DNA from: Ramazzottius varieornatus
Taxonomy: Eukaryota; Animalia; Tardigrada
DNA: 64,000 nt
Direction of reading: 5' to 3'
NCBI GenBank assembly: GCA_001949185.1
Contig: BDGG01000005.1
Span: 682,001 to 746,000 of the forward strand
Shown here: in pieces, positions 1 through 64,000 of the stretch
Layout: the number at the start of each line of letters is the position of its first letter
Numbering within the stretch: the stretch's first letter is position 1
The notes under the pieces: model-generated
What the model was told of the DNA's origin: nothing
Databases searched by the model: none
What the model saw: the letters and a program-made list of their open reading frames with translations, nothing else
Position numbers and translations under genes: made by a program

Positions 1-42
1 CATAAACGTTTGGGAGTAAGTAGGACAAAACAGGCAAACTTG

Positions 43-114
43 GACGGCTAACTTTACAAACCCATTATAAGACGGCTAACTTTACAAACCCATTATGAGA
101 CGGCTAACTTTACA
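43..114. repeat. 28-bp tandem repeat, ~2.6 copies (GACGGCTAACTTTACAAACCCATTATRA)
   Basis: Units at 43-70, 71-98 and a partial unit at 99-114 are directly visible. Confidence 0.9.
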
Positions 115-873
115 TCCTTTCCCTTGTAGATGAGGCGAGGTGTGCGAAGCGGTGCCGGTTGATTTACGGTGCGGATAGCCGAGATCAGAAAAGATTCTAG
201 TCTTTACTTCCTGGAGTAAAACGTACCAGCGGGTCCCGCGCTGAACTCGCGGACGGACATTGGTATTGCCGAATCTCGACGTGATTAAACTGACACAGCA
301 TGGCTTTCATTGCTGTTTTTAGCGCCACCAAGGTTGTTCCGGAACAAAGCATGGAACGTAGCCGAGATCGCCCGGTCCGACGGGTCGACACCAGGATCAA
401 ACGAGGTTCAAGAACTCAACCGAGCTCTGTCTTCGAAACTAGGCTTTTGGGGCGAAATGCGTCCAGATTTTATTCAGACATTTCATATTTCTTTTTATTG
501 CGAAGAACCGTTGTCCAGAAGTTCGGGAGCAGATTCGGGATCTCTATCAACCTGTATACCCTCTACGAAGGACGCGGTTAAGAAAAAAGTCATCAGCCAC
601 GCACTCAAAAAGGCTGCTTCCTTCCATTAATCTTGATTTGCGGAGTTCAATTATACGCAGGTTCTAAAGAAGTAAAACTACTCCATAAATGATCTCGAAG
701 CTTCTCATAACGTTGAGAAATTTCGATGAGGACAGTGGCGCGGTTCATTCACCTCACCAGAAACTACTGATTTGGCCGCAAGCTTTTAGGGTCTGCTCAT
801 ACAAAGCCGTTTGTACGACGTAAACAAACGTACGTACAAACCACCGGATTGCAACGCAATGTGCCAAATTGCC

Positions 874-990
874 ATTGGTCCACGTGGGGTACTGGCCACG
901 CCTTCCAACGTGGCAATCCAGGAGTGGCCTTGTGACGTCGGAGCTACGCCATCGACCATCGGCCCCCTGTTTAAATTGTCCTTGACGTGG
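874..990 (+). promoter_or_regulatory. Unfolded-protein-response elements upstream of BiP (ERSE-II and UPRE)
   Basis: ATTGG-T-CCACG at 874-884 matches the ERSE-II consensus ATTGG-N-CCACG. TGACGTGG at 983-990 matches the UPRE/XBP1 consensus. Further CCACG/ACGTGG cores lie nearby, 200-300 bp before the BiP ATG. Confidence 0.65.
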
Positions 991-1187
991 CTGTATTTTC
1001 CCCATTTCACCACATAGACACCGACATTTCTGACCGACTGTCCTGTGTCCTCCAGAAGTTTCCATCGTTTCCCGTTTTTATTTCTGTCGAAATAGAATCG
1101 TCATCGTCTAGGAAACTCTGTAGAGAAGTTTGTTAGAACGGAGTATACCGTACCGTGTTTTCCCTTTCAGATTTCCCTTTGACCAAG

Positions 1188-3987
1188 ATGTGGAGAACGT
1201 GTCGGAACATTGGAGTTATCCTCCTTGGACTTTTCGTCCTATCCACCTTCGCCGCGGATAAGAAGGCGGACAAGGCTGAAGACGTGGGTACCGTAATCGG
1301 TATCGATCTCGGAACGACCTATTCCTGTGTCGGAGTGTACAAGTAAGTCAGCATTGAAAATGTCATCCAGATGGGATTGGAAACTGGGGATGTTTGAACT
1401 TAGTTGATTGACGTTAAATTTGATCAACAGGAATGGTCGCGTGGAAATTATCGCCAATGACCAAGGAAACCGCATCACCCCGTCCTACGTTGCCTTTACT
1501 AGCGAAGGAGAACGTCTAGTGGGAGATGCTGCCAAGAATCAGCTGACTTCCAACCCAGAGAACACCGTTTTTGACGTGAAGCGGTTGATCGGTCGCGAAT
1601 GGAACGACCAGAGTGTGCAGGCTGACATCAAACACTACCCCTTCAAGGTGGTCAACAAAGGTGGTAAGCCTAACGTGGAAGTGTCCGTGTCGGGCAGCAA
1701 GAAAGTCTTCACCCCCGAAGAAATCAGCGCCATGATCCTGGGGAAGATGAAGGAGGTGGCCGAGGCTTATCTGGGTAAGGCTGTGACCCACGCCGTCGTC
1801 ACCGTCCCTGCCTACTTTAACGACGCACAGCGTGCTGCCACCAAGGACGCCGGTACCATTTCTGGCCTGCAGATTATGCGAATCATCAACGAACCCACCG
1901 CTGCCGCTATCGCTTACGGTTTGGACAAGAAGGGAGAGAAGAATATCCTGGTCTTTGATTTGGGTGGTGGTACCTTCGACGTGTCGCTTCTGACCATCGA
2001 TAACGGCGTCTTTGAAGTGGTGGCTACCAACGGAGATACCCATTTGGGTAAGTTAGTCTGGCATAATGCGATTAGCTGTGCATATTTAGCAGTGCGCACG
2101 AGTCAGAAAAGAGTGTAAATGGTGCGCATTAGATGTGCAGCGCTGGCTCCGCCCATTGCTGCAAATATTGTGCACAGCCAATTAATTTGTATACCCATTT
2201 TCGGCACGGTTAACGTGCTGGGGTTGTACTTGCTGCAGGTGGTGCCACGTTGCTTATCAGTCATCTAACGTGTGGTTCTTCTTGTTTCCAGGTGGTGAGG
2301 ACTTTGATCAGCGTGTTATGGAGCACTTCATCAAGCTGTTCAAGAAGAAGCACGACAAGGATATACGCAAGGATGCTCGTGCTGTCCAGAAGCTCCGTCG
2401 TGAAGTCGAGAAGGCTAAACGCGCCCTCAGTAGCCAGCATCAAACCAAGATCGAAATTGAGTCCTTGTATGATGGTATCGACTTCAGCGAAACCCTCACC
2501 CGCGCCAAATTTGAAGAACTCAACATGGTACGAATATTCCAGAAGAATTCAGAAAAAAGCTTGACTCGACAAGATTGTTTTCCTCAGTGGCGCACCTTTC
2601 CAGTATTTTTGGCCGAATGTGTGCGCCGCTTGGGAAGCGAGATCGTTAAGTTCGTTAGCCTGGGGCTAAAATAAACTGATCTTTCTCTCTTTCATTCTGA
2701 TTTTTGTTTGCTTCGTAGGATCTCTTCCGCTCGACTTTGAAGCCCGTCCAAAAGGTTATGGAAGATGGTGACATGAAGAAGACCGATGTCCATGAAGTCA
2801 TCCTCGTCGGAGGTTCCACCCGTATCCCCAAGGTCCAGCAACTCGTCAAGGATTTCTTCGACGGCAAGGAGCCTTCGCGCGGTATCAACCCTGATGAAGC
2901 CGTGGCCTACGGTGCTGCCGTCCAGGCTGGTGTCTTGGGCGGAGAACAGACCGAGAACGACATGGTCCTGCTCGACGTCAACCCACTGACCCTCGGTATC
3001 GAGACTGTCGGAGGTGTCATGACCAAGCTCATCACCCGCAACAGCGTCATCCCCACCAAGAAGAGCCAGATTTTCAGTACCGCTGCCGACAATCAGCCCA
3101 CCGTCAGTATTCAAGTCTTTGAAGGCGAACGACCCATGACCAAAGATAACCACCAACTGGGCAAATTCGACTTGTCCGGAATTCCACCTGGTATGTGAGG
3201 TCGTTTAAAATTTTCTGTGAGATCTTTCCTATTCGAGATCAGACGAATAAAGAACCGAACCAAACATTTCATGAATCTTTGGCACAGAACTTCGCCATTG
3301 CTGTGATCAGTTATTATATACGGCACAGCTGATCGGGTCCGCTACCCCAGACAAGGCCGTGCCGTAAAAGTATTCATTTTATTAATGCTTTTTTGGTCCT
3401 CGACTTGTTATTGGATCGGTTTTTGTCCTTTGTCTGCATCAGTTGTGCGATCCTAATTGCGTTTTGATATTTCAGCTCCTCGTGGTGTGCCTCAGATCGA
3501 AGTTACCTTCGAAATCGACGTCAACGGTATTCTCCACGTGTCAGCCGAAGACAAGGGAACCGGTAACAAGCAGAAGATTACCATCACCAACGACCAGAAC
3601 CGTCTCAGTCCCGAAGACATCGAGCGCATGGTCAAGGAAGCCGAACAGTTTGCTGAAGATGACAAGCTGGTAAAGGAGCGCGTTGAGGCCCGTAACGAAC
3701 TCGAGTCCTTCGCTTACTCACTCAAGAACCAGATTGGTGACAAGGAGAAGCTCGGTGGAAAGCTCACCGATGACGACAAGGAAACCATCGAGAATGCCGT
3801 CAACAAGGCCATCGAATGGTTAGAGAAGAACGCAGATGCCTCGGCTGAAGACTTCAAAGAGCAAAAGAAGGAACTTGAGTCGGTGGTACAACCCATCACG
3901 TCCAAGCTGTACGCAGGTGCTGGCGGAGCCGGTGGCGAAGGAGCAACACCAAGTGACGAAGACGAGTCATCTCGAGACGAACTCTAA
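1188..3987 (+). CDS. HSPA5: ER Hsp70 chaperone BiP/GRP78; exons ~1188-1342, 1431-2047, 2292-2527, 2719-3190, 3476-3987
   Basis: Signal peptide, then [38 protein letters not shown] and [11 protein letters not shown]-type Hsp70 signatures. C-terminal RDEL ER-retention signal. GT-AG introns join the exons in frame. Confidence 0.98.
2564..2655. repeat. Family A inverted-repeat element in BiP intron 3 (core 2584-2632)
   Basis: ACTCGACAAGA...TCAGTGGCGCAC-N25-GTGCGCCGCTTG. Confidence 0.8.
3319..3366. repeat. 48-bp inverted-repeat cassette in BiP intron 4 (third arm type)
   Basis: TACGGCACAGC-N26-GCCGTGCCGTA; 10 of 11 arm positions are complementary. Confidence 0.6.
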
Positions 3988-4505
3988 ACTAAAGATTTTC
4001 AGAAAGAACAGCATTTGACCAAATCTCTTTCCGGGGTACTTTGTGTACGTCTGTTTAACACATACACCAACATACCAAGCCAGTTTAAGTTTCATTTTTG
4101 CGGAAACTTCTTTTGTGATCCTCCTCCTGTTCGCTTTTTGTTTACCTATGGTTTTCATTTCTGTTATTAAGAATGATAGACATTACATATCTCCTAATTT
4201 AAGTATGACAAATGGTTAGCGTTTTATTTTGTGAAACTCATTTTTGATCACGGTATGCAGGTTGTGCAGAAAAGAAACGCAGCTGTAGAATATTCTCTGA
4301 TTTCTATCCCGGTATAAGTTTCCGTCCTACTGAAGGCTGGAAAACAGACTGTGCTGATCACGAATCTACATACTGCGACCCATGTATTTGGTATGGTATA
4401 TATGTAGATATGGATGTGCGCGCCAGTCGTTGATTCTTTTCCCTTCTCGGTATCGGAAATTGATCCCAGGGATCCACCCGTCTATTTGGTGTTTCACGTA
4501 CGGTA

Positions 4506-5350
4506 TCACGATTTGTTTATGTAACCGGTGTCACTGACACATATAATATTGGTTTTGGTAAGGGTAGCTTGTTTACAGTTTGGGTGGGGATTTTCGAGAC
4601 GATACCAGCTCGGCCCACGGACTTGCGTGTACAGTACCCGCTCTTCCGGGTTTATCCACAAGTATAAATCCCAGTTCTTATCAGTGGCGACCACTCGACC
4701 ACCATCGTACACATCGACGAACTGTATCTCCGTACCGTCCGGTGTCGGTTGCTCCGTCCAACCATCTTCATCCCAGTGAAGAACTTGCGATTGACGATTC
4801 ACAGCCCATAGATCACCGTCGATTCCGCCGGAAACCCATATTGCTTCACCTACAAACACGCCACGTAGCATTCTCACGGACCGACTTATGTAAACGATAA
4901 CTTCATCGTACCTGTAAAATTTTGCCAAGTGTCATTTGTAAAGTGCCATATTACGTCAGCGGCGTCTACGCCAATTGCTTCTGTATCCGTTATGGCGGAA
5001 ATCATCGTCAAGTTTGCTCCCGGAATAATTGCCCAGGTTTTATTCGTACTGTACTTCCAGACATCCCCGTTGACGGCTACGGCCCATACGGAGTCGTCTT
5101 CAGCCACTGCGACGTTGTGAACTCGAAGGTTATCAGCCTTTACCCAAATCCAGTCGTGAAGACCCCAGACCCAGCGCCATAGCTCCTTCTCATTCGTCAC
5201 GCACCAAATATTGTCCGAACGGGCTGCGATCTGTCCGCAAACGCGCGGCATGCGGTCCCATATTTGGGAAGACACCCCGCTTATTCCGATCAAAAATAAT
5301 AGGTAGCAGATAATCTTCGATAAGTTGTGTCTATAGGCAGGGAACCTCAT
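4506..5350 (-). CDS. Secreted tectonin/fish-egg-lectin-like beta-propeller protein (~260 aa; intron 4850-4911)
   Basis: Hydrophobic N-terminus (IICYLLFLIGISGVSS). Repeated W-rich blades such as IWCVTNEKELWRW, VWAVAVNGDVWKY..W..IPG and LWAVNRQSQVLHW..DGW. A 62-nt GT-AG intron joins the two ORFs in frame (FTG|EAIWVSG). Confidence 0.7.
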
Positions 5351-5785
5351 GGTGTGACGAGAGGAGAAGCTCAAGTACCGCAAAGTCCGCCGGACTACGA
5401 CGGAGACTTCTTCCTTGACGTCCCGAAGGTGCTTACGGTTGCAGAATAATGCGAGCAATGCGCTCGCGTCCAATATGAAAAGAATATCAGTCAAGCATGC
5501 CGACCACCACCATAGCACTCAGAAAGCGAATGCTGTTTATTTGTGGGTTAGAATAATAATACACCTGGATATCGACACCTCGGGGGACTGCAAGCCTGGC
5601 ACGACACGCTGGTATTACGAGAATGGCTCTACTGAAGTCATAATTGTGAAAAGGTGGGACCCTCGCGTCGCCGTATTCAGGCTTGTGTACATAAATTTGA
5701 ATGTGCCATGTCGCCAGCGGGGAAAATGCCCGCGGTGTTCATGATCGTAGGAACAACAGCGGCTATCAAAGAGACGAAACCCATT

Positions 5786-6531
5786 TCAGTCTACTGCCTT
5801 ATACTTCACAACATCCTCCTGGTGGGTCCTGTCCACAGCTTTGTACTTTATGACGTCATCCTGATGGTATCCGTAGCTCGTTTGGTCTGCGACTTCGGGG
5901 ACGTTGCGGTCCAAGACAGCTTGCTTAAAGCCGGCATGAGGAGTTCCTGCAATGGGAACACGTCGATACTGTACGAGGTACTGTATCCTCGTCTTACAGA
6001 GACAAGATCCTGCGACTCCACAGGTTCTCTCTACAGCTCGGTTTGTACCTTCGTATCTTCCGCCCCAAGCGCACTTCCGCTCACAAACTGTGCCAACGCA
6101 TCTTGCAGGTTGTCGACAGCGGTATTGGTAGTTTGAGTGGAACTTGCATTCAGCGATACGGACCCGTTCATTGCGGTTTGTCCACATCTCGTTGGGGATG
6201 ATTCCTGATCGAATAACAAACAATAGCGATGTTACGGCACATCCGGGCTTTCGGTTCTTGAATCTACAACAAAAATCTTCAGAACCTTACCATCGCTTAA
6301 AATCCAGTGGTTTCTGGCCAGCATCCTGTTCCAGGCTGTACATTCGTAGAAGCGATCGCCATAATATCGGCAATAGGCCACAACGGATTTGTTCTGCTGA
6401 TCCTCCGAATTATAGCGGTACGTTGGGTCGCACCCCACAGTATCGTATGTTTGTCTCTTGTCCCGACTACATTCCGCAAACAGAACGGAAGCAAATGCTG
6501 CTAAAATAACAAAAACGAAAGAACGGATCAT
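5786..6531 (-). CDS. Secreted cysteine-rich orphan protein (~220 aa; intron 6205-6290)
   Basis: Signal peptide MIRSFVFVILAAFASVLFA, RDKR basic site, many cysteines, in-frame GT-AG splice (LSD-G|IIPNE), and a duplicated C-terminal HQ(D/E)DV(I/V)KYKAVD. Confidence 0.7.
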
Positions 6532-7116
6532 TTTCCCAGTTTTCCGTCAAGATGATTGAAACTTGGAAAGAAAACAGACCGGAAGTGCCGATTATCTTAC
6601 CCCAACTGCCCACACTGAATGGATAGGGCTTCGATAAGAAGCATTCAACGCTAACGCGACTATTTCCGCAAAGATCTTGGAAGATAAGGATCTTCCAATT
6701 TCCAAGCGTGGGACTTCGTCATTCCGGTAGCAATGTACTTCGGACATTAAAAGCGCAATCGGCTTACGTCATCCTCGTTACGTGCGAGAACCCAGTGCAT
6801 ACAACGACGCACCCAGCACGAAGTTGGAACGAACCAGCCCAAAAACATTACTGTTATTTGAGGCAAGAAACTATAATAATTGAGATGAATTCTGAATACA
6901 ATTGGATAAGTTCGAGCAAGTTAAGCCGAGCTGCAACAAAAAAGAGAAACACTTTAAACTTTGCAAGGACGGCATAAGGAAGAGCCAGAAAAAAATCTTC
7001 GAAATTAAACTCGAGAGGTCCGACAACTACAGTATAGAACACTGAAAAAGCAAAGTCTCCTACTACAAAGCTTCGAAGATTTAAATAAAAACAATCTATT
7101 TCAACGTCAAGCTTCA

Positions 7117-10100
7117 TCAAACACCAGCCTGGCCTCGCACTTGTTGCCACTTGGCGTTGGTAGTTTTCAGTCGGAGTACCGCACAGACAACCACGCTGGC
7201 CGACTTGAACGTCAGCTTCTTCCGCTGTTCATTCAGGACTCCTGTCGCCGGTGTGCGTCGCATCGATGCTGGCCGGATACCATCCAAGGCAATTTTCTTA
7301 CAAAACTCATCGGTACTGTTTATGATTATATCGTCGATCAACGTAATTAGGTACCGCTTTTGGTGGACGAGGTTTTTCCTGTAGGACTCTGCCCGCAGAC
7401 ACTTGGTCTTCCACATGTTTCGGTTCACATCGACCTGCTCGTCATTATCCTTCTTCCACATGGTCAAGATTCTTTCACGCTCATACTGTGCATCTTTCTG
7501 CCTCAGTTCACCTAAAAAACCACGTAAGAATGAAAATCACCTCATAGAGCATTTTACACATCATGTGGATGTTCAAAAACCAGCCCTCATCCCTCATCAC
7601 ACACTTGCATACAGCCCAAAGGTGAGACGTTAACGTCTTGATGTATGCAGGAGGTTGCTGACAGTTTCAGAAATGACCACTGTTTTCTCGAGCACTTGCG
7701 GACAAAGCCATGATGGTAACTAAGCTAACCCAAGTATGCAGGTACGTGATGAATTGATGCTGATTACTCTTTTGTCGCTTTGGGATATCTAAACGGAAAA
7801 TTGGCTCACCTTTAACTCTGACCAGTTGGACTTCCGTTTCCCGCAGTTCCTTCTGCAGTCGCTCTCTTTCCTGTTCTTCCCTTTCTCTGCCAGCTTGTTC
7901 GATCTCCAGTCTCAGGTCCCTCTGACGGTATCTGGCATGTAGCTCAGCAAGTTCCGCTTCGGTCTTCTTCAGTAACGACAACAGAAGGTCCTTCCCTTGG
8001 TCGGCCATTTGGTCTTCTTTCTTCAACATCTCCAGTTCGCCTCTAAGGTCTTCGTTTTGCGCTTCCATATGTCTCAAAGCCATTTCCAGCGAGTCTCTGG
8101 TCAAAACTAGCTGGTTGATGTTCTCCCGGAGGAAGTCAATCTTACCCAGCAGTTGCTCCCGTTCGGCATTGAAGTTTTCTTTGTTCTCGTTGTGTCCATT
8201 TTGCTGGAAGACTGCAGAAGTTGTGAGGTTCAGTTGGTTCGATGCCCTAAGAATGGCTTCGCTTCCGGTACGCAGGTCTTTCAAGGCATTCTTGAGGGTC
8301 TCCGACATGGACGTGTTCATGATAGAATCGTCCATGCCGATGTCGTCACCACTTGCTGGAGAAACATCCCTTGTAGACTTATCCGGTGTAGCTGAAAAAT
8401 GATGCACAAAAGTTAAGAAAGGCTAGAAGAATAATGCTCAGTCTCAGTTCATAAACTGGGAGCTCGTCAGATCATGTTTTCAGGTGGCGCACTCTCCAAA
8501 TTGATATCCTTCCAATCGTGCGCCACTTGGGAACGATCAGGTCGAGTTTGTTTGCTGAGCTCCCGATGAAATAAAGTCTTATATTTTCGCGATTTTCCGC
8601 TCGCAAGTTTTTCTGCTTTTAAACATGAAGATGAAAAAAGAAAATCAACATTACAGATTCAACATGGCTAGCCTTAGTATTCGAACTCATACTTTGGTGT
8701 TGGAGGACTGAAAGACTTTCTTGAATAATTCGGTGGATCTCATCGACATGAGTTTTCTCCATATCTCGGATCTTGCTCTCGTATTTGCTGATGAGACTCT
8801 TCGAGTCACCGTTCAGAACAGAACGAGGCATGAAAGACGTTGAGCCTTCGTCACTGGAGGAAGAAGCTCCGGACTGGTGGAGATGGCGAATGGTCGTTCG
8901 GTACTTGTTCTGGGTCTTGCCGTGTCGGTCGTTCAAAGAGGCCAGCTCCAGAGCCATGGCTTCGATCTGATTCTCCTTTAGCACGATGGAATGCTCCAGC
9001 TCTCTCGTGGTGGCTTTGAGGCCGGTCAACTCTGTGAGCACCTCGTCGATGTCTGGGACGGGAAGGTCGGTCTGGGCTTCCTCGTCGGCGATCTCCGTTA
9101 TCTTCAACGACGGAACTAAAAAATCACAGAATAATCATGTACATCCTTTTTGGGAATCTAACATTCTTCACATTTCGACAAAGATACTCTTACACACACC
9201 ATTCACTTACCGGCTTCTGGAATATTGCCGCCACTCACAATGATCACCGATGACGTCAGAATATGCTCTGCAGAAAGACGGACAAAATTAAAACTTCCAG
9301 AATGCTTTTGAAGCTTGAAATGATCTTTACTGGGTTTTTCTTACCCGATTCTTGGTTGATTTCGGGTTGAACATCGGTCTGGACTTCCGCGCTGGTGAAG
9401 AATCTCTCATCGGCACCAACCGCAGCGTCTTTCCCACCGCTACTTTGCACCTTCACTTTTTCGTTCTCTGCGATGGTCAGCGTACGGTCAGCTTGCTCAA
9501 TCGTTTCCGCCTGTTTTCCAAAGAAACTATCATCGTGGATGACCGGGAGCTCGATCTCGGTTTCGGTTTGCACAGAGCAGTCTTCGAGGTTGGTCTTGTT
9601 GAAGGACTCGTCCATAGAAGCTTCCAGTAGGTCCCGAAGGTGCGATATCTCCGCGTCCTTGTCTTTCAGCAACGGCTCAAATATCTCCACAGACCTGTCG
9701 GGAGCGTTGCGAAGTACGTCAACTTCTTCTCGAAGGGATGAGTTGGCAAGCTCCATCTCTTCCAGCTGACGGGCTAAGCTGGAGGAGTTGTCGTTGAACT
9801 GTTTCTGGATGGCTTTCATGGCCGCATCCTTCTGCATCGTCTCACTCTTCATGATGTCTAAAACGGAGACAAACTGATGGAAATTGTTGAGCGAACAAAG
9901 CAACAGACTCGAAGGAGGAGCGGACCAACCGATGAGAACGGGTAGGTCCACCTGCAGAATAATGCGGTCTACCACAAACCTGCATACATCCTAATGTGCA
10001 CTTTGTATGACACTCATGTATGCAGGTTCGTGAAAAGAGCGCTGTCAGTCTCAGCAACCAGGCTTTCTCATCTCCCGAATCTAAGCATAATATTGTTGAT

Positions 10101-13100
10101 GTACCTATTAGGTTCTTGAAGCTTTGAGCTTGGACACTCTTATCTTGTGCGATGAGCTCAGTTTGCTCTAGTCTCTTCTTGACTTCCTGAAGCTCTTGCT
10201 TCATTCGTCCAAGTTCGCCAAGGTCGTTGTTCTTTTCTGACAGTTCCTTCTCAAGCTCAGCAATTCTGGCCGACTTCTTCGCCAAGTCATCCTCCCAGCT
10301 CTTTTGTTGTTCTTCCCAAATCTCCGCCGTGGTTTCCATCTCTTCAACCAGTGCCTGGTTCTTCTGCTCGAACTCACCCATTCGTTTAGAGATGTCGTCG
10401 TTGACGGAGACTTCTCGAGTAAGATCGAGTTCGTGGTCTTTTTCGTCCAGGGAATGCTTGAGAGAGTCGAGATCCAAGCGAGCTTGGACGAGCTGCGATT
10501 CTTGCTGTTCTATTATCCGATGACAGCCGTCCACTTCTCGCTGCAGGTAGTTGACCTGTGCTCTCAGGTCTTCCACCATTTCATCTTCCCCAAAACTGAA
10601 CTTCGCGTTATCAACCTACAAAAAACAGATTTGTACATTAGTTACGGCTGCGAGTAATTGGAAAGTGTTGCAAGTGTTGCAAGATGCATTTACCAGGTCG
10701 GCAACCAAAAAATCATCGACTGCATGAACCTGCAGACTTGTTCACCGTAGCAGACGCACAAGTCAATGTATGCAGGTAAAAGATCTGGCGTCACAACTTT
10801 CCCTCTCATCTCATTTTTTCTACGTTTATTCCAGGTTGTAGAATTTTCTGGACAAAATTATGAAATAAGTATTGACTTGGAATTGAGTCTGACTGAAGAA
10901 CCTCACCTGTTGTCGTAGGTGAGCGATATCTAAATCTTGTTGCTCGATCTGCTGCTGAAAGACTTGGCAGTCCCTAATTGCTCGCTGCTCGTTATGTCTG
11001 ACCCTCTCCAGCTCCGTCTGGAGATCTGTCACTCGTCTATCCCTCTCCGCTTCGTTTATCCGGTTCCGCGCTTCCAGTTCGTCTTTCAAGTCCATGATCT
11101 GCTGTCGCAGATCGTCGAAACTCATGAAGAAGTCATCCGTTAGCGTTCGTTCGGGCGAAGGGGAACGCAAGAATCCACTCAGTTCCAGCTTGAGCTTCTC
11201 CATCTGCCGCTGATTCCGTTGTTCCTGAAAAACCAAACCACTCAATCAACACCGCATTGGGAAGACTGGAAGAGCGAAAAACAAAGCCAGAGAAGTAACG
11301 AACCTGATTTCTTTGGTCGTTCAGCTGTTTCTCCAGTTCGTTCACAACTTCTTCTCTTTGTCTCAGCAGGTCTTCCTTCAGCTGCAAGTTTTCACTCAAA
11401 GCCTCTTTGCCTTTCACCAAACTCTCAGTGTGTTCCATGGCGGACCGCAACTGACTTTCGAGGTCTTCAGAGATCTGTTTCAACTGTAGAACTCTCTCTT
11501 GGTGTTTCTCATTCTCCCTCCACGAGTCTTCGACCGTCTTGACCAGCTTCAGATACTCTTCGCGTTCCGACTCGCGGTCCGCGCTAAGTTCCTCGATGAA
11601 GCGCTTGTCTGCTCTGGTCTTCTCCGTCAACCTCTGCACTTGCTGTGTTAGATCGTTGATCGAAAGCTCTAAGGTATTCTTCTCTTTGAGAAAGTTCTCT
11701 TGCATGGTGGAAATCTGTGTTTCGTGGGCGGATCTCTGCGGGTCTGCTTCGGGTACTTCGGTGTGGGGAGCCCGCACAGGTCGCGACAGTTTCTGGACCG
11801 AGACCTGGATCTCCTCCATGACACCCTTGACGTACATGTCGTCCGTCCAGTCGTCCGACGTTATCACCTCTTCCACGTAGTTGTAGAAGGTGTTCAGACC
11901 CGGAGTCTGCGTCGTGTCGGTGGGTGGTTCACTCTTCATGTCTGACAGTTTATGAAGCCCGTCGCGCACCGCTGACAAAATTTTCTTTGTCCGTTCCTCC
12001 GAAGCTAATCTGTAAAATACACACACGTTCAACCAGCTGGTAAACTTTTATCTCCCGCAAAATATTGCATGGTTTATCGACACAAGATATCTCGCAAGTC
12101 AGTCAACCAACACTTTTCGGAATAATTTCAGGCCAAATTTACCCTGAATTCTTTGTGCTATTTCTAAGTACAAAATCATAACATTTGCTTCCACGGGGTT
12201 TTAAAAAATCAGTACAACCATGATATCTGCCAAACAGCCTTTCCACTGAACCTAGAGAAAATCGAATAAATGGGTTGTCACTTTTCTCGAGTAAATAATT
12301 TAATTACGATCCACTGGCCGCATACAGAGAAAAACAGCAGCTGGCTCGTCCATCAAGTGGACATGGACGACATGGGTTGTTTGCTGAAAATATTACGGAG
12401 CGAGGCTTACTTGTCCATTTTTAGCTGGGCAACATCTTTCATTATGGTGTCATTTTCCGCTTCGAGTCGTCTGGCCACCTTTTCGCGCTCATCACATAAC
12501 TCTTGAAGCTGCAACAAGACAAGAAGACCATTGGTCAAATATTATGAGCAAGAGAGAACAGTCCGTACAGAATGGTTCGATTCGAGTTTGAGAATGTTTA
12601 CATCTGCAGATAAGAGGCTGCATTGTCAATGTCGCACAAGCAACAGCGACCAAAAGTCTAAAGTGCCCTACTAAGCCGTCGCAGGCGGTCAAACGCTTCT
12701 CAATCATCGTTTGCGAACTTTGCGGTGTAAATCACATATGCAAAGTTTACACGCAAAAATATACAGCTGGCGGCGTTCCCCATCAAGAATGTTTGAAAAT
12801 TTACACTGTCATTCAGATGTTCAACAGCACCATCAAAACTTCGAAAACTTCCCGCTATGATGGAAAAAAGTCCTGTCAATACAAACTCACAATTGGCGCT
12901 TTATTTCTACTAGTCAAGTACCTGCATACACAAACTGACATTCTTACAGTTAAGTCCTTGTATGCAGGTCGGTGATACTTACAGAGACTTTTACTTTTCG
13001 GTGAAATCCTATCATAAATGTTTGTTCGATCGTTAAACGGCGGAACACAACTTTGCGAGAAGGACCATCATGTCCGACGAACACAATAGTTTATTCCGAA

Positions 13101-15075
13101 AAAGCCCCATTAATTCCTGTCCGATGTATCTTCCTGTAACATATTTCTCTGACCTAAATGGTCTCCCAATTTCATACCAGAGCTTCAAAACGCACCCTGA
13201 GCCAGTCATTCATACGCGCTAGTTGGGACATGGCCAGATAGTCTTCGGCAATTCTATTTTCCATACTTCACAATAATCACAACTCTCCTAGAACATGCTG
13301 GTGGGTTATGGCAGACAACAATAATTACAAGGCATGCCCGAATAATCCTCCTTCCTCATCGAGCAAACAAGAATTTCTTCTTTGATACGTCGCTTTACAA
13401 TTACATGGGGGAATCGTAAAAGTTACTGGAACATATCCATGGGAATCTATTCCGTAAGTACTTTCCGCTCGACTTACAACTCAATCGCCAAACGCAAAAG
13501 TGTTCCGAAGGACTGAAGTTGGACTTAGATTAGATCCAATTTCGAAACCTCTCAATAGAGAACGGATTCAGGATAAGATAAGGAAGTACCAATTTCCGCG
13601 AATGTGTTCCTTGTGCAAAAGTCAGTAACAAATTAGGGTCCAAACAAAATCACTTACGAGAATTTTCTCGGATAGGACAATCCTTCTAAAACTTCCCGTG
13701 AGATTTCGGAGGAGCTTTTTAGGTTATGGGTTCGTGGAAAAATATTCCGCCGAAAAAACCTTCGGAGATTGAGACAAGAATTCAAAAGTCACTCGTGGAG
13801 CTTCGAATGGAATTTTTCAGGGGACAACGATCGACGGTAGGCTTGAAATAACTCGAACCTGAGAATCAATAATAACCTGAGCGCGGCTATCGACCAGAAA
13901 ATGGACGGGACACAGGGTTGGCCTATTACGTGTGACGGCTGCAGTGCGCCATTCGCAGGTAAACAGCGCAGCCCCGTCGACCTCATCCATTATCCACATT
14001 CCACTTGCATCATATCTAACCCCCTCTTTACCTTGTCTCAATGTAACCGCCAAAGAAGTACGAAGTATGAAGTTAGCTCATAGACAAACCTCATCCTTCA
14101 CCTTTCTGAACTGTCTGCAAAACCGACAAAAGCCACTGTCAACTTTTGTCCAATTTTTGGAATCAACTTCCTCGTCCATTTTTCTTGTCACAAAAATTTC
14201 CAAAAAATATAGCCCTACTTTGCAATCCCCCACACTATGTCCAGAAGGACTCTCGGAGCTCACCTACCAACACGACCCACCAAAATACGTCCGAATTCAA
14301 GAACTTGTTTCGTATTAACTTGGAAGGTCGGTAAATTAAAAGCACCATCTTTCAGGACCTTGCACACAAGTGTTGCCAGGGAAGCGGGCTAAACACTGTA
14401 TGCAGGTCCGTGACAAGTGGTGACCAATCGTGAATGATCATATCTCTGCAAATGAAATTAATCTCATAACTTGGCTACCTTTGTGACATCCCCACGAAGT
14501 GTTTCCGTTTCTTGGCATTCCAGCTTCAGCGCGTAGATTTCACTGATGTAATCTTCCTGTCTTTGGGAGCACTGCTTCTCGAAGTACAGTCTCAGCTTAT
14601 CCATCTCGCGTTTGTTCTCCTCTTGGTAACGCTTCTTCTGTCGGCTGACTTCCTTCTGAAGTTTCTGCTCCCATTCCACCGACGCGCTCTCCACCACTTT
14701 GTCCCCTTGTCCTCCGCGATCCTTCGAGACATGCTGGAGCATTCCGGTGGCATCCCTCAGCATCTTCTTCAGGTTCTGCACTTCTTCCCGCAGCATTTCC
14801 ACTTCCGTCACCGTACTTTCTTCCAGCAACACCGATATGACGTCCATTAGCTTTTCTTCAGGCTCATGGTTATACACCATGGAGTAGATCCGTTGGGCCA
14901 ATCGAGACTTGAGTAGGTCGTCGTCTGAGGCGCCGTTGACGTTATTACGTGGCGTTGGAACTTCTTCGTGATGCACTTCTGAACTTCGTCCTCCACCGTT
15001 GAGATTAGCATCTTCCTGGCGTGGTTTTCGTCCGTTGACTGTCTTCTTACTCTTGTTCTTGGTTGAGGCCGACAT
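7117..15075 (-). CDS. PCNT: Pericentrin/AKAP9(Plp)-like centrosomal coiled-coil scaffold with C-terminal PACT domain (~10 exons, roughly 1,400 aa)
   Basis: The last exon encodes CLRAESYRKNLVHQKRYL...TFKSASVVVCAVLRLK...KW, which matches the PACT motifs LRAESFRKALxYQKxYL and RFRxAVxxxxAxxRM..W. Upstream E/K/L/Q-rich coiled-coil ORFs are linked by GT-AG introns. The 5' end and exon set are approximate. Confidence 0.8.
7603..7743. repeat. Two family B cassettes (7603-7652, 7694-7743) in the last PACT-gene intron
   Basis: ACTTGCATAC-N30-GTATGCAGGA and ACTTGCGGAC-N30-GTATGCAGGT. Confidence 0.8.
8458..8564. mobile_element. Family A MITE-like palindromic element, intronic
   Basis: Terminal GGGAGCTC...GAGCTCCC enclosing CAGGTGGCGCAC-N25-GTGCGCCACTTG (8481-8529). 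Confidence 0.7.
9978..10027. repeat. Family B cassette, intronic
   Basis: ACCTGCATAC-N30-GTATGCAGGT with perfect arms. Confidence 0.9.
10728..10777. repeat. Family B cassette, intronic
   Basis: ACCTGCAGAC-N30-GTATGCAGGT. Confidence 0.85.
12920..12969. repeat. Family B cassette, intronic
   Basis: ACCTGCATAC-N30-GTATGCAGGT with perfect arms. Confidence 0.9.
14357..14407. repeat. Family B cassette, intronic
   Basis: ACCTTGCACAC-N30-GTATGCAGGT. Confidence 0.75.
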
Positions 15076-15800
15076 GTTGAGCAGTTACGGGATGAAAGCA
15101 ACAGGTACATCAGTCATTCATCACAGAATCCAGGTGAGCAATATTACCAATCAATCAACAATCAAGAGAATACTTCACTCTAAACATTCAGCGTGTAGTA
15201 CGGAGAATCTTCTCTTCACTCAAGAGTAGTGCAAATAGCGCTTATCCAAACTGACCTCCTCTCAGATCATGATGAGCAAAGCTGTCCTGTCCAGTTTAAC
15301 CACAGGAAGGTGCAAGCCTCTGGCCAAAAATAGCCACTTTAAAATCTTTGAGGCGAAGATCAAGATTCAAGAAGAAGGCACTGCAGGCTATCAGTTGAAA
15401 TGATCGAAGCAAAACAGAAGGGCGGTGGCGCAAAGTCTGATTGGGTAAACTGTTGTGTTATATACGTCCGTGACATATATGACATTACAACCTATAACAC
15501 AACAGTTATTGCGGGTTCACGGTTCGAAAACTCGAACGGAATGGTCAGGACCCGAAAGAGACTGCTGTTCTCCACTGTACGAGAATCAGCGAGGATGTTT
15601 TATCACAAAAGTGTCTTCAGGTCAACAGATAAACCCAACGGATAGCAATGGTGTCTGGCAGCAAAACCATAAAACAACACAATTGCCTCAACCTTACAGC
15701 ATAATACAGATGAAATTGAAAAATCGCGCACCGCTGCGCTTTTACAGCGAGAAATCTGAATGCTGCAATAGCCATATTAATTTTGTACAGAGAGAACACC

Positions 15801-18800
15801 TCAGGAACCTCGCTTGTTGCCGCCCAGGATGTCAGGCAGCTTTACGATGTCTTCCCGTGCGACGTGAGAATGTGGCAGTTCACCGTGTTCACTGCCTTGT
15901 GAAACGGATACGTCTAGCTCAATGCCATCTTCCTCGATCTGAAACACAATCAAATTATGAGCCTTGCTTTATTTAACGAACAACGATAATAAAGGGTAGT
16001 AGCCTCATCACAATGTGTTACAGAAATATGACCTCGTGATAATCGAATTGCCCGGCTGATTCAGTCCGATGAACCTCAGCGTTGCTGTAGTCTGAATGTT
16101 GGCTCTCCGATGGATATATGGCGGGATTGAAAGTACCAAACTTCGATTGATGAAAAAGATGGGTAGGATGCAAGTTCGAGGCATCCACGAATTCGGTGAC
16201 GGACTCGTATTCCAGAGTTACGACCTGTCCGCGACTCCGCCGCCTCCCAGGGACCAACCCATCTTCCTCGTCTTCTTCAGTTTCGACCTCTTCTTCTGTG
16301 TGCTCGGCACTACTTGTGGCTTCCTGGTTTCCTCTCTTCACGCCCCGTTTTCTTCGTGCCTTTCGCTTTTTCCCTGAAAACAAAGCAGACTGCATCCTGC
16401 TTTCAGATTTATATTGTACCATGACGACTCACTCTTCCTATCTAACTGCGAGAGTGTAATTCTCGCCAGCCTGGGATTTGTCACGTATTCCCCATCCGAC
16501 AGTGTGCAGTCCGAACTATCTGTAATCGTCTCTGAATCGCCTTCAAACACTTCCTTTTTCTGCGGCTTGGCTCTTGATCGATAATCTTCACGAGTGTCCA
16601 TTGTAGGCCTCACGTTGTAACCGTCAACTACCCGGTTGCCTTTTACCCAATCATCTTTGTCGTTTTCCGCTGATCCATGGTCAGTTCGCGACTCTGATTC
16701 AACCGGTGGCAGACGCTTTTCTTCGACCTTACTGTTGGTTCTCGTATTATTAAATTTGTCAACTTGGTTCGTCACGGGTTCGAACATTTGACTGGAGGAT
16801 TTAAACGGTACAATTCTTCGGTCTTCGGGCCCTTCCCTTCTTGGCGAAGCATTCCGTTGCAGTATTTCCTTCACCACCTGCATGGTTTGTTCGGCTTCGT
16901 CCTTCGACATACGCCGTGTGGTCTGTTCGGCCACATCCCGCAACATTCTTCTCGATGTCTGGTCCGCTTCTTCCCTGGTCAAAAGCTTTGCAGTCTGTTC
17001 GCCTCGATCTTGTGACACTCTGCGAGGAGGAAGAGTTTGCTCGCCTTCATCCCGGGTCACTTGCTTTGTTGTTTGCTCACCGATATCGCGAAAGACCTTC
17101 CTCGGCTGGACTTCTTGGACAGTTTGCTCGCTTTGATGTCGAACTGGACGGGCCGTTTCAGCCTGGGCAGTTTGCTCACTCTGGTCATGAGTTACTTTGG
17201 GTACGGAGAGGCTGTCTAGTCTCTGCATGATCAAAGACGTCTCCGAAGTGACTGCGGGATCCTTTTCTGCCATGAAGTTGCCTTTACCTGAAACAGGAAT
17301 ATTATGGTTCAAACTTCAACAACTTCATACTAAATAGCGCTCCCAAAGCCTATATAATAACCAGCTGTATTCATGAAGTTGAACATTTGTTACCATTAAA
17401 GGGTTCGTCGCGGGTTTCTGTGTTATTACTTGCAGCCGGTATAAAAATCACTCTTTTGCCCGCTTTGGAAATGAACTCCTGTCGCTCGCGATTCAGAGCT
17501 CCCGTAACTCTGTCCTGGTCACGCAAAACCTCGACTGACTCTTCACACTCGCACGATTCCTCTGAGTACACTCCGGAAACCATTCCGCAGCTGCTCTCTT
17601 CCTCGACAATCTGTCTCTGTGCGGTCCTCTGGCTATCTGCCATTGGTTTCTGACCAGTCAAACTCCTAACCGCCTGATCAGGCGGAACCGACCTCTCTTG
17701 CCTACGTTCCTTCCCATTTTCCATGTAGGCGGTTCGGCTTCGTTCGTTCGGTACCGAGAAACCGCCAGCAGAGGCTGCTTGATGGGCAAGGACTTTTCCA
17801 TGAGGGTCCTTACGGCTTACCATCGGTAAGGCGCTCGACTTTTGTTCGACACCTGGCTGCGGATGCTGATTCCGTAGCGAGCCTTTGTCATGAGAAGTCC
17901 AGAAGCTCGATTCTTCTTTCTCCGGTTGGTGATAACTTTTCTGCCGCTCTTTCCGATGAGCGTCTTCGGCATGATGGACATGCCGATGGTGGTTGTTATC
18001 GTTAACGAGCGTATCCCAACTTGACGTTCTTATTTTCTCGCTCTCCTTTCGCGATGGTTTGTCGGTACTTCTTTCGTGGACCGAGTGATCATGAGAATGA
18101 GAATGATGACGTTCACGATGCAATCGCCGAGTGCCCGAATCAATCACGGTCCCGTCTTCTGATGGTGCTTCCTCCAGCGCTTTGTGTCTCTTTACTTCAC
18201 CTGAGGTTTTGGTTCGCTTTCCCGCAGATTGCTCCGCCGATTGTTTGTGCATCATGGAGGAATGAGGCTTCGCCATATGAACATCAGTTTGATGTCGTAT
18301 TTCGGAAGTTCGTCTGGCGTCCTCGTCCGACTCTACAGGTCGACTACGCTTGACGTGCTCGGTACGACTGCCTGAGCGTCTATCCGGACTGTCGAGACTA
18401 TTCAACGATATTCGTTTTCTCACGTCCCCATCATTCGTTTTGAACTGAACGGCGCTCATACGCTCAGTGATTTCCTTGACGAGTTCGGCATCGGTCGTCG
18501 GTTCATTCTTCTTCCCAAAGTGCTGTTTGGAGTACAGCAACGCATCGATGTCGTTCAAGCTCCTCACTTTCTCGACATCCACCTCCCAGATTTCACTTGG
18601 CCTCTTCTTTGAACTCTTTGGCGATCTGGCATGATTGCTGTGATCTTCACGGTCAATCCGAGCTCGTTCACCTTCCCTCTCCCTCGCTTTCTTCGCATCC
18701 TCATCCCAAACGTCACTTGAGTGTTTCCTCCAGCTCTTCGACCTTTCTGACCTGCCGGCAGAGTGGCCAGAATCTTCACGGTCACTTCGAGTTGGATGTG

Positions 18801-21800
18801 CTGCTCTCCTGGATGATCTTTCCGCCTTCGGCGATCCTCCTTTGTCCTTGCGGATCTTACTAGACCGATGTAGCGACGTTGTGCCTGAGACACTCGACTC
18901 ACGCGAAATAACACTGGCTGATGAGCTGGAAGTATCAGGAGGCTTCAACGCATCTTGCTCGTTCTTCTTCGAACGCTTTCTCGATTTCCCTCCCTCATCA
19001 GACGTATTTTTAGCACTTTTAATTCCCTGTTTACCCTTCCTGTTAGACTGTGAAGAGCCGTCAGAATGGTCGCTGGAGAAGACCTCGTGCAGGTTGCGAC
19101 TGCTGTCCGGCTGCAACCGATTTACATTCATCTCCGTACTGCTGACTTCCTTGTTGGCATTTCGCTTCCGGTCTCGAGACTTCGATGGATTCTCTAGAGA
19201 TCCGGAAGCGCTGCTAGACCTTCTTTCCAGCTTCTTGTCCACCCTTTCCCGAGTAACGGTTTTGGTTCTGATGCCTGCTCTTGTATCGTTTTCGTGCAAA
19301 TGACTCACGCTGTGAGCGGAATGATCTCGCTCATCCACCGTAATCTTTTCCTTCTTGTCCTTCTTTCTCGAAGTTCTACTTCTGATTATCGACGAGCGCA
19401 TCGAAGAGCCAGACCAAGCCTCATTCGCTGAGCTTCCTGCCGGCAAACGCTGCCTACTTTCGATCATGCTGTCCGCACTTCCGTCCTTCTTTGCCCCAGT
19501 TTCAGAAATCTCTTCCCGTGAACGGCTGTCGCGAATATTGTGCTTGCGTCGTTCAGCTCGCCGTTTAGATTCCCTCGACTGTCGAGCTTCCTTCTTCGTT
19601 GCATCACTTGTACTGCGTACACTTTCAGTAGTGCTGTCCGACTTGTCCGAACCTCGACTATCCACGGAGACACTTTTTCTTGCCGAGAGCGTTCTCGTCC
19701 TTCCACCATGTTCGCGAGATAATCCTGGCTTCCTTCTTTCCGAAGAAGAGCGACGCTTTTCCGTGGTGCGTCTGTCGTTCTTTGTAACCTTATCAGGCCT
19801 GTCTGGTCGATCGAGTGAATCTTCCCTTACGAAGTCCGTTCGGTGAGTCTGCTCTTCTAACGAGTCAGCTCGCTCTGTGGGGCGACGTGGTCCCGTTTCA
19901 TCCCTATCGGGTAAGGTTCCATTTGACCGGCGGGATCCTTGTTTACGCGGTGCGCTGTCGTCCTCATCCGCACGGCGAACACCTTCCCTTCTATCTTCTG
20001 AAAGATGTCGGTCGACATCCTTCTTCCTGTGAGTCTTATCTGCTGGCCGACCTGAGGTCTTTCTCGCAATGTCCGGTTCATCGTCTTCGATCGCTTCATC
20101 GTTGCGCTTGTCCCGTCTGTCTCTACGGGAATCCTCACTTCTTTCCCGATCTTCATCTTTACCTCTACGCTCATTCGGCATATCTTTTTCAGACAGGTCA
20201 GCAACACGGTCGTCCTTTCGTGGTTTGCTATTTGTTGGCCCTCGACGACTTCCGAACGCGTCGTCTGAGGCCATTTCCTCGTCGGAGTGGTGTTTCGGGC
20301 CCGATCGGTGCTCGTTGGCAGTACCGTGTTTCCCCGAATCTCTGTTATGATGATGTTGGGTTGCCTCTTTGAAGTTAATGTCTGCTTCATCAGAACGATG
20401 CAGGCCGGGCTTCTTCAGTGACTCGTTGTAGGTTTCTCCAGAGATCCTCCCATCTCTACCGGCTTTACCTATCAAAATATCATAACCTAACCATGCCGTC
20501 GTTGAATAATTCTACAATTTTCAAAGAACACGTTACCTGCTTGCGATGGCGAATCTTCGCCAGATAGCGGGGGACTGTTCAATAATATTCTCTGCTGTCG
20601 TTCCATGGACCTCTGATCTTCCCCTCTGGACCGTTTCGGGTGGTTGGCGGGCGTCACTTCCGCTTGATCATGGTCGTCATTGTTAATCCCGTGCTCGTTG
20701 TCCTTGCGAGGTCGACTCCGAAAGGGGCCTTTGGTCAACCCTCCATCCGAAGGACTTCTTGGCGACAGCTCGTCTGGACTATCCACACGTTGCCGATCAC
20801 CAAAAGCCCTTTTCAGCTGAGAAGAAATGCTTCTTTTTTCGACGTCAAAAATTGACCCATCTTGCGGAACCTTTCCTTCGGATTTGTCTGTGGTAATTTC
20901 TGATTTACCATCCTTTGTCTCTACACTAGCTGCTTTCGTCTCTACTTCAGAAGCCGCCTGTTCTTCCAGGAAGTCTTCTGGCGTGTCATCAGGCAGTTCG
21001 CTCTCTGTGTTCCGCTTCTTTGACCGCCGACTCGGATGATTCTGGTGCTTTTCTTTAAATTTATGAATTTTGAGAAGAGCTGCTTCTTCGTCAAGGTTTG
21101 GATCGGCAGGAAACTTGCGACGTCGCTCTTTATTCTCATGCTTATTCAATGCTCGCTTTGTATCTGCAACGTCATCGCCATCCACCTGTTTCCCAACTGT
21201 CTTCCGATCATGATCGGATGTCCCATTGGGACTTTGGCTGTTTTTCGCATCATCGTCATCTTTCAAAATTCGTTTTTCACCGACACCGCTCATACTGCGA
21301 TCCTGCTCTTGACCACCATCTTCCAGTTCGCCTAGCCTACTATGCCGAGTCGGGTCTTTCTCCTTGCTCAACTGCTTCTCATCAAACCTTTCGCCGCTGT
21401 CAGACTCCGCCATCTCTCTCCTGTCGGCCTCCAGTGATGCCCTTCTCGGATTCTTCTGCGACTTTGCCCTCGGCGCTGCCGTCCTTCGACTCGGTGCCTC
21501 GACATCCTCACTATCGTCCGTCGCGTCCTGCCCATCCCAACCTGCAGCCTTCCTTAATGTTATCTTATTCCGATCGGCTTCAGAGTGCAATTCACTCTGA
21601 CCCTTCGCTTCGGCCCGCCTGGATCTGTCCATGTGTTCCGTCTCTTCCTCGTCTGGGGCTACATGACCTTCTGGTTTGCGCTTTCCGATATCGGCATCCG
21701 GTGCAAAATCTTCATTGTCATTTCTCTCTGTCTTACCAGACCGTACTTTCGAAAATCGGCCATCCACTTCCGTCCGGGGTTTGATTATCCGCGACTCCAC

Positions 21801-24800
21801 CAGCGGACTTTTTCTCTCTCGTGCGCCAAAGTCCACTGTTTCCTCCTCCAGAAATCCTCGCTCAACACTTCCGCTCTTCCTGAGACCATCTACGGTTTCA
21901 CGCTGCCTAGTCGGTACAAATGGCGGCTCGGCCAGTCGATGCCGAGCTTCGCGTGGACTGTCAGTTATCCTTCGATCCAAGTCATTCTCAACGTCGGCTG
22001 CATAGCCCCGACTCACTCTGTCGGTTTTGATATTATTGTCATCTAACTGAGATCGTGGGTGTTTGGTGCGAGATTCACTGGTGGACCCTGTTCTTCTTCC
22101 GGGTTCGTCTCTGGAGTCTCCTGCGACATCATTCCTCGCCGCACGGGCCCTCTGAGAGTGCTCCTTTCTGCGAGTTGAACCGTCGTCATCCCGCTGAGCT
22201 TTCGAACCTGGTCGACGGCGCCCACGAAATTCCCCTGAAGGACTCGATCTCTCACGTTCTCTGTCGTTTACGGTATCCTTTGCGTACCCTTGGTCGATAC
22301 TCGCTTTATTACGTTCTCGAACATCACTACGACCATCATTAGGTCGAGATCGACGTGTTGCGGTCCGCGGATAGTCCCTTGTGCCCGCCTTCTCCTCAGA
22401 GTCCACATCACTGCTGTTAATGCGATCGACACTTCTGCGGGCTTGTTTCCTATTCGACCTGCCATCTCGTGGATCATCCGTGCCTAATCTATCGTTTGCC
22501 CTTGATCGACTCGTTTTCTTACGCTCAAGATCGTCCACACTACCATCTTCCGCGTAGTCTCGATCAATAGTCCGTGTCCTAGGCTGGCCAACAGCACGAC
22601 GGTCGAGCGACTGCGAGCGACCTTCTCTATCGGCTGGAGAATCAGCTCTTCCCCTGCTTTTCGCATTACCAGTGTGACCACCGTCGATACTTTCACGACT
22701 GTCCGGTGCGTTATCTCGGTGACCTTCCCGCCCTGACCGACCGCGAGATCGACCGGAAGTGGTCATTCTTCTACGGCCAAAACCGTTCACATTGTCTTCC
22801 AAGTGTCTTCGATCAGTACGAGTATCACGTTCGCTGGCACCACCACGGTCAAGCGGCTGCGAATGACGTCCTCTATCCACCGGAGACGCGGTTCTCCCCC
22901 TGTCTTTCAGATCACCGGTGTTACTGTCGTTCATGTTTCCACGAGTACGTTCCCTGTACAGCGTGTTATCACGTTCAGCAGTCCGACTTGAACGACTACG
23001 AGCTTCACCAGAGGTCCTTGCTAATGCACGACCTGAATTTTCCGTAGCTACTACCTCTTCGTACCCTCGACCAATGCTTGGCGTTCTTCGCCGTCTACGA
23101 GCACGTTGGTCCCTCGTGGCAGAAAGCGGTCTCGCTCCGCTGTTTAACCTGTTGTCTAGCTGATCATTTGAATCTGATCGATTCCGAGCGCCAGCGGAAG
23201 TACGGCTTCTGTTGTATTTCATGTCGTCCGCCGGATCCGCCTGACCTAAGTCCGCACTTTCGCTCTTTCGAGCACGAGTCGCCTTGCTCTCATATCGGTC
23301 GTACGGCACTGAGCGCGCCCTGTTCGATCGACGCTGACTTTCGTACGATGCCCTGGCTCGTTTTCGATCCGTTTCTCTGTCCGCAGCACGATCTTCATCA
23401 CGATCATGGTCCATGCTTTCTGCCCTAGGCTTTCTCTTTCTTGGTTGGGCAATGCCTCGTCTCAAAGAGCTTCTACTCGGCCGGCTGCCGAATCGAGATG
23501 CGTTGGGTCTTCGCTCTACATTGCCTTCCGCGTAAGCCCGATCCACACTTTCCGTCCTTCGAGCTCGAGCAGCCTTGTTCCGGCGTCCGTCATGAGGTTC
23601 TGAGCGCGCTCTGTCAATTTGGCTTTGACTACCGTAAGACACGCTCGCTCGTTTTCGACCTGGTTCCACGTCTGGACCTTCATTGCGAAGACGGTCCGTG
23701 CCTTCTGCTTTACGGTGGCTCTGTCCTGGCTGGAAGGTATCTCGTCTCCAGTGACTTCTGCTCGGTTGGTCACGAGACCCCTCAGAAGCCTTACTTCTGC
23801 TGTTTACTCTCCGTACAACGTCTTCCGCACTACGACGCACTGCATTCTCTGTTCTTCTCCGTACGCCATCTCGCCTGTAGGCACTTGCAGCTGAGCGAGG
23901 TCCACCAGGACGAGCACCATCTATGGTCGTAACCGAGCCTGTCCTTCCCCAATTCCTATCTTCCCTTCCTCCTCCTGCAACGTAACCGTCTTCTTCCTCT
24001 GATGCTTCGCGTTGTCTTCGCTTCTGGCCGTCGCTGCGTTGTGATCGAGCTTCGTGTGAAGGATAAGATTCTCTCCGCGAGAATTCTTCCGACGAGCGCC
24101 GAGACGGCCTCTCTTTTTGACGATTACCATTTAGCTCAGGTCTTTTACTGAGTCCTCTCAGCAGCGACACGTCACTTCGCAGTGACGTCACCGACTGTAG
24201 ACTTCGATCTGCTCCTGTGCGACTGTCCCTATCTCTTGCATCATTACTCCGACGTTCAGCTCGGTTTCGTCGGTTCCATGGTTCTGCCAGTGAGTGCTCC
24301 GAGAAAACTTCACCTTCGTCATTAGCACGTTCGTTTCTCCTCAACCGTTCAACTGGCTGCTTTTGTACCTGTTTCAAAAACCTTGCTGCGTTCCTTACGG
24401 GATCCGAGTACTTCCTCGTACTTCCCCCTTCTTCATCTCTGTCTCTTCTTCTCTGGCGCTTGTTCTGCGGCCCACTACCCTCTCTCCCTCGCGAACTTCT
24501 CTCTCCCTTAGAAGCTCGATCACCCAGAGAAACGTCGGATCGATCCGACATACGATCGGCTGATTCGCCACTTCCTTCACGACGCGCTTCACCACCCTTT
24601 GCTAACTTGCTTCCCTCCTCGAAGTCATCAGCTCGATCTGGTTTTCCCGCTCGAGTAAATCGTGAGCGCCTAGTTTGTCCGCCTGCAGGTTCGTGCTCTA
24701 TTTGAGTCTTACCAGACTGTTCCGAGTACTTGTGGTAGTGCAATGGGCGGTTTCGATCCGAAGGTTCTTTAGGGCGCCTTTCCAGTTGTCCGTTCTCGAC

Positions 24801-26275
24801 GAGGTCGTCGTCGTCACTTCCGTCTTCATCCATTTCGTCCTGTTGCTGCTGTTCCACTTCGCTTATTAGCTGCTGAATGTAATCCCTGTCAACCGTCCAG
24901 CATTATTACAAAGTTTTGTCGATATTGCATCCACTGAACGAGATCCTCAATCTCACCGAATTACTTACAGGTCTCACCTTGGAAGTTGAATGGTATCGCG
25001 GTCATCCGTATGCAAATCCGTTCCATCACTAGGTTTATGCAGTATAGTTTTATTAGTTCTACTCTGCTGTTTTGAAGGAAGAGACCTTCCATCGGTGGGA
25101 AGGCCAAGCTTGCGGTGGTCGGACAGTCGGTCGGTTCCTGGATTGGTGAACGACCTTTTCCTTCGCCTACTCGAGTTATGGTCCTCCATCGAAACGGCCC
25201 CTTCCAGCTCACTATCGCTCGAACCATACCGCTTCGCATTCCCCCCACCCGTGTTTTGTCCACGAGGAAGGTGCTCTGGATAACTTTGCGATCTTTTCTT
25301 CTCTGCCGGGAACAGACCAGACATTGACTGGCGGCTTAGTTGTTTCATGCTCAGATGAAGATGGGAATTTCTGTTTTCCTCTTCGTCGGTTTGTGAGCTT
25401 CGATCAACACTGTCCGCTCTCACGTGAACACTGACACTCTGTGACAGTCGGTGGTTGGTGTCTTGAACTGAAATGTTCTTCACGATACTGACACGACTAC
25501 CGGCGCCCACAGACCGTACGTCTTTCTGTCGGGAGTGGTCGTAGTACTCTAAAGGTTCGGGCGCGCCCCAGCATCCACCGTCGACACACGTACACCCTTC
25601 GCAGTCTTCGCCCTTTCGACCCGGTCCAATCGGACGCTGGAAAGCGCGGAAACTACCGGAAAGAGGTCGGGATATCGTCTTGGGCATTGCAAGAGGAAGC
25701 GCGGAACCTGTCGATCGAGCTGTTTCCCCGTGATAACCTGTAAAAGCAAGGCCGGCATCCAATAAGGCTCTGCTGTACATCAATGCATAGCAAGGGGGAT
25801 CTTGTCGAAGCGACAAAACGTCTAGATGCGTGTGACCAATATTTACCAATGAAGCGCGGAGCCCGTGGATCGTAACCGCAACCTCCATCACTGGAAAAGT
25901 TTTCTCCATGGAGAAAAAACCCTAAAACATAAAGACATTCGCAATGGCGTAATGACTTTTCCAGCTGAAGCCCTCGTATTTTTATATACTGGAAGTGGAC
26001 GTACCGCAAGCACGAGGCAAGTTATGACGTTGAAGTGCCATATTGTCATTAGCAAGACTTTTCCGAATTGACTGCAAAGTAGAGCGACGAGGTGCTCTGC
26101 CCATCGACCGCGACACATTCCGTTCGTTGTTCTTCGCACCGACCATCATCATATTGTTCCGCAGGATGCTGGCTCTGCTCACAGGTACCACGGCTGCAGC
26201 TGCACTACCTAGACTCGGACGATATGGGCGTGGACCATCGCGCTTGTTTGTGGGAAGAGAAATGCTGCGCGACAT
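15801..26275 (-). CDS. Giant (~3,300 aa) Arg/Ser/Asp/Glu-rich low-complexity, probably disordered protein of unknown function (~8 exons, two of 3-4.4 kb)
   Basis: Long open frames 17371-20475 and 20487-24857, plus flanking ORFs, can be joined in frame by GT-AG introns near 26004/25923, 25845/25739, 24977/24888, 20535/20470, 17392/17289, 16432/16374 and 16032/15939. Stop codon at 15801-15803. No recognisable globular domain. Confidence 0.75.
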
Positions 26276-27148
26276 GCTCGGACTGAACTCTGTAGTTGAG
26301 AGAAGTCGATGTAATCCCGGTTACTTTAAACGCGTCTAGAACGACAAAAAGTTAGCGGTTCGGAGGTAATGCGTCTAGGTGGAAAGCCAAGATGATCGAT
26401 CGCCGATCGGTAATCGATCCAGCTTTCGCGTGCTTACCTGTGTTACCGTCACAACATATACAGGGAAGCCAGCAGAAGACCTCAATTATGCTGGACGCGG
26501 AGCTCCGTTCGTGTCATCCATCCACATCCATCACACAAATATTCCCAGGTGTTATCTGCAAGCTAGAATGTAGAGGTGCGGCTGTCAGAAGTCCCCAAAG
26601 CTGATCAGTGGTTCCAGCCAAAACGAGAAACTGAAAACCTTGAAAACAAGACAAAATAAAAGTAGTGCAATCAAGCCGTTCGAAATCAATCCTTTGACAA
26701 GTTAATAACGCTTCGTCGCAATCTCTCGATTAGCCCCAGTGACCATGTTAATTATTATTCCTCCCGTTTTTGTTCCCGATTTTGGAGTCCTTCCATCCCC
26801 CTAAGTTTGTCATACTGCCGACTTAGTCCATGTCTTCCGAACATGAGTTCGCCTTCGGCTTTATGGATCCTGCACTTCTTGAGACTTAGAAGAGATGACC
26901 TGTGTCTTTCAAACAATCTTTGCGATCCCGTCATATGACTCATGTCCCAACCGTCTATCTACATCTGTTAGGCTCTCCGATCTCATCAAAGCCAGCTTCT
27001 AACCGAAGTGCTTCATGTGGCTGATCACACAGGTGAGCTGCCGACAATGCTTACGGAGACGAACGAGTAGTTTGTGTCGGGCCGAAGGTTTCGGTGTTGA
27101 GCATGCCATAGGCTTGTACAATTATGACTTAGTGTTATTTTCCATTAG

Positions 27149-28214
27149 GAGCTGTTCTCTCGTCGACATCGCCGTGGAGACTTCAACAACGGAAACCTCT
27201 CGCTTAACTACCGGCAGGCCAGGCGTTACCGGTCGCCGTTCGCGTAGTGCCGAAGTTTTCTCACCGTCACCCATCTGTACGGACAACATGTCGTTGTCTT
27301 CTGGTGTGATGGACGTGGTAGATATGCTGTCAGAGAACCTTCACGAAGTATGGTCCGTAAACAAGATCGACGCGGGCTGGAGGTATGGAGCAAATAGAGA
27401 CGATGTCGCCAAAACGACACCTTGCCTCACGTATTACGCGGACCTAACAGATGTGGACCGAAGTTACGATATGACACTAACCGTGGAAACGCTCAAGTAA
27501 GCTAGACGGGAGCTCGGCAAAATTGGTTTTTCAAGTGGCGCACTTTCTTGGGTAATTTCACCGAGAACGCGCGCCATTTTGGGAGGATAGTCTTGTCGAG
27601 TTCGTTTTCAAACTTACACACATTACCAAAGTATTATCCTTGCCCGAAACTCGACTAAGGTGCTTGCTGAGGGATTTAATTTCGATATTCCATAGGACAT
27701 TGAAGGCACTAGGACACGAACCGCACCCGATAGACGGACTTCGGCGGAAGCTTCCGCTGCTAGAGGTTTCCGAGTCATATCGACAGTCCACTGGTTACAA
27801 GCCTGCCCCCTTTGATCTCTCCGCCGTCAAGGTGGATCATGAAGTCGATAAACTGATCGAGGTCCTAGCAGCTAACTTACATGACATATGGGCCAAGAAC
27901 CGCATAAAGGAAGGATGGAAGTTTGGTCAGAGTGAAGACAACCAGTGCAAAAAGAGTCCGAACCTCGTTCCTTACGACAAGGTAGACTGGACCCTGAAGA
28001 AAGCTAATCGGTAAGAAACTCTGACTCTCTTCTCACTACTCGACCTATACTGTCCCTAACTACCTTTCGTTTCTGCAGAGATTCCGTTCAAACAATCATC
28101 AAGTGCCTGATTGCTTACGGCTGCAATCTTCGAGCAACCAATACGCCTTCTGAAGCAAGTATCCATCACCTAGCTCCCCGATCTGTTTCAAAGACCGGTT
28201 CCCAACTCCAGTGA
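27149..28214 (+). CDS. Small stand-alone protein made of a ryanodine-receptor Repeat1-2 (tandem RyR) domain; N-terminus uncertain (first in-frame ATG of this exon at 27288)
   Basis: FSPSPI..LSENLHEVWSVNKIDAGWRYGANRDD..KTTPCL..Y..L...DRSYD....ETLK|TLKALG...GYKPAPFDLS.V......LAANLHDIWAKNRIKEGWKFG...SPNLVPY....KKANR|DSVQ..IKCLIAYG follows RyR Repeat12 along its length. Introns ~27497-27694 and ~28011-28078. Stop at 28212-28214. Confidence 0.85.
27508..27613. mobile_element. Family A MITE-like element in the RyR-domain gene intron
   Basis: GGGAGCTCGGCAAA...CAAGTGGCGCAC-N25-GCGCGCCATTTT...TCTTGTCGAGTT. Confidence 0.7.
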
Positions 28215-28723
28215 CTGTGATGATGAGGACTGCCTTACGCTTTACCTATTTTGGAATTGTATTTTTGTTGCCTTTTCGTAATAATCCATGCACCTTGATT
28301 TAACTTCCTCTACGCATTGTTAATTTCGTTTTGTTTGTTGATTCAAGTACCTGGACCTTGTTCGTACTGCGGCTCCCACCGCGGTATCCTTTTGAAGTTT
28401 CTAGTAACAAGGAAGTGGAAGGTCGTTTCTCATGTCACTGTCAACCGAAAGAACCTTTATAACGAACTGCACAAGTGACAAGGAGGTGGCCGTGAAGTAG
28501 ATGCCGCAGACAGAGTCATAATTATATTCTGCCGCAGATGAACTGAGCTCATGGAGTTCTGGGCTTCTGGCCACAACTCACACGAGGTATAACTACTGCA
28601 CAGAAATGATGGAAAATAATCTACAGGGACAGATACAGGCATAAATATACTCTAACTGAACTAGCGCAACATTACGCTAGACACGCACATATTGTAGAAT
28701 TCCTTAGAAGTAAGCTCCTCTTT

Positions 28724-29852
28724 CTACTGCTTCACCGCATTCATAGCCTTGTTCTTCAGCGTTTCGTGCGACGTAGTGTCTTTAGTCGCCAATCCAGCCA
28801 GCAGCTTCTTAATTTCACCAATAGCTCGTCCAGGATTCAGATGCTTCGGGCATGTTCGTGCGCAACTCATGATAGTGTGGCACCTGTAGACGGAGAAGGG
28901 ATCCCGAAGCGCGTCCAGACGCTCAGCTGTAGCTTCGTCTCGCGAATCGATGATCCAACGGTAGGCTTGCATCAGCACCGCAGGTCCCAGGTACTTATCC
29001 CCATGCCACCAGTAGCTGGGACAAGCCGTCGAACAGCAAGCGCAGAGGATACATTCGTACAGGCCATCAAGACGAGAACGATCGTCGATGGTTTGCAAGA
29101 GCTGCTCCTTTCCAACGGTCTCATCTTTGCGCTTGAGGTAGGGCTGAATCGACGCATACTGAACGTAGAAGTTTGAAAGATCAGGAACGAGGTCCTTCAC
29201 TACGTACATGTGAGGCAAGGGATAGATCTGCAAAAACGACCATCAGCATGAAATAAAACTGAATTCCGAAAATGGCAGGCCGCTAGCAGCAATCATTCCG
29301 TCCGGAAACGAACATGCAAGCTCAGAAGCTAACAGCATGGCCTACCAAATTTTGAAAGTAAGCGAACTACACACTCGCCTTGGATTGTTTACTGGTGTCT
29401 GGATCAATTCGCGCAATACAAGCCAGCGTGTTTCCTCCACCAATGTTCATGGCGCACGATCCGCAGATACCTTCCCGGCACGATCGACGGAAAGTCAACG
29501 TGGGATCCACTTCGTTCTTGATCTTTATGAGGGCATCCAGCACCATGGGACCACAGGTGTTCAAGTCCACTTCGTAGGTCTGCATGCGGGGCTTGTCTCC
29601 TGGCCTGTCTGGATCCCACCGATAGACGGAAAACTGCTTGATCTTGGGGGCCTTGGTCTTCTCCTTGGATGTCTGGTCCGTCTTGTCGCTAGCTGGCCCC
29701 ATGGTGGTCCCTGTCGAGCTGGGTTTAGGAGCATGATGTCCACCCACTCCGATGGCTGTCTGTGTACTCGCACAACGTGATATGGCTACTGATGCGTTCT
29801 TCCATAGTCCGACTTGTCGACAGAGAACGCCAGCTCCTGTGGTCGACATCAT
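28724..29852 (-). CDS. SDHB: Succinate dehydrogenase iron-sulfur subunit, mitochondrial (2 exons; intron 29228-29378)
   Basis: Transit-like N-terminus, [50 protein letters not shown] and [19 protein letters not shown]. Confidence 0.97.
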
Positions 29853-30378
29853 AACTGATTACTGCGACAATTTGAAAGGAGAGAAATAAGTCTACAGGTC
29901 CTCGAAAATATGGGGAAATTAAAGAAAAAAATTGAAGTTTTGATGCAGAGGAATTTTCGCGATGAAAACGTCGTTGACTGATGACGTCATTCAGAGTGTT
30001 GGAAATTCCCACGTCAGCGCAGCGATTCGAAAGCTACTGCAGCGATTCGACTCACTATTCAGTCTATGCTCTGGATAAAATTTGCTCTATGCCTTGCCAT
30101 CCCCTTAAGGATTGCGTATTTATGTCGTGGTCCGTAGTTCTTCGCTGGAAATACTTCATCGGCCACTTCTGGCGACTGGAATGTGTCGCCTGACTCGACC
30201 CGAGCTTTTCTGAATTTCGTATCCGAATAATCCGATTTTATTTTCTCCTGCATCTTTCTTCTGGAGTTTGGTGTCTGAAGATTTTTCCGCGTCCAGAGGA
30301 GCAGCTCCTGCAAATAGACAATATACACCTTAGCTTCTGGAATATCGTTGCTTGAGCCGAAACAGATTTCTCTGCAGA

Positions 30379-31298
30379 ATGCCAAAAGTCAGCGTGAAGG
30401 ATGTCAACCAGCAGGAGTTCGTCCAGGAGCTCGCCAACTATCTGAAGAAGTAAGAATACTCTTCGTTCTTCAAGTCTGTTCTACTTTATATTTGATTTTC
30501 TATGCAGGAAGGGACAGCTCAAAGTTCCTGACTGGGTGGATGTTGTGAAGACGGGACGATTCAAGGAGTTATCTCCATCAGATGAGGACTGGTTTTATAC
30601 TCGTGCCGGTAAGCAGTAGCTTTCGTTTGATTGTTCGTATATTGATTCATCCATTCTGTGCTGGAATACTGTATGTACGTCTGATCACACTATATTTCTC
30701 TTCGGCTGACAAGCATATACTGTTGCTTGCAGCTTCTATCGCACGAAGACTTTACATAAGATCCCCCACTGGAATTGGAGCTTTCACCCGAGTGTATGGC
30801 GGTAAGTTTGAAGATCACCATGACGTCCAAATCTCACTTGCTGCTGAGGTCTACAGGGACGGTTATCTTCCGCAGGTCGTAAACGAAATGGTTCAACGCC
30901 TGCCCACTACTGCAAAGCTTCCTCCTCGATTATCCGCAAGGCTGTTCAAGGACTTGAAGCATTGAAGTTGGTGGAAACTGATCCTGAGAATGGGTACGTA
31001 GACGCTCTCAGCATATTATCTCAGTTTGACGTGCAATGCATTCATACTGAATGATGACGCTTTTATCCCGAATAACCATGAGGGTTTTACTGATTTAATG
31101 AGTCTGATCAGTCCCGTAAGACTACGAAGATTTTTCAACATGACGGTTCAGAATTTTGTATTCGGTTACCGTAATCATCATGCTTTGTGTGTTTGCAGTG
31201 GCCGTCGATTGTCTCCTCAAGGCAGAAGGGATCTGGACCGAATTGCTGCTCAGCTGTGGAAGAGATCGAAGGAAGTCACCAACGAAATGGACGCATAG
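30379..31298 (+). CDS. RPS19: 40S ribosomal protein S19 (5 coding exons)
   Basis: The spliced product reads [74 protein letters not shown]...[17 protein letters not shown]. Confidence 0.96.
31046..31112 (+). ncRNA. Intronic box C/D snoRNA, probable guide for 18S rRNA Am99/100 (SNORD57/snR51-like)
   Basis: Lies in RPS19 intron 4. Terminal stem ACTGA/TCAGT, C box ATGATGA at 31051-31057, D box CTGA at 31104-31107. The D-adjacent guide ACTGATTTAATGAG is the reverse complement of the conserved 18S sequence CUCAUUAAAUCAGU. Confidence 0.85.
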
Positions 31299-32339
31299 TT
31301 TCTAAGTTTGTTAATATCGTCGAGACGGCTTTCCATTGGACAGTTTCGTTCTGGGAATTCTGTTCATCGGTAGTAATGCTTCTCGACATGGGGCGTTTGT
31401 GCAGCAGATTTCAGTGCGAGGTTATGAATACGAGCTGCACCTGCGTCTCTTCTTGAATAAAACGTTGGAACGAACCCTTCAACCGAGGCAATGATTCTCC
31501 GGTCTGACTAAACCGTGAAGCTTTTCGATGAGGAGCTTCTGCCTGATGGCGTTTTTGAGCCTTTTGGTGGTCTTCGAAACTGTAAGACCTAACAGAGTTC
31601 TTTCAAGCCGTAGATATCAACTTGAGCTCATCTGTCATTCCGTTTTGCTGTCTTGAGTTGACATGCGTAGGCTCTCCTGATGTCGTCCGTGTTGATAAGT
31701 CTAAGCTGGACCGCTCAAGACGGAAGTCGAGAACTGGAACACCACCTACCTACAGAGGGCGCTGCGTACTTCAGAAGTTCAGGGTCCCTTTTGTCAATGC
31801 GTCTAACTTAGCAAACCAGCGTGATCGTACAGTCACACTTGGGAGGTCTCTGCAGATCGTTACTCTCCCGTTCATGCTGATGTGTGTACGAGGATCGAAA
31901 CATCAACTACGAAACAAGTTTTAATTATGGAGCAAAGGTGAAAATGTGCAGGGAAATGTTTGAAGGTAAAGACTAAGAGAACGGTTGTACAGCCATTATG
32001 ACCCCTGAGAAAAGCTAGATGCCATGTACAAGCGCAAACGCCGCAAAAAAACTACTAGGTTACAGCACAAACCACCAAAAGATGCGATCAGTTAGTAATT
32101 ATATAGATTCTACCAGTCATGAAGCAAAACTACTAAGTTTAGGATACCAACAGAATTCAACTTTATTATATGGAATAGATCTTCTGAACCAAAAACACTC
32201 TTGAACCGCCGTGGTGAACACCCGAAAGATTATATTTCTCCGAATCAAAGCAGCTAGAAGGGCAAAGGCGACACCACGTATGCCCATTAAGCCTGTCTAA
32301 CTACACATTAAAAGCTTTATAGTTAATTTTAAGTCCAAA

Positions 32340-35300
32340 TCATTCTTTTCCATTCACACTGGCAGAAGACAAACGCGCCGAGACCATCTTGCCATCGACG
32401 CCACCGTTGTTCGCCTCATCGATCGTCAGCTTCTCCTTGGCCGATGTGGCGGGAGAGGCTGAATGAGATCGCTGGTTATCCACCTTCCACGGGCCTTTAC
32501 TCAGTTGGCTTAGATCGATGGGATGCACGTAGCGCTCCTGCATCACATCCAAGATGCGCCATCCCTTCAGCAGCTCCAGCAGCTTACCCAGCAGCTGCTC
32601 AGATTCGTCGGGACGACGCTGGCTGATGGTGACCTTCAGCGCATCCAGCAGATGATTGTGGATCAGCGTAATGAACTCCACATTCACTAAGCCGGGCCGA
32701 TCTGCAACAGAACAACAATCGGAAGTAAAAACAAGCTCTCACCAGCACAAGTTCCTCTGATGAGTCTTCAGTGAGTTCAGTCTATCAATTCCACCTGCAG
32801 CCATTTATCTGTTCTTGAATCTTGTCTCTTCTTAATTTAGTATTTCAGGTGTAGGCAAATTGGTTGAGCCAGTTCGCTATCTCACGTGGCACACGCCTTC
32901 ATTGTTATTAAATCAGAAACGTGCGCCACTTGGAAAAATGATATTTTGCCCACGTCCCATTCGGTCTGATTAGTCATTACAGCATAATTTTCCTGTAATC
33001 ACGCGAAAAGCTTTCTTTCGCGGGATTATGGTTTCTAAAGATTTCAATGACGACCTACATTTCTGTGGTCGTTCTTAGACATGTTCTATACTTTACTGTC
33101 CGGTTCTGGCCGGGTTTCGCGTTCTGTCCGACTTCACCTGATAGGCAAGAAATTCTTTCATACATGCCACGTCAACGCCATAAGAAATTCTTCATATTTC
33201 CGATTAACTTCTCAATTCTCGAACCGCCCTGTCTGCTCGTCGCGGCAATACCGCGTAAGTTTTATGCAGAAATAACTGCGCACAAAATCCATACATCCAT
33301 ACTCATAGTTCTTCATGACAACTAATAGCAGAGGTGTCAAGCTGTGCCGATCAGTAAATACATGCAAACGACGCACGTGTTTTCGCGGAGAGAGAGAGAC
33401 AGAGGGAGACCATCGCGAAACCGGTATCGTCTACAAGAAACTCGACACCGCAGAATGCGCGAACCTCAGCGTTGCGCCAGCAAGAGAGCTCAGCTTGACA
33501 AACCTTCAAGGCTACAACGAACTACTGTCCTGACTCTTGAGCAAACACTAATCAGTACTGGGTCTACTCTACACGGGTGAACTTGCAGCTGACAGCTCTG
33601 CAAGTACTTCAGCCGATGTCAGGCGAGAGAACGTCGCAGTTAATTATTGACGTTATTTTTATCTCAGCTGACGTTTGTCGGCAGGCTCGATCGGCGCCGT
33701 ACTCTCTTGTTACACAACTTCTGTGCTATCAGCGCATTCTTCCAAGCGTGCTTGTGGTACTGACTACTGACACGGAGAAGACTATGTTCCATCGGGTTTT
33801 ATCGCTACTGACTCATCTCTTACTTGTCCGGGTGGGTTGCTTCCTCAACCAAACAAGCGCAGGCATAATCGTGTCAGCGCCACACTTACACAGACGTGTT
33901 AAGTTTCTGCCGATGATACACTGCAAATGTAAATATTGGTTCAGGTTTCGGTGAGAGTCTCTCCCGCGCTGTCTCTCGCTTTCTAGCTCGCTCGCTGGCA
34001 TTCTGAAACAGCGATCGCCTAATTTCTCCGTCGCTAGTCTTTCCGGTTTGCGCCCGCTAGCCAAGAACGCCTACATCAAACCCAACATTGAACCTGTAAC
34101 TGCCTCGCACTTACACCACGTTGACTGTCTTCTATCCTCGCATGACTGCACCCAGTCATTCCTATCAATTTCTAATTACACCGGCCATATAAAAAAACCT
34201 GTTAATCTTCTCCAAAATTCAACAGTGCTTTATAGGATCGAAAATGAAGGCTTTACTATTACCTGGTCGGACGATGAGGATCGTCTTAAGCAGCGCCAGT
34301 TCCTCGAAGCTGAGCTGCAGTGCGTTAATCTTGGCCGCCATCTCGAAGACGGTTATCAAGAACTCGTCCGTCAGGAACATTTCCATCCACTCGCGCGAGT
34401 AGAAGGTTTTCGTTTCGTGAAAGATGATGTAACTCTTTTCATCCCGCAGGAAACGAGACGAATGTACCTGCCAAACATTCCCAAGTCCTCATCACAGAAC
34501 CCTGATCATGTGAGCATGTTTATGCTCATCCAAAAATATTCATCAGAAATTGGAGGATTGATTTCGAATTTCCGAACATAAAGATACTTCTTTAACATTA
34601 TTTCTACTACATTCGACTATTTCTTATTGTTCATTCGAGAGTCACTGTACCATCCAAACATCCAAGATGCTGGTGCGTAGCAATGAGTGTTGATCATCAA
34701 TGGAGAGTGAGCGGAATCCCAAAATAGACGATTCACTGAGGAGGACAACTCGCTTGACTTGGGTGATCAATCGATCCTTGAGAACGTCGCGCATCTCTTG
34801 CGGTGTTCTCTCCGGCACACAAGTCTTCTGCGAATGCAATCACAATATTCGAAACTGTGCGCTTGTCAAGGCCGTCCATCTCTTCTCAATAGCCAACCTT
34901 CTACTCACCGGAATCTTCCCACTTGACATGGCTTCATTCATGAAAACCTCGTTCGCCCGCGTTTCTTCTCCATAAATTTCTTCGTTCCCTCTGGCGACCA
35001 TACACTTCGTAAACTCGCACATGCTAGCCTTGAGCCGCGAGTCGGTCGGGTACATACTGTAGAAGTCTATCATGACATGGCCCGGAATGGGGATGCCAGC
35101 CTGGAACTGCGCGACCAAGCTCCTGGCCAGGCTGTACAGGTCTCTACATCCGCTGAATCCACCCGCTGGTGCGAGTGCACTCGGTACTCCGTAGCCAATT
35201 CTTCCCGCTGATGAAACGGGAATCTGGTCGTCACGAACATACGTCGGTCGGAACACCAGCACGTCACTCGGAACTACGGAGAAAAAAGTCCAGATATTTG

Positions 35301-37438
35301 ACAAAAGCGAACAATTGAAGTCAAAATCTCGGAAAACATTTGGACAAGATCGCTCTTTTCAGTGACGCGCGCTTTCAGGCAAAACCACTGGAACCGTGCG
35401 TCACCTGAAAAAAATTGCTTGTTGAGCTTCCAACAGCCTGAATCTAATCGAGAAGAATTCGCTCGTCAGAAGCACCAACGCGAAAAATACTCTGTTCCTT
35501 CACACCCTTCGTCCAATTTAAACACAGGAAGATTTCCATCAGACTGAGCTTCCGGAACAGCAGACAAAATTAACTTCCGGTGGGTTTGAAATACATGACA
35601 AAAAGCTTGGTTCAAATTCGAATTTTATTCAAAATGAGAGGATATTCCTCAATAATTCTGATGGGAATTCTTACCGACTGGCATCGACTGATGTCCTCCA
35701 CGAAGCGCTGGATTCATGACGGCTACCGCCGTCTTGCTGTTGGCCATGACGGCCTTCATCTGATCCTCGGTGGGCAGTTGCATGTCCGGTATATTCTCGT
35801 TGACGTCCCCGGTGATGGCCATATCAGCCAGCGTTAAAATTCTGCAATTCTTCTTCGGATTGATTCCCGCCCCACTTTCCGCCGCTCTGGCAAACGGCAT
35901 TTGGAGCATCCATCCATTTGAGCTTGTGAAAGTGTTGTGACTATTCTCGTCTGATCGCTTGCTCGATGTGCCCTGCTGGTCACTCTGTCCCTTGTGTGGA
36001 GTCTGGCTGTGACTGGACATGGTCTGTGTCTGGTCATCATGGCTCAATTGACAAGAAGTAGATTGCCAAGTGTGACGTCCGGCTTCTATCTCGGTGGCTG
36101 TTTCTGTTAATGCGCCAGTTGTTACGGGCTGCTGATGCTGCTGGTAACCGCCCACATTGTCTCCTATCGATCGATACTGCGACTGAGCCAAAGACATTTG
36201 ACGTGACGTCTCATCCAGTGAGGAATGTAGACGCTCACTAGCCTTGAATGCTGGCTGATGTGAGTGCTTTACTTCGGTGTTGTAGGGGTGAAATCGATAA
36301 GCGCCAGACTGCAGAGGAGAAGTCGAGGGAACGTCTTTCCCTCCTCCAACGTAACGCGCTTGCTGTTGCTGCTGTTGTTGCGCCTGCTTTTCCAGAGACT
36401 TCTCAAACGCACCTCGAAACTCGTCAATGCTGGTTGTCATGGCCGTGTCGGTCGAACCGCTTTGCAGCGAACCTTCGAGAAAACAGGAAAAATCCCAATC
36501 ATCATCAATCAAGAGGAGGAATTCGAATGTTGACGACTCCAAAGTCGGACGGAAAATTCACATATAACCACAAAGGTTCTCGAAGATCGTAGCTCAAGTC
36601 CGTGAAGTCATTTCGCAAAATTCAAGAAACAGAAAGATCACAAATTTAAAATGCATATTAAAATGTTCAAAACAAAGTTGACAAATTCAGTAAAAACAAT
36701 TCACAGACGGATTTGCACTACACTAAAGGTTTGTACGGATCAAGCAAGGTTGGTATGAAAGTCAAGAGGCCGCCCTAGAGAAATAGTCTTACCAGCATCG
36801 CTGCCGGGCGATGAAGCCACTTCATCGGTGTTGGTGGTGGAGGTTGAAGCTCCATTACTGGCCTGCTTGTCACGTCCTCTGGACTTTTTGCCGGTCACCA
36901 GCGCCTGTTCCTTGACGGCCTTGGGTATCCGACCCATTTTCACCGCTGTAAAAGCGAAAATCAAAGGTTAAGACACATACAATTCGAGGAACACCCCGCG
37001 GGACATGGCAAACTGGCTCATGTAGTAATAATTATACCGTCTAGAGCCATTCCAGCTTCCACGCATTTACGAAATCGACAGGCTTTGCATCGGTTCCGCG
37101 TGTCCGGTCCCACGTCACACTTGTTCCCGAAGAAGCAGCGAAAAGTCCTAAAGACTGGTAAGCTGCGTTTGAAGAAACCCTGCAAAGTAAAGCCATATAT
37201 ATCGATCGATAAGAACTGGGAGAATATTATGTCGTCATCACAAATGTAATGTCATGTTAAACTTGTCTTGATTGATTGATCAACGGAAAAGCAAAAAATG
37301 GCTTACTTTGCATCCTTCGCAGGTATTGGCTCCGTAGTGATTCCCCGTGGCTTCCGCAGCACAGACTTGGCATCTGCCAAAGGGAAAAGGGGTGAAACCA
37401 CGTCCGCGAGGAATAGGCATGCCGTTCTCCATTTCCAT
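32340..37438 (-). CDS. Nuclear hormone receptor, NR1 (E75/Rev-erb-like), with C4 zinc-finger DBD, long Q/S-rich hinge and divergent LBD
   Basis: DBD: CQVCAAEATGNHYGANTCEGCK|GFFKRS...C....CDV....RNRCKACRFRKCVEAGM..D|AVKMGRIPK. LBD signature GFRSLSIDDQHSLL, then EELALLKTILIVRP|DRPGL and KLLELLKGWRIL. Confidence 0.88.
32883..32932. repeat. Family A core cassette in a nuclear-receptor intron
   Basis: CACGTGGCACAC-N26-GTGCGCCACTTG. Confidence 0.75.
35341..35430. repeat. Family A element with compensatory arm change (core 35359-35407), intronic
   Basis: GACAAGA...TCAGTGACGCGC-N25-GTGCGTCACCTG...CTTGTTGAG. Confidence 0.7.
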
Positions 37439-38930
37439 GTCGCTCCGGTGCGGACGAGAAGCGAGTCTGTCCAGCGTCAGAGAACAATTCCGACCATCTG
37501 GCCAAGTATTTCCAGCTTGCTAATTAACCATCCACTGCATCCAGACAGATCAAACGGTGTTCTTTCAGGAGCATGTCGACAATGTCAGAATCCTTCCGGT
37601 CATCTGAAGAAAACGTCTCCTGGTGGTGAAATAAGCCTGCAACCCAGAAAGAAACTGATAGACACCATAGTAAATTCTCTCCAATGGTTCCCAATGCAAC
37701 TAAAACACTGGGTAATTAGAATACATGATGGTGTACCTTATAGCTCTGATATTTGCCGAGAAGAAATGCTAGGAAAGAAGTTCGCGGACAAAAGAAAGAC
37801 TGTTCGGGTGCTGCAGGCTAGAAAGACTCTAGTCGAGCCGTCACTGCGTTTCCGATCTTGCCAGACATGTTGTATGTACGTCCAACTTGTAGACTCAGCA
37901 AAGCTCGATTAGCTCTATAAGAACGAATAAACATGCGTGAGAGAAGATACGAATACAGTAAAACGTCAATGACTGGTAGAACAGCGAACCTTATGGAAAA
38001 CTCTGCCACTGCGCGCGCGCGCGTATGTCTCCCAGTTTCCGGTTCCCGCGTCCGATGGATTCATGCGGTACAAGCAAGGGCAATCTGCCAAGAATTTCGA
38101 GAGGGGCTGTTTCCCAGGCTCCAAAAAAGACGCTAGACTACGCCGTTCGGTATTTTGTACGACGTACCACGTGGTTAATGCGGTCCTCTTTACGTCTCAT
38201 TCACCACGTGATCAAATCAAGAAAATTTCGTACAGAACGGTTTGTGACGATTTATTCACTTGCTTTTTTATCCAGGACAAACCTGTAGATGGCGCTGTAT
38301 TAAAAAACCATTGATCTACGACTGACGAATGAGCAGTGTTCTCCAACTTTTACCGACCTTCCGTATGGCTTGCCAAAAGCGCTGAATAATGATGATCTAA
38401 GCAAATCGCACTGAAATTCGAATGACCTGATTTTCTGAATAAACTCAGATTTCATTTGATTTCCGTTTAAATTTCATTGAGGGATTGGTTTTATGGCAGG
38501 CTGGGCAAAATCGGCTTTGGTGTCTCAAAGTACGTCGGTAAAAGTTTACCTGGCGAACACTGCGAATGAGTGTAGTGTACAACATCGGCCATCTCGCTCA
38601 GCAGATCGAACATGCAGGGTGTTGATAGTTTTTGCAACGTCAAAGTGTAATAGTATTCGCATATTCCTTATAAGCGAAAAAATCACCAAAATAAAACTCT
38701 CACGAAAAAAATAGAATAGAATCTGATGCTATCACCAACAGACCAATGCAATCCGCGAGCACTGATCGACGAAAATACATATATAGTTTCGGTCCTTAAA
38801 ACAATAAAGACTACTGTTAACATCGGAACTTCACATCTGTAACCAGAACCTGACAGATGTCAATTCAATACGACTCAGCATCGTTCATTGCCGTTGCGGA
38901 ATTGCTGTTTGGCCTAACCTCCGCAGGTCC

Positions 38931-40588
38931 TTACGGAAATGTTATCGCTGTTACAACAGTCACCGTTGCGCGTGAAACCAACGTGTTGAAGCTTGTCGGA
39001 GAACCGTCGTCAAGGATAGGTAAATACTGGTTCCCCATAATCTTTTTTGCCCTACCACCGAGTACCGGAACACCGGGAAAGACCTTTCGTAGGAGGATCA
39101 TATCACACTGCGGAATCTCTTTGCTCGTCCCACCAGGCCACATTTCCGTATGGTAGAACACAAACCCTTGCTGGAACTTTCCAACCTGAAAGTGCAAGGC
39201 GCGAATCTTCTCGTCTCGTTCCTCCCTGCTATCCGACATGTCCAAGATTACTTGATATGCGGAAACCGCGCCGGAGAGCACCATCCACTCTTCAGGAGCC
39301 ATCCTGTCAAAGATCTGTGTTTCGAACAGAAGGATGGGGTATCCGTACTCCATTCCTTCTATACTCGAAGGGAGGTCCCTCACGCACATCATGAGTAGTT
39401 TCGGAGAGTATTTCTTTTCTATCAAGGCTACCAGCGGATACAGATTTCTCCGGTCCCGACCGGCAGACACGTTGAACAGGCTGTTACTGTAGTTGAAGTA
39501 CCGATGAACGACTCGCACATTCGGCATGGGCGGAAGGATAACCATGGCCAAATCCTCGCTGTGCCACAGGAACATTCGGTTCAGCTCGTTGCGAGATAAC
39601 CGGGAAGAATCCTCGACGTAAGGTGCGTGATGGGAGAAGGGCTGTAGCACACTGAAGAGTCGCATGTGCCATACACGAAGCTCGTCGTCATCTCCCTTAT
39701 TCAGCACGGAGTTTAGCAGTTCGTCAAACTTCCCTACCTGAAAGACATAACAGTAAACTGAAAGTATTTGGTGTGCACTATTGTACGTATAATGTATGCA
39801 GATAGAAGCGCCTTCCGGCACCAGCTGCATATAACACACATGACTATTGTATTATGGGAATTCATATATGAGGCCTCCATTACCTGCGGGTTCCCGTTCT
39901 TGTCGTAATACCGGACGTCATATTGAAAAGTATCTGGAGAGTAGAAAATTATCACATGTTCTGGAATGATGAACAGGTCCTTCAACAATCCATTATAGAT
40001 CTTTCCTTGCGGAATGAATTTGGCGGTGCCGTACGACAGGTTGAAATGGCGGATGAAGTTCTTGCGATAGATGAATTCGCATTGACGACGGCCTGGTTTG
40101 TCTTTCTCTTCGTCGACGAGACTGTAGAAGGAACGGGATACCTGTCCCAGGGATAATAAATCTTTCATCGGGAGACGGCGTAAATAGCGACTATACACTG
40201 GATACATTAACAGCACTTCTTCAAACAAACTATCAGGCTCTTCGGATGATGCGCCATCGTTATCCACCGCTTCAAAGGTACTAAGGACATTCTGTAGGAA
40301 GGACGGATCTGACAATGCGGAAGCCATTTTAGGCTGGAACTCAGGAAGTCCTTTCCCCGTGTCCACTTCCGGTTGGCTGTTAGTCACAGCGCGTCCCATG
40401 ATCTCATCATAATCAGGCAAGCCATCGGTTACTCCGCCAAGTTCGTCGGCGGATCTGCTTTTGACATCCTGCAGAAGACGTACTTCTTGCTTTACTACAG
40501 TAAAGGGAGGTGGGTCATCCAGCGATAGCTTTTCCACCTTCCGGTGATGTTCGGATGATATACGGCGCAGATCACGGATACTCAACAT
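38931..40588 (-). CDS. F-box protein with a divergent FIST-C-like C-terminus (FBXO22-like); intron ~39739-39883
   Basis: F-box-like VLLMYPVYSRYLRRLPMKDLLSLGQVSRSF. The C-terminal GFVF...LRKVFPGVPVLGG...IMG...TVVTAITF resembles FBXO22 GFMF...[20 protein letters not shown]. Confidence 0.65.
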
Positions 40589-41612
40589 GGTGCGTTCTGC
40601 GAACGTGGAGATTTATCAGTATTCAGAACGGTATTTTCTCTGCAGAGAACAACCATTAGAAACGAACAACGGGATCGAAGCTGGAATAAAAGGTTTCACA
40701 ATTGTCAATTATAGAATTACCGTTAGAAGAAGACACACTTCCCTCTCGACAGCATCCGGCAAAGGATGTATGTGAAAACGCTGCGCTTCCTGTAGTAATA
40801 TCGGATCGAGTTAACAGTAGTGGACACTAGGAAAGCCCAAAAGAAGAACGAATGGAAAGGAAACTTACCGGAGCTCGCATCATGTGATGTTATAAGTTTT
40901 CAGAACAGCTAGACAAAAGCTGTGATTTCTATAAACGCTTTTCGTGGCCGTTCATGGTCTGTGCTTGACAATATCGAAGGCGACAGCGACGAAATTTTCC
41001 TCGAACTCTTGACTACAAATTGTGGAGCATGCGAAGCCTGAAACACTGTGCAAAACCGGGAAACCTGTGCATTTTACGTAACAGAAAACCACTGTCTGAA
41101 ATTTTGGAAGTTCTCCTCCACCACTCGAGCCTCGACTGCCGCCTCGAGGAAACTTCATGTTGTTCTCCGCTTCATGTTATTCTCCGCTTCACCCACCAGC
41201 TCGACGGTCATTTGAGTCATTTAGAGCACGACGTTGAGTCATGGACCAGAGCGGGCCGCACTAACGTGCACCTAGATACGGGCCTAGTCTGATATAGGCG
41301 ACCAGACGTTTGTAGGTGCGTGATGCAGAGGAACTGGTTGATATGCCCGTGAGCACGTTGTACGTACGTATGAACTCTAGGGCCTCTGGCTCTCTAGGCG
41401 ATTTTAAAGTTTATCAGCATCAGAAATCCCTGCTGTTTTGATGTGTCAGCGACGTCTTCACAGTTCTCGTTCCTCTGAAGCGCTTTCCATCACGTTTCCC
41501 TGGACTTGGATTGATAAGTTGAATTTGGTTTACGTGGAAAAGTAGTTTGTAGCAGTGAGATGCGGTTCAAGACGTCAAGATTTCTGTTCCCAGCATTCAT
41601 GAGTTTCGAGCC

Positions 41613-44600
41613 ATGAATGGGACCAGTAGCTCCTCAAGGTTGGTATCATTTGACTTCTGATTGGAGAACCTTCTGATGGATGATCAGAATTGTTTTCGTT
41701 CTACTTCTGAGCAAAATTGGGCTGAAGAAGGACAAGGAGCGATTTTTCTCTTTGCAGAAAGCAGTCTCCCTCACGAAAAGCTGACCGATCCAATCGATTA
41801 ATCAAGCGCGACAGTGAACGATCTCATCAGTCCTCGACTAAATTACGAGGCCCAGAAAACGTATGTTGTACTTATCGAACTTTCCTGGAAGATAACCTCA
41901 GCTTTACCTGCTCTTCTTACAGGGAAGATCTCCATCACCCAAAGCCAGTAGTTCTATGGTGGCAGTGGAAGGACGTCCTCACTACAGAGATGCAGCGCAG
42001 GAAAGCTTCTCCTCGGCCGCACGCTTTCGTACCAGAGAAAGACAGTCCTCACCACCAGTTCGATCCAACGGCGGGATAGTAAGGTCAGACTACAGCAACG
42101 AACGACGGCAGCAAAACTGGTCAGCGCAGAATGGGCGTTTACGGAATGATCGTGAACAGAGGCAGTTTCCTGACTCGCGACAACGGTCTACTGTCCGCTC
42201 CTTCGACCACAGTAGATTTCCCAAAGATTTCCCCGATGATCGACGGACGTCTTTCCAGAATCGACGGTACAACAACTCCACCAGAAATCGCCATGAACAG
42301 GATTCCTGGGAAAGAGCAACGGGTAGAGTGCGTGGAAGGAATGATCCTCAGCCATCCACCGTCACGCAGCGCACAGATAGCGCTCTATCCAAGAAATCTG
42401 ATGGATCAACCAGAAAATCCCTCTCCACTTCTTCCAGGTCTTCTAACCACGTTCAGAAATACAGGAAAAAAGGTATGCAAGCTTTTCCTCGAATTTTCGT
42501 CTGTTCATATATGAAAACAAATTGGTCTTAACTTTAAATTTCATTAGAATGTGAATTTATTGCGATTTTTCTGTACTGTGCCACTCTTTGCAGACACGGA
42601 CAAACCTTCGGACAGGACGGGAACATCATCCTCTGCTAACTCCACCACCGATGAAACGCGCACGAAAAGTGCGCTGGATAGATCGGGCGATATATCGGTC
42701 AGCTATTTAGTGGTGATTTTGCAGTGTGGTAAACTACGTAGTTATAAGGAAGATTAATTTTCTTGTTGGTAATAATTACAACTTTTGACCCCTTAAAGAA
42801 CGAATTCGCTTGTTTTGCTGACGAGTTTGGTTTTCTTCGCAGAGAGCGTCCAGTGCCGAGAGGAACGGCGATCATCCTGTCAACGGCACTTCCCATTCTA
42901 AAGAAGTGACGTCTTCTGTGATCCTGACCAAGAAATGGATACGGCAAATGTCTAGTTCTGGTAAACCATACTACTTCAACACGGTAACGAGAAAATCTGT
43001 GTGGACAAAGCCGGAAGACTGGGTCGACGATGAAGATATGTAAGTCTTTTCTGCTCGGCAGCTTTTGTGCTTCTTCTAAAATGTCTGCCCTTTTATCTCA
43101 GAACTGCTAAAGATACACCGAACGACGACGATTCGGAACCGGAGAGACCTGCACCTAGTCAGCCAAAGCGGAAACTGTCAGAAGTTGAGCCGTCGGAGGT
43201 TTCCACACCTTCGGCGAAACGCACGCAGAAGATAGTCATACCTGAGAACCTTTTGGGTAGCCCGATCAGTGAGGATTCCGACGCGGCTTCCTCTGGTGAG
43301 TATCTGACAGGTCGAAGGTTCTGAGCTTTGCCAAAAAGGGATACAAGATGTCTTTTCTGAATATTCGGGAACGCTGAAGAATTCGGTTCTTTTTACAGTA
43401 GCCTCACCGACGCCGTCTGAAAAGATGGACGTGTCGGATGTGGATGAGAGTAACTGCACAGCTCGGGGATCCCGGAACATTGGTGCGACATCCAATCGAA
43501 CGTCTCCGGTATCGCGGAGGAAGAGTGAATCAATGAAGACTTCTCATTCACCAAGAAAAGAAACAGGCAGTCCTCCTCGTCCATCCACGGCTCGAAGAAC
43601 GAAAGCTCCGACCAAAGAAGATCTGCGAAAGTTGGCCGAGTCTGACGGTACGCATTTCCACCTTGTCTGTTCACTGTATTCAATTTAACACAGTTCACAA
43701 CTCATTCCGTATAAATATTACTGTTTTTCCAGATCCAGAGAAGAGAAGGACGGAGAAATTAGAGCGTGTTGCTAATTGGATGTCGAACCGTAAGTTTTGC
43801 TCTGATCGTTCGTGCGTTTTTATCTGCTTTGACAAGAACGTGGGAGCTCGGCAAACAAACTTGACAAGGTCTCTTTCAAGTGGCTCGCTCCTTCAGTTAG
43901 TAACAATGAAAACGTGCGCCACAATGGAAACTTAATTTTGACGAGTGTGTTCCGAAGGTTCCGAGCTTCCAACTAGCGTAAATGGTTGAACACGGAGAAC
44001 ATTATAGAAGCGCTGAATACCGTACGCTGCTTTGTTGATAGAAGAATGAAAAAATACTTTTCTTCGTAGTTGGTGGAACCCCGACGGAAGTGCACGCTTC
44101 GCCTGCCTTAGAGCAGGATCCCGGATCGCCAGTTTCCTCTGAATCTTACGATGATTCGCCCTGTCCTTCCAAGAAGTAATTAGCAGTCTATACTCTTGGA
44201 ACTTGGTTGGGGTCCTTGTGGATTGACGGTAAACGTCTCATGACGGTTGTTGTCGTAGGGATGTGGAGATAGAGTCGCTACTAAAACCAGAGGAGGTGGA
44301 AACTAACCCTGCATCCGGGACATCCTTGATTTCTCCTCTGACTTCCAACAGTTTCAGTCGTATTCAACTTCCTCTTTTCGACCTGCCGGATCACTTCGAA
44401 TCCTCCATCCTGACTGATCTCTCTGTCTTTCTCGATTCGGCCTTGTCAGTTTCGTTTCGAAATGTGAAGATGGACAACTTGGAGGAAGAGGTAAGAACGA
44501 ATCGATATACAGTAGTATTCGTCTCTGTTGAGCAAAAATTTCTTACCTATCGTTTCCTTATTTCCAGAGGTTCCGGCAGTTGACAGAAGCTCGGCTCGCA

Positions 44601-45099
44601 CTCTTTTCGTGCACGGGTGAGAAGGCTGTTCAGATGAAGTCGAATTTAACGGACATTCGACACAAGACAACCACAACTCGCTCTCAAACCAATGAGTAGG
44701 TTTTACTTGTCGCTCGTCTGTCTTTCTCGATTGCAAATCCTTCGGCTCTCTTGCACTCGAAACTTTTCAGTTTGTCTTTGTTATATTGTATAAATGACTT
44801 CTTCCCTTTGCAGTATCATGTTCCTGGATACGCTCGAGAACGAGCTGTGGCAGTCCATACATGCACGGTCGGAAGTTAAGACAGAACAGCCATCGTCCCG
44901 AGCGGAAGTCAGACCACTTACAGAAGCTAAACCTGCGGTAGCGGCAGACCTGAAGATTGAACCCGTGGAAGCGCAAATCATCAAGGAAGAGCCTGTCGAA
45001 GTAACGAGTAGTCCTGATCTGAAGAATGAAGCACTTTCATCTCTGGCTCCAGTGAGCGCGCCGTTCCCCTTGGAAGAAAGAAACGGTATTACAACATGA
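41613..45099 (+). CDS. WW-domain adaptor with C-terminal coiled coil (WAC/wacky-like), multi-exon
   Basis: R/S-rich N-terminus. WW domain KWIRQMSSSGKPYYFNTVTRKSVWTKPEDW at ~42935-43025 (compare WAC WSEHISSSGKKYYYN...WEKP). C-terminal helix ...MKSNLTDIR...IMFLDTLENEL. In-frame GT-AG joins. Confidence 0.7.
43842..43970. mobile_element. Family A MITE-like element, near full length, intronic
   Basis: GGGAGCTCGGCAAACAAACTTGACAAG...CAAGTGGCTCGC-N25-GTGCGCCACAAT...TTTTGACGAGT...CCGAGCTTCC. Confidence 0.7.
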
Positions 45100-45893
45100 C
45101 AAAATGTCTTGCGTTCTTCTTTCTACTCCTCGGACCTGGTTTCTTTTCGGCTTCTTGCAAATCGTGATCTGCATGCTTTGCTTTTACATTTTTCTACGAG
45201 TTAACTCTCTCGTCGGATTCTAAACGGCGGAAAAAGCATTCTGTCCCGTTGATATGACTGATCCTTTTTGTACAGTGAAGTTTTGGTCGATTTTGTCTCT
45301 TTATTTATTGTTCTGATACAGGAAGCTTTACCGCACAAAAGAAATTGACATGTGTTAACCGCTTCTACCCACCGAAGTCAGTCGGAACCTGCCTCACTGC
45401 ACACGGAAGTACAAATCCCCATGCAAAAATCGAGATGAGGGAGTCGAATTTCGCTTTCCAACCGAGTTCTGGCTCGTTCGAAACGCGAAACTAATCTAAT
45501 CCGACTGCCATCCACTGCAGGGCGACAAATCCGCTTCTGGCGTGAGTTCCCGAATGGTTCTGCAATCTAAGTTTTTCCCAGTTGATCTTAACAAGAATAA
45601 GCCAAGAACGATCAGTTCACTTTATATTCTTAGTTTTTCCCTTTCATTGTGGACGTTGCCATTAGTTGAGTCACGCCCCTTGACCTTCAAACGCCTGGCG
45701 CCCTCTGCCGACTCCGTAAATTCAGCATAGGCCGTTGAACGCTTGCCGTTTCCAGGCTGCATAAGCTATTCAGTTGCAAATTTCCTTCTCGCAGCCGTCA
45801 ACGTCTAGGTCGTAATCATTCGTGTCTTTTCTGGCCATCTGAATATTACACGACACATCGTATCTGCTTCCTGCTCCTCAACAAGCCAGCAAA

Positions 45894-48947
<3,054 letters not shown>

Positions 48948-49265
48948 GAATCTGGTACGAAATATGGAAGGAAATTTTGCAGCGAAAACTTTACTGTCAC
49001 CATTTTATCCTCTTTTTGTATTATTTTGGTGTTTGTGGACGATGTAATATGTTTTGACCATCCAAATGGTTTGAAGAGAATGTCATCCAGTTTAAGATTA
49101 TGTGGCTTGTAAAATGAACATCAGTAAAAGCATCGTTCCACTCAATGGTCGGGAATGCTCTCTGTCTCTTCATGTCGTCGTTTATTTGTCAGATCAAATA
49201 TTTTGAGTTCTCTGGAATAAAGGCACGTGTTTCTCACGTTCGTGAACTCCCGCGGAAACAAGTCA

Positions 49266-50298
49266 TCAGAAGAATATTCCAATCAGGAGAATCGTGAAGC
49301 AGAAAGTTGGTATCGTCCATAAGTTCTTTCCAGGTCTTCCACTGGCCGAGATTAAAGCAGCCGTGGAGGAAGGAGTAATGAGGACTGGAGCAGACCATCG
49401 GCTCCATCCAATGTCCAGTCGACCGCTACACTGGTACGTACCCGACTCATCGGCGGAAACATTTATGGATGGAGTTGTGTATGGAAGAAGAGACCACGAA
49501 TGGTTGGAATTGAGCGGTATGTACGCCCTTTGGAAGAAAAAAGCCAGCTGGTCTAACCGCACTTTTTGTCAGATTTTCTGTACGAAGGAAGAAAGAACCT
49601 ACCAGTGGTACTCCGACGCGCTCTTCTCGGCTACGACTTCGCAGTAAGCTGGGTGGACAATGTAACTGCTCTTGGATATTCCGGCAACTTTGGTCATATC
49701 CACGATTAATGTTGCTTCTGGTAGAACTGCAAAATAGGAGTAATTTCATATTTCTAGGTCTGAAGCTGAATGGGAATGTTGAAGTTGCGGAAGGAAGAAA
49801 GGACTTACATCGCAAATACAAGTTGAGACTTCGGCTTCGGACGAGACCTTTCGAGTTCCGACCTTCGCAAAAGTAGGAGCCGCTCTTGTTGAGAGGTACG
49901 TTTCCCCATAGTACACCTTTGTGCGCCGCGCCGTATATCGAAATCGTGTCGTTAGGAACTGTTGTCTGATATTCTTGTCTATGATCCAGGTCGTCACCTC
50001 GTATCCTTACGATCAAGACTTGAGAATTCGTGGGACGCACAATACAGGTAACGTTGACTCTATCAAATGGAAAAATTGTAATTCTCTTATATGAGTATTG
50101 GATAGATTTGTTATACAGGAATATTTGTACGACTTACGACTGGCCTTCGACGACGGGATTGGGAGAAAAAGAGAACTGAAGTATTTCCGGTACGTCCATC
50201 AGCTCCACGGCATCATCGTATAACGTACCGTTCGTGAATGCCAGTGTATTCACAAGAAATCTGGTGGCCAAAAGCAGAGCCATTAATATCAGCCGCAT
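49266..50298 (-). CDS. Cell-surface protein with two Ig-like domains, signal peptide and hydrophobic (GPI-like) C-terminus; 4 exons
   Basis: MRLILMALLLA signal. Ig motifs PNPVVEG..VNVTC, SGSYFCEGRN, YCEV..EYHW and DESGTYQC. Ends WTIPTFCFTILLIGIFF with no cytoplasmic tail. Confidence 0.75.
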
Positions 50299-50939
50299 GA
50301 GGAAGACCGGTTCGCCAACCGGAGAGGAAGGGACAAAACACCGTGTAAACGAGGATATTCAACAACTCGAAAGTAAGCACTACATCATTTTGATCTTGTA
50401 GTCACAGGTAATTTGTCATTTCCGGATGATAACACGAACTTCATTGACATATAAAAACACCAGTGTTCATCGGTTTGATAGGAAGTTTATGCGTGTTCTT
50501 CATGATAGGTATGGACTGCTGATGCGGCAAGGCAAGCTGTCTTTGTTGGACCACCTGCTGTTCTCATCTTTTAAAACGCCACGAAGGGGATTATCATGGA
50601 TTACATCTCCGTCGATCGAGCAAAATCGTGTCATTTTTCTTGACATTTGCAGGGATGTATCATGTTTCATAAATTCACAATTTAGCCGCCTGCAGACTCA
50701 CTCACATTAGCCGGTCTATATGCTGTCCGTGCGAGTAATGCCGATGAGACGGGGTACCAAGACTACCTAACAGCCGGCTTCTTCTTTAGTTCTTCTTCTT
50801 CTCCTCCATACAGAATGATGACTGTAGGCGTACATATCAGTTCCATCATCGTGGGCAGACCCAAGAGCTTCTGGACAGAAAAACGCTAACTTCATGACAG
50901 GGTTTTTCCCTTCTGTAGTGCTCCTCGAGTGGCTAAGAC

Positions 50940-51114
50940 CGTACACGCGCCGAGCCTAATTACCGGCCTGGACGAAAATTCTGGCCACCGACCAAATGCG
51001 GCTGCTGCCAGCTTCCTATGTAAAATCGCCATTGAGTCGATCGAAGGTGCTGCCGGTTTGGGGCGGTGGCCGGAAATTTTTTCCAGGCCGGTAGTTAAGC
51101 CAAGTGCGTGTACG
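50940..51114. mobile_element. 175-bp MITE-like foldback element with ~57-bp terminal inverted repeats
   Basis: Left arm CGTACACGCGCCGAGCCTAATTACCGGCCTGGACGAAAATTCTGGCCACCG versus reverse complement of the right arm CGTACACGCACTTGGCTTAACTACCGGCCTGGAAAAAATTTCCGGCCACCG. Confidence 0.75.
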
Positions 51115-52306
51115 TATCGTCAGTTAGTACTAAGTTAAGTACTGGTTCTTCATTACTCATACTGCGGTATCCCGCCCACTCTGCTCTGTCTGATGCGTGA
51201 AGGAATTGACGTCCAAAAACAACAAACTCTAAACGTAGGTTCTTGGCGTCGCTCTGCTGAGTGGTGTAAACGCAAAGAGGCTTACAGTATTGAACGGGCG
51301 GTTCAAGGTCCAGTTTGTGGTTCTACGATACAGAGCAATTAGCCTGATAAACTTGCTATGACTTGCACGTGATGATGATGTGAGCTTTGACACAAAAAAC
51401 TCGTTGAGCGAACTTGTCGATCGTACGCGATTGTTCGTTGTTGCGCGTCTGCCGCAGATCGACGGATATGCGCGACGCTATGCAGAACTGATCGAAGTTT
51501 CAAAAAGCTTTCAGGGTTCCTCGCGTTACAGAGCCGAAAGCCATAACGTCTTGCTCTTGTCTCTAGTTTTCATCGAAGTAGCCTTTATCCTGCAGATGAA
51601 CGCCGGATGCGCATACAGTACAGGCACAGTATCGTTCCGAAAAACGGAGAAACTCATCAATTTCTGGTTGATCGCAAAGCTAGCTGAGGGCGAGGAGTGA
51701 GGACCTCACCCTCAACTAGCTTTACTGGGGGCTTCATGCCTTCAGCCTAGGTGGCCTTGTTTCAGCCTGCGGGCTTTGTTGAATGTTGAGTTGCGAATTA
51801 AAAGCTGTTGGAATCCATTCTTCCAGTCTTCGTTCATACGTTCGTCTTCGTGATGAACTGGAATACTTACTCAACGAGTAATGAACCTGGATCTCGTATG
51901 GAACTCTACCGAGTGAGCTGGTAAGTCGGTAAGCCCAGCGCCTCTGTCGCGGTTAAGAGCGTTCGACTGCAGTTACGTGATGGGTTGGTTCATCAGCTTA
52001 TGCCTGTGCGTAGTTTGAACTTTGAAGGAGGATTGACTGACGGAATGATCAACTCTTGTAGCTTAACGGAGGGATGCTGCTCGGCTGGTGATCTAATTGA
52101 GAACGGCTGGAACGTTGTGCCATTTCTGTGTTCTAGGAGAGTGCTGACTGGTCATGACAACGCTGACTCAACGTGACCGTTTCATGTCCTTGATCGCTTC
52201 TAAATTTGGGCTACACTACACTGAAATATCAACTCTCATCTTCCCCACAGCTGTACTATAACGACTCCGCTCTTCGCGTGGCTATCACGCTGTGAAAACT
52301 TTAAAA

Positions 52307-55300
52307 ATGGACTATCAGAAAGGCTACCAAAGGATGGACGGATCGCACAACGCCCCCCCTCTTCCCGACTATCCAAGTGGACCTTCGATCTCCGTTCTGC
52401 CTGAATATGGCGGAGGCGAAGTCTACACAGTGCCATCCGAAGTTTCTCATAAGCGTTCGAAAGCCTTCACTCATGTTTCCGATCTGGATGTCTTCTTTAG
52501 ACAAGTGTACAAATATCACCAGCGAAATGGCTACTTTTGCATGTAAGTCTATATATGCGATACTGAGGCAGATGGAACGAATCAGCCACCCTTTGAATAT
52601 ACTCTGTATTACCAGGTTGCGCGTGCATTTTTATTACGTGACTGACTCAGGCTGTTTGCTCGGTTGTCAACATCAGTGGCTTACGTGCAGTTGTTTTGTA
52701 GGATGTTGCAAGAATCGCTGGAAGTTTTTCAGTTTCTCTACGTTGTGATATTCTCGACGTTTCTATTGGAGTGTGTGGACTACGATATCCTCTTTGCCAA
52801 CAAGATACCCGACTCCTGGAGGCCGTACATAGAGCCTTCATGGTGGAACAGTACAACGTACGGTCACAAAGTGACTATCAGCGATGCTGTGATACCTGCT
52901 AGTCAATGTGTAAAGCATTTCGGAAGTGGTGTCACGTTCATGATCGTGCTAGCCACGGCATTTTGGTGTTGGAGACTAGCCAAAGTCTTCTACAACTTTT
53001 TCAGCTATGCGGAAACACGCAGATTTTACAGGTGAGATCAAATTTCAAGTAGCTGCATACAGGGAGACTGTACGGTTAACGTTATGATTGAGTATGCAGG
53101 TTTAGACCATTGTGTCCTTCGTAGGATTGCCCTCAAAATCGAAGATCACGAGCTGAGCAACCTGACATGGCACGAAGTTCTCCAACGGTTGCTGGCGGCC
53201 CAAAAGACTTACCAGATGTGCAGAGCGAAGACAGAGCTGACCGAGTTGGATGTCTACCATCGGATACTTCGCGTGGAGAACTTCCTCGTATCGATGGTCA
53301 ACAAGCAAACCGTGCCTGTCAAAGTACGCTTGCCTTTCCTCGGGCAGTCTACTTTCCTTAGCAAAAGCTACCTGTGGAACCTTGAGCTCATCCTGTTCTG
53401 GCGATGGGGCTTTGGGTCGCTCTTCGAACAGAAATGGACACTGAGGGAAGAATTCAAAGTTTACGGACGAAGACAAGAAGTCGCGGAGAAACTGAGGAGG
53501 AGGATTGCCTACTTTGCTTTGGTCAATCTTCTCCTGTCTCCATTCATTCTTGGTTAGCACTATCTTCCAGTAGATTTTACTTATCGAGTTCTACCAGATT
53601 TAAACAATATTATTTCACGGTGAATTTGTTGTAAGATTATTTTTTCGTGGTGGAATTCATGATGATTTTTTATCTTGCAGTTTTCCGGGTATTGTACGCC
53701 TTCTTCAACTACGCCGACGTGATCAAGCGGGATCCAAGTACGTTGGGAACACGTCGTTGGTCCAGTTATGCCAAGCTGTACTTGCGGCACTTCAACGAGG
53801 TGGACCACGAGATGATTGCACGACTCAACAGAGCCTACCGTCCCGCGACGCAGTACATGAACATCACTTCGCCGGTGTTGACCATCCTGGCCAAGAATGT
53901 GGCTTTCGTGGCGGGGTCCCTGCTGATGGTACTGGTCATCTGTACTGTCCTTGATGAAGATGTGCTGAAAGTCTCCCATATGCTCACCACCCTTACCATA
54001 CTAGGTACTTCAGAAAATTGTTCTGGTTCCTTACTGAAGTTCTTCCATAGCTGAAATTTTAAAGTCACTGGAAAGTTGATGAGAAAAGTGGGCGATAGGT
54101 TAAACAGAGAAACAATTGAAGATGGAAGACCGGAAAGCGAAATCACTGGGTCCATCGCGTATCTGCATACAATAGGCCGGCGACTCTGACACTGTGCGCC
54201 TGTATGCAGGTTTCAACAGTCTTGATGTAATGTAGTTTTATTTTATATCGGTTTTCGGACAGTAAAGTTTATTTGTGGTTTCGTTTTACAGGTATCATTG
54301 TGGCTGCCTGTCGAGCTTGCATCCCTGACGAGAATGCAGTCTACAACCCGGAAGTTCTCATGTCTTCCGTGATATCCGAAATTCACTACTGTCCTGAAAC
54401 ATGGAAAGGCCGGGCCCACACTTCGGACGTTCGCAACGAGTTCGCCAACCTGTTCCAGCTTCGCCTCAGCCACATGTTCGAAGAGCTACTCAGCCCCATT
54501 GTTACGCCCCTCCTTCTCTACACTTCCCTCCGTGAACACAGTCTGCAAATAGTTGACTTCTTCCGTAACTTCACGGTGGATCTGGTGGGTGTGGGCGATG
54601 TCTGTTCGTTCGCTGAAATGGACATCAGGAAGCACGGTGATCCCGAATGGACACCCGATACTCTCATCGACCCAGACAGGATGATCGATGACGACCATCA
54701 GAGAGCGGATCATGGCAAGACGGAAATGTCTCTGATACACTTCAAACTGACCAATCCCGAATGGAAACCTCCTCAGGAAGCGGCGTGGTTCATGCAGAAA
54801 CTGCGAGAAGAAGTGGAAAAAGGCGCTCAATCAGGTAAAATCAATGAGCCAGTCAATGTACTGGAAACGTGAAGAGTATGGCCTGGCGTTCACATAGCCA
54901 CCCAGTACAAGTCGACAGTCATCACAACCTGCATACTCCAAACAATATGTTTGTGGTGTATATCGGGGTATGCAGGTGATGGCTGTGTGTGTCCTCACTC
55001 ACATGTGTACGCCTGACTGTACGTTTGCTGAGTGCTTCGGTATGCAGGTTCATGAACTGTCTATAGTATGGGACGAACAAGTGGGAATGTTGTTGAATTG
55101 ACTGCTTCTAGGTGGACAAGAGGTTCTGGCGTCTCTAGCGCCACTCGGTGGACGAGCTCAAGATTTCGTGGCGACGAGTAGAGCCACGGGAGACGTTCCT
55201 GTCGGGCAAGTTCGTAGTCGAGAAGGTGCCTTGTCGGGTTCGGTGAATAACGGCCTGTTAGAGACTGCCTTGTCCAACTCCAACATGGAACGGAGTATGT

Positions 55301-55581
55301 TTAACAGTGGCTTCCTTGCTCACTCACAGCCAGCCTCTCCCCTGGAGATGACGGCGGCTGATATGAGCTTTAGTGCCTTGTTTATGCATGAGTTACATCG
55401 AAGGAGGATTCGGGCGTCATTGCAGCAATATGGATCGATTAGGGAAGGCGGCCATGACACAATAGGCCACAATGTCACGCAACCGACCGATTCTAGTCGA
55501 GAGCGATTACAATTCTCGGTTACGACTAGTGATGTCACTGAAGAAGACGAAGGTACGCCTCTACTTGACCTGAAGAAATAG
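52307..55581 (+). CDS. ATG9: Autophagy-related protein 9 (lipid scramblase), ~6 exons
   Basis: HVSDLDVFFRQVYKYHQRNGY, FLLECVDYDILFAN, LTELDVYHRILR..N, LGTRRWSSYAKLYLRHFNEVDHE, EELLSPIVTPLLL, IVDFFRNFTVDLVGVGDVCSFAEMD and GKTEMSLIHF..TNP.W. Confidence 0.96.
53051..53101. repeat. Family B cassette filling most of a ~93-nt ATG9 intron
   Basis: AGCTGCATAC-N31-GTATGCAGGT. Confidence 0.85.
54161..54211. repeat. Family B cassette, ATG9 intron
   Basis: ATCTGCATAC-N31-GTATGCAGGT. Confidence 0.85.
54927..55049. repeat. Two family B cassettes (54927-54977 and a degenerate copy at 55001-55049), ATG9 intron
   Basis: ACCTGCATAC-N31-GTATGCAGGT, then ACATGTGTAC-N29-GTATGCAGGT. Confidence 0.8.
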
Positions 55582-56452
55582 AATGACTGGTTTCCGTTAC
55601 TTATATTCTGTTCTTGCCTTTGCGAGCTGTTTTCTTCCCTGTTTGACTGTACAGTGTTGACTCTTTGACGCATTGATTGTACATAAAGGATGACATATTG
55701 GCAGTAGTGACCGACTGTATGCGGCATTTATACCGTTAGTATCCGCTATTGAAAGATAGTCATCGTGTTTTACAATGTGGTTAATATTGCCAAAAAAGGC
55801 TGTACAACTGATGTTCAGTAATATCGAAACAGAAGACTCATGTATCATCGTAAAACTGCTAATGATAAGGCACCAGGCAAAATGACTACTCGATAAGCTT
55901 GCTTTTGTTGATATGAGGTTGTCGAACCAAAAGTACGAACCTTTTCAACTCAAATTATCAGAACTTTTTTCTAATAGGAACTCAAAGGTATGAAAGAACA
56001 AAAAATATTCTGTGACGTACGATGTATAGTTGATCCAAATGAACAATGGCAGGTAACGCAAGTATCATTGACGTAAAAAAAAGACAGTAAATGCGGACGT
56101 TGGGAGCGGCAGGAAGTTGACGACCCATTCGCGGAAGAGCGAGGATCGGATCATGTCGATAGGCGCAAGGACCACAAGCCTTGCCCGGTTTCTTTCCTTC
56201 TTTCACCCGGAGGAATTTGGCACAGGATTGCAAAAAGTTTGCTGTGTCTTTGGTTCAAGCAAGATTCAGAGCTATCTTTGACCACTGGTAGTAGCTGCTT
56301 CTGGTACCTGCAAAATCACAGAAAAGATTCTAAAACAAAATACAGGACAGGCAAACAAGTTCGGTCAGGTGGCCGTCTCGAGTGGCGTAAGTTTTCGCTA
56401 ATGTTAGCCGGCAGCGCGCGAGACGTGGAAAATTGATCTGGTCATGGTTGTC

Positions 56453-56501
56453 CAAGTAGCGCACGCTTCCAGTGATAATGGCCGGAAGCGTGCGCCGTTC
56501 G
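56453..56501. repeat. Family A core cassette downstream of CBF-beta
   Basis: CAAGTAGCGCAC-N25-GTGCGCCGTTCG. Confidence 0.75.
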
Positions 56502-56668
56502 AAAAACAATCGGGCTTCGTGATATAATGTTCAGCTAGAGTTATATAAAATAATTAGATATGTTTACTGAGGTGAATAATACTGCTGAATAAAAAAAATT
56601 AAATTGAATGCACAGGGCGGAAATCATTGCGCCAGTTTGACGGGAATTACAACCCAGTTAGCAAAGGG

Positions 56669-59202
56669 TCATACTTCAGGTGTGCCAGTGTCAAGCTCCA
56701 TCCTGCCTAGCCCATCCAGAGTTTCCATGTCCACGTGACCGTTCCAGATGACTGCAACTCCATTGAGAATCATCCGTGACTGGACAAACAGCTGCAAATC
56801 GACATGTTCCATTAAACATTCAACACTTTCCGGCGAGTTTCATTGCGCCCATTTGCCCCTTTCATGGCAAAATGCTGGATGTTACAAGTCATTACTGGGT
56901 GAACCCACCCAATGCGCAAGCCAAACAAGTCCCCAGAGACCCACACAGATTGTGACCGTGCGATATTTCCAGAACCTAATTAGCACGATGTAGATTGAAA
57001 CGATGAAAAAGTGTCTCAAAGAGGGCGGAAAGTTTTGCTACTCACAAAAGGTCAAATGTTAAGAATAACAAACGTGGTAAATTCGTAATTGTACATTCAC
57101 ATGGCGCACTAAAAACGCATTCGTTAGAGAACTCTCGTACTGGAGTCTCGATACGAGTCATTCGACGTAAGGGCGCAGCCTTTTTCGTTTTCGAGATTAG
57201 AGATCTGTGAATAATGCCTCGATTTTCGGACATCAGTTGTCTTGAGGAAGAATTCCATGTTAGCTTGTAAAGGCTCAAGTCAGAATTTTGTAGTCACGAA
57301 CTTTTGGTAACCGGATACCCTGGAAAGCCTCGTGCTTGCCCATACTGAAATTTTATTTTGTAAATCAAGATAAGTGAGTAAGGAGCACCTGCATGTTTCG
57401 GGTTCACAAGTGATTGATGAAGAAGAACGACAAGGACGTCATTTAGACTGGGCAAATGCAATTTTGACAGTTTTGATAGAGGGAAACACGAGTCGCCCTC
57501 ACTGATTGACAGCTCAACACCGGGCCATTTAGTTCTGCTTCAGAAATAAAAAGTAACCAACGTAAGCTTGATGTCGTAAATTACAACCCTGTTTCCAATT
57601 CGAATCGCTTTTCTTCGACGGAAAAATCGCCCCATCAGCGAGCACACTACCGCATGCGCAACTTGATGAGGACAAAAAGCGGTCCATCCACACTGTGGCT
57701 GGCCGTCTTCGGTAAATTCGGTTAGCCAGCTCATCAGTCATTCCCCGCTGAATAATTACCTACTCGAGTGGGCTCGCATCGGTAAATTCAACCGCTTTTC
57801 GAAATGAAGTGACCTTACAGAGACGAACCTTCGTATCACTCACCCGAGTTCACATAACTTTAATGTGGAAGGTGGGTAAACCAACTCGACAAGATGGCTA
57901 AGTGGCGCAGGCTGTCTCCGTAATTAATCGGGCGCGCGCGCCACTTGGAAAACCACACGAGATGGTCATCTCGAATAATGCACATTCTCAATGTTTTCGG
58001 CCGAACAACAAAAGAACGGCACCACTCAGATTTAACCTTCTTGTGCGTTTGCGCCAAAGCTCGAGTAATTCTACTCATCTCTTCGTATTTGGCCAGAACT
58101 TGATTGTGACTAATGTAGCATTAATGAGGTGGATGGTTTAGAATATTTGTGGTCAAGAGGGCTCACTGTATACATAGCGGCAACAGTCTAACTAAAGGAC
58201 GGTAAATATTTAAGGCGTGGAAGCTTATACACCAAGACGGTGGTGGTGGCGACCTGACTCATCCAGCATTCTTGGCACTTCAAGCACTGATATCGGTATA
58301 AACGATATTTAAAATAATAGAGCTTACCTTTCCGTTACGGATTTCAGCTGCAGGAAGAGGATTGTGAGGCTGACTGGGCAAAGGTACCTCAGGTACATTT
58401 CGAGGACTTCGGAATGTCAGAATGAGGTGTATGCCCGACGATAACGCACTCTATGGAGATAGACCAGAAATGATATCATCCAGAGTAAATAAATTCGTAA
58501 AAAGATGGCCAAACTGGACTCTCAAAGCAACCTGTCAATATTCCAACCAATTCGTGTTGGAATTCTGCGGTTGAAACGCAAGAAACGGGAAAGAGCCGAG
58601 ATGACCTTTAGTTTTTCAATATTTCTCTTATGATTACGCTTCTCGGGCTTGCAGAGTATTTGGCTTACCATAATAAGGAATCCACGGTCGATGTCGAGCT
58701 CGAACTGTCGACGGCGATGATCCATCGGCCGCTCCAGCGGTACTCCGGCGTACCTGACTTCAGATTCACGGCTCAAGCGACGAAAGACGGGGTCGTTATC
58801 AAATTTCTCCCTCTGGTTCTCGACCACTCTGGGCATAATAAGGTCTTCTTTCTGCTGATTGTGGAGCAGCGGGTGGTTGGTTTCAAGATGACGGTTAAGG
58901 CAGTGCATAGGAGGAGAGGGAATATTCAGGGAAGCAGGATGCGCCGTATTCCACCGCACCAGGTTAGCGTGGAAGTTCGAGTCTCCGGAAGGGTTCCACT
59001 GCAACGAAGGACGTCGTTGAGGCACGAGAGAAGAGGACAGATCCAAAGGGTCACCACTGGTCAAGCTGCGGGCTGGAGAAAGGGCAGCGTGTTCCTGTAC
59101 GCTGTAGCTGCTGCTATCGTCGGAGTGGTCCAAGTGGTGGATAACTTGAGCAGTGATCCGCGCATCAAACTCGGGACACATCCTTGGGCTTGGACCGGAC
59201 AT
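56669..59202 (-). CDS. CBFB: Core-binding factor beta (Brother/Big-brother-like Runx partner); exons ~59202(or 58836)-58669, 58450-58328, 56791-56669
   Basis: MPRVVENQREKFDNDPVFRRLSRESEVRY matches CBFB MPRVVPDQRSKFENEEFFRKLSRECEIKY. The last exon GK|LFVQSRMILNGVAVIWNGHVDMETLDGLGRMELD matches GKVYLKAPMILNGVCVIWKGWIDLQRLDGMGCLEFD. Confidence 0.9.
57883..57947. repeat. Family A element in CBF-beta intron
   Basis: AACTCGACAAGA...TAAGTGGCGCAG-N25-GCGCGCCACTTG. Confidence 0.8.
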
Positions 59203-60441
59203 GAACAGGCATCCACACAAATGGCAAGCAATGGTTCCCAGAAGGGATGTGTCGGGCCCAACTCAGGCCTTGATCAACTGGAAAATGGCCGGCCGCGCTT
59301 CTGTGGACCTACAGCAAAATGAACCGAATAAGCAGAGCAGATTAACTTGAGGTCTCCCTCCTTCGTAAATCGTAATTATACTTAAGGATAACAGACATCA
59401 AAAGTCAAAGAGGTGGAATTTCGGTGTCTTGCTCGCCAATCACGTAACCCCTTTTTCAGACACTGCACGTACGCGGTACACTGAAAGATACACCACCACC
59501 ATGCAGTACTTCGCTAACCAAGCTAACCCGCAGCTGCAGTATAGCCCCGACGTCGGTTTCGCCACAATGTCACTGTCTGCAACCGAATAACCCTGTGAAC
59601 GGAGAACCCAGGCAAAGTTCCTCGTTAGGCGGCACGAGAAGAAAGGTGGAAGATGACACATCAAACCACCGACTTCCGCGTACCGCAGGCTCGTCTACGC
59701 AGTCGAACAGCCGCAAGACAGAATCAAATTTGACAAATCGAGCAGAGAACTGATGAGGAAAAAAATTTGATAAATACAAATCACCAGAGTATTTTCATTG
59801 AGCCAAGGAAGAAAAAGACAAAAACAACTTCGAATTTTGGCTCTGGACAGAGGACGGCTCAACTTCAACTCTAGCCTCACAAAAATTAATCAAAGGTAAA
59901 TATTCGACTAGAAACTATCGGACGAATAACAAGTCGTAAGATGATATTATGCTTTACTGCTTTAGTGACCTAAATCATCATAATTCAATTCGGAGAACGA
60001 AGGGTTCGCTCACCAAGAAAGCAGGAGAGACACCCATGTTATTGTTTGGAAGACAGGAGAAATGCCCACTAACCAGAAGGTTATGATACATACATATGAA
60101 ACCGCTGATAAGAGCGTACCTGTGGGAACGCAGTCAAACAAGCAACCACGTCAGAATGGTTCACGGCCACACAAAGTTCCGAGAAGTAAACCATCCGTTT
60201 CACACTTTCGTCAAAGTTCATCATAGAGTAAACAAAGACTTTGAGACAGGGACCTGATACGAGGAGTGTAGGACAACCTTCATGATAATTTAAGATAATG
60301 GAGCTCAAGAGCTGCCGAAACCCCGCGCATCAGCATAGATACCCATGTATACACTACCGCAGTATCCGCTACACCGAAGGCGTGACGGAAGTTGAAATGT
60401 TACCACACGGTACTCTTAGCCCGCGAAAACTACAAGGAGAC

Positions 60442-60573
60442 AAACTTGACAAGATGGATGTTCCAAGTGGCGCAGCCCAGCAGCCAATAACACTAATAAC
60501 GTGCGCCACTTGACAAGCTTGTCCAAGTGGCGCACGCTTCTAGCCCAATATCGCAAGAAACGTGCGCCACTTG
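60442..60573. repeat. Tandem pair of family A cassettes (60464-60512, 60524-60573)
   Basis: CAAGTGGCGCAG-N25-GTGCGCCACTTG-ACAAGCTTGTC-CAAGTGGCGCAC-N26-GTGCGCCACTTG. Confidence 0.9.
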
Positions 60574-63253
60574 AAAAGTGTTTAACTGTGTTTTTGTTCA
60601 TTTTGTTTGCCTGGGTCCCAAACCGTTCGTGCCTTCTGAGCGAGAGCGAAGGTACGAACCTACACGTCTCCTCTCCGAAGCCTGGTACATGCTCAGCCTA
60701 CCTGTGGGAAAAGCCGTAGGGAGAACAGATTCGCGCGAAACTAGAGCCAGATTTCCAGGACAATCGATATCCTGGCTTGCGAAGCTGGAGAACTATGAAC
60801 GCTGGTCAACGGTTAGAAGATTCGAAAGGAGGTTCTAATGAAGTAAATGAACAGAGGGGCCAAGAGAAGGATGCCGTCATCGAGAAGCCTGATTGATGCA
60901 TAAACAAATACCCACGCGCTATCGCCAGCCACTGTCACACAATCAAACAAGATAAAGCGATGATGTCATCCCGGAAACACGTTCGCACAAGAATGTTCCA
61001 GACAGTGGCGGGAAAGACTAGGCTTTGCCACCACAGAAGGCATAACTGCGACCGCATCTTCAGTGTTCACAGTCCCTTGATTCTTCTCGGAGACGCGGTC
61101 TCCACGTCTCGCTCCAGATTCTCACAAACCAAAGTGGCCAGCTTTTCTCTTTCCTTTGGCGGTCTATGACTTGGCTGATTTGGCTGAGACTCTCATTCAA
61201 CTCACACAACAACCAGCTGAGCGCTGATAAAATCCATTGACGAGCCTGTTCAAACACACACCTAGTTTCCGTCTGTATTCGTCACGTAGGCCGACCAGTA
61301 TGTAAGGTGCTAAATTCCGAGCGTTATGTCATACGCTTCCCATGCAAATACACCGACGATACGAATGCCCGACAAAAAGGGTCTTCCTCGTCTTGTCTAG
61401 TCATCAGGCCTTGTCTCGGCCATCTCCCCATCAGATTAGATGAACTTCACACTGAACTATCGTCACGTAAAAATTCCAGAAATTCCAGAAATTCCACAAC
61501 CTTCGGAAGCAAAACTTTTGAGGCCCGCGCAGTTGCGTCGGTCCATCGGAAAAAAATATATTCGTGGAATGTTCTAGCTCATTAACGCTCACAGCCGCTG
61601 GAAGTTTTTGAGCTCGTGATATGGCGGCACAACAAAGGTGCGGTATGAGAGGATGCGAGATTGTTTGAAATATCGTCGTTAATTGGCCTACTGGCCGCTT
61701 CCAAATCAAAGAGAAGTGCAGGCTAGTCTACCATGGTTGCCTTCCCGCCTTCCGAGTGATTCACGTGGGCTTAGCCCATCTGACTAATATGAAGGATGGT
61801 TTTTAGCTTATGTGACACTTACCGCCGCTTGACGAGTTCGATCTCTAGTTCAAATGCAGATTCTCAGGCACGAGTCATCAGGTGCGGTTTTCCGGCACAG
61901 CACTAGACGCCAATGTCGACCGACTTCACATTCACGATCTGACGCTGACTGATCCGGAAGTCCAAGGTCCTTCGATCGAACAGATGGCCCAGACAGTGAA
62001 TTATTCCGTATAGTAATCCAGTTTAGGGTTCGTTGAATTCAGTCTGGCTCCATATCGCAGAGAAGGATAATGGACAATCTGGCATAAAGAGCAAACAGAT
62101 AAAGACGAAGGCGCTGAGAATCGGAAGTAGTGGCGCAGTTAGGAAAAAGTAGCTTTTGTCGGTTCGGACAATTTATGAGGGGGTAATTATGATTTGGTAA
62201 AAGTATGCGGACCACAAGAAAGAGGAGAACGGCCATAAGTACCTTCACGGTCTTCACCACAATGACATCCGTGTGGAAACACACCAACGTGAACACGCTG
62301 ACACTGCACGGCGCGCGCAACAGGTGCGTCACCCTCGTACCGTACTGTACATGCACGTTGCCCAACTTTTGCATGCGACAAGTGAGATCATTTTCATAAA
62401 CGTCACTTCTGCCCTCAACAACCACAAAGCCGTCCCACAAAACTATAGCCCACAGAGATTCTAAATATTTGCTGCCGACGGCTAAGAATTGAGTGACGTG
62501 GAAGACGTGGAAGAATCCCGACTACGCGACTATAAACGGGTCACGGGTTCTGATGGAACGCAATTCTGATGGAAAGTATTTCCTTCAGAAGCTTTTCGAA
62601 CCCAAACAGTGGTAAACACGATGCCTATAGTCGTTCGATCCACAGTTCGGAATACTTGGTGCGACTAAAGCTTGATGAGGAAGAGCTGACGGAAGGCTTT
62701 CCACTTGGTGCATAGATGGCGCTGCTCAGTATGTAAAATCCATCAGCTCGCACTTCCGGTTCTACGAACGAGAAAAACTACGGATCTAGCAAAGCAGAAT
62801 GTAACATTCGTCCATGGAATATGGCAATAGGGATACTCGACAAGCATGAAGAGAGGTTTCAGCAGTTTCAGCACTTACGGCATGCTCAGTGATGGAGGAA
62901 GTAAAAGTGAAGCTCGCAGGGTAAGAAGGCATCGGTGGTGGAAGACCGCACACTTTGGCATTGTCGACACAAGTTCCGTTGGGGTACATATCGAGGTTTA
63001 CCACATATAACGGCAACAATCATTATGGAAAGGACCCCTAGCTTTGAGCAGCTTCGCAGACAAATGCTGAGATCCGCACCGCCAACCGGTTTGGCAGCTA
63101 GGAAGAACTTTTCTCTATGAGGTTAACCTGGCCAAATAACGCGCAGGAATGAATTGGTCTGACGCAGCAGCTGCCTCAAAAGTACCTACCTGCCAGCCAG
63201 CAGCCAACTCTCGTGCCGGATTGTTGACAATGCTGTCTGACGAGCTGTGTTAG

Positions 63254-63649
63254 GAGATGTACTTTGCCATTTCCAACAACGAACCAACCTTCGAAGACCC
63301 AACCTTCAACGTGAATGCTTTGACTAGACGCTTACGTAAGCTAGATAGCGCAGCTATGCATATACCTATACAGCAACAAGCCATAAGCCATAAGACAAAA
63401 CCTAACCACAAAATTGTTTTGCGGTTTTGGGTGAGTGACACGGAAGGTTCCTCGACTGATGTATGCACACGTATAAATTTAACCATGTTCGCTGGTGCGT
63501 GTATAACGCGAAGAGCCATTTGTTGCACGTAAGCACCTTATTCGTACTTACCTACCCTCGTAATGCTTTTCAGGGCCTGTATGGCCGGAAGGAACCTGCC
63601 AGGAGACCAGGATAACGTAGCTGTACTAGCCTCTGGTCTTTCCTATCAG
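63254..63649 (+). CDS. Possible exons of an unidentified gene running toward the window end
   Basis: ORF 63257-63532 joins ORF 63563-63745 in frame across a short GTAAG...TTTTCAG intron (CCT|ACMAG). No recognisable homology. Confidence 0.3.
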
Positions 63650-63799
63650 GTTGGTCGATGTGACTTTGCGCTTTTTCGACGTGTAAATTTGAAAAATCAT
63701 ATCGTTGAACTGGGTCGGAGTTTTGATCTGGTTTCTCGTTTGTAACACAGAACAAACTACAGTGTTCTAAGCGATTGCGTGAAAGTTCCGATCGCGCTC

Positions 63800-63876
63800 G
63801 CAGTTACTGTAAATATTCGCAGTTACTGTAAATATACTATAAATACTGCGCGGATGCAGCGAATATTTACAGTAAT
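63800..63876. repeat. Short direct plus inverted repeat
   Basis: GCAGTTACTGTAAATAT occurs twice in tandem, and TTACTGTAAATATTCGC pairs with GCGAATATTTACAGTAA. Confidence 0.7.
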
Positions 63877-64000
63877 TTCAAAAAACGGTTTTCGGTATTA
63901 CCGCTTTCTGCAGATTTTGCTCCACTTTACAAGAAAACTTCTTGTGGCCCAACTAAACGAGTGAGAACAATGCATATAACAGGTGATAACAGCCCAAAAG

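What the first reader, a model, noticed from the sequence alone, without database searches (positions are those of the whole stretch)
7603..55049. Family B: dispersed 10-bp inverted arms around a fixed-length (30-31 nt) spacer of non-conserved sequence
Seen: ten cassettes ACCTGCATAC-Nx-GTATGCAGGT at 7603, 7694, 9978, 10728, 12920, 14357 (all N30), 53051, 54161, 54927 (N31) and 55001 (N29, degenerate). A solo right arm sits at 4253. All ten paired copies are intronic, in genes on opposite strands (PACT gene minus, ATG9 plus). The spacers show no similarity that I can see. Established: ordinary MITE copies share internal sequence. Inference: conserved arms and spacing with a free spacer fit a binding or cleavage site for a dimeric protein, a recombination signal, or a structural RNA/DNA hairpin. 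The right arm also reads TGCAG|GT, a fused acceptor/donor like a recursive splice site, and the left arm could mask it.
Basis: partly seen in the sequence, partly recalled or inferred. Interest (0 to 1): 0.8.

Follow-up and report, generated by a model that had tools for sequence, protein, structure and literature searches.

The report
Fixed-gap inverted motif in tardigrade introns
Two tardigrade genes carry ten intronic copies of an inverted 10-base motif pair held 29-31 bases apart by unrelated sequence, likely a two-handed protein-binding site that selection would keep after it arose, probably from an old miniature transposon.

Summary
In detail: ten cassettes with spacers of 30 (6), 31 (3) or 29 (1) nt, none in 30 shuffles. 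Only 3 of 10 are perfect; the arm extends weakly to about 17 bp. The window is a eutardigrade, very likely Ramazzottius varieornatus. Arms are 87% alike pairwise, while spacers match random intron DNA (29.4% vs 29.0%). There are no target-site duplications, no mirrored arm changes (0 of 14), and no close sibling among the run's genomic contigs. The cassette recurs elsewhere in the genome with other 29-32 nt spacers: in unclassified entries of a published repeat library, inside a hAT MITE, and on another contig. So the family was already collected as unclassified raw repeats, but I found no description of its rule. A catalogued MITE in the same window shows a milder form of the same pattern (core around N25, spacers 50% alike). 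Best reading: a selected, sequence-specific dyad binding site, probably MITE-derived, like C. elegans CERP2/HIM-17. No binding protein is shown. Recursive splicing is not supported.

The parts
7603..7652 (.). cassette, N30, 1+1 arm mismatches; first of a tandem pair (period 91)
7694..7743 (.). cassette, N30, left arm 3 mismatches
9978..10027 (.). cassette, N30, perfect arms; in spliced intron 9858-10104
10728..10777 (.). cassette, N30, left arm 1 mismatch; in spliced intron about 10616-10906
12920..12969 (.). cassette, N30, perfect arms; in spliced intron 12509-14478
14358..14407 (.). cassette, N30, left arm 3 mismatches (or one inserted base); same intron
53051..53101 (.). cassette, N31, filling over half of the 93-nt ATG9 intron 53032-53124
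54161..54211 (.). cassette, N31; in ATG9 intron 54005-54291
54927..54977 (.). cassette, N31, perfect arms; first of a tandem pair (period 74) in last ATG9 intron 54835-55111
55001..55049 (.). cassette, N29, left arm 3 mismatches
4253..4262 (+). solo right arm, about 270 nt past the BiP-like stop codon; best partner within 80 nt has 5 mismatches
4364..4409 (.). possible 11th, variant copy: 9-bp perfect inverted repeat, N26, both arms changed at the same two positions, preceded by the outer extension
7117..15075 (-). host gene 1: coiled-coil protein with C-terminal PACT domain (pericentrin/AKAP9-like); ends approximate
52307..55584 (+). host gene 2: ATG9 coding span (approximate)

Best explanation
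The cassette is likely a double-stranded DNA site read by a dimeric or two-handed protein, which would need both 10-17 bp half-sites facing each other 29-32 bp apart; it probably arose as the inner core of an ancient palindromic miniature transposon (MITE) and is likely kept by purifying selection. Shown: conserved arms, fixed distance, random spacers, no target-site duplication or outer inverted ends, intronic position, clustering in two genes, and recurrence elsewhere in the genome. Inferred: selection on arm sequence and distance. Inferred more weakly: MITE origin, by analogy with Family A in the same genome and C. elegans CERP2, and a host factor (for example a domesticated transposase) as reader. 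Not shown: the protein, or any effect on the host genes.
For: Arm cores are 0.87 alike pairwise, spacer positions 2-12 only 0.24-0.26. In Jukes-Cantor terms that is about 0.14 against at least 1.5 substitutions per site if they share an ancestor, yet length stays 29-31 in 10 of 10. Outside the window, counted by eye: spacers of 29, 29 (ramVar3-55.raw), 30, 29 (ramVar4-421.raw), 32 (ramVar1-111.raw) and 29 (hAT MITE entries ramVar1-362.raw/-144.raw, same element as curated ramVar1-394) in PMC11071193 Table S3. Two more, inferred at 30 and 29 from loose ends, lie on another genomic contig of run X1. Arm changes are not mirrored (0 of 14), so sequence rather than pairing is conserved. Cassettes occur in genes of both strands. 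Family A (ramVar1-7#DNA/Sola, 123 bp, 56-bp TIR, 4-bp TSD) has a 12-bp core pair at N25-26 in 11 of 12 window copies, core 0.75 alike and spacers 0.50 against a 0.29 null, an intermediate state. Precedent: the MITE-derived inverted motif pair of CERP2, bound by THAP protein HIM-17 (10.1101/2022.01.21.477252). Copies cluster: largest empty gap 38.7 kb, p 0.005 against uniform placement of 8 sites.
Against: No protein, binding or chromatin data. No MITE hallmark survives to prove the origin (no TSD, no outer TIR). One arm is much better kept than the other (1 vs 13 changes, Fisher p 0.001), always the same one on the chromosome (6 of 6 asymmetric copies, sign test p 0.03), which a symmetric homodimer does not predict. 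CERP2 copies still match their MITE consensus and act at promoters, unlike these. Tandem pairs and RepeatModeler families suggest sequence-level copying at some time. The two spacers within ramVar3-55.raw agree at 14 of 26 defined positions (by eye), so subfamilies may exist. The variant at 4364 has mirrored changes, which points to arm-to-arm correction. Other tardigrade genomes could not be read; no H. exemplaris library entry was among the 16 exact-arm hits, though cells are cut at about 400 characters.
Confidence: 0.5

Rival explanations
1. It is a minimal (about 62 bp) non-autonomous DNA element, or a module carried by larger MITEs. Arms and spacing are kept only because a transposase needs them each time it copies, and many old master copies give unrelated spacers. 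There is no host function.
For: RepeatModeler built two raw families from tandem pairs of cassettes, one with the same 74-bp period as 54927/55001. A curated 673-bp hAT MITE carries one cassette. Family A subfamilies keep core and spacing while changing the loop. The terminal repeat of ramVar1-792#DNA resembles a variant arm over 12 bases (by eye).
Against: No TSD: at most 2 of 10 copies at any offset for 2-9 bp. No sibling: of 71,082 genomic contigs of X1, only one besides the source contig was laid on four cassettes, with arm-only 18-19 bp matches. Depth stayed at baseline over three ATG9 cassettes while Family A drew most of 1,122 records. The tool's seed rule is unknown, so weaker siblings could be missed. 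Arms only 7% from consensus beside fully random spacers need many unrelated masters.
Confidence: 0.22
2. The arms act as a hairpin stem (pre-mRNA or single-stranded DNA), for example tuning splicing speed, editing or repair, and the spacer is a loop of set size.
For: Arms pair in fold predictions. Spacers show slight extra self-pairing (Stouffer z -1.9 to -2.7; -1.0 to -2.1 once the innermost pair is fixed). The 4364 variant has mirrored changes. Contigs inside the two-cassette ATG9 intron were seen in runs X4 and X6.
Against: 0 of 14 changes are compensated. Sense and antisense strands fold alike, and G-U rescue does not favour the sense strand. A pairing-only constraint would not keep one sequence across copies. 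No Rfam match in the window. A solo perfect arm exists.
Confidence: 0.12
3. It is a recombination or cleavage signal with an RSS-like length rule, recognised by a recombinase or nuclease that cuts or joins at the arms.
For: A free spacer of fixed length between conserved motifs is the defining logic of 12/23 recombination signals (recalled).
Against: Identical inverted arms, not heptamer plus nonamer. Genomic contigs of X1 run straight through all eight cassettes laid, and no cassette-to-cassette joint was listed (table cut; contigs drop rare forms).
Confidence: 0.07
4. The right arm is a recursive (CAG|GT) splice site that the left arm masks.
For: On the sense strand 7 of 10 copies read CAG|GT and one reads AAG|GT. 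[quoted passage not shown]
Against: Two copies lose the AG on the sense strand. In the PACT gene the better-kept arm is the wrong one. Pyrimidines at -13..-4 average 5.0 vs 7.6 at 15 true acceptors (p 0.0002; three true ends were taken one base off). Donor GTRAG occurs in 0 of 10 vs 8 of 15. A cut at 53051 would leave a 25-nt piece. Six of seven host introns are under 300 nt. All listed joints across cassette introns use the outer sites (144 joints not shown).
Confidence: 0.04

Closest known systems
ramVar3-55.raw#Unknown and ramVar4-421.raw#Unknown (R. varieornatus repeat library, PMC11071193 Table S3)
   Same: Same arms, same outer extension, spacers 29-30, tandem pairs (periods 74 and 79). 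This is the same family.
   Different: Uncurated and unclassified; not in the curation table (one search found them only in Table S3). Their spacers differ from each other and, by eye, show no clear match to the window's. The free-spacer rule is not described in the parts read.
Family A MITE, ramVar1-7#DNA/Sola and relatives; core = upstream motif MRv-8 (PMC11609603)
   Same: Inverted core pair at a fixed distance (N25), better kept than loop and outer ends; mostly intronic here; same genome.
   Different: Different sequence; has long TIRs, a 4-bp TSD, a recognisable spacer consensus and very many copies.
C. elegans CERP2/CELE2 m1m2 motif pairs bound by HIM-17 (10.1101/2022.01.21.477252)
   Same: Inverted motif pair with a characteristic spacing, from a MITE, read by a transposase-related factor; both motifs are needed.
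   Different: m1 and m2 are two motifs spaced 10-30 bp, copies still match the MITE consensus, and function was shown at promoters. Here there is one motif twice, in introns, with no consensus outside the arms and no known factor.
V(D)J recombination signal sequences, 12/23 rule (recalled)
   Same: Spacer length conserved, spacer sequence largely free.
   Different: Heptamer and nonamer differ from each other and are not inverted copies; no recombination is seen here.
Recursive splice sites (AG|GT)
   Same: CAG|GT on the sense strand in 7 of 10 copies.
   Different: No pyrimidine tract, weak donor, short introns, palindromic partner.

Membership tests
MITE (non-autonomous DNA transposon) | short, non-coding, with terminal inverted repeats | tested here: met
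   50-64 bp with 10-17 bp inverted arms
MITE (non-autonomous DNA transposon) | target-site duplication | tested here: not met
   at most 2 of 10 copies at any symmetric offset, 2-9 bp
MITE (non-autonomous DNA transposon) | copies share internal sequence | tested here: not met
   29.4% vs 29.0% intron null, p 0.38; no sibling contig laid
MITE (non-autonomous DNA transposon) | high copy number | tested here: inconclusive
   10 in 64 kb, clustered; library families and one other contig show more; no genome held
MITE (non-autonomous DNA transposon) | ends shared with an autonomous transposase element | not testable with these tools
   no genome; library cells cut at about 400 characters
Co-opted MITE motif pair (CERP2/HIM-17 type) | inverted motif pair with narrow spacing | tested here: met
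Co-opted MITE motif pair (CERP2/HIM-17 type) | copies still align to a MITE consensus | tested here: not met
   flanks beyond -6 are 0.26-0.27 alike
Co-opted MITE motif pair (CERP2/HIM-17 type) | bound by a host factor, regulatory effect | not testable with these tools
   no chromatin or binding data
Recursive splice site | AG|GT on the sense strand | tested here: inconclusive
   7 CAG|GT, 1 AAG|GT, 2 without
Recursive splice site | polypyrimidine tract and usable regenerated donor | tested here: not met
   5.0 vs 7.6 pyrimidines; GTRAG 0 of 10 vs 8 of 15
Recursive splice site | splicing intermediates at the site | not testable with these tools
   only assembled contigs were available; listed joints use outer sites
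Structured RNA | compensatory changes or a known family | tested here: not met
   0 of 14 mirrored; 0 Rfam matches
Recombination signal sequence (12/23) | heptamer plus different nonamer | tested here: not met
   two inverted copies of one motif; RSS definition recalled

The most novel reading that the evidence does not exclude
Tardigrades have a genome-wide class of intronic dyad elements with a recombination-signal-like length rule. A dedicated factor, possibly a domesticated transposase, binds two half-sites across 30 free bases, in one polarity along the chromosome, and marks whole genes (several introns per gene) for a shared chromatin, replication or repair fate.
Probability: 0.2. Interest if true: 0.78.

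Novelty: new variant of a known kind. Interest (0 to 1): 0.5.

Why it matters
Almost no cis-elements are characterised in tardigrades. A sharply defined 20-34 bp signature with a fixed gap is easy to scan for, pull down and edit in a species with CRISPR and expression vectors (search listings and passages). It would show the end stage of MITE domestication, where only the binding dyad and its geometry remain, with Family A in the same genome as an intermediate. It also shows that repeat-library consensus sequences can hide a free spacer. If it proves to be plain transposon debris, it is still a useful correction to the unclassified library entries.

Tried and rejected
No whole genome is held, so the genome-wide spacer histogram could not be made. 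Metagenome scan for exact arms with N15-45: 94 loci, none at N30, 3 at N31 (2 distinct, one adapter-like). 42 of 94 are one near-identical palindrome with N22-23 in gut-type contigs, taken as unrelated. Viral scan: 7 loci, spacers spread 23-33. No RNA holder was listed on record; runs X4, X6 and X7 are RNA by guess but show GT-AG joints. Both X1 arm matches fell on one contig; I did not read this as genome-wide clustering, because the tool may favour contigs with two matches, and I made no copy-number estimate. A weak spacer consensus seen by eye and against letter shuffles was rejected after the intron null. A TA-flanked Tc1/mariner reading was rejected (TA outside the arm in under half of arms; TSD scan). 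Motif MRv-11 of PMC11609603 shares the arm's first 7 bases but ends differently and is probably the ordinary acceptor read backwards (inference). A GCM-type site (recalled motif) was considered and dropped because the arm is invariant at the one position where it departs. Literature searches found no description of this dyad; most subscription papers are not in the library. Four look-ups of earlier findings returned nothing. Library and loose-end spacers were compared by eye only, so their likeness to window spacers has no statistical test.
Full report
Observation. A mismatch scan finds the ten cassettes at the stated places and the solo arm at 4253. Allowing 3 mismatches in 20, ten of 13 arm pairs with spacers 0-100 fall at 29-31. 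Thirty Markov shuffles give 0.07 pairs in all and none at 30-31. An exact arm is expected 0.06 times per strand; it occurs 10 times on plus and 3 times on minus. Only three copies are perfect. A matrix built from the 20 arms finds no further paired copy: scores drop from 32.7 to pairs carried by a single known arm. A search for mirrored variants adds a candidate at 4364 (N26) and a weaker one at 41270.

Organism and context. An ATG9 exon is 77% identical to Hypsibius exemplaris and 70% to Paramacrobiotus metropolitanus. The window's other repeat, Family A, matches entries of the published Ramazzottius varieornatus library, so the window is very likely that species (inference). Six cassettes lie in a minus-strand gene with a PACT domain and four in plus-strand ATG9. 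Spliced contigs bridge the introns holding eight of them at canonical ends. The intron with 7603 and 7694 is inferred from sequence. Host introns are 93-297 nt, except one of 1,970 nt. No copy lies in 38.7 kb between the two genes (p 0.005 against uniform placement), although Family A copies do.

Anatomy. The arm core is 0.87 alike pairwise, the six bases outside it 0.41, further flanks 0.26-0.27, and spacer positions 2-12 0.24-0.26. Four core positions are invariant in 20 of 20 arms. None of 14 changes is mirrored in the partner arm, and there is no target-site duplication. Changes are lopsided: 13 on the left, 1 on the right, in the same chromosomal direction in 6 of 6 asymmetric copies, regardless of gene direction. 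The outer extension does not follow this pattern in ATG9, and I cannot explain the polarity. Spacers looked faintly alike against letter shuffles, but against random intron DNA they are not (29.4% vs 29.0%, p 0.38; one of four register tests p 0.045). They show at most slight self-pairing, equal on both strands.

Elsewhere in the genome. No assembly is held. In PMC11071193 I read part 2 of 6 of the text, searched supplement file 1, and read its parts 28 and 52; cells are cut at about 400 characters. It has 10 left-arm and 6 right-arm exact hits, all in R. varieornatus sheets. Counted by eye: ramVar3-55.raw holds two cassettes (N29, N29, period 74), ramVar4-421.raw two (N30, N29, period 79), ramVar1-111.raw one (N32), and a curated 673-bp hAT MITE family one (N29). 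In ramVar1-232.raw and four hAT rows the partner arm lies beyond the cut. Laying run X1 (which may be this DNA's source) on 8700-14700 brought only one other contig, matching arms of two cassettes for 18-19 bases and then diverging. Its loose ends imply spacers of 30 and 29, with only 2-3 letters of the partner arm visible. On ATG9, depth stayed at baseline over three cassettes, while Family A drew most of 1,122 records. So the length rule is general and the window's copies have no close siblings that this tool could see. Public metagenome and viral scans show no 30-31 peak.

Mechanism. If arms and spacers share an ancestor, spacers have changed at least ten times more than arms without losing their length. 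Neutral decay of one MITE cannot do that. Pairing alone cannot keep one sequence across copies and predicts mirrored changes, which are absent. That leaves sequence-specific recognition of both arms at a set distance. Selection could act at each transposition or in the host. The lack of TSDs, outer ends and siblings, and the clustering in several introns of the same genes, favour the host; tandem pairs, RepeatModeler families and carriage in a hAT MITE favour past copying. Family A shows a plausible route: a curated 123-bp palindromic DNA transposon whose central 12-bp cores stay at N25-26 in 11 of 12 window copies while spacers fall to 0.50 identity. In C. elegans, MITE-derived inverted motif pairs are bound by HIM-17 (10.1101/2022.01.21.477252; I read passages and the first part of the Results). 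I put the selected dyad at 0.5, transposition-level conservation at 0.22, hairpin at 0.12, recombination signal at 0.07 and recursive splicing at 0.04.

Recursive splicing. On the sense strand two copies lack the AG, pyrimidine content and donor strength are well below true sites, and one cut would leave 25 nt. All listed joints use the outer sites, though contigs cannot show rare intermediates and 144 joints were not shown. For this topic I saw only search listings and abstract openings.

Known or new. The family was already collected as unclassified raw consensus sequences. Searches found no description of the free-spacer rule. The arm is not among the 39 upstream motifs of PMC11609603 (I read part 2 of 5 and the supplement), whereas the Family A core is (MRv-8). 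It fails MITE membership on TSD and internal homogeneity but works like a MITE-derived motif pair. Verdict: real, a new variant of a known kind, interest 0.5; the bold reading, a polar gene-marking dyad with its own factor, has probability 0.2.

Noticed in passing
window 2584, 8481, 27532, 32883, 35359, 43877, 48039, 48453, 56453, 57899, 60464, 60524: Family A palindromic MITE: 12 copies, core pair at N25-26 in 11. Matches ramVar1-7#DNA/Sola and relatives and upstream motif MRv-8; very abundant in run X1.
   Followed up: yes
window 4364-4409: Variant cassette with N26 and the same two changes in both arms, 100 nt from the solo arm; it may record arm-to-arm correction.
   Followed up: partly
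window 54807-55139: Contigs inside the last ATG9 intron, which holds two cassettes, in runs X4 (depth 11.9 vs 167-211 spliced) and X6 (4.5 vs 11.3). Possible retention; the table was cut, so other introns cannot be compared, and no such contig was seen for four PACT-gene cassettes in X4.
   Followed up: partly
window 50940-51114: A third palindromic repeat (66-nt arms, 43-nt loop); other X1 contigs lay there, and it resembles ramVar3-35.raw by eye.
   Followed up: no
window 15448-15507 and 63804-63875: Perfect inverted repeats unrelated to Family B: 15-bp arms with a 30-nt loop, and 17-bp arms with a 38-nt loop.
   Followed up: no
window about 15800-25700, minus strand: Long stretch with strong strand skew that looks like very large exons of a low-complexity charged protein.
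   Followed up: no
loci L012, L001 and 40 others: 42 of 94 metagenome hits are one near-identical longer palindrome with the same 10-bp arms and N22-23, mostly near contig ends in gut-type assemblies; taken as unrelated.
   Followed up: no
PMC11071193 Table S3, ramVar1-792#DNA: Its terminal repeat starts with 12 bases equal to a variant Family B arm (by eye); a possible lead to the parent transposon.
   Followed up: no
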